64,000 nucleotides of DNA from Octopus vulgaris (taxonomy: Eukaryota): NCBI GenBank assembly GCA_951406725.2, contig OX597824.1, positions 47,430,001 through 47,494,000 of the forward strand, given 5' to 3'. The notes beneath the pieces are model-generated. The model had not been told where the DNA came from. It ran no database searches and saw only the letters and a list, made by a program, of their open reading frames with translations. Each line of letters begins with the position of its first letter. Position 1 is the stretch's first letter. Shown here in pieces: positions 1-64,000 of this stretch. Made by a program: the position numbers and the translations under genes.

Positions 1-203
1 TCTGGCACCTGTGTCGGTGGCACATAAAAAGCACCCACTACATTCACGGAGTGGTTGGCGTTAGGAAGGGCATCCAGCTGTAGAAACACTGCCAGATCTG
101 ACTCGCCTGGTGCAGCCTTCGGGCTTCCCAGACCCCAGTTGAACCGTCCAACCCATGCTAGCATGGAAAGCGGATGTTAAACGATGATGATGATGATGAT
201 GAT
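1..203 (+). mobile_element. RTE-type 3' end / RTE-tailed SINE with (GAT)n tail
   Basis: Same sequence as 58950-59140 (GGCACNTAAAAAGCACCCA...TTAGGAAGGGCATCCAGC...GTTAAACGATGATGAT). Confidence 0.9.
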
Positions 204-1420
204 GAATCTTCATTCATTCTGCCACATACAAAAACTATCTTCCCAGTTAGCCTTCCTTTGATATTACTGCACCTCTTATGTGTCCATAGCTTACACTGGA
301 TACATCTTATAGAGTTTCTACCTACGCCTCTATTACAGATCGAGCAGGGCCATCTACCTGAAGGGATTTATGGATTGCCTGCCTTCCTACTTATTAGGAC
401 TTAGGTTTTAGCTAGGTTGACTCTAAGGCCCTTTGATTCTAATCCTTGTTTCCACACCTGAAACTTCTCCTCAAGTTCTGATAGTGACTCAACAATTAGA
501 GCAAGGTCATCAGCATAGAGGAGCTCCCAGGGGCATCCTGTCTTGAATTCCTCTGTTATTGCCTGGAGAACTATGATAAATAGGAGGGGGCTAAGGACTG
601 AACCTTGGTGGACCCCAACCTCCACCCAGAATTCTTCAGTGTACTCGTTGCCAACCCTCACCTTACTGACAGCGTCCCTGTACATGGCTTGCACAGCTCT
701 CATTAACCATTCATCTATCCCTAGTTTCCTCATTGACCACCAGATAAGGGATCAGGTGACCCTGTCAAAGGCTTTCTCCATGTCAACGAAAGCCAGATAC
801 AGAGGTTTATCTTTGGCTAGGTATTTCTCCTGCAGCTGTCTTACCAGAAATATAGCATCAGTGGTGCTTTTCCCTGGCACGAAACCAAACTGCATCTCAT
901 CTAAACTGACTCTCTCCCTAATTAGTTGGGCTATGACCCTCTCCATGACCTTCATTACCTGATCGAACAGCTTGATACCTCTGTAATTACTTGTATCTAG
1001 GGCGTCACCTTTACCTTTGTAGCAGTTGACTATAGTGCTGCTACACCAATCATTGGGTATGACTCCTTCGTGTGTCACCTGGTTAACTATACGGGTGACT
1101 AGGCTATAGCCGACACTGCCAAATATTTTGAGCATCTCTGCAGTAATTCTAGATGGGCCAGGGTCTTTCCCTGTCTTCATACTCTTAGTTGCTTTAGCTA
1201 CCAAGGTACTGTCAACTCGGATAGCTGGTCCCTCTGTTGGGTCGACATTCGGCAGACTCTCTTTATCCCATTCATTCTCTTTGTTGAGCAACCTTTCATA
1301 GTGGCATCTCCAAACCTCTCTCTTTGCATCCTCATTTAGCACAACTGAACCATCATTCATGCAAACACATTTCTCTCCTACAACATCACAATTCTCTCTC
1401 ACACACTGTCTTGCAACAAG
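204..1420 (-). mobile_element. RTE LINE fragment (RT and PHD), frameshifted
   Basis: ORFs 752-1402 and 401-733 closely match the 56459 element (KAFDRV, GVHQG, YADD). Confidence 0.95.
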
Positions 1421-3105
1421 AAGATATTAAATATTAGTAGCACTAATGTGCAACTAAAAAGAGTAGGCCTACTGAAATAACTTGAACCCTGTACCATTCA
1501 CTTGCTAAGCAATTGCATTATTGATTACACTACGGAATGCGTTCCATTTTGTTTTCCCTAATTAGTTATTATAAACGTGAGAACTTAATTTGAGGAAACT
1601 GACTGACAAAGCAGATGGTAATTTGGTTACCTGACATGCAAAGAGTCATAGTTTAAGTCCTATTAGTAGAGTCTGTTACTTCTTTCTGCCTCATATCATA
1701 GCTGTTAATGTCTAATATCATTTACATTAAGATCTTAGCAGTTAATTCCTGACATAGACTGAGTTTATTCTACATTATATGATTTTGTGAGCAATATCAT
1801 CAGTAGTCTACTACTCCTGTTAAGGCTACCCATGGCAACAAGGTCAAAGAAAAAACCCAGACTGTGCATGACCAACACCCTTCAAGACCCAACAGTGGAG
1901 CAGGTAGATTAGACAACAACAATGGCTGATCTAATTAATATTAACTGGTAGAAGAGGGTAATGCCAGATGGACTGGTTAAAAAGGTATCAAATCAAAACC
2001 ACAGTTGAGTCAACAGTAATTGATTGTTACAATTTCACCACCTGCTACTGTGGAGTCTCATTGTACATGTGCCACAGAGGATGGTCCTGAAGCCATAGTG
2101 TTATCTTCAAGGCTAGTTTTGGACTATATTGAAAGTCTGTACAATCACAAACATTTACATCTACCAAGCACATGTTTACATTACATTCTGTTGTACTGCA
2201 CAGCCAATGAGAGCAGTAGACTTACAAAAGAGAAAGTATTAGACCACTTTTGCTTTTGCCACATACTTTGTCTTTGTAGTCTTTTTCTGAAGTTCCTAAG
2301 TTTGTCATTGGTGTTGGATCAGTTTCCTTCAACAATTACTGAAAAGGTGCCTCTGTTGATGTGGTCATGCACTCTGTTGTCCACAGGATAGACTCTCAAA
2401 AGCCCCTGTTAGGATGGCATAAATGGTGAAATGGACAACTAAAAATGTGTACAATCAAATTAGATATTAAACTGATATTTCACCTTTGTGCATATAGTGT
2501 CCATTGTTGGAATCAAATCTGGTTGGTTTCCATTACAGAAGTTTATCACCAGATAGTCAGCTTCTGTTCATGTTAAAGATTTGATTCAAACTACCAAAGA
2601 TTCTTCTATGGATTTTTTGTACTCATTATACAGAGTTTCTGCTTATTCTAATGTTGTACTATGTGAAGCCATACTCTTATTATAATTACAGGACATTTAC
2701 ATTCTCACCGGACAAGTTTTGATTACATTCACTTTCAGGTCTTTAGTCACAAACACATTTTCTAAGTACAAATGTTAACAGTTCTCAGATAGATTCTGCA
2801 ATGAAACTCAAGTCATTCTTATACAAATGTTCTGAAAACTATAGATTATTGACCTCCTTTATGAATGCTTCAAGGATTAGAATGAAGCATCATTGTCAGT
2901 TATTTCTGGTGTTAGAGAGATTCAATTTCTTTCTGTTGAATGAAATGCCAATGGCATAGCTGTTTATAGTGGATCTCAACTTGCCATGGAGTGACTTTTA
3001 TACTATGGCTTCAGGACCATCTTCTGCACAGTAGCAAGTTACATATCTCATAACTGATTATTCAGATTTATAAATGAAATGGAAATATTCGTAATTACAG
3101 CCTAC

Positions 3106-3246
3106 CATCATAAATGACTTCATCATTATGTAGAACTTTGAAGTTCAAATTCTTCATTAATTTTCCTTTTGTACAAAGGCAACCAGCAACTGGGTGTTTC
3201 TTTTTGTTCACTGTTACTTGAAAAATTTCTAAAATATTAGCTTCAC
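3106..3246 (-). CDS. MTIF2: MTIF2 exon (start of C2 domain); remainder outside the window
   Basis: [47 protein letters not shown]; GTAGGC donor. Confidence 0.93.
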
Positions 3247-3571
3247 CTGAAATATTAAACAAATGCAGAAATCTTAAATAAACATCATCAAAAATTAAAT
3301 AAGCTTCAAAATTGTTCTACCATTCATGCTGTTATAGATTATTTGGTGTAATACAAAATCATTTTATATTAAATTATCTCATCTGAAGCCCAACATTCTC
3401 TAATCTGACCTAAACAAACACATCTCAAGTCATTCATAAATCAAATGCACAAGTTCACAACTGCTGGTATAATAAGATTTCTGGTGGAGACTTGTTGCTT
3501 TACACTGTAGGAATAAACCTGAAACTACATGGTTGGGAAGCAAACTTCTTAACTACACAGCAATGATACGC

Positions 3572-3602
<31 letters not shown>

Positions 3603-6600
3603 TATATAAATAAGAATTACGATATAAACTCAAATTAGGCAATCATAATCATACAGTTATAAATTTGACTTAAAATGTGCATACATATATTAATACATAT
3701 CGGCACATATGAAAATTTTTTTAAATATTTATAAACTATAAATATATATATAAATATGCATAAAAATACATGTAAATAAAACCCATGTGGGATATGTATG
3801 GAAAGAAGTGTGAGAAAAAGAGAACTGATAAATTCTTTTTTTTTTACTAAAATTAAGAGTGGTTAAGAGTTTCAATTAAAAGGTCCATAGAGTTTGATGT
3901 CTTTTTAAAAATATATAAATGGTATATAAGGTATATAATACAGTTCAAGGAAGTCCACTTTATACAGCTGTTTCCAGAGTTCATGCCCTGGTAGAAAAAT
4001 TAATAAAATATCTTACAAACCATGCGGACAATGTCCCCTTCATCAGGAAAGTTATCCTCATAAAATTACATCCTTGACACTTTTGTTTACAGATTGTGCA
4101 ACGTGTCAAGACAAGAGAAATACAAATACCCACCACACACACACATACACAACAGGCTTCTTTCAGTTTCTACTTACCAGTTTCACTCACAATGTTTTGG
4201 TTGGCCTGGGGCAATAGTAGAAGACACTTGCCCAAGGTGCCATACAATGTGACTGAACCTGAAACTATCGTTGGGCAGAGAACTTCTTAACCACACAACC
4301 ATGCCTGTGCCTTATATAGATGTGAGTGTGCATGTGCATCCAAACACGTGTGTGTGTAGATATATATATATATAGAGAGAGAGAGAGAGGATTCCTTGTA
4401 TGTGTGTAATTAGAATGTATTTTAAAACATTTATGTTTCTCAATAAGATTTTAATGGAGTATTACCAACAATTTCTTCTTTGGTCAAAAGTGGAAGCTGC
4501 TCGCTGAGACGGTCTTTCAAATCATTGAAGAGTTTATAAATAACTTTGTGCAAGTTCACTGGAACCTTTTTGGCCTTAGCTAGTTTTGCCACAGAATCAG
4601 GGATATCTACATTGAATCCATAAATAATTCCTAGAAGAAAAAATAAACAAACAAACAACTGAAGATATGTCAAAACATTTCCACTGACCCTTCCCACCCT
4701 ATCATTTACAAACCCACTGACTCCCATTACTATTTCAGTTTCAACTTATACTATATCACTCAAACCGAATCTTCTACCACCTTTCTTTCAACTATTTCTT
4801 TGCATTTGTCAACTGTGTAACCCAACTGTATAATACTGTTGCCACTAACCACAGCTACAAAATAACTAACCACATGTACAAAATATAAAGATCATCTTTA
4901 CCTCTGCTGCTAACAAAGGACCTTTTGCTCAGAGTGAAAGGCAGACTGTATGATGCCTGCATGCAAACAGCTAGGCTGCAGCAGTGAAACATGGGCTGTG
5001 ACTGCTGAGGACATGTATACGCTTGTAAGAAATGAAGCTAGTATGCTCAGCTGGTCATTTTTTTCCACCCTGACCTATTGAGGTAAGTGAAATCAAAATC
5101 AAAATCGCTGACATGGCTGATGTCAGTACCGCCTCATTGGCACTCATGCCATTGGAATGTTAAAAGCACATCCAAGCGTGATTGTTGCCAGGGCCACAGA
5201 TTGGCTCCCGTACTGGTGACACATGAAAAGCACCATTCGAGCTTAGTCATTGCCAGCATCACCTTACCAGCACGTGCCAGTGGCATGTGAAAAACAACAT
5301 TTGAGCATGGTCGTTGCTGGTGCCACCAGGCTGGCTCCCATGCAAGAGGCATATGGAAACACCTTTTGAGCATGGTCATTGCCAGAACCACTTGGCTGGC
5401 CCTCATGCCGGTGGCACATAAAAGCACCCACTACACTCTCAGAGTGGTTGGCGATAGGAAAGGTATCCAGCTGTAGAAATTTTGCCAGATCAGATTGAGC
5501 ATGGTGCAGCCTCTGGCTCACCAGCCCTCAGTCAAACCGTCCAACCCATACCAGTTTGGAAAGCGGATGTTAAACGATGATGATGATGATGATATGAAAC
5601 AGACAGATTTCTTTCAGTTTCCAAATATTTCTGAATATCAGATGAAAGGGGTCTTGTTTCATCAGGACAATGCTGCAGTACACAAGTTCTTGGTTTCAAT
5701 GGCTGTTATGCAGTTGTGCATAATTGCGGCTTTGAACTGGTTGATTACCCCCCATATTCTCCTGATTTGGTCCTATCCGATTATCATCTGTTCCACAGCA
5801 TGAAAAAACACTTGACAGGGAACCATTATTGCAGTGATGGTGACATCATATCAGCTGCTAATGACATTTTTGCCCAACAGGATGAAAGCTTCTTCACCAA
5901 TGGGATCCAAGCACTGCAACACTGATGGAAGAAGTGTGTGGACCGCAAGGGAGACTATGTTGAAAAATAAACCTCATTTGGTCACATTCCATGAGAGTAT
6001 TTTGGTCAGCTTATGAGCTTTCAAGTCAACCCTCACATGTGTGTGTGTGTGTAAATAGGTATGTATCCCTGGCACCTTGGGAAAGTGTTTTCTACTATAG
6101 CCTTGGGCTGACCAAAGCCTTGTGAGTGGTTTTGGTAGATGGAAACTGAAAGTCTGTTGTATGTATGTGTGTGTGTCTTTGTGTCTGTCCCCCCCACTGC
6201 TGCTTGACAACCAGTGCTGACATGTTTATGTTCCCGTAACTTAGAAGTTCAGCAAAAAAGACCAATAGAATCAATACCAGGCTTATAAGAAAGAAAATAA
6301 AAAAATAACAAGTACTGAGATCAATACACTCAACAAAAAATTCTTCAAGACGATGCCCCAGCATGGCCACAGTCTAATGACTGAAACAAATAAAAGATAA
6401 AAGATAGTCTTATACCAAGCTGAACAAGTCAATATTTGAGTGAAGAATGTGACAGTATTTTGCCTAGAATAAGAAAAAAACTAAAAGAAAATAAAGAAAC
6501 TTTCACTCCCACGCATTAACAACAAATAAATTCTATCCTTGCACAAATTGGATGACTTTAGAAATTACTAAGAAAGTAATGTATAGATTCTTTGTTTGCA

Positions 6601-7783
6601 CCATACAACTATAAAGAAATAGACAAAACTTTTTTTGATGATGGTCAAGATAAATGGATAAGTTTGATATAAAAGTAATCTACTGTACCTGTTTGTCTAT
6701 ATGCTAAGTCAGAGCTGAAAGACTCCACAATTTGAATGGTGGTGATGATCCCGAAATGGACTTAAGATCAGATACTAGTCAATCAATCCAGCATGCAAGA
6801 CCTCACATTAGTGAGTTGGGGGTAGCGATGCCCAAAACCAAGTGCATTCTCTCCTAATGACCCCTAAAACCTACTGGAATCTAATATGCAGAGTTTTCAA
6901 CTGACTATACTTGCACAAACAAACTGTTTCTAAGCCAACAAATTACAAAATACAGGAGAACAAAGGCCATGATGATGGCCATGAATGTAGAGATAGTGTA
7001 GAGTAAAACTTGAAATATAGTGATTGCTAACCTTCAAATGCAGCAGCCATTTCAACATCATTTTCAGTTACACTACCAATACCATAGTGGAGGAAATCAA
7101 GCCGGCACTCCTGTGATTTGTATGTATCTAATGTATCCATGATGGCTTCTAAGGAACCGTCAACATCTCCTGTGAATAAATACTTAAAATGAATAATTAT
7201 ATATTCTAGAAGAAAATAAAATGTATCACTAATGACAAGATAAGAATTTGTTCAAACCCTGAGTGCAATGATATCAATGGAACAGTTTATAATTTCCTTC
7301 TAAAATCATTAACACATTTACCTGACCTTTTTGTTGAGTGTGTTAGACATGGTGTGGATTGACTGAATTTTTTTTTTAAACAAGAGTAAAACATGGAATA
7401 TATGTAACAGACTTAATTTTATTTATTGATGATTTAGAAATTTAAAATATTACAATGCTATCTCTGACTTTTAACAAATAAATGTTTGACAGGAAAGATG
7501 TGATAATGGGTTCAAGCTTTGCTATAGATGTGTTATGTGTTATGACACCAAGCAAATCATACAGAGCACATAAGATAAATTCATATTGTCTCAGTTTTCC
7601 CTGAAAGACACATTTTTAAAAATGCCATTTTTCAAGGTCTTTGAGGGTAATAAATACTGACAGGAACTTGTTGTCAACATCCAAGACATTTCATATATAT
7701 ATAGTGCTCAATGACAGGCTATGAACTAGCTCAGTTTCGGCCAGTATACCACAGCCTTAACATCACAAAAAAAAGAGAGGTAG

Positions 7784-7814
<31 letters not shown>

Positions 7815-10800
7815 CGTGCATGCACTTAAGTGTTGGAAGGATTGTTATAATTTTCAGCAAACTATTTTTATACAGTGTGAAAAAATAATTAATATAAAGT
7901 ATGATTAAAATATTAAATAAAAGTGTGTGTGTGTGTGTGTATGTACAGGGGTTGGACAAAATAATGGAAACATCTTCAAATTTCAAATAAATTTATTTTG
8001 ATATGGGGTAGGACTGCCTTTGGCAGTAATTACAGCTTGAATTCTATAAGGTATGGAATTGCACAAAGTTTGAATTGTTTCCAAAGGAACTTTTGTCCAT
8101 TCCTCAGCTAAAAGTCACCAGTTCTTGTAGTGATGATGGTGGAGGATATCGACTCCTTACTTCTTTTTCTAAAATGCACCACAAATGTTCATTAATATTG
8201 AGATCTGGGGACTGTGGTAGCCAGATAAGATGTTCAACTTCACACAACTTTAGCTGTGTGAATTGGTTCATTTTCATTCTGAAAGATTGCGTTTTCCTCC
8301 AAAAACATAGGATGAATTTGATCAGATAAAATGCTTAAATAGTCTTGACTATTAATTCTGCCATGAAGTGAGACCATTGGGCTAGCAGATTTCCAAGATA
8401 TAGCCCCCCCAGATCATCACAGATCCTCCTCCATGTTTACAGTTGGAAGAAGGTAGTCTGGGTCAAATGCTTCTTTTGGCTGTCTCCACATGTATACTTG
8501 GCTGGTGGTCAGAAATACGGTAAAGGATGAATCATCCAAGAAAACGTTCTTCCACTGCTCTAGGGAACAATTCTGCAGGTTTTTACTCCACTCTAAACAC
8601 TTTGCAATGTTTGATTTTGAAAGTAGTGGTTTTCTGATTGCAGCCCTCCAGTGAAATCTGGCTTTGTACAGCTCCCAGCAAACAGTTTTTGTGGAAACTA
8701 GATTCTCGGGTGGTCATCAAGCTCTGCAGTAATTTTGGGAGCCATACTTTTGTGATCCTTTCTCACAATTCGTGTAAGTGTCCAATGATCTCTATTTGAA
8801 AGCTTTGGTTTTCTTCCAGAGTTTTGTTTTGATGAGGTTTTTCCCTCTTTTTCAAAGGCTGTCATTACTTTCAAGACAGTACTTCTTCATACACCAAACA
8901 TTTCAGCTGTTTTCATTATGCTAGCACCTGCCATATGAGCACTAACAATTTGACCTCTTTGAAAGTTCAATAGATCTGTCATTTTAATGAATTTTAATTA
9001 CCTATTTCTGATGATATCAGAAAAGAAACAGCAATTTTAGCAAAACTTATTAAGCAACACTAATAATAAATCAAAAAACATAAAAATAAACAAGTGTTTG
9101 ACTGTTTTATAGATATTTCAAAATTATGATGCTAGGTTTTTCCATTATTTTGTCTAACTCTTATATATCTATATTAGTGTGTGTGTATGTATTAATATAT
9201 ATTTATATATGCATGAGTTTGAGGATGTATGCACATGCACACACATACATTGAATGTGATTCAGTATTACATATTAAAAGAAGTGTAACCAACATGAACA
9301 ACCTTCATTTTTAAACATATCTTAGTTGACTTATTTAATATGAGGCATATTTTAAAAAAATTTGAAGAAGTAAATAAGGTTTGATGCCAACTGAAACAAG
9401 TTAGATGAGTTTGCAACATGGCATCTTTCTAAATATCGCAGTTTCACCTATGAGACTTAATTTAACTATTTTAAATAAAATTTGTTTTGTTTTACATATG
9501 TGCAATTGTGTATGTGTGTGTGTATAATCTTTTCTAATGATAAATGTAAATGTTAGTATGGGTTGGATTATTTTTAAAATTTAGATATTCAGTAGTAGCT
9601 TCCACTAATGTTAATAACAAATTAAAGATTCAATATAGTTTGACCTCAGATAAAGTAGAATCACGATATAACCTTTTAATACAATTGATAGCTGTGGTCC
9701 TTCATATGAAGTAACTGTCTCTTTTGTTTTCATTGTCCATATTTTTCTCTTGCGCCCAGCTTCTCGTCGTTTCTCTAGCTCAGCTTCATACACAATTTGA
9801 TGTTCAAAGCGTTTTTGGTCAATAAAAACTTGATCTTTCTCTTTCTTTTGTTCCATCTGCTGCTGTTTTCTCCAATTAATTATTTCTTTTAATCTCTGCT
9901 ACAATATAGATAACAAAAAAAAAAAAAAATTAGACAAGATAGTCAATGGAATGTTTTGCTTAATGACATAAAATAAAGAAAATAATGAAAAAATAGACTC
10001 TAAGAACACCAAAATAACCTCTATTAAAATATTTTATCAGTATTTTTGCCTTCCTTAATTAAAAATGCAATACTTGTTCCTAAAATATCAAAATTCTAAA
10101 ATTTCAGGATTTTAAAAAGAATATATTTAGAATATCCATCATCATTTAACATCCATTTTCCATACTGGCATGGGTTAGACAGTTTGACAGGAGCTGGCCA
10201 GCCGAAGAACCGCCCAGCCTCTGTGTCTGTTTTGGCATGGTTTCTATAGCTGGATGCCCTTCCTAACACCATGCCCTTAAAATTAATTACCATACAATAC
10301 CTTTAAAAAAATTTTAAAGACATCTTGAAAAATTATATGAACACTTGAATTAAATTAATTGAAAAGATATAACAATTTACAAAATGTTTAATCAAAACTA
10401 CAATGTCTAAACTATGATTAAACGAAGAGATAATAATAACAAGAAAAATGTAAATCTCAGGAAAACTGAAAGATGTCTCTTTGTAAATTTTCACTTTTTA
10501 CTTCCTTGTTATGTTCTTTTTCTGTTCATACTTCCAATAATCATACTAATGTATTCATCAAAAGAAATGGGGAAAAAGAGAACCATGTAATAGTACTTCA
10601 GTAGAAACTTGAAATATTTCCTCTCCAGCATTTGGAAGTTCTCTCCAGCCAATCACTTCTACGGGTGTACTTGGACCAGCAGCTTGCACAAGTTGACCCC
10701 TCTCATCAAACATTGCACGCACCTAAAAAGCATACAGACCACTTTGTTGTTAGGTGAGTAGACAAATCATTTTTATATAGGGGTATGTTTTTGATTTTCA

Positions 10801-11175
10801 CTTTTAATGATGACTAAGAAATTATAAGTTAGTCTGAACAACAAAACAAAATCTATACACTCTGACTACTGCTTGTATACAAGGATAAGAAATATAGATT
10901 CTAATGTCTCTTTTCCATACTTGCATGAGTCAGGCAAGAGTACATTAAAGAAGGTTTTATACAGCAAAATTCTCTTTCTGAAGTCAGCTCCCATCTGTTT
11001 CCAAGCAATGTAATAATCTCTCATTCTAGCGAACAACAAACAGTCTGGACATGTTTTTGCAGTGGGCTGCAAGCAAACAATACCATCAGTGAAGCCACTG
11101 GTTACAACCAACAAATGAACACACATGAAGACAAGACAAATGGAAATATGGACTCATTCACATAAGCGCACACAA

Positions 11176-11210
<35 letters not shown>

Positions 11211-14200
11211 TGTGTGTGCATGTATGTATATGTACATGCACACACATGATGGATTTCTTTCAGTTTGCATTTGCCATATCCACTCACAAAACTTTAGTTA
11301 ACCCAGAGCTATAGTAGAAGACAACTGCCCTGCATTGGTTGGGAAGCAAATTTCTTAATCACACAGCTATGCCTGCACTACACACAGTTATACTTGTGTT
11401 ATCCACAGCCATAAAACTTGGCACAAAAGATCCTATTACTTAGGAATGAGTTTTTTAGGGAAGATTTACTACTGTATTAGCAGATTGCATGTACTGAGTT
11501 CATACTAATAATTTAACAAAGATATACTTTCTTTCTCTTCTCATATCCTATCTTAATGAAATACTAATAATGCTGACAATAGTTGGAAAGATCAAGCAAA
11601 ATTACACACTGTTTAAGATGACATAAAAAAAAAAGAATTTGAAATATTTTTAATAAATTTTACATTTTATTTCTTGTATGATGACATGTATTAGATAACT
11701 TTATAAATTCTTATGTTTGCATAATTTGTGAGGGTGTCTTTACCAATATTACACGTTAGTTTAACACCCACTCAGTTGCATTAAAGTAGCACATAGATAT
11801 ATGTTCTTTGCAGGGATACAAAATCATGCCATGATGAGAACTTTAACTTCAAAACAAAACAAAAGACTGACAAAAGAATAAAAATATGAAAAACAAAGTT
11901 ACCTTTGCCCAAGCTGGCCCAGCTATCAGATATGCACCTTTCTTCAATGTCCCTCTTTCCACAATTACTGTAGCAAGTTTTCTAAAGAGAATAAACTATA
12001 AATCAGTAAGTTATTAAATCATGAGAAAAAGAATTTTTCAAAATATATTTTGATACAATTGAATATTTGGTTGTTAAGAGATGGTCTGATATCAATCTTG
12101 TACTGGTTATTTCAAATGTTGAAATCACTAGTGGTTCAAGTACATCAAGCTGTGAACTTTACATTACTAATATAGAATTACTCACTGTACTAAGTCATGC
12201 TTGCAAGGAAAGTTAGGTATGAAAGGTAAAGTAGTAAAGTAATCTTGGTTAGACCTACAGATACATAGCACAGATGTAGACAATCACATACTGGGAACGA
12301 TCCAGTACACTCAATTTATTTCATATAGTCTAAATTTTTAGTCAGGTTTTCTTCTTTTTTTTTGTCATATTCTTCAGATGGTTGGTCTGCTGATCATATA
12401 CATTTGGCTTCAACAATGACTCCAAATGTTTATCATATCCTCTAGCTCTATGTAGGTGAGAGTTAATATTAGCATTAAAGACAGGGTTATTATTGTAGTG
12501 GCTTTTGCTATGATGATCAATATCTAACAATTATTCTTCAAGTGGTTCTACTTTGTGTACAAGCAATTGATCCCTGAACAATAAGATTTTAGTTCAGAAC
12601 AAACTAGGGGGATGATGATACCAATGTTGAAGAGTCCAAACTATGTCACAGAAACAGCTAATGAAACACTGAGCAATTATCTATATTAGATGTGCATTTT
12701 GGACTCTGTGGAACCTTATTGTTTTAGTTTTCCAGTCATGCCCATCATTACATGTAAGTTGTTGGATGTTTCTGTTTTTATTAACTCAAATAACTATCAG
12801 GAACAGAGGAAAAAACATTTGATAATAAAACAACATTGAACAACATTAAAAAGTAAAGTCAGGTGTGGTGAAGCCTGATAATTTCTAGTCATAATCATAC
12901 TAGTTATGTGAGATTGATTTTTCTTACAATGTTGTGAAAATTGCAATGGTAGTGAAGCTCAGCTTGTCATTCAGGTATTGAATTTCATTATTACATGAAT
13001 ATTGCAATATATTACATACTCTACAGTTTATATATTCAAATTTCTATAGTTTCCATATTCAAATTTGACCAGAGTCAATTTTTACCTTCCATTATCATGT
13101 TGTTGATAGATAAAATATATACAAGACACTCAAACATATTGTAAATTGTTCTCACTTACAAACATTACATACTGTAATAAATTATTAACTCTGTCATAAG
13201 TTGAAATATTGTTTTATTCCAGTAAATTCTTTGTATAACAGTTCACTCAATAACTATGTTATTAGATTTTTGATCATAGTAACTCTGAGAGTCAACTATA
13301 ACCTGGTTTTAACATATAACTAGTTGAGGTCTCTGGTATACATGATTATTATACAACTCTGTACTACTGTGATGTAATATGTCACAACTTGATATTATTT
13401 ATCAAGTTATAATAAATAAGGAAGAGGGAGTCACCCAATGCAATATGGTGTCCTACAACTGAAGTAAAAGCTAACTTTTAATGAACATTCTAGAGCAGTT
13501 GTGCAATCCTACATATTTACCACTAATATTTACCACTGGATATTTACAACAAAAATTCCAAGTATCTAAATTGCATGCGGATTATGCAGTATTCTGCATG
13601 TCTTCGTCACTAAACTGTCTTAAATGATAGGATCATTTAAATCAATTATATTATTTTTGTTTCAAAAAATAATTTTGCATGTAATAAAAAGAAATTGTAA
13701 TTTCAGTGTAAATCAGAGTTTAAGAAAAAAGAAGGAAAAGCAAAGAAATATTTGATTCAAACCCTCTATGAAGATCAGTATATGATTCAACAACATGACC
13801 TTCCACAAATCCTGTTGGATCACCTTTTAGCTCCAATATTTCTGCCAATGCAACAATGTTTTCACAGAGATCAATTAAATTGGTTCCCTAAAAAAGGAAT
13901 ATGAAGTAAAATGTAAAGATAGGATTATAATAGTGCCAGGGGTAAAAATGGAATTGGCAGTAAATATTTCAGAATATGATCTTAATTAAACATAACAAAA
14001 TAATGCAAAAATACATTGAAATAACAAAGAGAAAGAGGAACAGACAGAAGAAAAGACAAGGGGCAGATAGGAAAAAGGAGTGTCACTGGCATGTAAGGCT
14101 TTATGAATGTTTGTGTATGTGTGTGTAATTTAAGAGCATGAAAATAACTGATAAATATAAAACCTTAATACCTTCAGAGCTGAAATTGGTACAACAGGAA

Positions 14201-17200
14201 CTTCACCACCTAAATCTTCCACAATAACTTCATAGGATAAAAGCTCACGCTTGCATTTTTCCTATAAATAAATAAACAAGAGCACTCAAAGAACGCAAAC
14301 TTCTGCGAAGGCAACATTAACATCATCTCAATGATTAACAGGAGATGATTTTTAAAATGAGAACATCTGAAATAAACTCGACTGCTCTCACAAACAAGAA
14401 TACTAAAAATGAACCCAACTGCTCTCAAAAATTAAGTAAAATAATCGGAAAAATAATCCAGAATCCTTGTCCAATACCTGATTGATCCCAATGGTAGTCA
14501 TGGAACGTGAAGGCGGGTGTGTGGACCATGCTTATAATGCTGTGTGTGTGTGTCATCTGCAGTGGGAAGAGGGACAATTTTTCCTATGAAGGCCTTTTTT
14601 AGTCTATCCACTGATAAAGCGACTTTACGACCATTAAGGTCTATAGTGAAAAATTTATCTGTGTGTGAAAGAAAAAGGAAAAGACCTGCATATGGTGCTG
14701 TTAATGGAGGTTTAACAGCATCGTTGCACACAAAAATGCGAATCCAAGAAGTAAAGCTTCCTTCAAGGCAGAGCTAGAAATGCAATTGTTAAGAAGTAAG
14801 AGGTTTTAAACAGGAGCAATACTTTCAAAATTGGTAAAACTAAAAATTGTCAAGGATAAATTAAATTTATTATTGTTATTGAATATGTTAATATTATTTA
14901 ATTTTTGAACAGTTTAGCTGCTATTTGTTTATGTAGTTTGATTTCTTTATCCATCAGTTTTTAAGTTAGAGATGTGAGTAAAATTAATAATAGAGAAATG
15001 AAAATAAAACTTTGGAAACAGCAACACCGTCATAACTTATGTGGAAACTATGAGCATGCTTTCAACGGAGATAATCAGAGAAAGACTTGAAAGTGAATGT
15101 AAGATCGAAATACTTCATGTAAAGTAAATATAACAAATAATCCAGAATCCTTGTCCGGTACCAGATCAATCCCAAAATCTAAGCAGTTTGTGCCAGTCAT
15201 GAGGCCAAACATCCCTGAAAGTTTTATCCAAGCGGTTCTTGAGATATCTTGTCCACAGACAAACAAACACAACTGAAAACAATACCTCCACCATCGCTAA
15301 GGCAGAAGTGTTATATATATATATATATATGTACATACAAATTTTTTATTGGGAACAACTACTTCTAAAGACTGTGTCTGTACATGTCATTTAATTTTGG
15401 TTTCTAAAGCTGGATGTCCTTCTTATCATCACCTACTTTACAGAGTGTGCTTGGTGCATTCTCTAGTGGCACCAACACTAGAGAAGTTGAATAGTCCTTG
15501 GCAAAACAGTACTGAAAGGGACCTCACAACTTTATGCTTCCTTTGCTCGTTTGTCTTACACAGTGTGCTGAATACATTTTTGTAACACCAGCCCTACAAA
15601 AGAAGCTGCACTCACCATTCACTTGTAGTGGGAACACAGCAACTTCTGACATATAGTTTTTATAATTTCTTTCAACCAGGCATAATGCTAATTAATACAA
15701 AGTAGAAGTATAGTTAATCAAATCAACCATATATATTACTGGTTCTTATTTTACTGAAAAAAAATTGAATTCACTAAGACTGTAACCAATTAGAGTAAGG
15801 TTTACTATATCTTCCACCTCACTATCTTTAAATAAAATAATGGTGGTAGATTAGAGATACTTACAATATCAACACCAGGCTTGTCGGTTTTGTTAATGGC
15901 AATTATGAGAGGAACTGAAATTAAAAAAGAAAAAAACAACAATAAAGAGACTAAACAGACATCAACAATAATCAGAAGCATCTAAACATTGATGTAGGTT
16001 GGGCACAATATTAAGAAAATGGAAAAGGTGGCTATGACCATGACCTGCATGTGAGGAATAATAGACAAATAACAGCGGTAGTAGTTTTTGTTGCTTATCC
16101 CCATGTCAAGCAAAACTATGATTAAAGCATGCCAGCCATCAGACATAATATATCTCATCATTGTATTGTATATTGTTTCCACAAGTCACAGGAACTCATA
16201 ATATGAATGTTGTCCTCTGAATTCAGTTGCATTAAGGGAACAAAGATAAACATTCTCTTAGATTGGATGGCAGTCTATAACAGATGACAGTCATAGATCA
16301 ACTAGAATCTATTTCCATATTACAATGTCTTGTTCCTTTTTATTTTTCAAGATAAGGTGTAATTTGAAGACAATTTGGCTGCTATTTCTAGCAGGCATAT
16401 TCTGAATATGGACAGTTATGCTACATGGCAACAAAACATGGGTTGTAAATGCTGAGGACATGCAAAGGCATGTAAGAAATGAAGCTAGCATGCTCTACTG
16501 AATGTTAGTGTACATGTATGACAAAGTGTAAATGTTTTGAGAGAAAAACTAACTATAAGAGGCATCAGTTGTAATGAGCAAGAGAGAAGATTGCATTGCT
16601 CTGGTCATGTGATATGCATGGATGAGGTCAGCTGCATGAAGAAGTGTTGATCCAGTGGGGTGACATTCTGAGAAGGAAGGAATGGGTGTAGTGATTAGTG
16701 TGGAGCTGGCAGAACCGTTAGCACGCCGAGCGAAATGTGTAGCCGTATTTCATCTGCCGTTATGTTGTGAGTTCAAATTCCGCTGAGGTCGACTTTGCCT
16801 TTCATCCTTTTGGGGTCGATAAATTAAGTTCCAGTTACGCACTGGGGTCAATGTAATCAACTTAATCCGTTTGTCTGTCCTTGTTTATCCCCTCTGTGTT
16901 TAGCCCCTTGTGGGTAATAAAGAAACAGATTAGTGTGGAGTCTAGAAGATTGGACAAGTCAAAGGTGAGGAAAAGAAGAGAAGCAAATGGGAAGGCAAAG
17001 GCCAAAGTGGAGGGAGCAAGAGTCCTTTCAACTCTGAAGAACAAAGACACCACAATAATGGTAGAAAAGGCAGAGAAGAGGGACAGCACACTGGGGAGTG
17101 TCTGCGAGTAACTTTATGGCAGTTAGGTAGCTCTTTTCTGGATTTGGTCTAGAATGGCTTTGCATGCAGCAGTAGCACCATGTCATGTGTTAAACAATAC

Positions 17201-20200
17201 TCCATTGTGGATACCACCTGAACTTTGTACAGTATTAATAAAAACTGATGAGTGATTGTGTATCTTAGTTAACTGCATAGCTAATTTTTTAATAATTATT
17301 TCCTTATCTTGCTCTCTATCCCAAAAAGAAAATTTCATCACCATTGTTCATGAGATATTACTTAAATTTCCATGGTTTATATAAAAGTTTCAAATCAATG
17401 GAGACATACCTTTGAAATTCTGTGCATGTTTTATTGATTCAATTGTCTGTTGCATTACACCATCATCTGCAGCAACAACAAGAACTACAATATCTGTAAG
17501 CAAAGCACCTCTGGCTCTCATTGCAAAAAAAGCAGCATGTCCAGGTGTATCAAGGAATGTAATCTTTTCCTTAGAAGGAAGACTAACTGAAAATCAAAAA
17601 TAACAGTGAAAAAATTAGTGGAAATGCTTGAACATTTTGAAATATTCATAAAGTTAATAATTTATTTTTCTTCACCTTTATTTAATATTTTATCTTTGCC
17701 CAGCATGTTTGGATGCAGGAAGATGTAGCAAAATTTTATCTGGAAACTTACACTATGTGATCAAAAGTATCTGGACACCTACTTGATAATGAAGCACAAG
17801 TTTGGGCCACCCTCAATCAGAAACACTGGCAGTCAATATAATGTTGCCTTGATGACAGCCTCTACTCTCGCAGGCATACTTTCAATCTGGCAGGGGAAAG
17901 TTTCCTGGAGAATGGCAGCCCATTCCTTGCAATAAGCCAAAACGAGCAAGGCTATCGTTGCGGGTCAGTTTGGTCCAATACAAAGTAGCTGTCCCAAAAC
18001 AACCCAAAGATGTTCGATGGGATTTAAATCAGGACTCTGCAAAGGCCAGTCCATTAGTGGGATGTTGTCATCATCAAACCACTCCCCTACAACCCCTGCA
18101 GTACGGATAGGTGCTCAGCCATACCCCTGAACTAGTCTTCAACAGTAAGCAACATGAAAGTGGTTAAAATGTCACTGTAAGCTTGTGCCATAACAGTGCC
18201 ACATAAAAGCAACAAGGGGGGAAGTCCCCTCCAGGAGAAACACGACCATACCATCACCCCACCACTTCCAAATTTCAGTCAGCATTATATAGGCTGGTAC
18301 ATATCATTCACTAGGCATTTACCACACCCACACACTACCATCTGATTGCCACATTGTGCACCATTATTCATCACTCCATAGAATGGTTTTCCACTGTTCT
18401 GTAGTTCAATTTTGACGATCTTTATACCATGTGAGGCAGTGTTGGGCATTTGTCTATGCGATGTGTGGCTTATGGGTAGCTGCTCTTCCATGGAAACCTT
18501 GCAATGAACAGTTGCAGTGCTTGAAGTAGATACTGCTGTAGTTTGGAATTCCTGTATGATGGTGATGGATAATAGACAATTATGTTGTATGATCCTATTC
18601 AACACTTGATGGTCTCTAGGAGTTAACATGGGAGGTTGGCCCAAATGCGTTTGGGTTGTATACATCCCTTCATGTTTTCACTTTACTATTACATAAGAAA
18701 CAATGGACCTAGAGATGTTCAGGAGGGTGGAAATCTCACTCATAGGCTTATTAGACAAGTGGCACGCAGCCAACTGACCATGTTGAAAGACTATTAGTTC
18801 TGCAGAGCGTTCCATTCTGCTGCCTAGCACTGTCTGCCAGCCACTGAGATCATGGACCATGTATTTTGCATGGTAAATGGTAGTACTGTTGTGCCCTCTT
18901 TGATTTACTGTGTCACCCTCTATAATAAACACACATTTTGCAGGGTGTCTGGATACTTATAATCACATAGAGTTAGATGGAATCTTATAATATTTTTAAT
19001 AATTCATTCAAAACTGAAATTTTTTAAATTTCAATAAACCTCAAGAATTTTTTTCAATTTCCCCAACAATTACTAAATTTCTAATTTTATTAAAACTAAT
19101 TTGAGAGGAAGTGACAACTTACAAGGTGGAATATTCAACAACAATGTAATTTATTTTGCATCTCTTCCTTTTTCAGATATTAAGGAAAATGACTAATATC
19201 TAAACCAGTGATTCTCAACCAGGGTCCACGTAAGATTTTGTTGTTAAAATTTATGTGCAATAAATTGCTTATACTTCTACAATACGCAAAATATTTTTTT
19301 TTTTTATACAATTCCTAATATTTAATTATGAAAATACAGTTGAATTTTTTTTAATATACATCAAATGGCTATGGAGGTCCAGTAAAGTAAAATAATGTCA
19401 AAGGGCAAAAAATGGTTGAGAAACAAACAAAAATGGCAGAAGTATGGTCTCCATCATCATTTACATTTGTTTTACTATTTTTAAACTTTTATATGTAGGA
19501 CAACCTCCTGGCAGCTTATGAATTGGATTATTTTATTAAATCTAATTCTAAAATTAACACAGGCAACTATTTTCATTTGTCTAAAATCTGATTTTGCTGC
19601 TTTCCAGCATTATTTCTTTGCCTCTATTCACTGCATTAATTATTTTCTCTTTATGCTCTTACCACTTCAAATTATATAAAAACTGACCTGAAAAAGCACC
19701 AATATGTTGAGTGATGCCACCAAACTCTGTTGAGACTACATTAGTTTTCCGTAGGGAATCTAAAAGTGTTGTCTTTCCATGATCTACATGTCCCATAATT
19801 GTAACAACAGGAGGACGTTTGATAAGGGAATCAGGCAATGGTGGTTCTCTAATATGAAAAACAAAGAATATATATAAAAAAGGTTCAACTATTTCACATA
19901 GCATATGATAAAACAGTTCAATAAAGATTTAAGACATTAGGTACAAAATCGCAAATAGTAGGTGAAGGGTTGGTAATTTAAGATTATCTTCAATGCTTGA
20001 ATGGTTCTTTATTTTTAATCAAACACTAAAGGATGAAAATCAAAGTCAACCTCAATAGAATTTAAACATAGAATGTAGAAGAATATGATTAAATACCACA
20101 ATGCATTTTGTTCATGAGTCTACTAATTCTGCAACCACATCACTCTCAATTTAATAAAATAAAAAACAATTATCATAAAAAAGATATTTTCTAGAAGAAG

Positions 20201-23200
20201 TTTTGTGTCTCTAAGTAATCAGACATCATTCATCTACAGTAATCCCTTGCCATATTGTGGTTCACCCATCGCGGTTTATTATTTAAGCTTACGTTGATTC
20301 TTTCATGGTGTTGTTTTGCCTTTATAATAAAATAAATGTATACAAATTAAAAAATAATTTTAAAAAAATACAGTACAGTACTGTTTCTACTTCGCAATAG
20401 TCAAGGGATTACTGTATTCCTACAAAGGGCACATCATTGTACCTGTAACTATAATACTCAAATCTTAGGCAATCCAGTCTATCTAGTTCTAAACAGGAAC
20501 TACAAGGTTGGAAGAGCTCACTGCTATAAACTGCAAAACTATTGTAAAATTGATGTGTTTTATTGGCTTGGGTTATTAGATTCAATTTGTTTACAAGAAA
20601 AGTTTCTTGAGATACATTGGCATTCTATCCAAAGTGCGATTTGTTTCTCATCCACTAATGACTATAGAACAAGAGTGGTAGGATTCCTCCCGATGCTTTC
20701 TACTCTTCTTGACAGAGATCAAGTCATCAAGTCACAGAAACCATGCCAAAACAGACATAGGAACTTGGTGTAGTTCTCTAGCTCCCCAGCATGGAAAACA
20801 GACATTAAATTATGAAGGCTTTTTTCAGTTTCTGTCTACCAAATCCATTAACAAGGTTTTGGTTGGCCTGTGGCCATTGTAGAAAACACTTGCACAGGGT
20901 GCCACACAGTGGATCTGAACCCAAAATCATATGATTGGGAAGCAAACTTTTTAACTCTACAACCATGCCAACACTTATTCATCACCATCATTTAACATGC
21001 GTTTTCCATGCTGGCATGGGTTGGACAGCTTTTGGCTTGATTTCTACAGTTGGATGCCCTTTCTAATGCCAACCGCTTTACAGAGTGTACTGAGTGCTTT
21101 TTACATGATACCATCAATAGTGCTTTCACGTAAATTATTAAGCTATCTGCTAATGAAACATTTATTAATAAGACAAATATTTCATTAGTTGTTTACAATT
21201 TAATAATTCCCCTCAACCTGTCACAAAGCTAATTCTTGTAGAGTACAAGTATAATTGATTGAGTCAACTTTAGATGAACAATCAGAAAAATTACAATTCT
21301 ACCAATGAATCTTGAAAAAGCTCTCATTATCATTAAACGAATAAGGTTAGTGACAATTCAATTAATAAGAAATAAAGAGACAAATAAGAAAACTAAAGAT
21401 AATCCAGTAACTTCTAATAAGCAAAAACAGATTTATGAGTCAAAACATAAATGAAATACTCACTGTCTCACAAAGTCTTTACTTTCTTTCTCCTTTGTAA
21501 TCCGTTTTGGTGCTGGCGTCCATTTCATTCCAGACTTTTTAACAACACCTTTTATTACTTCAATATCATCAATTACTTTGATAAGATAAAGAAGGAAAAT
21601 AAAATTCAAATTATTTCTCTTCATTTAAGTAGATATATCTTGAATCAAACAAAATAGTATGCAGATTTATAAAAACCTAGGTCAAATATAATTATCATTC
21701 AATTTATGAGTCTGACTTTTAAATACTTAAATACATAAGAGGAAGAGAGAAAGATTCATATTTTGGAGCAAAAATGCATTATTTTGTAAAATTCACTCTT
21801 CATCTTTAAAGCATTCAGTCAGCAGTCAGATATACAGGGGTTGAACAAAATAATGGAAACATCTTCAAATTTCAAACAAGTTTATTTTAATATGGGGTAG
21901 GACCACCTTTGGCAGTCCTACCCCATATTAATTCAAGCTGTAATTACAGCTTGAATCTTACAAGGTATGGACTCATACAAAGTTTGAATTGTTTCCAAAT
22001 GAATTTTTGTCCATTCTTCAGCTAAAACAGTCTCCAGTTCTTGTAGTGATGATGGTGGAGGATATTGACTCCTAATTTCTTTTTCTAAAATGTACCATAA
22101 ATGTTCAATGATATTGAGATCTGGGGACTTTGGTGGCCAGATAAGTGTTCAACTTCACTAGAATGTTCCTCGTGCCATTCAGTAACAACTTTAGCTGTGT
22201 GAATTGGTGCATTATCATCCTGAAAGATTGTGTTTCCCTCTGGAAACAGTTCCACAACCATAGGATGAATTTGATCAGATAAAATGCTTAAGTAGTCTTG
22301 ACTATTAATTCCGCCATGAAGGGAAACCATTGGGCTGGCAGATTTCCAAAATATAGCCCCCCAGATCATCACAGATCTTCCTCCATGTTTAACAGTTGGA
22401 AGAAGGCAGTCTGGGTCAATTGTTTCTTTTCGCTGTTTCCACAAGTATACTCGGCCAGTGTTCAGAAATAAGGTAAAGGATGACTTGTCCGAGAAAATAA
22501 CATTTTTCTACTGCTCTAGGGAACAATGCTGTAGGTATTTACTCCACTTTAAACACTTTACAATGTTTGATTTTGAAAGTAGTGGATTTCTGATTGTAGC
22601 CCTTCCATGAAATCTGGCTTTGTGCAACTCCCGGCAAACAGTTTTTGTGGAAACTGGGTTCTCGAGGTGGTCATCAAGCTCTGCAGTAATTTTGGGAGCT
22701 GTACTTTTGTGATCTTTTCTAACAATTCACGTAAGAGTCCGACAGTCCCTATCTGAAAGTTTTGGTTTTCTTCCAGAGTTTTTTTTTCGACGAGGCAGTT
22801 TTTCCCTCTTTTTCAAAGGTTGTCATTACTTTTGAGATAGTACTTCTTCTTGATAGACCAAACATTTCGGCTGTTTTCATTATGCTAGTGCCTGCCATAC
22901 GAGTACCAACAATTTTACCTCTTTGAAAGTTCAATAGATCTATCATTTTAATGAATTCTAATTACCTATTTCTGATGATATCAGAAAAGAAACAGCAATT
23001 TTAGCAAAACTTATTAAGCAACACTAATAATAAATCAAAAAACATAAAAATAAACAGTTTTTGACAGTTTTATAGATATTTCAAAATTATGATGCTAAGT
23101 GTTTCCATTATTTTGTCCAACCCCTGTAAGTGAAATATCAAAGTATGTGGCACAATGTTTTTGTTTAGCTTCAGGTTAACTCTAACCATGTAGACTTATC

Positions 23201-26200
23201 ATCAAAGGTATTCAAGCCATAACGATCCTGACTTTTTTACATATTAGGAATTTTATAGTCCAACATATCTTTTATTTAAGATAGTTTTGGGTGAAGATTT
23301 ATATGTCATTTCTAACAGGCAAATCAGTAGCTTATTATTTACTCATGCATATATTTACAGGAAGGGTTCAACAGCACTATAAACTAGTGTTTCTTTATTA
23401 TATCATATATAGACATTATTGAATTACAATATATCTTTTATATATGAAAAGCAATCTTGATGTAATTGTATAATAGCAAGAGATATACTGCAAACTAAAT
23501 ACCTTACAGCATTTAGTTTCATACTCCCCTCCCCTTATGTGTTAACTTCAAATCCTGTTCAGATAGAACTTTGCCTTTCATCTCTCTGAAGTACTATCAA
23601 TGGACATGGTTATTTCAATACAACACTTCACATATTAATTGCCATATGCTAGTGTGGGAAAACATTATGCATAAAGAACCAATGTCTTCAGATACGCTGG
23701 CCATAATCTTTGAAAAGAATGTGGCATATCAGAAAGAACCCTTCATTCATCACTGAAAAGTAAATGTGTGTGTGTGTGTGTATGTGTGTGTGCATGCATG
23801 TATGTGGTGTACAGGACCCATACTTGCCTGTAGGTCCTCTTAGGCTGAGAGGCCAAAATAACTGAATAGATTTTGAGCAGTTAATGTTCAGTTTGAAATG
23901 TTGCAGATTAACCATTGCAGAAAGAAATAGGGCAAGAAGGGATTTACAATAGGAATAAGCAATGGAGTAGCAGTAACTGCTTTAATTAGATTTTGTGGGG
24001 ATTAACCTAGATTTAGAAAGTTTAAAAGGATAAAAGAAAATTGGGCAAGTTTAATAACCAAGTTGAAAATAAAAGGCAGCTGGGCTGCTAGAATCCTTCC
24101 CTACCACACTAGTGGGATTAACAGTTCATATCAGTCACCATATCAATGTTCTGTGCTTACTAAGTGTCAACAGATACCACGGAAAACATTTTTGTGATTG
24201 ATGAAAAAGTGTTATTGCCTCAAAGAAATCAGCTGTGTTGATATGGGAAACTGTGCAAGAGACACACCAGTTCTACAGGTATGAAGCGTTATGCAACAAA
24301 AGCAGGTATCTATGTATGGAAATGTGTGCAGGAGAGGTAGCAGCTATGTGGATAAGGGGATATGCATAAGAAAGGCAGCTGTACAGGTATAGAAATATGT
24401 ACAAGAAAGATTAGTTGTGTAGGTATGGGACACTTGCTGGATGAAGGAATATTGTGCATGGAAAATGAAAGGTATACATAGCACAAGACCAGAGAAACAT
24501 GAGAAGGAGTAGTAAAGTTGAACCTCAAGTTGTTGAGTTTTGGATTGCAAACAAAGGTGATACACCACAACTTAAAACCAATCCAAATCTGGCCATATTG
24601 AAAAATGGATATTATGATGACAATTTTAATTTGCTTACAATCTGATTTAAAATTTTCCTTCAGAAAAGCCTCTAAGGGTATCATTTCAATCTGAAAGAGA
24701 GATTTTTAACTGTTTAATGAGCTAAAAGCTAGGATAAACAGCAATAGGCCTTTCAAACAGAGAAGTTTATCTTTTAGAAACAATTGACATAAATGAGAAT
24801 CTGTGTTGAAAGATCTTGCTCAAATTGGATTTAGTCAACAGTCTATACCTATCATTATCCTAAATATTCCTACCACTATATATGTACTGATTAAATCACA
24901 ATAAAAGAATGAGTAATTGAATAAGCAAACTTTGGAATACTTTTCAATCAATCAAACAAACAAACAACCACCACCACCATTATCATTTTAATACCTACTG
25001 TTCCATGTTACCATCGGTCAGACAATTTGTCGAGGCAGATTTTTATGTAACAAGATACTCTTCCTGACACCAACCCTTACTTGCTTTCAAACATGTTTTC
25101 ATGGCAGATTGGAAACAAAAGATACCACTTGTGTGACAGTGACACTCATTTACAACTATCATGTGATGTTAAGACAAGGTGACATAAACACGCACACAAT
25201 CTGTCTACTAAATCCACTCACAAGGCTTCAGTCAGACCAGGGCTATAGTAGAAGTCATTTGCCCTGCAATGGTACTGAATCCAAAACCACTTGGTTAGAA
25301 ACCAAACTTCTTAACCACATCGCTACCTTTCAAATATCAATAAATAAAAAAAATAAACACTTACCACTGTTAACATATTCGTAATTGTCACCATCTTTTA
25401 CAAATGTTAATGCTTCAAAAACATGATCTGCAAATCAGGAGCACAACAGCATTTATTGATTAATTAATTCTAAAATTAAATGTTTTTCCCAGTGAAAATT
25501 ATTTTAAAAAAAATTATAAAAATACAAGTACAAATTGCACTGTTTAAATTTTAATAAAAAATATAACATAGAAACTATAATTATGAACATAAAATAGTTA
25601 TACCATTGTTTCAAGTCTACTTGGGGAAGAACAAATAAAGCAGACATCATAATTGAGAAGTCATTTTTAAGAAATATTTGATTTTTAACCCTTTAGCATT
25701 TAAGCTGGCGATATTCAGCCCAAATATATCACCTGTTTTATTTTCAAACCAACCAGATTCTACTTCTCACACCTACCCTACAATGTTACTTTAACAATAA
25801 GTGATCACATCATCAAAATCTTGAAGCTACAAGATAATGGATAATTAATTCAAAACAATGTAACTGTATAAGTATTACATTTGACAGAGTAATCTGATTG
25901 CCAAAGGGTTAAAGGGCTAGACAATTGCTAGACTGAGAAAGGGCTTGTTTTCAAAAATATTTTTATATCAACTCAGAGATGAAAAAGCACTTTGTGAGAT
26001 CAGTTACAGAGAGTGCAACCTGAGAAGTTGAATGCGTGCCAAAGAATTAGTGAAGAATACAGCAGTGCAAATGCTGTCACTGCTTGGTGTTTATAGCTAA
26101 GACACTTGACTCACAACAGTTAAGTCCACCTGGTTCAGAACAGATACATTGCAGTTATATATTTCACTGCTGTAAGTAATAATCATATCTACTATAGGCA

Positions 26201-29200
26201 CAGGGCCTGAAATTTAGTGGGAGGGGGCTAGTTAATTACATTGACCCCAGTGTTTCACTGGTACTTAATTTATTAACCCCATAAGGATAAAAGGCAAAGT
26301 CAACCTTGGTGGAATTTGAACTCAGAACATAAAGATGGATGAAATGCTGCTAAGCATTTCACCCAGTGTGCTAACAATTCTGCCAGCTCACCACCTTACT
26401 ACTGTAAGTAATAATAGAACTGTGCAAGTGATGACTGGTTCTTTACTTTCAACACTGATTGATATTTCTCCCAGGGTGAAAGTTACTTGTAATAGGTCAG
26501 CATCCACCCAGAGGAAGGGCTATCTCCTTAATGCCATAAACATAGACACTCTAACCTCCTAGATCTTTGAGATTTGAAAAAAAGAATTTTATCCTAGCTA
26601 GGTATACATTTTGCTTGTCTATAAGACAACATTTTCTAATCAGACATTGCATATATCAGAGCATTTCTAGTAGAGAACACACTGGATTAGTTTCTCATTG
26701 CCTTCTTCAGGTAAGCATGATTCTTAAGATTTTTAAGAGAAGGACTGTAAGAAATAGGATCTTTATACCATTCTCAGAAGTATTAATAACTTTATGGATT
26801 TGCTTGGACTCTATTTCAACACTGCTTACTTATAAATATGAGTGGCTTTATCCATTTTCTTTCTAGAGAACTTGAGCCTAGCACTTAATGATCCACTACC
26901 CCACTTCATATAGTAATACATAGGTATCATATGCTCCATATGATACCTATTTATTGTTAGTTTAATTGAGCCAGCAAAAGTGCAGTGGCAATGACTGGAT
27001 ATGAAGAGCTGAGCTTCTGGATAGTAGGCAAGTACCCTAATGATTTAGCTATTTACAAATTTCAGATTATGTCTACATAGTGAAAAATGACTACTGAAAT
27101 GCAGTGTGTTGTATAGATAAATGTAGTGAATCATAAAGTAAAAAACATCACAGCATACCCTATAATGTGACAGGTAATGGGGTAACTAGATCACCATACC
27201 TAAACTAGACAAAGCAACTGCACCCAAATATGCTTGCCTCAGTCTGCTTCATTGACAACAGGTTTCACCCTACTATAACAGCTAATTAGAGATTGTAAAA
27301 AGAAAGATGTTCCAATCATTCACATATAAATAAATATAAAACAGAAAATAGATGAAAATTGACTTGCCTGTGTCTTTTTCTAATGCTTTAGCCAACTCAT
27401 CAACAGTCATATTTGGAGAAATTGGAATCACTTTGGCATCTTTATCAAGCGGTTTTGGCTTAAAACGAACTGGATCCCGCTATCAAGAGAATTTAGAATT
27501 ATTATAAGCAATAGAACTAAAGAGCATGCGCATTCTGTTAGATTTTAACATTATTTTTTATTACTATTTATAGCATTAGCAATTACAAATATTATGTATG
27601 TTATAAAATCATATTATTGAATTGGCACCCATTTATCTAAATGAGACAAGCAAAGAGTAAGATGTTTGAATAACTGAGATTATAAACAAAGGAAACCATG
27701 CTGAAAATAGTTGCATAAGAAAAGTATGTTCACAGAGTTTTTGTGTCATTCAACTGACCTATACTAAGAACAAAAAAGTTGAGTGATGAAGACACCACTT
27801 ATTTTGCCATACATTTAGCCTTTTAATATTCAAACTGACCATATCCAGCCCAAATATACTACATGTTTTGCTTTCACACTGGCCATATCTAGCCTCTCAC
27901 TGACATTCTAAAAATAAACAATCACATCATTGAAACCTCAAAGCTATAAGATAATGAATGATTAATTCAAAACAATTTGAATAAAAAAGCATTACATTTG
28001 ACGGAGTAATCGGAATGTTAAAGGATTAAATACTTCAGTAGGTCAGCTACCTTTTAGGAGTTAAAATTATTCTAACATTATTGGAAGTCATGATCAAACT
28101 TAGTCCAGTGGAGTGATTGATACATGACACTTTTAATAACTGAGCAGAAGATGTGATTGGTACAACAATGTGATACTTCTTTGATGCAATGTTTTTACAT
28201 ATTCTTTAGTAATTCAAATTCAACTTTAATCATCGTAAATAAAACACAAAATGAAGCACCAGTATTATTCTAGAGTTCAGGTTACAGTATCTTTTACTTG
28301 TTTCAGTCTCAGACTGTGGCCATGCTGGGGCACCATGTTGAAGAACATTAAAGTCAAATGAATTGACCCCAGTACTTATTAATTTTTAAAGCTGGGTACT
28401 ATCAGTCTCTTTTGCCAAACTGCTAGGATGAAACTCTTTCTTTGAAATTTCAAGGATCTAGGAAGTAGGAGTATCTATGTTTATGGATGGATGCTGATCT
28501 ATTACAAGTAACTTTTACCCTAGGAGAAATGTCAATCAGTATTGAAACCCTAGAATCACTCATCACTTGGACTTCAATGTATCTGTTCTGAACTAGGTGG
28601 ACTTTAGTATTGAGAATTTGGTGTCTTGGCAATGAACACCAAGCAGTGACAGGATGTGTGCTGCTGAATTCTATACTGATTTACTAGCATCCATTCAATT
28701 CGGCAAGCTGCAGTCTCTGTAACTGATCTTTCAAAGTGTGTTGCAGCAGCATAAACACACCAACACTGGTTGTCAAGTGGTGGTGGAAGACAAACACAGA
28801 CATGAACATACACACACACACAGATATATATGTATACAAGCTTCTTTCAGTTTCTGTCTACCAAATCCACTCACAAGGCTTTGGTCAACCTGAAGTTATA
28901 ACAGAAAAAAATTGCCCGAGGTGCCATGCAGTGGAACTGAACTCAGAACTATGTGGTTATGAAGTAAACTCCTTACCACACAGCTGTGCCCATGCTTATA
29001 CATCAGTTTTAAGATTGTTTACACTGGTATAAGTGCAAATAAACTTCAACTGTGTATTTTTTAAATTCTATAAAGCAACTAATTTAAATGCAAATTTTCA
29101 TTACATGTGTCTGTGTATGTGTGTGGGTAATTGTAGACAGTGATTCTAAATGAAGCAAATTTTATGTTTATAATTAATGCTTTAATATGTTTATATGTAA

Positions 29201-29975
29201 ATGCAGGTTCATAATTATTTTGAAAGGTGTACATTCAGTTATTGTTAACTGAAATCACATTTCAAATTACATATTATTAGATCAAATACATAATACAAAA
29301 TATGGTTACCAAAGAGGTAAAATTACCTCTAGTAATTAAAGTAATTGAAGTTTGTTAAATGTTTTTCTTTTCTGGTTTATCCAATACACATGACCATGAT
29401 AATGTATGCTGTAGTGCCATGAGATGAAGTAGAGTTATGGCAAGGCCCTTATTTCTTCTGATGTGGAGATCTACTTAAAACATGTCCAAATAAATATTCA
29501 TTTATTCTATGCTCTGGCACAAGAAATAGAATCAATGTGTTGACCTTTTAATAGCAAAAGGCCTATAATCATAAGTAATCAACACAATAAAACTACAAAT
29601 CTGTTTCTAGGTCTGATTAATAACTGATAGATAGACTGAGACAATGTAGAATACAACATTCTGTCTAGAAACTCCCTGCAGTGGGTTAGAAGCCACCCTG
29701 TCATTATTTCACTCAAAGAGAATTAAGTATTTGGAAAACCATTTAATGGATACAAAGTAATAAAAAACAATAGACAAGGACAATCTTTTAAAACAAATTC
29801 ATGAAGAATGACTTACTTTTTTCTTCCTTTTAGCCAAGTAAACTGGAGATGACATGAAAAGCTGACGCCTTAAAACATTTCTTGAATTCAATAACACATC
29901 TGTTGATTTTATGGCCTTAAACATGACATTCTTTTCAATTTGAAGTAGCAAACTCAAGATTCTTCCATGAGCCAT
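3106..29975 (-). CDS. MTIF2: Mitochondrial translation initiation factor IF-2, multi-exon and 3'-incomplete. Exons: 29975-29817, 27479-27368, 25427-25365, 21575-21464, 19848-19688, 17586-17410, 15914-15865, 14261-14172, 13887-13763, 11981-11903, 10722-10597, 9898-9673, 7169-7032, 4630-4466, 3246-3106
   Basis: Manual splicing gives one frame with matching intron phases. IF2 motifs: [20 protein letters not shown] (G1), [10 protein letters not shown] (G2), [31 protein letters not shown] (G3), NKTD (G4), PISALKG (G5), [21 protein letters not shown]. The N-terminus looks like a presequence. Confidence 0.96.
3957..4052 (-). ncRNA. Hammerhead-like motif with long stem II
   Basis: Reverse strand ACTTTC-CTGATGA-AGGG...CTCT-G-GAAA-CAGCTG-TA-TAAAGT; palindromic ACAGCTGT stem III, GUA triplet. 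Confidence 0.55.
4466..4630 (-). CDS. MTIF2: MTIF2 exon
   Basis: [55 protein letters not shown]. Confidence 0.95.
4890..5592 (+). mobile_element. RTE C-terminal fragment plus 3' UTR with internal ~65-bp repeats and (GAT)n tail
   Basis: Decayed [11 protein letters not shown]...[10 protein letters not shown] region followed by GGCA-C/T..AAAAGCACC units and the RTE tail. Confidence 0.85.
5635..6035 (+). mobile_element. mariner transposase 3' fragment
   Basis: [32 protein letters not shown]. Confidence 0.88.
7032..7169 (-). CDS. MTIF2: MTIF2 exon
   Basis: [46 protein letters not shown]. Confidence 0.95.
7946..9163 (-). mobile_element. Tc1 transposon (family A), decayed
   Basis: TIR CAGGGGTTGGACAAAATAATGGAAA, TA flanks; paralogous to 21835-23126. 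Confidence 0.9.
9673..9898 (-). CDS. MTIF2: MTIF2 exon (helical linker and mitochondrion-specific insertion region)
   Basis: [75 protein letters not shown]; phase 0-1. Confidence 0.92.
10597..10722 (-). CDS. MTIF2: MTIF2 exon
   Basis: [42 protein letters not shown]. Confidence 0.94.
11903..11981 (-). CDS. MTIF2: MTIF2 exon
   Basis: [26 protein letters not shown]. Confidence 0.94.
13763..13887 (-). CDS. MTIF2: MTIF2 exon
   Basis: [42 protein letters not shown]. Confidence 0.94.
14172..14261 (-). CDS. MTIF2: MTIF2 exon (G5 motif)
   Basis: [30 protein letters not shown]. Confidence 0.94.
14540..14760 (-). mobile_element. Gypsy/Ty3 integrase C-terminal (GPY/F) fragment
   Basis: [19 protein letters not shown]...KFFTIDLNG....SVDRLKKA. 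Confidence 0.7.
15865..15914 (-). CDS. MTIF2: MTIF2 exon (G4 motif)
   Basis: [17 protein letters not shown]; canonical splice sites, phase 1-0. Confidence 0.93.
16430..16655 (+). mobile_element. Decayed RTE C-terminal fragment
   Basis: Nucleotide similarity to 58440-58670 (GAGGACATG...AGAAATGAAGCTAGCATG...GGTCATGTG...AAGAAGTG). Confidence 0.75.
16700..16925 (+). mobile_element. tRNA-derived SINE family C (other copies ~26200-26400-, 30780-30960-, 31290-31480-, 39205-39340+, 62370-62520+, 63533-63765+)
   Basis: A-box-like GAGCTGGCAGAA, B-box GAGTTCAAATTCC, shared core GTCGACTTTGCCTTTCATCC..GGGGTCGATAAA. Confidence 0.85.
17410..17586 (-). CDS. MTIF2: MTIF2 exon (G3 motif)
   Basis: [59 protein letters not shown]. 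Confidence 0.97.
17751..18972 (-). mobile_element. Tc1 transposon (family B), decayed
   Basis: TIR CACTATGTGATCAAAAGTATCTGGACACC and its inverse; N-terminal HTH ([17 protein letters not shown]) and [11 protein letters not shown] relic. Confidence 0.88.
19688..19848 (-). CDS. MTIF2: MTIF2 exon (G1/G2 motifs)
   Basis: [53 protein letters not shown]. Confidence 0.97.
20237..20414. mobile_element. Tc1/pogo-type MITE
   Basis: TA|CAGTAATCCCTTG ... CAAGGGATTACTG|TA, a perfect 13-bp TIR. Confidence 0.85.
21464..21575 (-). CDS. MTIF2: MTIF2 exon
   Basis: [38 protein letters not shown]; GTGAGT donor, phase 1-2. Confidence 0.88.
21835..23126 (-). mobile_element. Tc1 transposon (family A), near full length, frameshifted transposase
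   Basis: TA|CAGGGGTTGAACAAAATAATGGAAACA...TGTTTCCATTATTTTGTCCAACCCCTG|TA; [32 protein letters not shown]. Confidence 0.95.
25365..25427 (-). CDS. MTIF2: MTIF2 exon
   Basis: [21 protein letters not shown]; TTGCAG acceptor, GTAAGT donor, phase 1-1. Confidence 0.85.
25689..25908. mobile_element. TTAA-flanked MITE (piggyBac-like ends)
   Basis: TTAA|CCCTTTAGCA ... TGCCAAAGGG|TTAA; a second decayed copy is at ~27815-28029. Confidence 0.8.
27368..27479 (-). CDS. MTIF2: MTIF2 exon with GC donor
   Basis: [37 protein letters not shown]. MTVxELA is typical of the IF2 N-domain. Donor CAG|GCAAGT. Confidence 0.85.
27815..28029. mobile_element. Second copy of the TTAA-flanked MITE
   Basis: Collinear similarity to 25689-25908. 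Confidence 0.75.
28840..29000 (-). mobile_element. tRNA-derived SINE family B (other copies ~4150-4310-, 6070-6160+, 11255-11375-, 20815-20970-, 34990-35135-, 42245-42330+, 52385-52540+, 61720-61860+)
   Basis: Recurrent GGTTCAGT.CCACTG...GGCACCTTGGGCAAGTGTCTTCTACTATAGCC...GGAAACTGAAAGAAGC. Confidence 0.8.
29817..29975 (-). CDS. MTIF2: MTIF2 first coding exon, putative mitochondrial presequence
   Basis: [55 protein letters not shown] acceptor just upstream of 29981; GTAAGT donor; phase 0 matches the next exon. Confidence 0.8.
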
Positions 29976-30206
29976 TTCACCCTAGATGTTAAAAGAATAT
30001 AGAAAAACAAGGTAGATATAGTCTAGTCCCAATTTCATATTCTAGTGATATGCGCTGGATACTGAAACAGCATGTGAAATACTTTAAAGATATAGTAAGA
30101 CAAATGCGTCACATTTAAATGGCATTCTGTAATTCATAAATAATGAAGAAAATATCAAATAGACAGAACAGGTGTCAATGCCTATTGATAGAAAATGTTG
30201 TAAAGG

Positions 30207-30246
<40 letters not shown>

Positions 30247-31213
30247 ACACGAAACAAGCAAGAGAAACACAAAATATAAGAGCAAATATACTTTATGTTT
30301 AAAGTTAAATATCAGACTGAAGAAATGAGTGTGTTTTGCATTGAGTATCAAACTCATAGATTCATATATAAATATATTTATATGCATTTGTGTATACACA
30401 CACACACACACATATATATATGGAATACTGAACAACTACTCAAGAGGTAGGCAATTTTTATCCTGTCATCATCACTCAGATGAGTCTGTTAGTGAATCAC
30501 TTAGTCTCAATGGTCCATTCCACTTGGCTTCAGGTAGATAATTTTGGGGGGTTTTTTTATCTTTTAGTCAGGAGGGAAGACAGTGAGAGAAAACTGGTGG
30601 GAGGGAGAAAGAAAGATACCCTCAAACTGGAAATCTGACCCAAATTCTTGTAGCAGAGTAGATTCTGTTAAAGGCATCCAAGTAACCAGGAAGTAGTATT
30701 AAACTGGTAACAGGTTTAGTTTACCATCCAATAAGCCATGGTGGGATTTGAAGGAAACCTGGAACAAGTACCACAAGGCACCTAGTCTAATGTGCTTACA
30801 GTTCTTGCCAATCCACTACCTTGGATTGGTAGTTTTTATTAATTCTGAATGAATAAAAGACAAAGCTGACCTCAGTGGAGTTTAAACTCAGTGTGCAGAG
30901 AGTCAGAACAAATACCATGAAGCATTGTCTGATGCTCTAACAACTCTGCCAGTTCACTACCCCAAGTAGTCGTTACTGATTGGCATAAATTCATTATTAT
31001 TAACAGTAACACTGTAGTATAAGTGATTTGTTGACTTGCATTACTGAGTTCAAATTAACTTGTAATATATAGGTGTATATTCCAGATAATGATGTGTCTT
31101 TCATCTGCTTAATGCCACAGAAACTGGAGATAAGGACAAATCCAATAACACCATAGCAAACTGTGAAAGGAACTACAACAGCTCTTCACACAGGCACACA
31201 CACATACATACTC

Positions 31214-31216
<3 letters not shown>

Positions 31217-31257
<41 letters not shown>
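31217..31257. repeat. (TG)n microsatellite
   Basis: Direct reading. Confidence 0.97.
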
Positions 31258-31260
<3 letters not shown>

Positions 31261-31516
31261 ATAAAAGTAATTGCTTCTAATTTTGGTACAAGGCCAAATA
31301 TTTTAGTGGCAAGATGTTAGTTAGTTAAATTGACCCCATTACTCGAGTGCTTTATTTTATTGACTCCTAGAGGAATGAAAAGCATAGTTGACCTTGATGG
31401 ATTTTGAACTCAGAAGGGAGAGTTGGAGGAAATGCCACTAAGCATTTCATCCAGCATTCCAACAATCTTGCCAGCTTACAACCTTTTAAATGTTAAATGT
31501 TAGAAAAATCTTGTAT

Positions 31517-31960
31517 CATCATCATCATTTAACGTCCGCTTTCCATGCTAGCATGGGTTGGACGATTTGACTGAGGTCTGGCAAACCAGATGGCTGCACC
31601 AGACTCCAATCTGATCTGGCAGAGTTTCTACAGCTTGATGCCCTTCCTAATGCCAACCACTCCGAGAGTGTAGTGGGTGCTTCTACATGCCACTGGCACG
31701 AGGGCCAGTCAGGCAGTATTGGCAACAGCTATGCTCAAATGGTGCTTTTTATGTGCCACCTGCACAGGAGCCAGTCCAGCAGCACTGGCAACAACCTCGC
31801 TTGAATGTTTTTTCATGTGCCACCAGCACAAGTGCCAGTAAGGCAACGCAGGTAATGATCACACTCGAATGGTGTTTTTTACATGCCACCGGCATGGAGG
31901 CCAGCTTGTTGCTCTGGCAACGATCACGCTCATATGGTACTCTAAGCACTCCACTAGCAT
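31517..31960 (-). mobile_element. RTE-type 3' end with five internal repeat units
   Basis: Reverse complement of the RTE tail, starting with (ATC)n. Confidence 0.88.
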
Positions 31961-32922
31961 ATTTTTACTGTTCCACTAACAGATTGGTATTTGCAAAGTT
32001 TGCATTAGCCATTTGGTTTGCATTTGGTTAAAAACCATAATGTTTCAAGATTGCCAATTAGACATCTACTATGTAAATTTATATTCTGTGTAAAGGAGCT
32101 ATAGGTTTGAAAGTAGTTGTCCATAAATATTCTCTTTCCCACTGATTTTGAAAGAAATGTTCACACCTGCAACACAGCTAACATATATGGGTGTATATAA
32201 TTTTTTCTGTCCCATACAACTATGTTAGACCTGTTATGCTTGCAACTAGTAGACGTTTTGATAAGAATGCTCTGATACATGTATTCAGAAACATAATATT
32301 CTTTATCCAAGGGCAGTCTTTCCAATAGGTGACAATGTATATAAAGCAACAATACATTCAAAGGAAGTACCTTCAAGACATTTTGGGGGTAGCTACTGAT
32401 CATATGTAATATCTTCTACATAAATGTCACATTACATTTTCACTTGCTTCTTGGTGGTTTAAAGGCTTCACTGTCTTTTATGTTCACTATTAGTTCCTGC
32501 TCTTAAATTGTAAAAGCATAATCTTTGACATGTGATGTGATGAAATGGTCACTAACCTAAAAGAGACTACACATTGTGTTATGTTAACACCTTCATTAAG
32601 TTTATGGGAGACATACATGCAAATTTTTTATTTATGTAGTGTTTCTCTTCCAGATCTTTGTTGAAGTACGCAAGTCCAATTCTGGAGGGTTAGAGGGAAA
32701 GTAATCAGGAAGTGAGTACTTCTTGAGTTCACTGCAGAACTGTATGATGTTGTTCACTTATGAACAACACCATACAGTTGGTTGATATATTTATTTTTGC
32801 TGTCAATGTTTAGTAGACACTACTAGAGTGATGCTATATGACACTCAAAGGCTGATAGACTAATCTTAAACCTCTTCCCTCCTCTTTTCCACTGTCTGTA
32901 GAAACCTGCAGTTAGTGTCAAG

Positions 32923-33715
32923 ATCATCATCATCATCATCGTTTAATGTCCGTTTTCCATGCTAGCATGGGCTAGACGGTTCAACTGGGGTCTGGAAAGC
33001 CAGGAGGCTGCACCAAGCTCTAGTCTGATCTGGCAGTGTTTCTACAGCTGGATGCCCTTCCTAATGCCAACCACTCCATGAGTGTAGTGGGTGCTTTTTA
33101 TGTGCCACCGGCACAAGGGCCAGAGGAGGCTGGCAAACGGCCACAATTGGTTGGTGCTTTTTACATGTCACCGACACGCATGCCAGTCAGGCAGCACTGG
33201 CATTGGCTACGTTCGGATGGTGCTTTTTATGTGCCACCGGAACGGGTATCACAAATACAATATCCATTTGATTTTTATTTTGATGTTGATGTACTTGACT
33301 CAATAGGTCTCCTCAAGCACAGTGGGTCACCCTACGATCCAAAGTTAGCACAGCAGGCTGTCCTGCAAGCCATGAACTCACTTCATTTGTCGGGTCTTCG
33401 CAGTCACAGCATATCTCAGAAATCTTGGTCTTTCGTCATTGCCTCTGTGAGGCCCAACATGCCACCGACATGTGAAGCATGGCAGTTCGTACACATGTAA
33501 TGTACAATCTACCTTTCACTCTGAGCATGAGACCCTTTGTCGCCAGTAGGGGAAGAAGCTTTCTAAACTTTGCCCAGGCTATTCTTATTCTAGTGGTAAC
33601 ACTCTCTCAGCATCTACCCCACTACTAACTTGGTCATCTAGGCAGCGGAAACTATCAACTACTTCTAGTTTCTCCCCTGGAGTGTGACGGAATCTGTTTT
33701 CTGAGTATCTGTTAT
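32923..33715 (-). mobile_element. RTE 3' fragment with internal deletion
   Basis: Tail, 3' UTR and C-terminal coding relics (reverse strand LEVVDSFR..., RIRIAWAKFRKL). Confidence 0.88.
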
Positions 33716-34489
33716 AGGTTTTAATTTCTATTAAACAGATATTCTCTAAAGACCACCAGTCAAGTTCCCCAAATGTTAATATCAGTACTGATACTGCAAA
33801 TGCAATGTGAAATATTGTGTAGTAAGAGGAGATTCTGACTTACATACTTTTTAAAGCCTGGTATAATAGTCTTTGGCTATTTACTCTATCTTTGTTTATA
33901 GCATTGTCATATGATATATTTTCGTTGATATCTAGATATTTGTTACACTAATTATGTTGAATAAGGATGATGGAGAGACAATGTGTTATATCCACATATA
34001 GCAAAAATCACATACCAAATGCTACTTTTTCTCTTCAAAACCAAAAGCAGTTTATTTCTGAAAGTTTCTGACTCTTTACAAAGTACAAATGTGCTCCACG
34101 TGCCACTGTAGCACCTTAGAAATGTTCCTTTCTCCCAACAAACTATTTCACGGGTTACATATTTTTACTCACACACATTGACATGTTGCATTCTTCTGAC
34201 TTCTACTTTTACTACAATAGTTCATGCTGCTCTGAAACAAGCAATTTGTACAATACTCCTGCCCACCTAATGTAGCAGCTTCCTTCTTCTTATCAAACTT
34301 GCTAAATCTTACTCTGCAAATTTTGCAAAAGATATTGCCCAATTCTTACTTTCCAGAACTGCACTCCCCCTCCAAGACTTCCTCATTACTCAAGTTTTCT
34401 CCACAGACTGACATACAGAATAACAAGCTTCACTAGCCTGAGGGAGTCTGCAAAGTGGGGACATATTGGATTATGTAGTCCTACATTGT

Positions 34490-34770
34490 GAAGGCACATG
34501 GCTCAGGTAATGAGTTCGATTCCCAGACCAGACTATGTTTTGTGTTCTTGAGCAAGACACTTTATTTCACATTGCTCCAGTTCACTCATCTGTAGAAATG
34601 ATTTGCAACGTCACTGGTTCCAAGCTGGATCGGCCTTTGCCTTTCCCTTGGATAACATCAGTAGCGTGGAGAGGGGAGGCTGGTATGCATGGGCGACTGC
34701 TGAACTTGTGCCTCAGAGGGGAACTTTGTAGGTGCAATCCATAGTCATTTATGATCGAAGGGGGCCTTTA
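34490..34770 (+). mobile_element. tRNA-derived SINE (another family)
   Basis: TGGCTCAG A-box-like, GAGTTCGATTCCC B-box, then GTGTTCTTGAGCAAGACACTTTA core. Confidence 0.7.
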
Positions 34771-36201
34771 GTCCTCCATTAGATTTGTTTATTTTAATGG
34801 TTTAGTAAAAACAATATCTGTAACCTCTTTCAGATTTGTGGAAGAAAGTTATCCTTTGAATGGAGAGCAAATGCTTGCAACAAACTGGCCTGAAATAAAA
34901 GTATCCAAGGAAAAGTAATGGTATTAAACCAGATGCTAGGTTAAATCTACCACCCAAAAACAGAAACAGTATCTCCGGCGAACTTCTACACAGCTTCTAT
35001 CTCTCACATTCCACCTAGCAAGTCTTTGTACGACCTGAATCTATGATAGAAGACATTTGCTGAAAGTGCTGCGCAGGAAAATCGAATCAAGAGCGATGTC
35101 GTTGTGAGGCGAACTTCTTAACAACAAAGTCATTCCTGTCCATACAATATGTCTGGCTAAAAGAGGAAATGGTCACAACTGAAATGCCTTTGATCATAGA
35201 TTTTCGCAGTTAGGATTGACATTGCAATAAACAATAAGAAACGAATGCATTCTTGATACAACAAACGGATTCATAAAAAGTAATTGTTTTCAAAATTTAA
35301 TTAACTGGACTTGTACTTGTATACATGTAGTTTGGCAATCTAAAAGAAAAAATCGTAGGGTCATAATGAACACACGAATAAAGTCAAAAATTAAATTAAG
35401 AAAAACAAAACGGGACGACTGAAGTTTCTGATTCATAAAGTACACCAATGTTAAAGTGATCAAGGAAATCTATAAATTTGTTTTTAATTATTACACCCGT
35501 CTCACGAAATGGATGTAATAATAAAAATTTCACAGAAGGAAAAATACCACCTAATTCTTTTCCTTTTTCCTTCTCCATGAGGGAAGTGATATCTATTCCG
35601 AAAGTTCACGGACCAAAGATTGCACCAGCCTCGTGAGACAAGTTTATAATAGCAAAAAATTACTGCAAAAATATCCCACAGATTGACATATACTAATCTG
35701 AATAACAGACAGGATGATCACAACGAGAACGTATTTGATCATATGCCTGTTCGATTAGAACGTACCACAAGACGAACAGAATCGTATGTGTACACATGGA
35801 AATGTAGATTTAGATCAGTCGTACGGCCCATTTCTCGAAAAAAAGTTGCACATGTTTGAATTAGATTGACAACAAACTTTTTATTTATTGTATTTTAATA
35901 GGATGTATAACTACTTGCTGCATTATGAGTTTTATTTTCGTTCGTTGACTAAGAATGAATTTAACTTGTCAACATAGAGCAAAGTGTAACCTTAACTTTG
36001 AAAAGCTTTCGTTGTTCATTCTACGTATCTCAACCGAAGCCGAACTTTCAAGGTGACCGTAGAAAAATATTAGACAATAAAATGAAATATCGTTGAACAG
36101 CTTAGAACTGTTCATATTTCCTATTTATCCTAACTAAATCCAATGCACAAAAATGTTTTGGGGTTTTTTTTTCAAGAAAAAACTGAAAAACGAAACTTTA
36201 C

Positions 36202-36450
36202 CTAATGTTTATCTTTGATTCTCAACAAGTAACTTGAAGGTATTTGTCTTTCTGGTCGCAAAAACAGAATGCTATTACCGTGAAAAAAAAATAAAAAAAC
36301 AAAAATCAAACTGTGCGTTTTCTAAAAGAAATGATATAGTATGGCACTTTAATAGTAATAAATCCAGGCCCAGTTGCCATCTACAGGACAAGAAAAACGT
36401 GACATTAACTGGAAGTAGACATCTTGTATATTTAGTTTCGGTGTTGACTC
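36202..36450 (-). promoter_or_regulatory. Candidate MTIF2 promoter / non-coding first exon
   Basis: The first coding exon has its own acceptor, so an upstream UTR exon is needed. There is a minus-strand donor TAG|GTAAAGT at 36202/36201 in a locally CpG-retaining region (~35000-36700). Confidence 0.4.
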
Positions 36451-36713
36451 TAAAAAGTTCCCTCTGTATAATTGATTATTGCAAATCATTTGTGTGTATG
36501 GTGTAAAGAATGAGTGTAGAACAAAAACCCTCTCCGTAAAAAGATAAGTTCATGGAATTCCGTTATTAAATATAACCTACGTTAAAATATGCTTCAAATC
36601 TCAGTGAATATATTTCAGTTTATTAAAGGGTACTGGATTAATTATTCTTACCAATTCAAGATTTTTTCCTGTCCACGAAGATATACACGAATTATTTGCA
36701 TTCCTTCTGCAGT

Positions 36714-36742
36714 ACACACACGCACACACACACACACACACA

Positions 36743-36801
<59 letters not shown>
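36714..36801. repeat. Compound (CA)n(CT)n microsatellite
   Basis: Direct reading. Confidence 0.97.
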
Positions 36802-36803
<2 letters not shown>

Positions 36804-36949
36804 GCACATCACCTCCAAGACTTAACTGAACGTGTCTTTCTTTTCTAGGATGCTAGGGTGTGTTATGAAGGAGATTTGGCTGTTATTTCAAGCAAGTCAA
36901 TCGACCAGATATAAGCTTCTTTGTTGGCTTGTTCCCTCTAACAGCTGTC

Positions 36950-39205
36950 TACTGCTCCTGGCAACAGACGGGAAGCATTCCCAGTCGTCTGAGCTAGGGA
37001 GTGGTGATGCTGTTGAGAAAGGATCCAAACAAAGAGGATTGAAAACTTCAGGCTCATAACTCTACTCAACACAGAATTAAAGATTTTAGCTAAGATACTT
37101 ACTAAGAGGCTAGCGCTTGTTGTCAATAGTATAGTCGAGTATGCAAAAACCTGTGCGATCCCTGATAGATCTATCCATAACAATCTCTACCTCATGCGAT
37201 ACATTATAGAACGGGTTGGGAATGGATCTGGCTTGGGGGGGGGGCACTGGCCAATTTGGACCAGTCCAAAACTTTTGACAGGGTGGACCATCACTATCTG
37301 GTGTCTGTCCTAAAAGCTGTCAGTTTTGGTTCATCCTCAGAGGCTGGATGACCACAATATATAGTGGCATCTGCTTAGTTGTCAAACTGAATGGCCACCA
37401 CTCGAAACCTTTCAGTATTGAACGCTCGGTATGCCAAGGATGCCCCCTCTCCCTGCTTTTGTATATATTAGCTTAAGAACCCTTGCTGCAAAGATCGAGA
37501 ATTTGAGGAATATCCCACTGGAATTATGTCACAGGAGAGCTGTGTCTGCATATGCAGACGATGTCAATGTCATGGTGTCAGACTCTTCAGACATAGAAAA
37601 GATCAACACAATATCAGGAATGCACAGGAGCACTCGTAAATCAAGACAAGTAAGCTAACGAGCAGCGATTTCTGTTGCTGGATGGAGAGGGTCTGGTGAA
37701 AGTGATTGGAATCTGGTTCAGACCAGATCTTCAAGTAGATAGGAACTGGAAAGAGGTCATGAGTAGGGTGGCCAAGCTCATCCAGAAATGGGCAGAAAGG
37801 AAGCTGTCTTTGAAAGGCTGGATAGAATTAGCGAATGCATATATCACCTCACTAGTGTAAAGCTGCCTGGAGCTGTTGTACCTTGTCCTAAGAAATCTCT
37901 GACCAGACTAGAGTGCTTGCTTTTCCGATTCTTATGGAATCCCACTAATCAGAAAATCCATCTGCTGTCAACACCCACACCGTGGTGGTTTTGGGATGCC
38001 ATCTTTAATGATGCAGCACCATGCTTTGAGGCTGTTGTACTTACAGAAATATCTATATCACTGCAATGATGAGGACAACAACAAAAATGAGGGTAAATTA
38101 GTGTGGGTGTCTTTTGTGTGACATGTCTTTCTGCAGCTCATCTCTTAGATAGAGCTACAGTCATGGGTCAAACGTAGACCAAGGGTGGGTGTTTGGCATC
38201 TAGAATGTTGTTAGGTGCTCACTGGATTGTACCAGCTAGCCAAAACTGTTAGTGGGAAAACAACCCAAGATTTCAATAGGGCGCTAGTTGAATACATGAG
38301 TGATGATGGCCTAGGATTAAATCTAGGCGTTAATGAGAACAGTCTGAGTAGTCTTTTCCAGAGGACCTTTGGGTTGTAGATCATGGACAATTTCCAAAAA
38401 TCATTGACTTAGCAGTGCTACAGGGGGGCATTGCTTGGTCGAGACAAGCTCTTCAGGCATGGAAGTGCCAGCAGCTGAACCTGCCCGAGATGCTTGCAGG
38501 GGAACAAAATTGTCCTGCATGCAATAATTCAGTGTCCATGCATTAGAGGGTTGTGGGATTGTGTAGAGCAGCTGTTGTCACGTGTAAGACGAATTTAGCT
38601 ATCTGCCAAGTGTATAGTGAAGGTAGACGCACCACCTTCTCTTAGCAGAGAAGGAAGGCAGATCTTTCTCTGTTCAGTGGCTGTGGCCAAAAGGGCTGTG
38701 TGGTGGACCCGTCTGAAAGGTTTGAAGACAGGTACATTACTATCTGGTGAAGCCCTCATCAATTTCTTCAAATATCATTTGAAGAGGAAGGTTAGGGTAG
38801 AGAAGGAGGTGCTGCCTTCTAGCATGTTTATCAAAAGATGGTTGACAGTGGCAAGACTGGTGAGACTGAATTGATTTACTCTGAATATGCTTTTCTAAGC
38901 AGGCGGAAAGAAACTGGAAGAGGGTACTTCTCCATGCCTCGGAGATGGCAGAGTAATCTAGGACTTTGGTGTGGGGTTTACCCCGGATTATTCTAAGTGG
39001 ACTGCTCCGCTATTGGGATTCTATTTATTTCTCTACTTTGTATTATATATCCTCTGTTACATCCTTTAATGTGGTAGTATCTCCTTTTGATTGATGTTAA
39101 CCCTACATGTTTTTGTAATTTTTTTTTGTGCTGTAACTCGTCTTTCGATATTGTCCTCCATATCTTGGGGCCTTGTGGCCAATAAAAGAAATCATTATTA
39201 TTATT
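36950..39205 (+). mobile_element. Decayed L1/Tx1-clade LINE (RT and C-terminal zinc knuckle)
   Basis: ITLLNTELKILAKIL, RSIHNNL, LDQSKTFDRVDH, RSVCQGCPLS, AYADDV, LSLKG, CPRC...H...C. Many stops; AATAAA at 39181. Confidence 0.85.
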
Positions 39206-39620
39206 TTCAAATTCCGCCGAGGTCGACTTTGCCTTTCATCGTTTCGGGGTCGATAAAATAAGTACCAGTTGAACACTGGAGTCGATGTAATCGACTCGTC
39301 TCCTCCCCGAAAATTGCTGCCCTTGTGGCAAAATTTGACACCCCCCCCCCCCATCATCATCATCATCATTATTATAGATTTTATAGAATTTATTCCGGAA
39401 ATAGTTTCCTAATTAAAAAACAATTCTGTAAATTTAAATTTCACAATTTTCGAGCAAATTGGAATGTTAAGAAACCATAAATTGCAAGTAAAAAATCGTA
39501 TGTTTCCGACTACAAATTTAAAAATTGAAAATACTCTTAATTATTTAAAATTTTTCAAAATTTAATTACTTAAACAAAAATATCGCAGAAAAATATTAAA
39601 AATAAGGAAAAAAATTGAAG

Positions 39621-39660
39621 TTGGCGGCTTTTCAGTCAATCGACGAGATTAATTGGCGGC
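39621..39660 (+). promoter_or_regulatory. Paired TTGGCGGC (E2F-like) motifs immediately upstream of the bHLH ATG
   Basis: Exact 8-mer at 39621-39628 and 39653-39660 in very AT-rich DNA; TTGGCGCGC also at 40711. Confidence 0.45.
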
Positions 39661-39670
39661 AGAAAAAACA

Positions 39671-39677
39671 ATGGAAG
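39671..39677 (+). CDS. bHLH gene, putative start-codon exon (ATG GAA G)
   Basis: ACAATGG context, AG|GTAAGC donor, phase 1 matches the acceptor at 49440; CpG-containing motifs lie just upstream. Confidence 0.6.
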
Positions 39678-42600
39678 GTAAGCTATTGACTTTGTGGATA
39701 AGTTCTTTTTATTATCATGAGCAACTGCAATAACAAAACTCTCCTTATTTTAATTGCGAACAGAGTTTTTTATAAGGAATATTTTCGAATACAAATAGTT
39801 TTTATTTGATTCCTTAAAGATGAGATTTTTTATAATTACGACTTTCTTTGAAAACCTTAAAGCTGCATTTTGTAATGGTTACGTTGGTTCTACAATTTTA
39901 CTTCAAGATATTTTTTAGTTCAGTCAATGAATTAAAGAAATTTTTTTTATCGTAATCAATTATATGATAATTGGCTCTAATTGTAGAAACCTAGAACATA
40001 TTGTACTAATTCATTTTCTACAAATTTGACAAGCTGTTTTAAAACTTCTTAAGGATAAAAAGTTAATAACAAATGCAAGCAAAATAATTTATGGAGTTCA
40101 AAAACTCCTTTATTTATATACTTCGTCGTCTTTGGAGTTGAAAACATTGAAGAATGGAATACTAAAACGTTTATCACTCAAGTTATTTTCTTCACTGGAA
40201 TTGAAAGAAAAATCAAACTGATGCTTTCCATTATTTAATATATCAGCAAAAGAAAAGGTTTTCATGATTTACTTAAAAATTGCTGAAAACATTAATGAAA
40301 GAATATATGCTAGAAAGCACTCATGACCTAAGATATTTTAATTGGAGAAAGTGAACGAATACCATACTTAGATGCCTTCATTATTTCATGTAGCTATTCT
40401 ACGAAAAATATTTTAATCGTTTTTGTATTTTATTATGTACAAAAATACGTAGTCTTAAGAGAAAGAAGTCAGAAGATGAGGTAAAGGAAATTTTGTATGA
40501 GTGAAGGTCATAGGTCATCACATCATCCCAAATCTCCCTTTCCGAATGTCTTATCTTTGTGCAATATCATCAAAAAATGTTTGTGACTTTCATTGCTTAA
40601 AAAGTAACCCCTTTAATCAACAGATAGCTCCAACATGTAATTTTCTTTCGAAAATAGTCAATGAACAATAATATTATAAACAGCATTATCAAAATGTCTC
40701 CTTTTTGCAATTGGCGCGCTACCAGCCGATTGGACTTCTTGAATTGAGCTCTTTTTATTTTTACGTAATTCATTTTTTATTTGACTGAATTCATCAGTAT
40801 TTCAAATGGACTGAATTCACCAGTATTTCAAAATTTCATAAACGTTTATCTTATTTAATTTTTTAAAAATTATCTTGCAAGGAACTAAAGAAAAATCTTT
40901 TTATTTCAATTCTAATGAAATAATTTTATGTTTATATTACAATATTCATCTCATTCTTATATTTTCATTCAAATAACATTTTTTTTATTAAACTTAGTTT
41001 GTGGATAATAATTACAAATATTTGGTTCTTGAAAGAGGAAAGACAAATGTCTGCTGTGGTTACAAGTCGATTTCTTTATTGCCCGCAGAGGGCTAAACAT
41101 AGAGGCGACGGTTAACTTTCAGTTTTTGACCCGAGCAAAAATATGAAAAAATTAGTGTAATAGGTGTAAAACAACATGTAGTAAAAGAATATGGAAAAAA
41201 AATGTGCGCTGGCGAACCGGGGGTGGAGAGGACTCGGAAAATTCACATCGGGAGTGTTCCGAGTCCTCTCGCCACTTTCCCGTTTGTCGGTGCAATTTTT
41301 TTCTTCATATTCGTTTACTACACATTATTTTACACATATTTCACTATTTTTGGTTAGTGTTTACAACATGACTCGGAAACGAAAATTAGAAAAATCTAGT
41401 GCAATGGGTGTAAAAAAAAATCTGTAGGAAAGATCCGAATTTTCCCCTCATAACTTTTAGGAAAAGGGGGGAGGGTCAATGAAATTTTATAGAAATACCT
41501 TTCAAACTGCATACATTAGGATTAGGAAGAAATTTGTGGGGAAAATCTTTTCCAAGCGGATGGGGAGAGGACTTCGGAAAATTCACAAGATCCAAGTTTT
41601 TCCCTTGTAACTCTTAGGAAAATGTGTTTTTTTGTTTTTGAAATTTTGCTTAAATACCTTTAAACGGCATGCATTACGATTATAAAGTAACTTGTAGGGG
41701 AAATCTTGAGGTGGCGAGAGGACTTTCGGAAAACCCCCAAGATCCAAATTTTTCTTCGTTATATTCCGAAATCAAATTCAACTTTTTACAGATATCCTAG
41801 TGTAGAACTACTATACTACATAGTGTTTATTACTACCCACTTTCAATAATTTTTAATTTTTTGGCTTCAATTTTGTGTCATTTTATCTTCAATTGTTTTT
41901 GCGCATTTTTAACCCTTCCGTCGTACTCATTTTTTTTTTTTTCATGTTCGTTTCCTACGCATTTTTTTACACCCATTGCACTATTTTTTCCTGATTTTCG
42001 TTTCCTGGTTAAGTTGTAAACATTAACCTTTTTTTTTTTTTTCAATTTTTGTGACGGGGTGGGGGTGCAAACTCGGATAATTCACACGGTCCAGTAACCC
42101 AACTTCGACACCCAGCCACCCCCACAAAAAGTGCAATATGTGTAAAATAATTTGTATTAAACGAATATGAAAAAAAATGAACGTGAGGAGGAGGGCTGGG
42201 GAAATTCACACGATCCAATTTTTTCCTCAAGAAAATGGATATTCTTCCCAACCACACAGTTCTGGGTTCAGTACCACTGCATGGCACCTAGGGAAAGTGT
42301 CTTCAACTATAAGCCTGGGATCGATCAATGCATCCTGGAGGCCGAAGGTAGCATTTCAGAGGAAAAAATTATCTATGCTATAAATGAAGATGAAAATAAA
42401 AAATTTGCACACACAATTTCTTCTATTCTGTCTTCTGCAGAATAGTATTAACAGAAACAATTGCAGCGTATATGTTTGTAAGCCATTCAAGAAGACACAT
42501 ATAAAAAAAAAAACTGTTAGTTTCACAGCAACATTTAAATCTCAATATTTTTGTTGCTTTGAAAATGTGACTTGTTCACTGACTAAACAGATGCAGCACG

Positions 42601-45600
42601 AATTTTTGTCAGGGTTTTTTCGTGGCTTCAAAGAACGAAAATATTTAGACACAAATGAAATTTAAATGTTGCAGTGAAACTAACGGTTTTTGTTGTTTGG
42701 GAATTGCTTACAAACATCTTAAACAGTGCAAATTCTTTTAAATATTCATCCTTATCCTGCCACTAATTACAAAACTTTCCACTGTTTTTCATTTTTTTCA
42801 TTTGATTCTCTATATGGACAGATCATGTTATTAAAATAAATTATCTTTAACATTCCTTTAAATTGTTGTGAGAAAAAAAATTTACCAATAGAGAATGATG
42901 TTATAGAAATAATCTATACTCTGTGGATTGTCCATTTCTTGGGTATAAACAACAAGTTCATTTCTTGAGTATGAACAACAAGTTCATTTCTTGGGCATGA
43001 ACAGCAAGTCCGTTTCTTGGGCATGAACAGCAAGTCTGTTTCTTGGGCATGAACAGCAAGTCTGTTTCTTGGGCATGAACAGCAAGTCCGTTTCTTGGGC
43101 ATGAACAGCAAGTCCGTTTCTTGGGCATGAACAGCAAGTCCGTTTCTTGGGCATGAACAGCAAGTCCGTTTCTTGGGCATGAACAGCAAGTCCGTTTCTT
43201 GGGCATGAACAGCAAGTCCGTTTCTTGGGCATGAACAGCAAGTCCGTTTCTTGGGCATGAACAGCAAGTCCGTTTCTTGGGCATGAACAGCAAGTCCGTT
43301 TCTTGGGCATGAACAGCAAGTCCGTTTCTTGGGCATGAACAGCAAGTCCGTTTCTTGGGCATGAACAACAAGTCCGTTTCTTGGGCATGAACAACAAGTT
43401 CATGGGTATAAACAACACATCCTCATATATATTTTCCTTTTCTCAGTATTTTTCTCCCATTAAACATTGAAGTGCCATCCATTGGTGGAATATAAGTAAT
43501 AATAAAACAGAAACCATGGGAATAGAATTGAGTCTGTAATGAATTTTCCAAAGCCCCTGTGTACGTTTTATATTCTTGTGAGCCATCTACCTGCACTTTA
43601 GCTCTATAAACAATTCTTTTTTCATGACATTTACCTTCCAACGGACAAGTCTTATCTTTGTAGTTGCACTTTCTCAGATTAGATTCGGCACTGTAGTTGT
43701 TTGTAATAATTTTTGTGTATACTGGTTAATAAAAGAGGCGAAGTTTTTGCAAAAAGGGTAGATAACATTCGGTGTTCTCCTATTAAATATTCTATAGAAA
43801 TTATGGCTACATTGAAAAGTCTTTTGTTTTGTCAGAGTTTATGAAGGTCTTATCCAAGTTCTTTATGTCTCTAATTTTTTCCTTCATATCTCTCTGGAGT
43901 TGGTTGTTGAATTTGCAGAATTTAATTTTTCTAATAAGCCCAAAAAGGTCTTTTTCAAAGGCTTCCAATTCCGAAACAGATGGTGGGTTTTTGGAAGATT
44001 TAAGTCCGTATTTGTTTCCATTAGATTTCTGCTTTGTATCAAAGAAGAAGGCTTTCCATCTCATTCTTTAAATAAACTCCTCCGTTTACCTCTGGTATTC
44101 GAGTGCTATTTTTTCCACCTTGTTTTGCATTTATGTGCTTAATTTGGTGTAACCCGATCCTTTTTTAGAAAGTTTGAGCGACTCTCCACAAGTAGGAAGA
44201 AACAGCTGAAATAAATGGAACTTTACCCATTGGATTTTTCTGTAAAAAATACACCCATCACAGCACAGAAGCAATACCTCAAGAAACTTATTGAAAAAAA
44301 TGGAAGAGTTTATTTGATAAATGATATGGAAAGCGTTCTTTTTGATTCAAAGCAGAAATCTAATGGAAGCAAATATGGACTTAAATCTTCCAAAAATCCA
44401 CCACCTATTTCAGATTTCAAAAAATCTGGTTCAAAGGGATTAGACATAAGCATAACTGCAAATTTATGCAGTTTGATATTGTCAATTTTTACCCATCAAT
44501 ATCTAGGCCTTTGCTTCTAAAAGCATTCAGAAATAGTATGCAAAGAAATCTAAAAGCATTCAGAAATAGTATGCAAAGAAATCCCTTCTTTTTTATGATG
44601 ATTCCACCTGGGTCAAAAAGAGTGAGGATTCTCATTTCAATGTACCAATGGGGGCATATGATGGGGCAGAGTTGTGTATGCTTATAGGAACTTATATTTT
44701 GCATAATCTGCATCTAGAATTCCCTTTATAAATGCAGGATTATACAGGGATGACAGTCTTATAGTCACCCATGATTTAAATAACCTTAGGAAGAATTTGA
44801 TTACTTTCTTCCAAAGAATGGGCTTATGGCTTACAATAGAAAGTAACCTTAATAACGTAGATTTTTTAGATATCAACTTAGATTTGCTATTAGATAAATT
44901 TAAATCCTACTGTAAGCCCAATGAAAAGCTATGTTATATTAGCAAAGAATCTAATCATCCATCCGTAATTCTTAAGAACCTAGTTAGCAATGTAGGAAGG
45001 TGAATATCATCTACTTCTTCAGATGAGACAGCATTTCAAAATGCCATGCCATATTACAATAATGCATTAACCCTTTTGATACTAACCCGGCTGTAGCCAG
45101 CTGAAAAATGTCAACGGATAAAATGCTGTATGGGTAAAATGTTTTGACACTCGGAAAACTTTGACTGTCACATTTGAATTTGATTTTACACGTTATAGTT
45201 ACTTTGCTTTACAATGCTAGTGCATATTTTGACTTCACATTTAAGAAAGCCTTCGACTGTTTTACAAATTTAAGCTGAAGCTTCGCCGAGGTTTATTTTT
45301 ATTATTTACTCAAGCATTTAATTATGTTATATCAAATTATTGTGCAATTTCCTTATTTTAACATTTTAAGATTATATGCACCAGACGGTCTTTCTTTAAA
45401 TTGTTTATGCATATAGATAGATATAACTATAGGGGTATCAAATTATTGGATCAGGTGATGAAAGTTACAGAGAGGGTTATAGCTCAACTAATTAGGGAGG
45501 GAATTAGCCTAGATGAGATGCAGTTTGGTTTTGTGTCAGGCAGAAGCATTATTGATGTTATATTTCTGGTAAGGCAACTGCAGGAGAAATATCTAGCCAA

Positions 45601-48600
45601 AGATAAACCTCTGTACTTTGTTGACTTGGAGAAAGTCTTTGACAGGGTCCCTCAATCCCTTATCTAGTGGTCAGTGTGAAAACTGGGGATAGACAAGTGA
45701 TTGGTAAGAGCTGTACAAGCCCTGTACATGGATGCCATCAGTAAGGTGAGGGTTGGCAATGAGTATAGTGAAGAATTCTGAGTAGAAGTAGGAGTTCACC
45801 AAGGATCAGTCCTCAGCCCTCTCTTATTCATTATAGTCCTCCAGGCAATAACAGGAATTCAAGACAGGCTGCCCCTAGGAGCTCCTCTATGCTGATGACC
45901 TTGCCCTAATAGCCAAGTCACTGCCAGAACTAGAGACGAAGTTTAGGGTGTGGAAGTGAGGTTTGGAATCGAAGGGCCTTAGGGTGAACCTAGCAAAAAC
46001 CAAAGTCTTAGTAAGTAGGAAAGCTGTCAAACCACAATCCCCTTCAGGTAGATGGCCCTACTCGATCTATAGGAAAGTGGAATACACACAAACTAGTACA
46101 TAAATACAAATATTTATGTATTTATATACTATTTTGTGTGTATTCCACTGATGAGGCAAAGCCTTTCTTATGCAAAGCCAGAAATCTGGGATCTGGATTT
46201 ATCCAATAATTTTTTGCTAGTTTATCTCTTTGTCTTCTCTCCTGGTGCTGTATGAACATTTAATGTGGTTTTAGAGTCAAGTTTTGGCTGCTATATCTAG
46301 CATGGTGGTATCTTTTAGATACCCCCGTTTGTGTTCAGATTGTCCTTGCTCAGGGGCCATCCGTACTCCTATTTGTGCTGTAAACAGGGATAATCTCTCT
46401 TCACTCCTTTGCGCCACATGGGCTCAACTTTCCTCCCTCCCCTTCACACCTGCTTCCTCCCACCCACCCACCTCTCTTCTCTTCACTCCTACTCACCTTC
46501 CCCTTCATTGTAACCCCTCCCCCATAACCCCACCCCTATACATTCCAACTCCATCTTCCCTGTCCTTCCCATCCCTTACTCCCCCTCCCACATACCTCAC
46601 CTCTGCCTACCCACATACCCCATCTCTACCCCCACCCTCAGCCTAACCCACACCCCACCCTTGCTTTCCCCTTTCTTGTTTCTCCCACCTCCCAACACCA
46701 TCACACCACTACACCATACACCACCATATACAACACATCACACCACGATGCACACACTAGCACTGACCACTTCCCAACCTCACATTTACACATACACACA
46801 CGCACATGTCAAGGTCACTAGCCCTCTTCCACATGCACATACTACTCTCTTATACACATGGATGCACACCTTCGTTTTGGGATCACTACTACTTTATTAT
46901 CTCCCCTTCTTCCTAGCTCTCCTGTGTGACCCTTCTGTTCAGCATTCGCCATGATAGATCGCTAGCCACTACACCTTCTTTATTTTCTCTCCTTGTTTCT
47001 TTCTGTGTTCCTTTCTGTGGAAGAGCGTAGGCTCGAAACGTTAAAGACATTTTCGCTTTCTAAGTGAAAGTTGGTTCCATAATTTGGTTTTAACTCTTGG
47101 AGCAGATATTTCACTACAATTATCCTTTATCTATCTTTGATAAAGGCATAAGCTTTACAGCTTCTTAGTATATTTTGTGTGGTAAATGCTAAGCTCTTTT
47201 TACTCTTTGTAGAAAGTATGACTGAGTAATGTTTTATGCTATTCAAATATCAGTCTCTCTCTATCATCCACTCTTGGATGGGATTAAAGGTAAGGTGTCT
47301 TGCCTGTCCATGACTTTCATCTGGCACTTTGAGAGAGTCTTCTTCGCCATGCCAAATTGTAATACATGAAATACCACACCAAATTGCAAATACATGAAGC
47401 ATATACATGAAATATATGTGGTTGATAATGCTTATTACACTAGTGCTGCAGTGTTTGGGCTTACCCACACAGCACGCTACTGGCAATATGATTCGTCTCT
47501 GATCCTGTTTGAGTATGTGATGTTGATAAGCCACAAAAATGGTGAAATATCAATGTCCATCACTCCTGGATGGGATTAGAGGTAAGTTATCTCATGTAAA
47601 TTTTCAGGTGTTTTAACATACACCACTTTGAGAGAGCATTCTCCACCATACCAAATCACAAACTACTGGCAAATACATGAAGCTTATATATTGAGTATAT
47701 GTCATTGATAATGTTTATTATACAAGCCCTACTTCTATTTCATATCTGAAGTTAGAATCTTCTAAAGACAGTCATTATTTTCAGCATTCCAGAAGTCAGT
47801 GATTTGCTGCCAGGAATTTTGTATACATTCTCCAGACATTCATTCTGCGGCAAAATTATCTGTTAATGCAAATATACAGTAGAAGTTGCTTATTACAATT
47901 ATGGTTAATATTGTGAGAAAGTTATTAGCAAAATTAGTGAGTTGAGTCCTAAAAGCAGTGTCAACTGGATATTGTTATCTAAAAGGCTGTCCAGAGTGAT
48001 CACAATAAGTTACTTTCATTGTATTTTAGTATACTTAATTTTGAAAAAAAACTTTGTACTGACTTTGACAATTTTGGAGTATAATATGCTGCTTTCAACT
48101 TTGCAAACTTTAGTTTTCAGTTCAGTTTCCCAAATTTTTACTTCTTTCAGTTTTACTCATGAATGATATCTATAGTTAATAGGTTAGCAATAAGAATTTC
48201 AAAATAAAGACTGTTATAGCAATAGTAATTTTAAGTTTAATTTCACTATCCAATTCATGGTATCCATTGCTTTCTTAACCCTTTCTTCTTTGATGTTAGA
48301 ATAACATGTTCCAAGTGAACTCTAAGTGCCAGTTTGAGAAGACCTTTAGTCTTCTTGAAGACATGACAATCTCTCCAGCCCTGGTGTCACACATAAAAAA
48401 AAGCACACTGTATACTGTAAAGTAGTTGGTGTTAGGAAGGGCATCCAGCCATAGAAGTTACGTCAAAACTGAGACTCACACGAGCGATGTCCTCTCATAC
48501 ACGTAAGAGCAGTAACAATCTGTCCAGTTCATGCCTGTATAAAAAATGAATGTATAATGATAATGGAAACGTTCATGTAATGAACTTTTGACCAATGCTC

Positions 48601-51600
48601 AACCACAACTAGGCTTATCATGTGTATTTACACCAAATCAAAGTCCTTTTAGTTTATGGGTCAACAAATTCCTGAAATTAATAAAGAATTGTTGATAGAA
48701 ACTAATGGTCCTCGACAAACGAAAATCAAGATGTAGGGGGAAATATCAGCAAAAGTAAATGCCAAGGAATTACTAATGGAAAGTTGCCAGTGAAAATGGC
48801 AGTTTGTAGTCCAAGAATACCCTGGCTTTATATATTATGTCATCAAAGTAACACTGGTAAACAAATTAGCACACATCCTTGTGGGAGGTAAAAGCATTTT
48901 CTGTAAAGTCAACAACTTTATCTTTACATCATCACAACTAATGGAGTTAAACAAATTCTGTTGAGAATTCAAGAAATTTGAAACTGCAGTAACAGTACCT
49001 GCACTGTACTGCAGAAAACTTGGAATATATATCTCTGAGTTTCAATCTACAACAAGACTAACAAATATTTTTAATTATCACTATGGTCATGTTACGCCTA
49101 CTTTCCATGCTAGTATTGGTTGGACAAGTCATTATTGTTCGAGTCAGTTCTTATTTGGAGTCACTATCCCCTAGATAGCTTAGAGAACCACTTTTGTTTG
49201 TACTTTTCCAGTTCAACCGTATTACTGAGTGTACTCTGGGAGAGTACCTTGTGATCTGTGAGACTGAGTCCTTAGTCCTGTGTCTCAAGGCAACATAACC
49301 AGTTGGGTCAATAGCAGAAAAATATACTTTAATTGTTTTATGAGCCATTTTTTACTCCCTTTAAATTTAACTTCATTATTTTCATACTAATTTGTATATT
49401 ATGTCAAGCTCTTATAATTGTAAATGTTTCTCATTTCAGATATTAGTTTTTCCTCAGTTTCATTTCAGTGCCTTGATGAATTTAAAGCTAAACCGCATCT
49501 CATTCATGAAGACCAAAAGGTTCCAGAATATATCAGTGAGATCCATGTAAATAGTTCTAGCAGCATTGAAGAACAAGACATAATTATTGACTCTAAGAAA
49601 CAGAGGTTTAATGGTATTTCTAACAATCAATTGAGGCACTTTAAAAAGAATGTCTTCAAAAAGGTAAAATAATTCCTTGATTTAGAATGTGTTCAATTAT
49701 TGTATAACTATATATATTAGGTCATCCCATAAATAATGTGTTTTTTAATTTTTTAAAATTTTTATCTAGTTTCAACTCACAAGCTGTGGCCATGCTGGGG
49801 CACCGCCATTATGCTTGTTTTATATTTCAGAATTAAGATAAAATTCTTTTTGAATCTAAAATATACTCTCCTTCATTTTCTACAATGCACTTCCATCTAA
49901 CTGGTAGACTTGTAAGGCCCCTCTTCCAAAATCACTTGTCCATGATGAAAAATACTCCTCCAGTACTGTTCTAACCTTGTCTACAGAATTCATATTTTTA
50001 CTGTCCAAATGATTTTGAAGACTGAGGAATAAATGATAATCAGATGGAGCAATGTTCTGCGAATATGGTGGGTAGTGCATCGTTTCCCATTCAAACTGTT
50101 CCAGCCTTTCGAATGTCATCCTCGTTCCATGTGGCTGAGCATTATCCTGATGGAAGAACACCTTTTGTCTTGAAACCAAAGATGGTCGTTTTTCTTCCAC
50201 CCCTGATTTGAATGACTGGTTGAATGACCAAATCCAAGCTTCTCTGCTAGTTTCTCAACAGTTACAATGGGATTTTGTTTCACCAGGGTTTGCCGGACGT
50301 CCTCATCGAGCTCTATAGACCTTCCAGGAAGACGCTCATCTTCTAGGCTATATTTCCTGCTTGGAATTTCTGGAACTACTATTGACACTGGCTTACACTT
50401 ATTGTCTAATTCCCACATACTGCATTAATATTCCTTGTACTTTCTGTTGTGTTGTTGTTGTCTTTATTGAACTCATAAAGCAAAATATGCTGAAACTGTT
50501 AAAATGAACTGCACTCTTCAAAAATTGCACTAAGAATAAGGACGGGATAAAATTAGTACCTGTTTTTAAAGCAATATGATGCAGGTAGTTTATCCCATTC
50601 CCCTCTGACTTTTAGTTCATGCAATTGAAAAAAACCGCATTATTTATGAGATGACCCTATATATATATACATACATGAGTGATAATACTTTGAAAAGAAA
50701 AGAGTTTAATATTAAATTTTGTATACATTTATATGTGTGTGAAATTGATAAAATAAATATTATTTACAATAAGTTTAGTTTCATTTTGATTAAAATATTA
50801 ATGACTTTAGAGCAAAGCATCTCATTACAGCTTACCTGCATTTAGCATCTCTTACTGGTTCATTGCAAGTCAACTCTGGGTACACCTATGATAAAAAAAA
50901 TTTCAGTTGTGACTATCCTATTTTTTTCCCATAAGTAGGAAACCCAAGGCCATGTTATTCAATATGTCCATTTTCTTTATCTTAAGATGGTAATATGTGT
51001 GTGTGAATTTAGCTGTTATTTTTAGCATGTTAAGTGACCATGTAGAGGCTCTCCTCATTGATTTGTTTAGTGTGAAAAGAATTGGTGTATTTATTTCATT
51101 GAAAAAATAATTGTAGTAAATTAGAATTAAATTATTTTGAATTAGAAATGTAAAAACTTCTAACAAACTAATTGCTATTTATATAAAGAATTTTATATAT
51201 TTTATATTCAAAATGCTTTTCAGTCTTCTAAAAAGCGAAGACCCCGTGGAAATTACCCACTCCTTGAGTCTCCTGTTGTGCTACGTGCACATTCAAATTA
51301 TGTCCAATATCAGTATTCAAAACAAAGACAACAAGCACAAAAACCTTCGCAGAAACTGATGCAAAAGCACAGAGAAAATGAAAGGTATTTTTATTTAAAA
51401 ATTTTTTTTTAATATTTAGTTTGCTTTTATTTTAACATAACAATGATATTTACTATTAGAAAAAATAATATTTAAATGAAACCACAAGAAAAAGGAAAGA
51501 AGAAATAGAAAAAAAGAATTAGCTATGAAATTCTCACATTCTTTCGATTTCTTATAATTCAGACTGCCTTGTGGATCCAACAGACAAAATGGGAAAGGTG

Positions 51601-54600
51601 TTGCCCCGGAGGATGGTGAGGGAGATTTGCTGGAACAGTCACTTTGACTCATGGGGTCTCACACTTGCAAATAGCCATCTCTGCCCTGATAGTGGTGAGT
51701 AAGGATATGGTCCAGGGGCTGAGAACACTGGAAGTCTCCATTGCCTCAGGCTTGACCATAAACAGTTGAGAGTAGTCATTTTAATCTATCTCTGTATATA
51801 TTCTATAGTACAATATAGATTTAATGGGGAAAAGACTGTTAGTACACCAGTTATTTTTTAATTGAACTAGCTATCAATAATGTTATATAAACAAACCAGT
51901 GTTTCTGATTTACTCAGCCCTAAGTAATAGTGGATTTATAAGTAGTGTCTCTGTAGTCAAGTTAAAGATGTATTTAGTTGCTGATGAAGTCTCAACAGGG
52001 GAGTGAAACTAGACTGGCTAACACCTCTTCCTGTCTATGAAAATACTGTATATAAAACAAATGGCTGAAATCTATAAAGATATTCAGTTGTACAATGTAA
52101 CATTGAAACAAAAACTCTCATAATGTAACAATAATTTATTACCTTGTAATGTTGAAAATTTAAATAAATTCTATTTCTTTTTATTGCTTTTTATTTTTAT
52201 TTTTCTCCTCTCTCTCTCTCTGTCTTTCTAGAGTTCGTCACCGTACTTTAAATGAATTAATGAATAAATTGTATAAACAAATCCCTGGATATTCAGAATA
52301 TTCTAAAGGAACTAAGGTTTTGAATATGAATTTTTTTTGTCTTTTTTCTTGTTTTATATTCACAAATTTAAAAATAATACACATGACTGTAGTTAAGAAG
52401 TTCACTTCTCAATCATGTAGTTTCTGGTTCTCTTCCCTTGTGTGGAACTTTGAGCAAGTTTCTTCTACTATACCACCTGACTGACCAAAGTGTTGTGAAT
52501 AAATTTGGTAGATGGAAACTGAAAGAAGCATGTTGTACATGTGTATGTGTATCTCCTTGACTTGATATTGCGTGGTAGTTGTTACTTGTCTTATGGGAAA
52601 GCATGCTTAGCCATGGGATAGTACTACCTTACTTGGAAATAAGTGTGGGTTGGAGACAAGATAGGCATCTGATTGTAGAAAATCCACCTCAATAGATTCT
52701 CTCTGACCAATTCAATAGGAAAAGTGGACGTTAAAATGATAATGATGGTGATAACTCATAATTTCTTTCTAGAGCGGCTTTATAGGAGTCATCATTGTGT
52801 AATGTCCACCTTCCATGCTAGCATGGGTGGGATGGTTTCACAAAAGCCGGCCAGGCAGAACCCTGCACCAGACTTCTGTGACTGTTTTGGCAGGATTTTT
52901 ACAGCTAGATGCCCTTCCTAACACCAACCACTCAGAGAGCCAGGATCAATCGGTTCATATAAATTATGCAATTCATGCATGTTTTGTGCTTCCAGTAGAA
53001 AGGACTATTATTATTATTATTATTATTATTATCAAGAGAACCATCCGAACATGGCCGTTGCCAGCGCTGCCCTGACTGGTCTCTGTGCAGGTGGCACGTA
53101 AAAAGCACCATCCGATCGTGGCCGTTTGCCAGCCTTGTCTGGTACCTGTGCAGGTGGCACGTAAAAAGCACCCACTACACTCATGGAGTGGTTGGCGTTA
53201 GGAAGGGCATCCAGCCGTAGAAACATTGCCAGATCAGACTGGGCCTGGTGCAGCCTTCTGGCTTCCCAGACCCCAGTTGAACCGTCCAACCCATGCTAGC
53301 ATGGAAAGCGGACGCTAAACGAAGATGATGATAATAAGCACAGGTGAGGTCAGTTTTGGTAAGGTTTTTACAGCTGAATACCAATCAATTTACAGTGTAG
53401 ACTGGGTGCTTTTAAGTAGCACCTGCACTGACAGGGTCACCAAGTACTTGCAAGATAAGACAAAGAAGAAAAAAACTTTCAAGAGAGGAGGGGGCATTAG
53501 ATGAGGTGATCTTGTGTCGGATGATGAATGGTTATAGTGAGAGAAAGAGACAGAAACTGGTGTCTTGCTGTAGAGGAAGTACAAGGTTACTCAGCCAGAG
53601 AGAGATTGTGTTCAGGAATGAAGACAGAAACAGGTGTGCTACTGCAAAGGAAATACATGGTTACCCAACCTGAGGGAAATACATGAGAAGGAGAGAGTGG
53701 AAGACAGCAGGATAGAGATGGTGACAAAATTCCAGACATACTCACATGGGACGGGGATCAAAATATAAATGGGATGGTTGAGTATAGGAAGAGAGAGAGA
53801 TATAGATGGTGGCAAGTGCCAGGACATGCCCTTGAGGTTTGAATGTCATAATGTAAGGGCAGGATATTGCAAGGAAGCGTGATTAAAAAGTGTAGAGGTG
53901 GGGCAAAAACTTGGGTATATATAGAGTTGGATGGGTGGGTGAGCTACCAAATAGCAATGATACAGAGGAACAGGGCCGTGAGGACAGGATTGGGGAGTGA
54001 GAGCAAGGCATAGTGTATGAAGGAGGAAATGTGAGGAAGAGAAGAGATGTGGATATGTAGATTGGGTTGTTGAGGTAGGGTGAGTGAAAAGGTTTCTTGT
54101 TATGTGTGGGTGAAACATACAGGTCGGGGGATAGCAGATAGCAATAATGCAGTGAGACGGCATGTGGGTGGAACACACAGGTCAGGGGCAAACTGAGAGC
54201 AATGATACAGTGACACAGGGCCAAGAGGACAGGATTGGGGAGTGGGCAGGAAGCATAGTGCATGAAGCAGAAATGTGAATAAGAGAAGAGATGTAGTTTG
54301 GTTTATTGTGGTAGTGTGTGTGAGAAGTTTTCTTATTAAGTGTGGGTGGGACACAGTGCTTCTAGAACTCAGTTTCACTGACATGAGTGAGTCTTCTCAA
54401 GAACTTCATATCGCCAGACATCTTGGTCCATTGTCATTTCCTCTGTGAGGCCCAACATCCTGAGATCAGTCCTTACCACTTCATCCCACATCTTCCTGGG
54501 TTGCCTTCTTCTGCAGGTACCATCCACTTTCAGTGATTGGCATTTCTTTATGCAGCTGTCTTCATTCATACGCATCACATGTCCAAACCAACAAAGTCTT

Positions 54601-57600
54601 CTCTCTTGCATGCTACATTTGATTCCTCTTATGCCCAATTTTTCTCTCAATACATTTGCACTTTGCCATACATATGCACTGATGTTTCACATCCAATGGA
54701 GCATACTACCTTCATTTCTCTCCAGTCTACACATTCAGAGCTCATGTCACACTACTATGGAGTATAGCCATTCACACACAAACATCCTTTCACTTTAAGT
54801 GAGAGTCCTTTTGTTGCCAGCAGAGTTAATAGCTCTCTGAACTTCCCAATTCTTTTTCTAGAAATAATACTTTCAGAGCATCCTCCACCATTGCTAATTT
54901 GGTCACCTAGGTAACAGAAACTAGCTACAACCTCCTGAGCATTTGAGAGAATCAAAGTCCCGTGTGCTCTTAGTAGTTATTGTTCCTGCACATCTGCCAC
55001 ATACAAAGACAACTTTATTTGTTAATCTACCTGTGATTCCACTGCACCCCTTATGTGTCCATAGTTTACACTGGGTGCAGCAAATGGAATTTCTTCCAAC
55101 TCCTTTCTTATGTATTGAGCAGGGTCATTTATTTGACGGAAAGAGAGTTTTATCTTCTTTCTTACTAACAACAACTTTGATCTTAGCTAGGTTAACTTTA
55201 AGGCCCTTTGATTCCAGGTTTTGTTTCCATACCTGGAATTTCTTCTCCAATACTGCTAAAGATTCTTCAATAAGAGCAAGGTCATCAGCATATAGCAGTT
55301 CCCATGGGCACCTAGTTTTGAATTCCTCTGTTATGGTCTGGAGGACTATAATGAGTGGGCTGAGAACTGAGCCTTGGTGAACCCCTACACTAAATTCATC
55401 ACTATTCATGGATGACTCTCACATTACTGACAGCACCACTGTACATGGCTTGTACAGCTCTAACAAGCCACTCCTCTACTCCTAACTTCCTTAGACACCA
55501 CCATATAACAGAGCAGGGGAACTCTGTCAAAAGCTTTCTCCAGGTCGACAAAAGCTAAGTACAACAGCTTACTTTTGGCCTAGTACTTTTCCTGCAGCTG
55601 TCTCACTAGGAAGATGACATCTGTGGTACTCTTCCCAGGTACAAAGCCAAACTGCATCTCATCTAGTTTAATTTATTTCTAATCAATTGAGCTATAAACC
55701 TCTCAGTAACTTTTATGACTTGGTCTAGCAATTTAATACCTCTGTAGTTGTTTCTATCTAAGGCATCATCTTCTTTACCCAGTCATTGCGGATGGTGCCT
55801 TCCTGAATAACCTGATTAACTATATGGGTGACTAAGCTGTATCCTACACTACTGGAAATTTTAATCATCTCGGCAGTGATTCCTGATGGCCCAGAGGCAT
55901 TCCTTGTCTTCATGTCCTTAATTGCCTTATCTATTATGCTGCTATCAATTGGCTGGTCCCTTAATTGGTTCGATATTTGGTAGACTCTCTCCGATGGATA
56001 TATTATTTACTCTTTTTTTTAACATCCTTTATTCCCTTGAATGGATGTGGTGGCTTTTTTACTGAAGTAATTCTTTTTACACCTGGATGCCTTTCCTGCC
56101 ACTCAATCAGGAAGCACAAATGGTATAAGATTTATGGCATTGCTTAAACCAGTGTTTTGCAACTTTTTTTGTTATACATTGCAGTCATGTTATATAAATG
56201 GCATGTAAAAAGCACCCATTACACTCTTGGAGCAGTTGGCATTACGAAAGACATCCAGCTGTAGAAGCCATACCAAATCAGGCTGGAACCTGGTGCAGCT
56301 CCCCGGCTTAACAGTTCCAGTCAAACCGTCTAACCCATGCCAGTGTGGAAAGTGGACACTTGATGATCCAAAACACTTGGATACTTACAATGTTCCCCAA
56401 CTTTTATACCCTTATGTAATACATGTAGTGACTGTAATTAAATTTAAAGTTAATAGGGTTGCTCTTGAATACAAAGACCCTCCCGGGTGAAGAATGTATC
56501 CCTCAGCATAGACTAATCATCAGTGACTTTAAGCTTGAGGCCAGAAGGACTCCAAGAAACAAACCAATCCAGAAAAGAAGGATTTGGAGGCTAAAGAACC
56601 CTTCACATGGTCAGAAATTTAGGGACATACTCATCAAGAAATTTGATGAGAGGGAGGAGGAGCTTCAGACGTCAGACATAGAAGGTAGCTGGGAATTCCT
56701 ACGGGACAGCTTGCTGAGTGCCACAGACCGAGTCTGTGGATGGTGCAAAGTCCCTTCCAGACCTAGAATTACGTGGTGGTGGAATAGTGCAGTAGATAAA
56801 GCCATCTGTAAAAAGAGACGGGCCTGGAAAGCCTGGAAGGATGGGGGCAGCAGGGAACTGTACCAGATAGCCAAAAGGGAGGCTGGGCGGCAGGTATACA
56901 TAGCCCAAGACGTAGCAGAAAAGAAGAAGTTTGCCAATGTCCAGCGACGCGAGGATCAAAGAGCTGAAGTATTTCGGATTACCAGACAGTGTGTCAGAGA
57001 AAATAGTGATGTTATAGGAGAGAAATGTGTCCGCATGGATGATGGGGCACTTGCTTTTACTGCTAGTGAAAAGAAAGAGACTTGGAGAAGCCATTATGAA
57101 AGACTGCTGAATGAGGAGAATGAATGGGAGGAGGAGAGCCTGCCAAATGTTGACCCAGTAGAGGGACCAGCTACCCGAATAGACAGCTCCCTTGTAGATA
57201 AGGCAATTAAGGATATGAAACCAGGCAAAGCCCCTGGCCTATCAGGAATCACTGCTGAGATGCTTAAAACAGCTGGCTATGTGGGCTATACCATAGTCAC
57301 CCGCATTGTAAACCAGGTAGTTCACAATGGAGTCATACCCAATGACTGGTGCAGCAGCACCATAGTCAACTGCTACAAGGGTAAGGGTGATGCTCTAGAT
57401 AGAAATAACTACAGAGGTATCAAACTGTTGGACCAGGTGATGAAGGTCTCAGAGAAGGTCATAACTCATCTCATTAGGGAGAGAATTTGTTTAGATGAAA
57501 TGCAGTTCGGTTTTGTACCAGGTAGAAGCACCACTGATGCTATATTCTTGGTCCGACAACTGCAGGAGAAGTACCTAGCTAAAGATAAACCCCTCTACAT

Positions 57601-60600
57601 AGCTTTTGTAGACTTGGAGAAAGCCTTTGACAGGGTTCCCCGTTCCCTCATCTGGTGGTCGATGCGGAAACTGGAGATTGAAGAATGGCTAATAAGGGCT
57701 GTACAGGCTCTATACAGAGAGGCTGTCAGCAAGGTTAGGATTGGCAACGAATATAGTGAAGAATTCCGGGTAGAAGTAGGTGTGCACCAGGGCTCAGCCC
57801 TCAGTCCCCTTTTATTCATCATAGTCCTTCAGGCAATAACAGAGGAATTCAAAACGGGATGCCCCTGGGAGCTCCTCTATGCCGATGACCTAGCTCTCAT
57901 AGCAGAATCACTACCGGAACTAGAAGAGAAATTTCGGGTGTGGAAGCAAGGGTTGGAATCAAAGGGCCTTAGAATAAATGTAGCAAAGACCAAAGTATTA
58001 GTAAGCAGCAAGAGGTACTCAGCACACACCCCCTCGGGTAGGTGGCCCTGCTCAATCTGTAGGAAAGGTACAGGTAGAAACTCCATAAGATGCACCCAAT
58101 GTAAGTTATGGACACATAAGAGGTGCAGCAACATTAAAGGGAAATTAACAGATAAGATAGCTTTCATGTGCGGCAGATGCACAGGGACAATAGACACAAC
58201 AGACACTCAGAAAACAGATTCCATCACACTCCAGGGAGAGAAACTAGAAGTAGTTGATAGTTTCCGCTACCTGGGTGACCAAGTTAGTAGCGGAGGTGGA
58301 TGCACAGAGAGTATCACCACTAGAATACGAATAGCCTGGGCAAAGTTCAGAAAGCTCCTATCCCTACTGGCAACAAAAGGTCTCTCCCTCAGAGCGAAAG
58401 GTAGATTGTATGATGCATGTGTGCGAACTGCCATGCTTCACGGTAATGAAACATGGGCAGTGACTGCAGAGGACATGCGTAGACTTGAAAGAAATGAAGC
58501 TAGCATGATCCGCTGGATGTGTAGTGTCAGTGTACACGCAAGACAGAGTGTAAGCATCCTAAGAGAAATGCTGGATATAAGAAACATCAGATGTGGTGTG
58601 CAAGAGCGACGCTTGCGATGGTATGGTCATGTGCTGCGGATGGATGAAGAGAGATGTGTGAAGAAGTGCCACTCCCAAACAGTTGAAGGTATCAGGGGGA
58701 GAGGTAGACCCAGGAAGACATGGGATGAGGTAGTCAAGCATGACCTCAGAGCATTGGGCCTCACTGAGGCAATGGCGAAAGACCGAGATCTCTGGAGATA
58801 TGCTGTGACTGCAAAGACCCGGGCTGCTTTCTGCAGCAATTCCACATACCCCCTACCCATTCAAAGTACCCCGGACCCAGTTGCCCCCGTGCTGCTGGCA
58901 CGTTAAAAGCTCGAACCGATCGTGACCAATGCCGGACCCCCCGGCCCCTGTGCAGGTGGCACGTAAAAAGCACCCAATCCACTCACGGAGTGGTTGGCGT
59001 TAGGAAGGGCATCCAGCCGTAGAAACTCTGCCAAATCAGACTGGAGCCTGGAGCGGCCCCTGGCTTCCCAGACCCCGGTCGAACTGTCCAACCCGTGCTA
59101 GCGCGGAAAACGGACGTTAAACGATGATGATGATGATGATGTATTGTTCACCATTCCTTTAGAAGAATGAGTGCTACTTGTAGGAACCACTTGTGAGCAG
59201 ATTTAGGAACACAATAGCTATTGTATGATATGAACACACAACCATGTAATCACTAGCGTTGTATCTTAATCTCATAGTCATTGTCCTTTTAAAATATTTT
59301 ACATTTTATAACCATGCTGAACAAACATTTTCCATTTATGATATTGAATTGATTTTAGGTAGTGACGATGCAACGTGCCATTTGTTATATTGTATACCTG
59401 GAGAAGATGATCAACCAAGTTTGCAAAGAGCTTAGAGTAACAGTGGACTTATCCAAAATGTTCCTAACTGTCAGACTCAGCAGAGAAGGTATTTATTTGT
59501 TTGTATGTAACTCTGACTCTGTATAGCTCCTTACATGTCTCTTGCTTTTCTTATATCTACACAGAAATTAGATACATTATTGTTTCTTGTATGTAGTATT
59601 TTGCAAATACTGTTCTAATCAACATAATTGTACAATTGCAGATATAAGAAGAGCCTTGTGGGGTTATGATACATACGAACAGTGGAAGAATGAATGTTCA
59701 TCAACTTGTGATTTGGTAATATTTTAAATTTCTTGAAACAATGTTTTCTTGCATTAGCATGGCATCACATATTTATAGAAGAAGGTCATTATTGCTTAAA
59801 AATGTAGCACTTATTTTATTGATCCTGAGGATGAATTGCAAAGTCAACCACCAGAAATCGATCAGTCATTTAGTCTAGAACTCTGTGCTGTTTCTGCCAC
59901 TCCAATGAGTTTGTGTCACCTGACTGGCACTCGTGCTGGTGGCACACAATAAGCACAATTCATGTGTCGATCAATGCCAGTGTTGCTTGACTGGCTCCTC
60001 ATGCTCGTGGTACGTAAAAAAAGTACCAACTGAACATGGTTGATGCCAGCCCCCCCCCCCCCCCCCCGACTAGCTTCAGTGCTGGTGGCACATAAAAAGC
60101 ACCATCCAAATGTGGCCAATGCCAGTACTGCCCAGCTGGCTCCTGTGGAGTGAATTTGGAAGGCAGAAACTGAAAGAAGCCTGTCATATATTTATATATA
60201 CATGTGTAGAACTAGAAGTAGTTGATAGCTTCCACTATCTAGGTGACCAAGTTAGTAGTGGGGATGGATGCTCTGAGAGTGTTACCACTAGAATAAGAAT
60301 AGCCTGGGCAAAGTTTAGAAAGCTTCTATCCCTACTGGTGACAAAGGGCCTCTCGCTCAGAGTGAAAGGTAGATTGTACGATACATGTGTGCGAACTGCC
60401 ATGCTTCACAGCAGTGAAACATGGGCTGTGACTGTGGAGGACACGTGTAGGCTTGAAAGAAACGAAGCTAGCACGATCCGCTGGATGTGTAATGTTAGTG
60501 TGCACACACGACAGAGTGTAAACGCCCTGAGAGAAATATTGGACATAAGAAGCATTGGATATGGCGTGCAAGAGAGACGTTTGCGCTGGTATGGTCATGT

Positions 60601-63600
60601 ACTACAGATGGATGTGAAGAAGTGCCACTCCCAAACAGTTGAAGGAATCCAGGGTAGCTGTAGACCCAGGAACACATGGGATGAGGTGGTCAAGCATGAC
60701 TTTCAAACATTGGGCCTCACAGAGGCAATGCCGAAAGACTAAGACCTCTGAAGATATGCTGTGACTGTGAAGACCCGGCAAATAAAGAGAGTTCACGGCT
60801 GTATCCTACACCAGTTTTGCATAAACAGCCCCAGCCCATTCAAAAATCCCTTGGATCCTAGGGCGACCTGCTGTGCTTGAGACCTATTGAGTCAAGTACA
60901 TCAACATCAAAATGAAAATCAAATGGAAATTGTAGTTGTGATACCCATGCTGGCCGATGCCAGCGCCGCCTTGATTGGCTTCCATGCCAGTGGCACATAA
61001 AAAGCAGCAACTGATCATGGCCGTTTCCAGCCTCCTTTGGCCCCTATGCCAGTGGCACAAAAAGCACCCACTACACTCACGGAGTGGTTGGTGTTAGGAA
61101 GGGCATCCAGCTGTAGAAACACTGCCAGATCAGATTGGTGCCTGGTGCAGCCTCCTGGCTTCCCAGACCCCAGTCGAACCATCCAACTCATGCTAGCATG
61201 GAAAACGGACGTTAAACAATGATGATGTGTGTGTGTTTGTCTCCTTCCACTGCTTGACAACTGCTGTTGGTTTATTTATGTCTCTGTAACAGTGGTTCAG
61301 CAAAGACACTAATAGAATAAGTACCAGGATCTAAAAATTAAAAAGTATTGGTGTCAATTCATTTGAATAAAAATTCTTCAAGGCAGTGCCCCAGCATGGT
61401 CGCAGTCTAATAACTGAAACAAATAAAAGATCAATGAAGTAGAATTATAAATGAAATAAAATATATCAAGTAATTGTTGAATGAGAGTATGAAAAATATA
61501 TTTAGCTTTTGTTTAACAGAGCTACTTCACTATTCCAAGCCAGTAAGGAACATTTTTTTTTCTCCTGCAGTTATTTCAAATCTTGTGTTGAGATGATAAG
61601 AATTGCATAGTAGTATATTTGTAGATATCCAGGATAACATTGAGAATTCAAAATGATGTGTACATATTTGCATCTTGCAGTCATAAGAAAGAAGTTATGA
61701 GCGGTTGTTGAATTAAGAGTGGCTATGTAGTTTAGAAGTTCATTTTACAATCATATGACTGACTCCATTGTGTGGAACCTTAGGGTTGTTTCTTATGCTA
61801 TACCCATGGGTCAACCAAATCTTCTGGGGTAAAATTTGGTTGATGAAGTCTGTTGGATATATAGATATATATATATGTGTATAACCATGGAGGATGCCAA
61901 AATCAGTAGAATGTCAGACTAAACACCTTGTGCTATTTGGTTACGTCCCACCAAGTTAAATAAAATAACCACCAAAGTACTGAAGTTGATAAACAGTACA
62001 CAGCACAGCCACAGTGCATTGATTGAAACTAGTAAAGAGCAATGTTATAAAAAAGATTAAGGAAGGTTATTGGTCTTTCAAAGTTAGTTGCTAACATACT
62101 GATTGCATCAGATTGGAGTGGCTTAGTTTATTAAATTGAACAATTAAGCATGAAGAGTAATTAACTCTTCACCTGTCATAACTGGGAATTACGGGTATTT
62201 TTTCTCATTGCTGGATAGATGTTTCTAAAATTATATATTGTATATTTTGATGCAATAATTCTTATATATCTTATAATCAGATTATGGGAAAATGGGTTTT
62301 AAACTGAAGATATATTCATTGTAGTGCATCTCAGCACTGTATGCAATAAGCTTGTTATATAATTTAGAAGGCAGTGTGCTGGCAGAATCTTTAGCAATCC
62401 AGACAAAATGTTTAGCAGCATTTCTTCTGGCTTTATGTTCTGAGTTCAAATTCTGTTGAGGTCCACTTTGCCTTTCATTCTTTTGGGGGCTATAAAATAG
62501 GTTCCAGCCTTGTGCCTTTAGTCAAAAGACTTATATAATTCAGTTTCAAAATGCAAGAGGCTAAATATGTAATAAACAATATTTTATGTTTTGTTTTAAC
62601 TTAAACTAAAATAACATTTTTAAAACAAAATTATTATATCAGTGATAGTATATGATGGTTATATCAGTGGTAACACATAATGGAAGGAAAACCTGTATTG
62701 AAGTTTAAAAATTCACTGTTAGTTCAGATTTAACAAAATTTAAAAGTTTATTGAAGGAACTAGCAAATGCACCTGTCCTTTGGATATTTTAAGTTGCTTT
62801 GTTGGTATTTTATTCACCAAATAATTGAACTACCGAGAAGGTTTATGATTAACCTAGGAACGGAAAATCAAATTGAAGGCTGGTTATTGTGGAGGTTGTT
62901 GCACTTAAATGATCATAGAACATATAAGTTTGCAAGCAATGCAAAGTAGAGCTACTGAAGTGTTTTGGGAGTAGATTATGGATGTGGACTACAAAATATA
63001 GTTGTTTTTTAAGCATATTTTGTTCACTCTTATTTTCATATATAACTTAAACATGTACATCTTTTTGAACATTGTCAGTTTATAAGATTTTGCTGGCAAA
63101 TTTTTTAATTAATATTTATTTACATGAAAGAAAATTACCGGAGACATAACGCATGTTATGTTATAGTTGCAAGTAGGCAGTCAAAAGAAATAATTGGACA
63201 AAATCCTTTCACTTTTATAAAAGGTATAGAAGACCCTACATACAAAAAAACTATGTCTATTTACATAGGAGCTCTGTGCAAAATATTATAGTGCACAACC
63301 ATCCTTGGGGCATAAGTAATGCATGTGTAAAGTTTGGTGAAAATCAGTTGAGAATTGTAGAAATGTATGTGTTAGTTATTATACACACACATACTGCCAT
63401 TTATATAGACTGGATGATAAATCAGTTATTTTTGATAGAACACATATGGTAAACTAATAAATAATGGGAGAATATCAGTGTCTTTTAAAGTTGTGTTCTT
63501 GTTACTGTTTTCTTAGTTTTCAATATTTTTAATGGTGAGCTGGCAGAATTGTTAGCACGCCGGGCAAAATGCTTAGCAGCATTTTGTCTGCTGTTACGTT

Positions 63601-63973
63601 CTGAGTTCAAATTCTGCTAAGGTCAACTTTGCTTTTCATCCTTTTGGGATCAATTAAATAAGTACCAGTTACACACTAGTGGTCAATGTAATCGACTGAA
63701 AAACCCTTTGACTATCCTTGTTTGTCCCCTCTATGTTTAGCCCCTTGTGAGTATTAAAGAAATGAATATTTTAAACTAATATTTTAATAGGATATTTTCT
63801 ATATTGTTTCAAGGCTTCAGATATAGAAAGTACTTCAAACAACGCCATGAAACCTTGTTCCACAGTAATAGACACAGAAGGGAACCAATTTTCTCCAGAT
63901 TTCAACTTCACCTGTGAAACTGATAATGACAATACATTAAATATTTTCCTTCCCAATGATGGATTGATTGTAG
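39671..63973 (+). CDS. bHLH-domain protein, multi-exon and 3'-incomplete. Exons: 39671-39677, 49440-49663, 51224-51384, 52232-52316, 59359-59488, probably 63821-63973
   Basis: Phase-consistent splicing gives ...QKLMQKHRENER|VRHRTLNELMNKLYKQIPGYSEYSKGTK|VVTMQRAICYIVYLEKMINQVCKEL... This fits basic region (H-x3-E-R-x-R), helix 1 (LN..L...IP), loop and helix 2 (K...(M/L)..AI.YI..L). Confidence 0.85.
41110..42235. repeat. Foldback-like composite repeat: nested inverted repeats plus ~155-bp tandem units
   Basis: 14-bp perfect stem 41226-41239/41257-41270; inverted arms 41355-41430 vs 41950-42025; units start at 41431, 41588, 41740. Confidence 0.75.
42941..43416. repeat. 26-bp minisatellite, about 18 copies (GGGCATGAACAGCAAGTCCGTTTCTT)
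   Basis: Period 26 read directly (units start at 43071, 43097 ... 43201); no spacers. Confidence 0.98.
43423..44140 (-). mobile_element. Penelope-like element relic (Naiad-like): N-terminus joined by deletion to linker and GIY-YIG endonuclease
   Basis: RMRWKAFFF..KYGLKS..P...ELEAFEKDL..SDKT, then HNFYRIFNR and CNY...CPLEGKC...IVYRAKV...KTYTG. Confidence 0.8.
44215..45068 (+). mobile_element. Penelope-like element relic: N-terminus and RT core
   Basis: QFDIVNFYPSI, VPMGAYDGAELC, GLYRDD, VDFLDINLDL, YCKPN...YISKESNHP are PLE RT motifs. Confidence 0.88.
45415..46075 (+). mobile_element. RTE RT fragment, decayed
   Basis: YRGIKLLDQVMKV...DLEKVFDRV...YADD with stops. Confidence 0.92.
46144..46197 (+). 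ncRNA. Minimal type I hammerhead-ribozyme-like motif
   Basis: TCCA-CTGATGA-GGC...GCC-A-GAAA-TC-TGG-GA-TC-TGGA. Stems I, II and III can pair; AUC triplet. Confidence 0.55.
46320..47060 (+). mobile_element. Second Penelope-like 3' end/pLTR relic with C-rich tract and hammerhead-like motif
   Basis: SLHSFAPHGLN matches the L.TL.P.GLN end of PLE GIY-YIG domains; a hammerhead-like motif follows at 47011. Confidence 0.55.
47011..47046 (+). ncRNA. Minimal hammerhead-like motif with variant core
   Basis: CTTT-CTGTGGA-A-GAGC-GTAG-GCTC-GAAA-CG-TT-AAAG; palindromic ACGT stem III. Confidence 0.5.
47262..47730. repeat. Diverged direct duplication, period about 298 bp
   Basis: CACTC.TGGATGGGATTA.AGGTAAG...CACTTTGAGAGAG...CAAATACATGAAGC.TATA...TTGATAATG.TTATTA occurs twice. 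Confidence 0.8.
49440..49663 (+). CDS. bHLH gene exon 2
   Basis: TTTCAG acceptor; open frame DISFSSVSFQCLDEF...RHFKKNVFKK; AAG|GTAAAA donor, phase 0. Confidence 0.75.
49717..50660 (-). mobile_element. mariner (DD34D-type) transposon, internally deleted
   Basis: TIR GGTCATCCCATAAATAATG / CATTATTTATGAGATGACC; HQDNAQPH, PPYSQNIAPSDYHLF. Confidence 0.92.
51224..51384 (+). CDS. bHLH gene exon 3 (NLS-like KKRRPR; start of basic region)
   Basis: SSKKRRPRGNYPLLESPVVLRAHSNYVQYQYSKQRQQAQKPSQKLMQKHRENE(R); phase 0-2. Confidence 0.85.
51974..52021 (+). ncRNA. Decayed hammerhead-like motif
   Basis: TTAGTTG-CTGATGA-...-GAAA-CTAG-AC-TGGCTAA. Stem I pairs; the conserved U before the cleavage site is A. 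Confidence 0.4.
52232..52316 (+). CDS. bHLH gene exon 4 (helix 1 and loop)
   Basis: Long pyrimidine tract plus TAG acceptor; VRHRTLNELMNKLYKQIPGYSEYSKGTK; phase 2-0. Confidence 0.88.
52790..55960 (-). mobile_element. Older RTE subfamily copy (RT, PHD, long 3' UTR), interrupted by a plus-strand RTE tail at ~53030-53335
   Basis: ORFs 55125-55409, 54755-54955 and 54375-54650 are RTE-like but diverged. The minus-strand tail is at ~52790-52935. Confidence 0.88.
56459..59140 (+). mobile_element. RTE-clade LINE, 5'-truncated and relatively young, with an uninterrupted 815-aa frame (end of APE endonuclease, RT, PHD finger, C-terminal region), 3' UTR and (GAT)n tail
   Basis: QHRLIISD, WWWN, YRGIKLL, QFGFVPGRSTTDAIF, AFVDLEKAFDRV, GVHQGSALSPLLF, LLYADDL, FRYLG, RRLRWYGHVLRM, RGRGRPRKTW. 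Confidence 0.97.
59359..59488 (+). CDS. bHLH gene exon 5 (helix 2)
   Basis: VVTMQRAICYIVYLEKMINQVCKELRVTVDLSKMFLTVRLSRE; TTTTAG acceptor, G|GTATTT donor, phase 0-1. Confidence 0.88.
59915..61227 (+). mobile_element. RTE repeat-unit fragment plus RTE C-terminal/3' UTR copy
   Basis: ORF 60110-60742 matches the C-terminal part of the 815-aa ORF; the tail ends at ~61227. Confidence 0.92.
63533..63765 (+). mobile_element. SINE family C copy
   Basis: Collinear with 16700-16925. Confidence 0.85.
63821..63973 (+). CDS. bHLH gene, candidate exon 6
   Basis: TTCAG acceptor; 153 nt open in phase 1-1 (DIESTSNNAMKPCSTVIDTEGNQFSPDFNFTCETDNDNTLNIFLPNDGLIV); TAG|GTACC donor. Confidence 0.6.
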
Positions 63974-64000
63974 GTACCTATACATTTAGTATTGTGACTC

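Follow-up and report, generated by a model that had tools for sequence, protein, structure and literature searches.

The whole stretch of DNA analysed here (the window) comprises 64,000 nucleotides of Octopus vulgaris contig OX597824.1, and it carries a real, spliced bHLH gene whose exons within the window encode the first 289 residues of the 601-aa Octopus protein P0002. Besides it, one other host gene was seen in the window, represented by a mitochondrial IF-2 exon. The exons of the bHLH gene are as follows:

39671..39677, + strand: exon 1, 7 nt with the ATG; GT donor, fitting phase, matches the start of P0002
49440..49663, + strand: exon 2, predicted-disordered N-terminal region; X1 contig 1 and X5 contig 15; P0002 residues 3-77
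51224..51384, + strand: exon 3, a cluster of basic residues and the first part of the bHLH basic region, H5 to E9; contigs and P0002
52232..52316, + strand: exon 4, R12, H13, helix 1 and loop; 83-nt gap in two spliced contigs; P0002 residues 131-159
59359..59488, + strand: exon 5, helix 2 of the bHLH plus the extension conserved in the family; contigs and P0002
59642..59715, + strand: exon 6, 74 nt, restores the frame; 75-nt gap in X1 contig 1; P0002 residues 203-227
63814..64000, + strand: exon 7, start of the predicted-disordered long linker, running off the window; X1, X4 and X5 contigs reach 64000

The three exons that encode the bHLH domain (51224-51384, 52232-52316 and 59359-59488) are bounded by AG and GT, and their phases are compatible: the intron 3' of exon 3 splits the codon for R10 in phase 2, and the next one falls in phase 0 where helix 2 starts. 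X1 contig 1 (955 nt, 0 mismatches) aligns to 49438-49661, 51222-51384, 59357-59486 and 63813-64000, and the 83-nt gap between its second and third pieces equals the 85-nt exon minus a 2-nt AG overlap; an identical 83-nt gap occurs in X5 contig 16, which comes from a different study under a different organism label. Exon 4 is placed in the contigs by this gap arithmetic, and exon 1 by the start of P0002, positions 39671-39677 having fallen outside the stretch to which contigs were aligned. The X runs are RNA by guess only; their contigs skip GT-AG introns, and the source runs were therefore spliced. A bHLH domain split over three small exons had been predicted, and the spliced contigs of two studies join all three exactly: those of X1 and X5 span both the 51384/52232 and the 52316/59359 junctions (by the same 83-nt arithmetic), and splicing the three exons reproduces the predicted peptide. 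Hyphens in that peptide as originally written are alignment gaps, not sequence. The predicted extent of the gene stood only in part, as the three bHLH exons were correct, the 74-nt exon at 59642-59715 that the frame needs was missing, and the gene does not end at 63973. A donor or exon end at 63973 was rejected: the X1, X4 and X5 contigs and P0002 continue beyond 64000, and the half of the gene that encodes the HMG box lies outside the window.

P0002 combines an N-terminal HLH (residues 124-173) with a C-terminal HMG box (507-564; a clear Pfam HMG_box), the domain that the original prediction had proposed seeking downstream of the bHLH exons; a Pfam scan of single exons gave no match (0/3). 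In the predicted model of P0002, confident helices occur only in and beside these two domains, pLDDT is below 50 for 372 of the 601 residues and the long linker between the domains is predicted to be disordered. Foldseek returned nothing at E 0.001 or better for the whole model; among its rows, all weaker than this, HMG boxes come first, followed by E47/NeuroD1 and OmoMYC. Predicted as a homodimer, the octopus bHLH scored 0.58 against 0.01 for the best control, with at least 75% of contacts agreeing between runs and a partner pLDDT of at least 67. In a microbial benchmark, 21 of 30 homodimers attained the mark used and 0 of 23 monomers did so; in a eukaryotic one, the figures were 17 of 29 homodimers (7 of 16 among animals) and 0 of 30 monomers. 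The octopus bHLH is thus predicted, with support from computation, to form a four-helix homodimer, and its pass may stem from likeness, bHLH dimers being solved.

Judged by the match of its bHLH sequence, the octopus protein is a new member of LtcHLH, a family named in 2017 by Bao et al., who called it lophotrochozoan-only and a possible duplicate of Cranky, to which it is linked in only some genomes (PMC5381572). The published members match P0004, P0008, P0088 and their relatives, which are the top bHLH-bearing hits of P0002, and the oyster LtcHLH is nearly identical to P0004, the octopus protein's third-best hit after two cephalopod proteins. Among the rows examined in the published supplement, the oyster, limpet, Biomphalaria and Capitella members share with the octopus protein both helix 2 and a basic region that closes with R12-H13, and there is no cephalopod member; 'HMG' occurs 0 times in the main text of the same paper (PMC5381572). 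That the gene fits no classical bHLH family was correctly foreseen, sequence matching placing it in LtcHLH, and the suggestion that it might be an orphan is refuted by this published family and by an argonaut ortholog whose existing label is 'bHLH and HMG box domain-containing 1-1'. Pearl and Amber, also considered, were dropped once the supplement gave LtcHLH. A word search with P0002 residues 76-232 recovered three cephalopod proteins only, and the bHLH part met only generic HLH clusters in the ESM Atlas (0.75-0.77).

Group B bHLH proteins, which bind CACGTG, follow the rule H5-E9-R13. In P0002 the corresponding residues are H5 = H126, E9 = E130, R12 = R133 and H13 = H134 (codon CAC, 52239-52241), exactly the retention of H5, E9 and R12 with His at position 13 that had been read from the DNA. 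Among 44 invertebrate relatives examined, His13 is present in all 43 that could be aligned and H5 in 42, under a search pattern that fixed E9, R/K10, R12 and positions 16-17 and left only 5 and 13 free. His13 is, across these alignments, a family trait, and all 43 depart from the group B rule. The closest solved bHLH by profile is that of NeuroD1, a group A protein (E 1.5e-4), with USF and Myc at only E 0.4-6; because the nearest structure is group A and not group B, 'group B with R13H' would be only one reading of the family. An altered E-box preference arising from His13 is plausible.

MEIOSIN, named among the leads of the original prediction, is supported as the main lead by trees of the HMG box, a MEIOSIN-only profile and a helix-1 motif. 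In a 77-row tree (LG+G4) the octopus family and vertebrate MEIOSIN group together (97/87) and the family box falls outside the Sox-type group; the same grouping appears under a mixture model with 59 of these rows, 18 long or redundant ones having been dropped (97/86), and with FastTree (0.947). Outgroups came from the hits to the octopus query and were sorted by motif; a random draw took 18 of the 36 Sox-like boxes and 25 of the 74 others. Against a profile built from vertebrate MEIOSIN HMG boxes only, the octopus box scores 52.9 bits; the top score among 111 other HMG boxes is 38.9, which 34 of the 35 family boxes exceed. Conversely, a profile of the family alone assigns 48.6-56.7 to MEIOSIN and as much as 62 to Sox-type boxes. 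Profile-profile comparison of the HMG boxes gives E 3e-15. The helix-1 motif, chosen post hoc from alignment A1, occurs in 35/35 family, 8/8 echinoderm-group and 90/90 MEIOSIN boxes and in 0/111 others. One further profile contained a MEIOSIN sequence, and its MEIOSIN hits, being circular, were used for names only; the LG+G4 and mixture-model trees, the MEIOSIN-only profile and the family-only profile are independent of it. In AU tests over 66 columns, a grouping of MEIOSIN with Sox-type boxes stood unrejected (p 0.33) and the family box inside Sox was only nearly rejected (31 log units cost, p-AU 0.051); for the branching among the family, the echinoderm group and MEIOSIN the tests gave p 0.40 and 0.43, compatible with more than one arrangement. 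Some relatives carry Sox/SRY database labels. A newt MEIOSIN query of the ESM Atlas met a 57-member mollusc HMG+HLH cluster at 0.89, above two STRA8 clusters at 0.75-0.76, which we treat as a lead only. P0002 also resembles MEIOSIN/BHMG1 in overall plan, with an N-terminal bHLH, a long linker, a C-terminal HMG box and a similar length.

The bHLH domains themselves match weakly, at an hhalign probability of 32% (E 5e-4) between octopus and MEIOSIN and 7.1 bits on the MEIOSIN bHLH profile, both without other bHLH families as control. Unlike the intact invertebrate basic region, that of vertebrate MEIOSIN is degenerate, showing no H5-E9-R12 pattern in an alignment anchored at the helix-1 proline, as read from 25 of the 73 rows that matched. 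The MEIOSIN bHLH binds STRA8, itself described in an excerpt of PMC6392498 as having a bHLH and a predicted HMG-like domain, whereas in octopus the HMG box matches Pfam HMG_box clearly. Likeness to STRA8 had been suggested and found no support: Pfam bHLH_STRA8 (PF23175) matched 0 of 11 proteins (P0002 and 10 relatives, E up to 10, with HMMER filters dropping most matches above about 0.1), and newt MEIOSIN, among the scanned proteins, was likewise unmatched. The motif reported for STRA8 is CNCCTCAG.

Relatives with the same architecture occur in echinoderms (P0071, P0085, P0108, P0166 and P0239, which are named, and P0073, P0079 and P0112, placed by likeness). All eight share the H5-E9-R12-H13 basic region, with a profile match probability of 99%, and the bHLH-HMG type is therefore not lophotrochozoan-only. 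Their HMG box has diverged much further, scoring 10-25 bits against the MEIOSIN profile, and the group is sister to family plus MEIOSIN in the 77-row LG+G4 tree (95/87; not starred in the mixture-model tree). It could represent either a fast-evolving ortholog or a second paralog.

Tissue data come from the oyster ortholog, CgLtcHLH, whose FPKM values are 27.4 in haemocytes, 5.1 in male gonad, 4.8 and 4.7 in mantle, 2.5 in gill, 2.4 in female gonad, 2.1 in palp, 1.9 in digestive gland and 1.5 in muscle, and the 38 developmental stages span 1.0-5.8 (PMC5381572 Table S10); the authors describe expression across a range of tissues and stages (PMC5381572). Oyster SOHLH1 and SOHLH2 are gonad-enriched in the same table (27 and 77; PMC5381572), and the oyster data can therefore reveal germline factors. 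MEIOSIN is germ-cell specific, whereas the oyster ortholog is broad, and the proposal of a germline factor finds no support in these values, the sole tissue data, which peak in haemocytes.

We place about half of our confidence in the view that this bHLH-linker-HMG gene is likely the mollusc ortholog of MEIOSIN, encoding a self-pairing, DNA-binding activator whose targets likely include meiotic-entry genes and which likely acts not only in germ cells. Its homodimer would grip the major groove via H5, E9, R12 and H13, His in place of Arg13 would shift its preference for the central bases of the E-box, and the HMG boxes would bind in the minor groove of nearby DNA and bend it. In vertebrates, MEIOSIN would have lost its own basic residues and come to rely on STRA8 as bHLH partner; any role of the octopus gene at meiotic entry is one that we infer from orthology alone. 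A possible, if somewhat unlikely, reading keeps the orthology and makes the gene mainly a broad somatic regulator in molluscs, for example in blood cells, with germline restriction and the meiotic job belonging to the vertebrate line. Broad, haemocyte-highest expression in oyster, unlike that of SOHLH1 and SOHLH2, the varied tissues and stages described by the authors (PMC5381572) and a basic region that is intact where MEIOSIN's differs all speak for it; yet the table holds one value per organ from bulk tissue, a short MEIOSIN-like pulse in few cells (as described in an excerpt of PMC13637641) would be diluted in bulk gonad, and male gonad is the second-highest oyster organ.

The two starred HMG trees (97/87 and 97/86), the reciprocal profile ranking, the motif shared by 90/90 MEIOSIN boxes against 0/111 others and the echinoderm proteins that join the same basic region to an HMG box together make it improbable that a lophotrochozoan bHLH, either a diverged Cranky duplicate or a group A gene, was independently fused to a Sox-like HMG box and came to resemble MEIOSIN by convergence. 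Such a fusion is not rejected by the AU tests, and it would accord with the weak bHLH match to MEIOSIN, with NeuroD1 as best solved bHLH and Sox proteins as best solved single HMG boxes, and with the duplicate of Cranky proposed from linkage (Bao et al., PMC5381572). That STRA8 has both a bHLH and a predicted HMG-like domain (excerpt of PMC6392498) would suit a protein whose nearer relative is STRA8 and not MEIOSIN; the HMG box nests with MEIOSIN (in trees of the family, the echinoderm group, MEIOSIN, and Sox-like and other HMG boxes) and bHLH_STRA8 matches 0/11 proteins, newt MEIOSIN being also unmatched, and we consider this reading very improbable. Beyond MEIOSIN orthology, we tentatively suggest, while holding it unlikely, that LtcHLH is the surviving ancestral MEIOSIN-STRA8 switch: a single bHLH-HMG gene in the mollusc-vertebrate ancestor would have started meiosis as a homodimer, its His13 reading a non-standard site, and would later have split into a MEIOSIN with a degenerate basic region and its partner STRA8, a duplication that the divergent echinoderm group may mark.

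LtcHLH itself was already known, and its link to MEIOSIN was not found in our searches of the literature. A 2026 study of MEIOSIN evolution, which covered vertebrates only and stated that species further away lay outside its scope, proposed an HMG-containing core to which the bHLH-STRA8 pairing was a derived addition (PMC13637641). If LtcHLH is the MEIOSIN ortholog, the pairing of bHLH and HMG box would date back at least to the mollusc-vertebrate ancestor, the invertebrate bHLH would appear to be a DNA-binding domain rather than a mere docking site, and the labels 'lophotrochozoan-only' and, on relatives, 'Sex-determining region Y protein' would need correcting. LtcHLH offers a named candidate for the start of meiosis in oysters, limpets, annelids and sea urchins, and, were the ancestral switch real, a transcriptional trigger of meiosis of ancient origin would be common to animals. 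The oyster expression values caution that the meiotic job could be a specialisation of vertebrates, a result that would be informative in itself.

Spliced contigs uphold the gene. The bHLH domain originally predicted to be split over three small exons has canonical ends on all three, which join in frame, and a 955-nt contig from sequencing run X1 matches exons 49438-49661, 51222-51384, 59357-59486 and 63813-64000 with 0 mismatches. Two gaps in this contig's own coordinates, one of 83 nt and one of 75 nt, fit the middle one of the three exons and one additional exon (both listed below) once shared edge letters are counted. The same 83-nt gap recurs in a contig from X5, a run with a separate study and organism label and 5-6 differing letters per exon. 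Seven exons encode 289 residues with no stop, equal to residues 1-289 of the Octopus protein P0002 except at one residue. Because the last exon extends past the window end, position 63973, proposed as the end of the feature, marks no boundary. A LINE, which we take to be RTE-type, lies inside the intron separating the bHLH loop from helix 2, and a minisatellite lies within the first intron.

Features of the window (coordinates, strand where assigned, description)
52232-52316, forward: exon, 85 nt, inferred from the 83-nt gap in the X1 and X5 contigs
59642-59715, forward: exon, 74 nt, inferred from the 75-nt gap in the X1 contig
56438-58906, forward: LINE, 822-codon open frame with reverse transcriptase and PHD-like finger (domain matches)
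401-1426, 45362-45667, 54375-55418, 60074-60742: further LINE fragments
42930-43399: minisatellite, 18 copies of a 26-nt unit, 97% alike
22085-22507, reverse: Tc1/mariner transposase-like remnant, weak DDE_3 match
8417-8713, reverse: Tc1/mariner transposase-like remnant, by appearance
49880-50254, reverse: Tc1/mariner transposase-like remnant, by appearance; no match in a domain scan
4440-4742, reverse: mitochondrial translation initiation factor IF-2 exon, open frame; best solved match E 8e-11

Querying with exon 5 returned three proteins: P0002 (601 aa), the product of this gene; an Octopus bimaculoides protein at 97% identity; and, from Argonauta, a protein annotated as 'basic helix-loop-helix and HMG box domain-containing 1-1'. 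The HMG box that the original prediction proposed seeking was found, with Pfam placing HLH at 124-173 and HMG_box at 507-564 of P0002. AlphaFold models confident helices within and adjoining both domains, and gives low confidence to 372 of the 601 residues. Full-library and named searches showed this domain layout to extend to bivalves, gastropods, Lingula, Owenia and echinoderms. Some bHLH-HMG relatives are labelled 'Sex-determining region Y protein' in databases, and the mollusc members P0152, P0159, P0008 and P0017 carry this label or 'Sox-17-alpha-like'.

The suggested affinity with MEIOSIN is favoured by HMG-box trees, which unite family and MEIOSIN with support of 97/87, or 97/86 when a mixture model is used, and by a MEIOSIN-only HMG profile, on which 34 of 35 family boxes outscore every one of 111 other boxes. 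A motif chosen post hoc occurs in 35/35 family, 8/8 echinoderm-group, 90/90 MEIOSIN and 0/111 other boxes, and domain order is identical. The alignment behind the phylogenetic tests has only 66 columns; AU tests did not reject grouping MEIOSIN with Sox (p 0.33) and gave p 0.051 for grouping the family with Sox. A family-only HMG profile did not rank MEIOSIN above Sox-type boxes, and the bHLH domains match weakly in a comparison made without a control. We consider common descent of the two-domain gene and MEIOSIN very probable. The echinoderm group has the family's basic region and an HMG box that is further removed, and may be an ortholog or a second paralog. One tree places the HMG box of P0021, an 892-aa family member, as sister to MEIOSIN (93/82); the mixture-model tree does not. 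The proposed likeness to STRA8 was assessed through the STRA8 Pfam model alone, which was unmatched.

Pattern alignment took in 43 of 44 invertebrate relatives examined, with a pattern that itself fixed E9, R/K10, R12 and positions 16-17; His occupies position 5 in 42/43 and position 13 in 43/43. His13 is therefore, as judged from the alignment, a family trait conserved across molluscs, a brachiopod, annelids and echinoderms, rather than decay. In bHLH proteins E9 and R12 permit E-box binding and R13 picks the central CG, so His13 would likely bring an altered E-box preference. Among solved structures the family bHLH profile best matches NeuroD1 (E 1.5e-4), with USF and Myc much weaker. Vertebrate MEIOSIN differs, lacking the family's basic-region pattern in the 25 listed of 73 matching rows (89 sequences). 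At a position that is Asn in SRY and Ser in HMGB1, the aligned octopus HMG box has Asn, a mark of sequence-specific boxes.

The human regions that contain MTIF2 (2p16), NPAS4/Cranky (11q13) and MEIOSIN (19q13) are paralogous, which may hint at synteny for the IF-2 exon, encoded in the window on the opposite strand from the bHLH-HMG gene.

The octopus gene is real and adds a member to a known family. The notion of an orphan outside common families stands only in part: the bHLH domains of its relatives are those that Bao et al. 2017 (PMC5381572, supplement) listed as family LtcHLH, leaving them unclassified and 'lophotrochozoan only', with Cranky linkage in some genomes; a word search of that paper's main text found no 'HMG'. 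One ortholog is already annotated as BHMG1, and a preprint (10.1101/2025.09.17.676462) treats sea anemones as having Meiosin. Our literature search found 'LtcHLH' in a single paper, no paper joining 'meiosin' with 'oyster', and no published link of LtcHLH or any mollusc gene to MEIOSIN; subscription papers outside its scope, such as Ishiguro et al. 2020, may mention invertebrate homologs.

Two copies of the octopus bHLH are predicted to pair with each other, with helix 1 and helix 2 contributing the usual faces (score 0.58 against 0.01 for the best control; at least 75% of contacts agreeing between runs; pLDDT at least 67). This passing score may stem from likeness to solved bHLH dimers, and is compatible with a heterodimer. 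Mouse MEIOSIN binds STRA8 through its bHLH and retains partial activity when that domain is deleted (PMC13637641), and STRA8-bound promoters contain CNCCTCAG rather than an E-box (PMC6392498). In the simplest model, a self-sufficient dimer would grip the major groove with its bHLH while its two HMG boxes would bend DNA, a system that would subsequently have been reduced in vertebrates. By orthology only, the octopus gene may have a meiotic role. The Sex-determining and Sox-17 labels on mollusc members may confuse work on sex determination in bivalves. The octopus gene is relevant to how old the vertebrate meiotic switch is.
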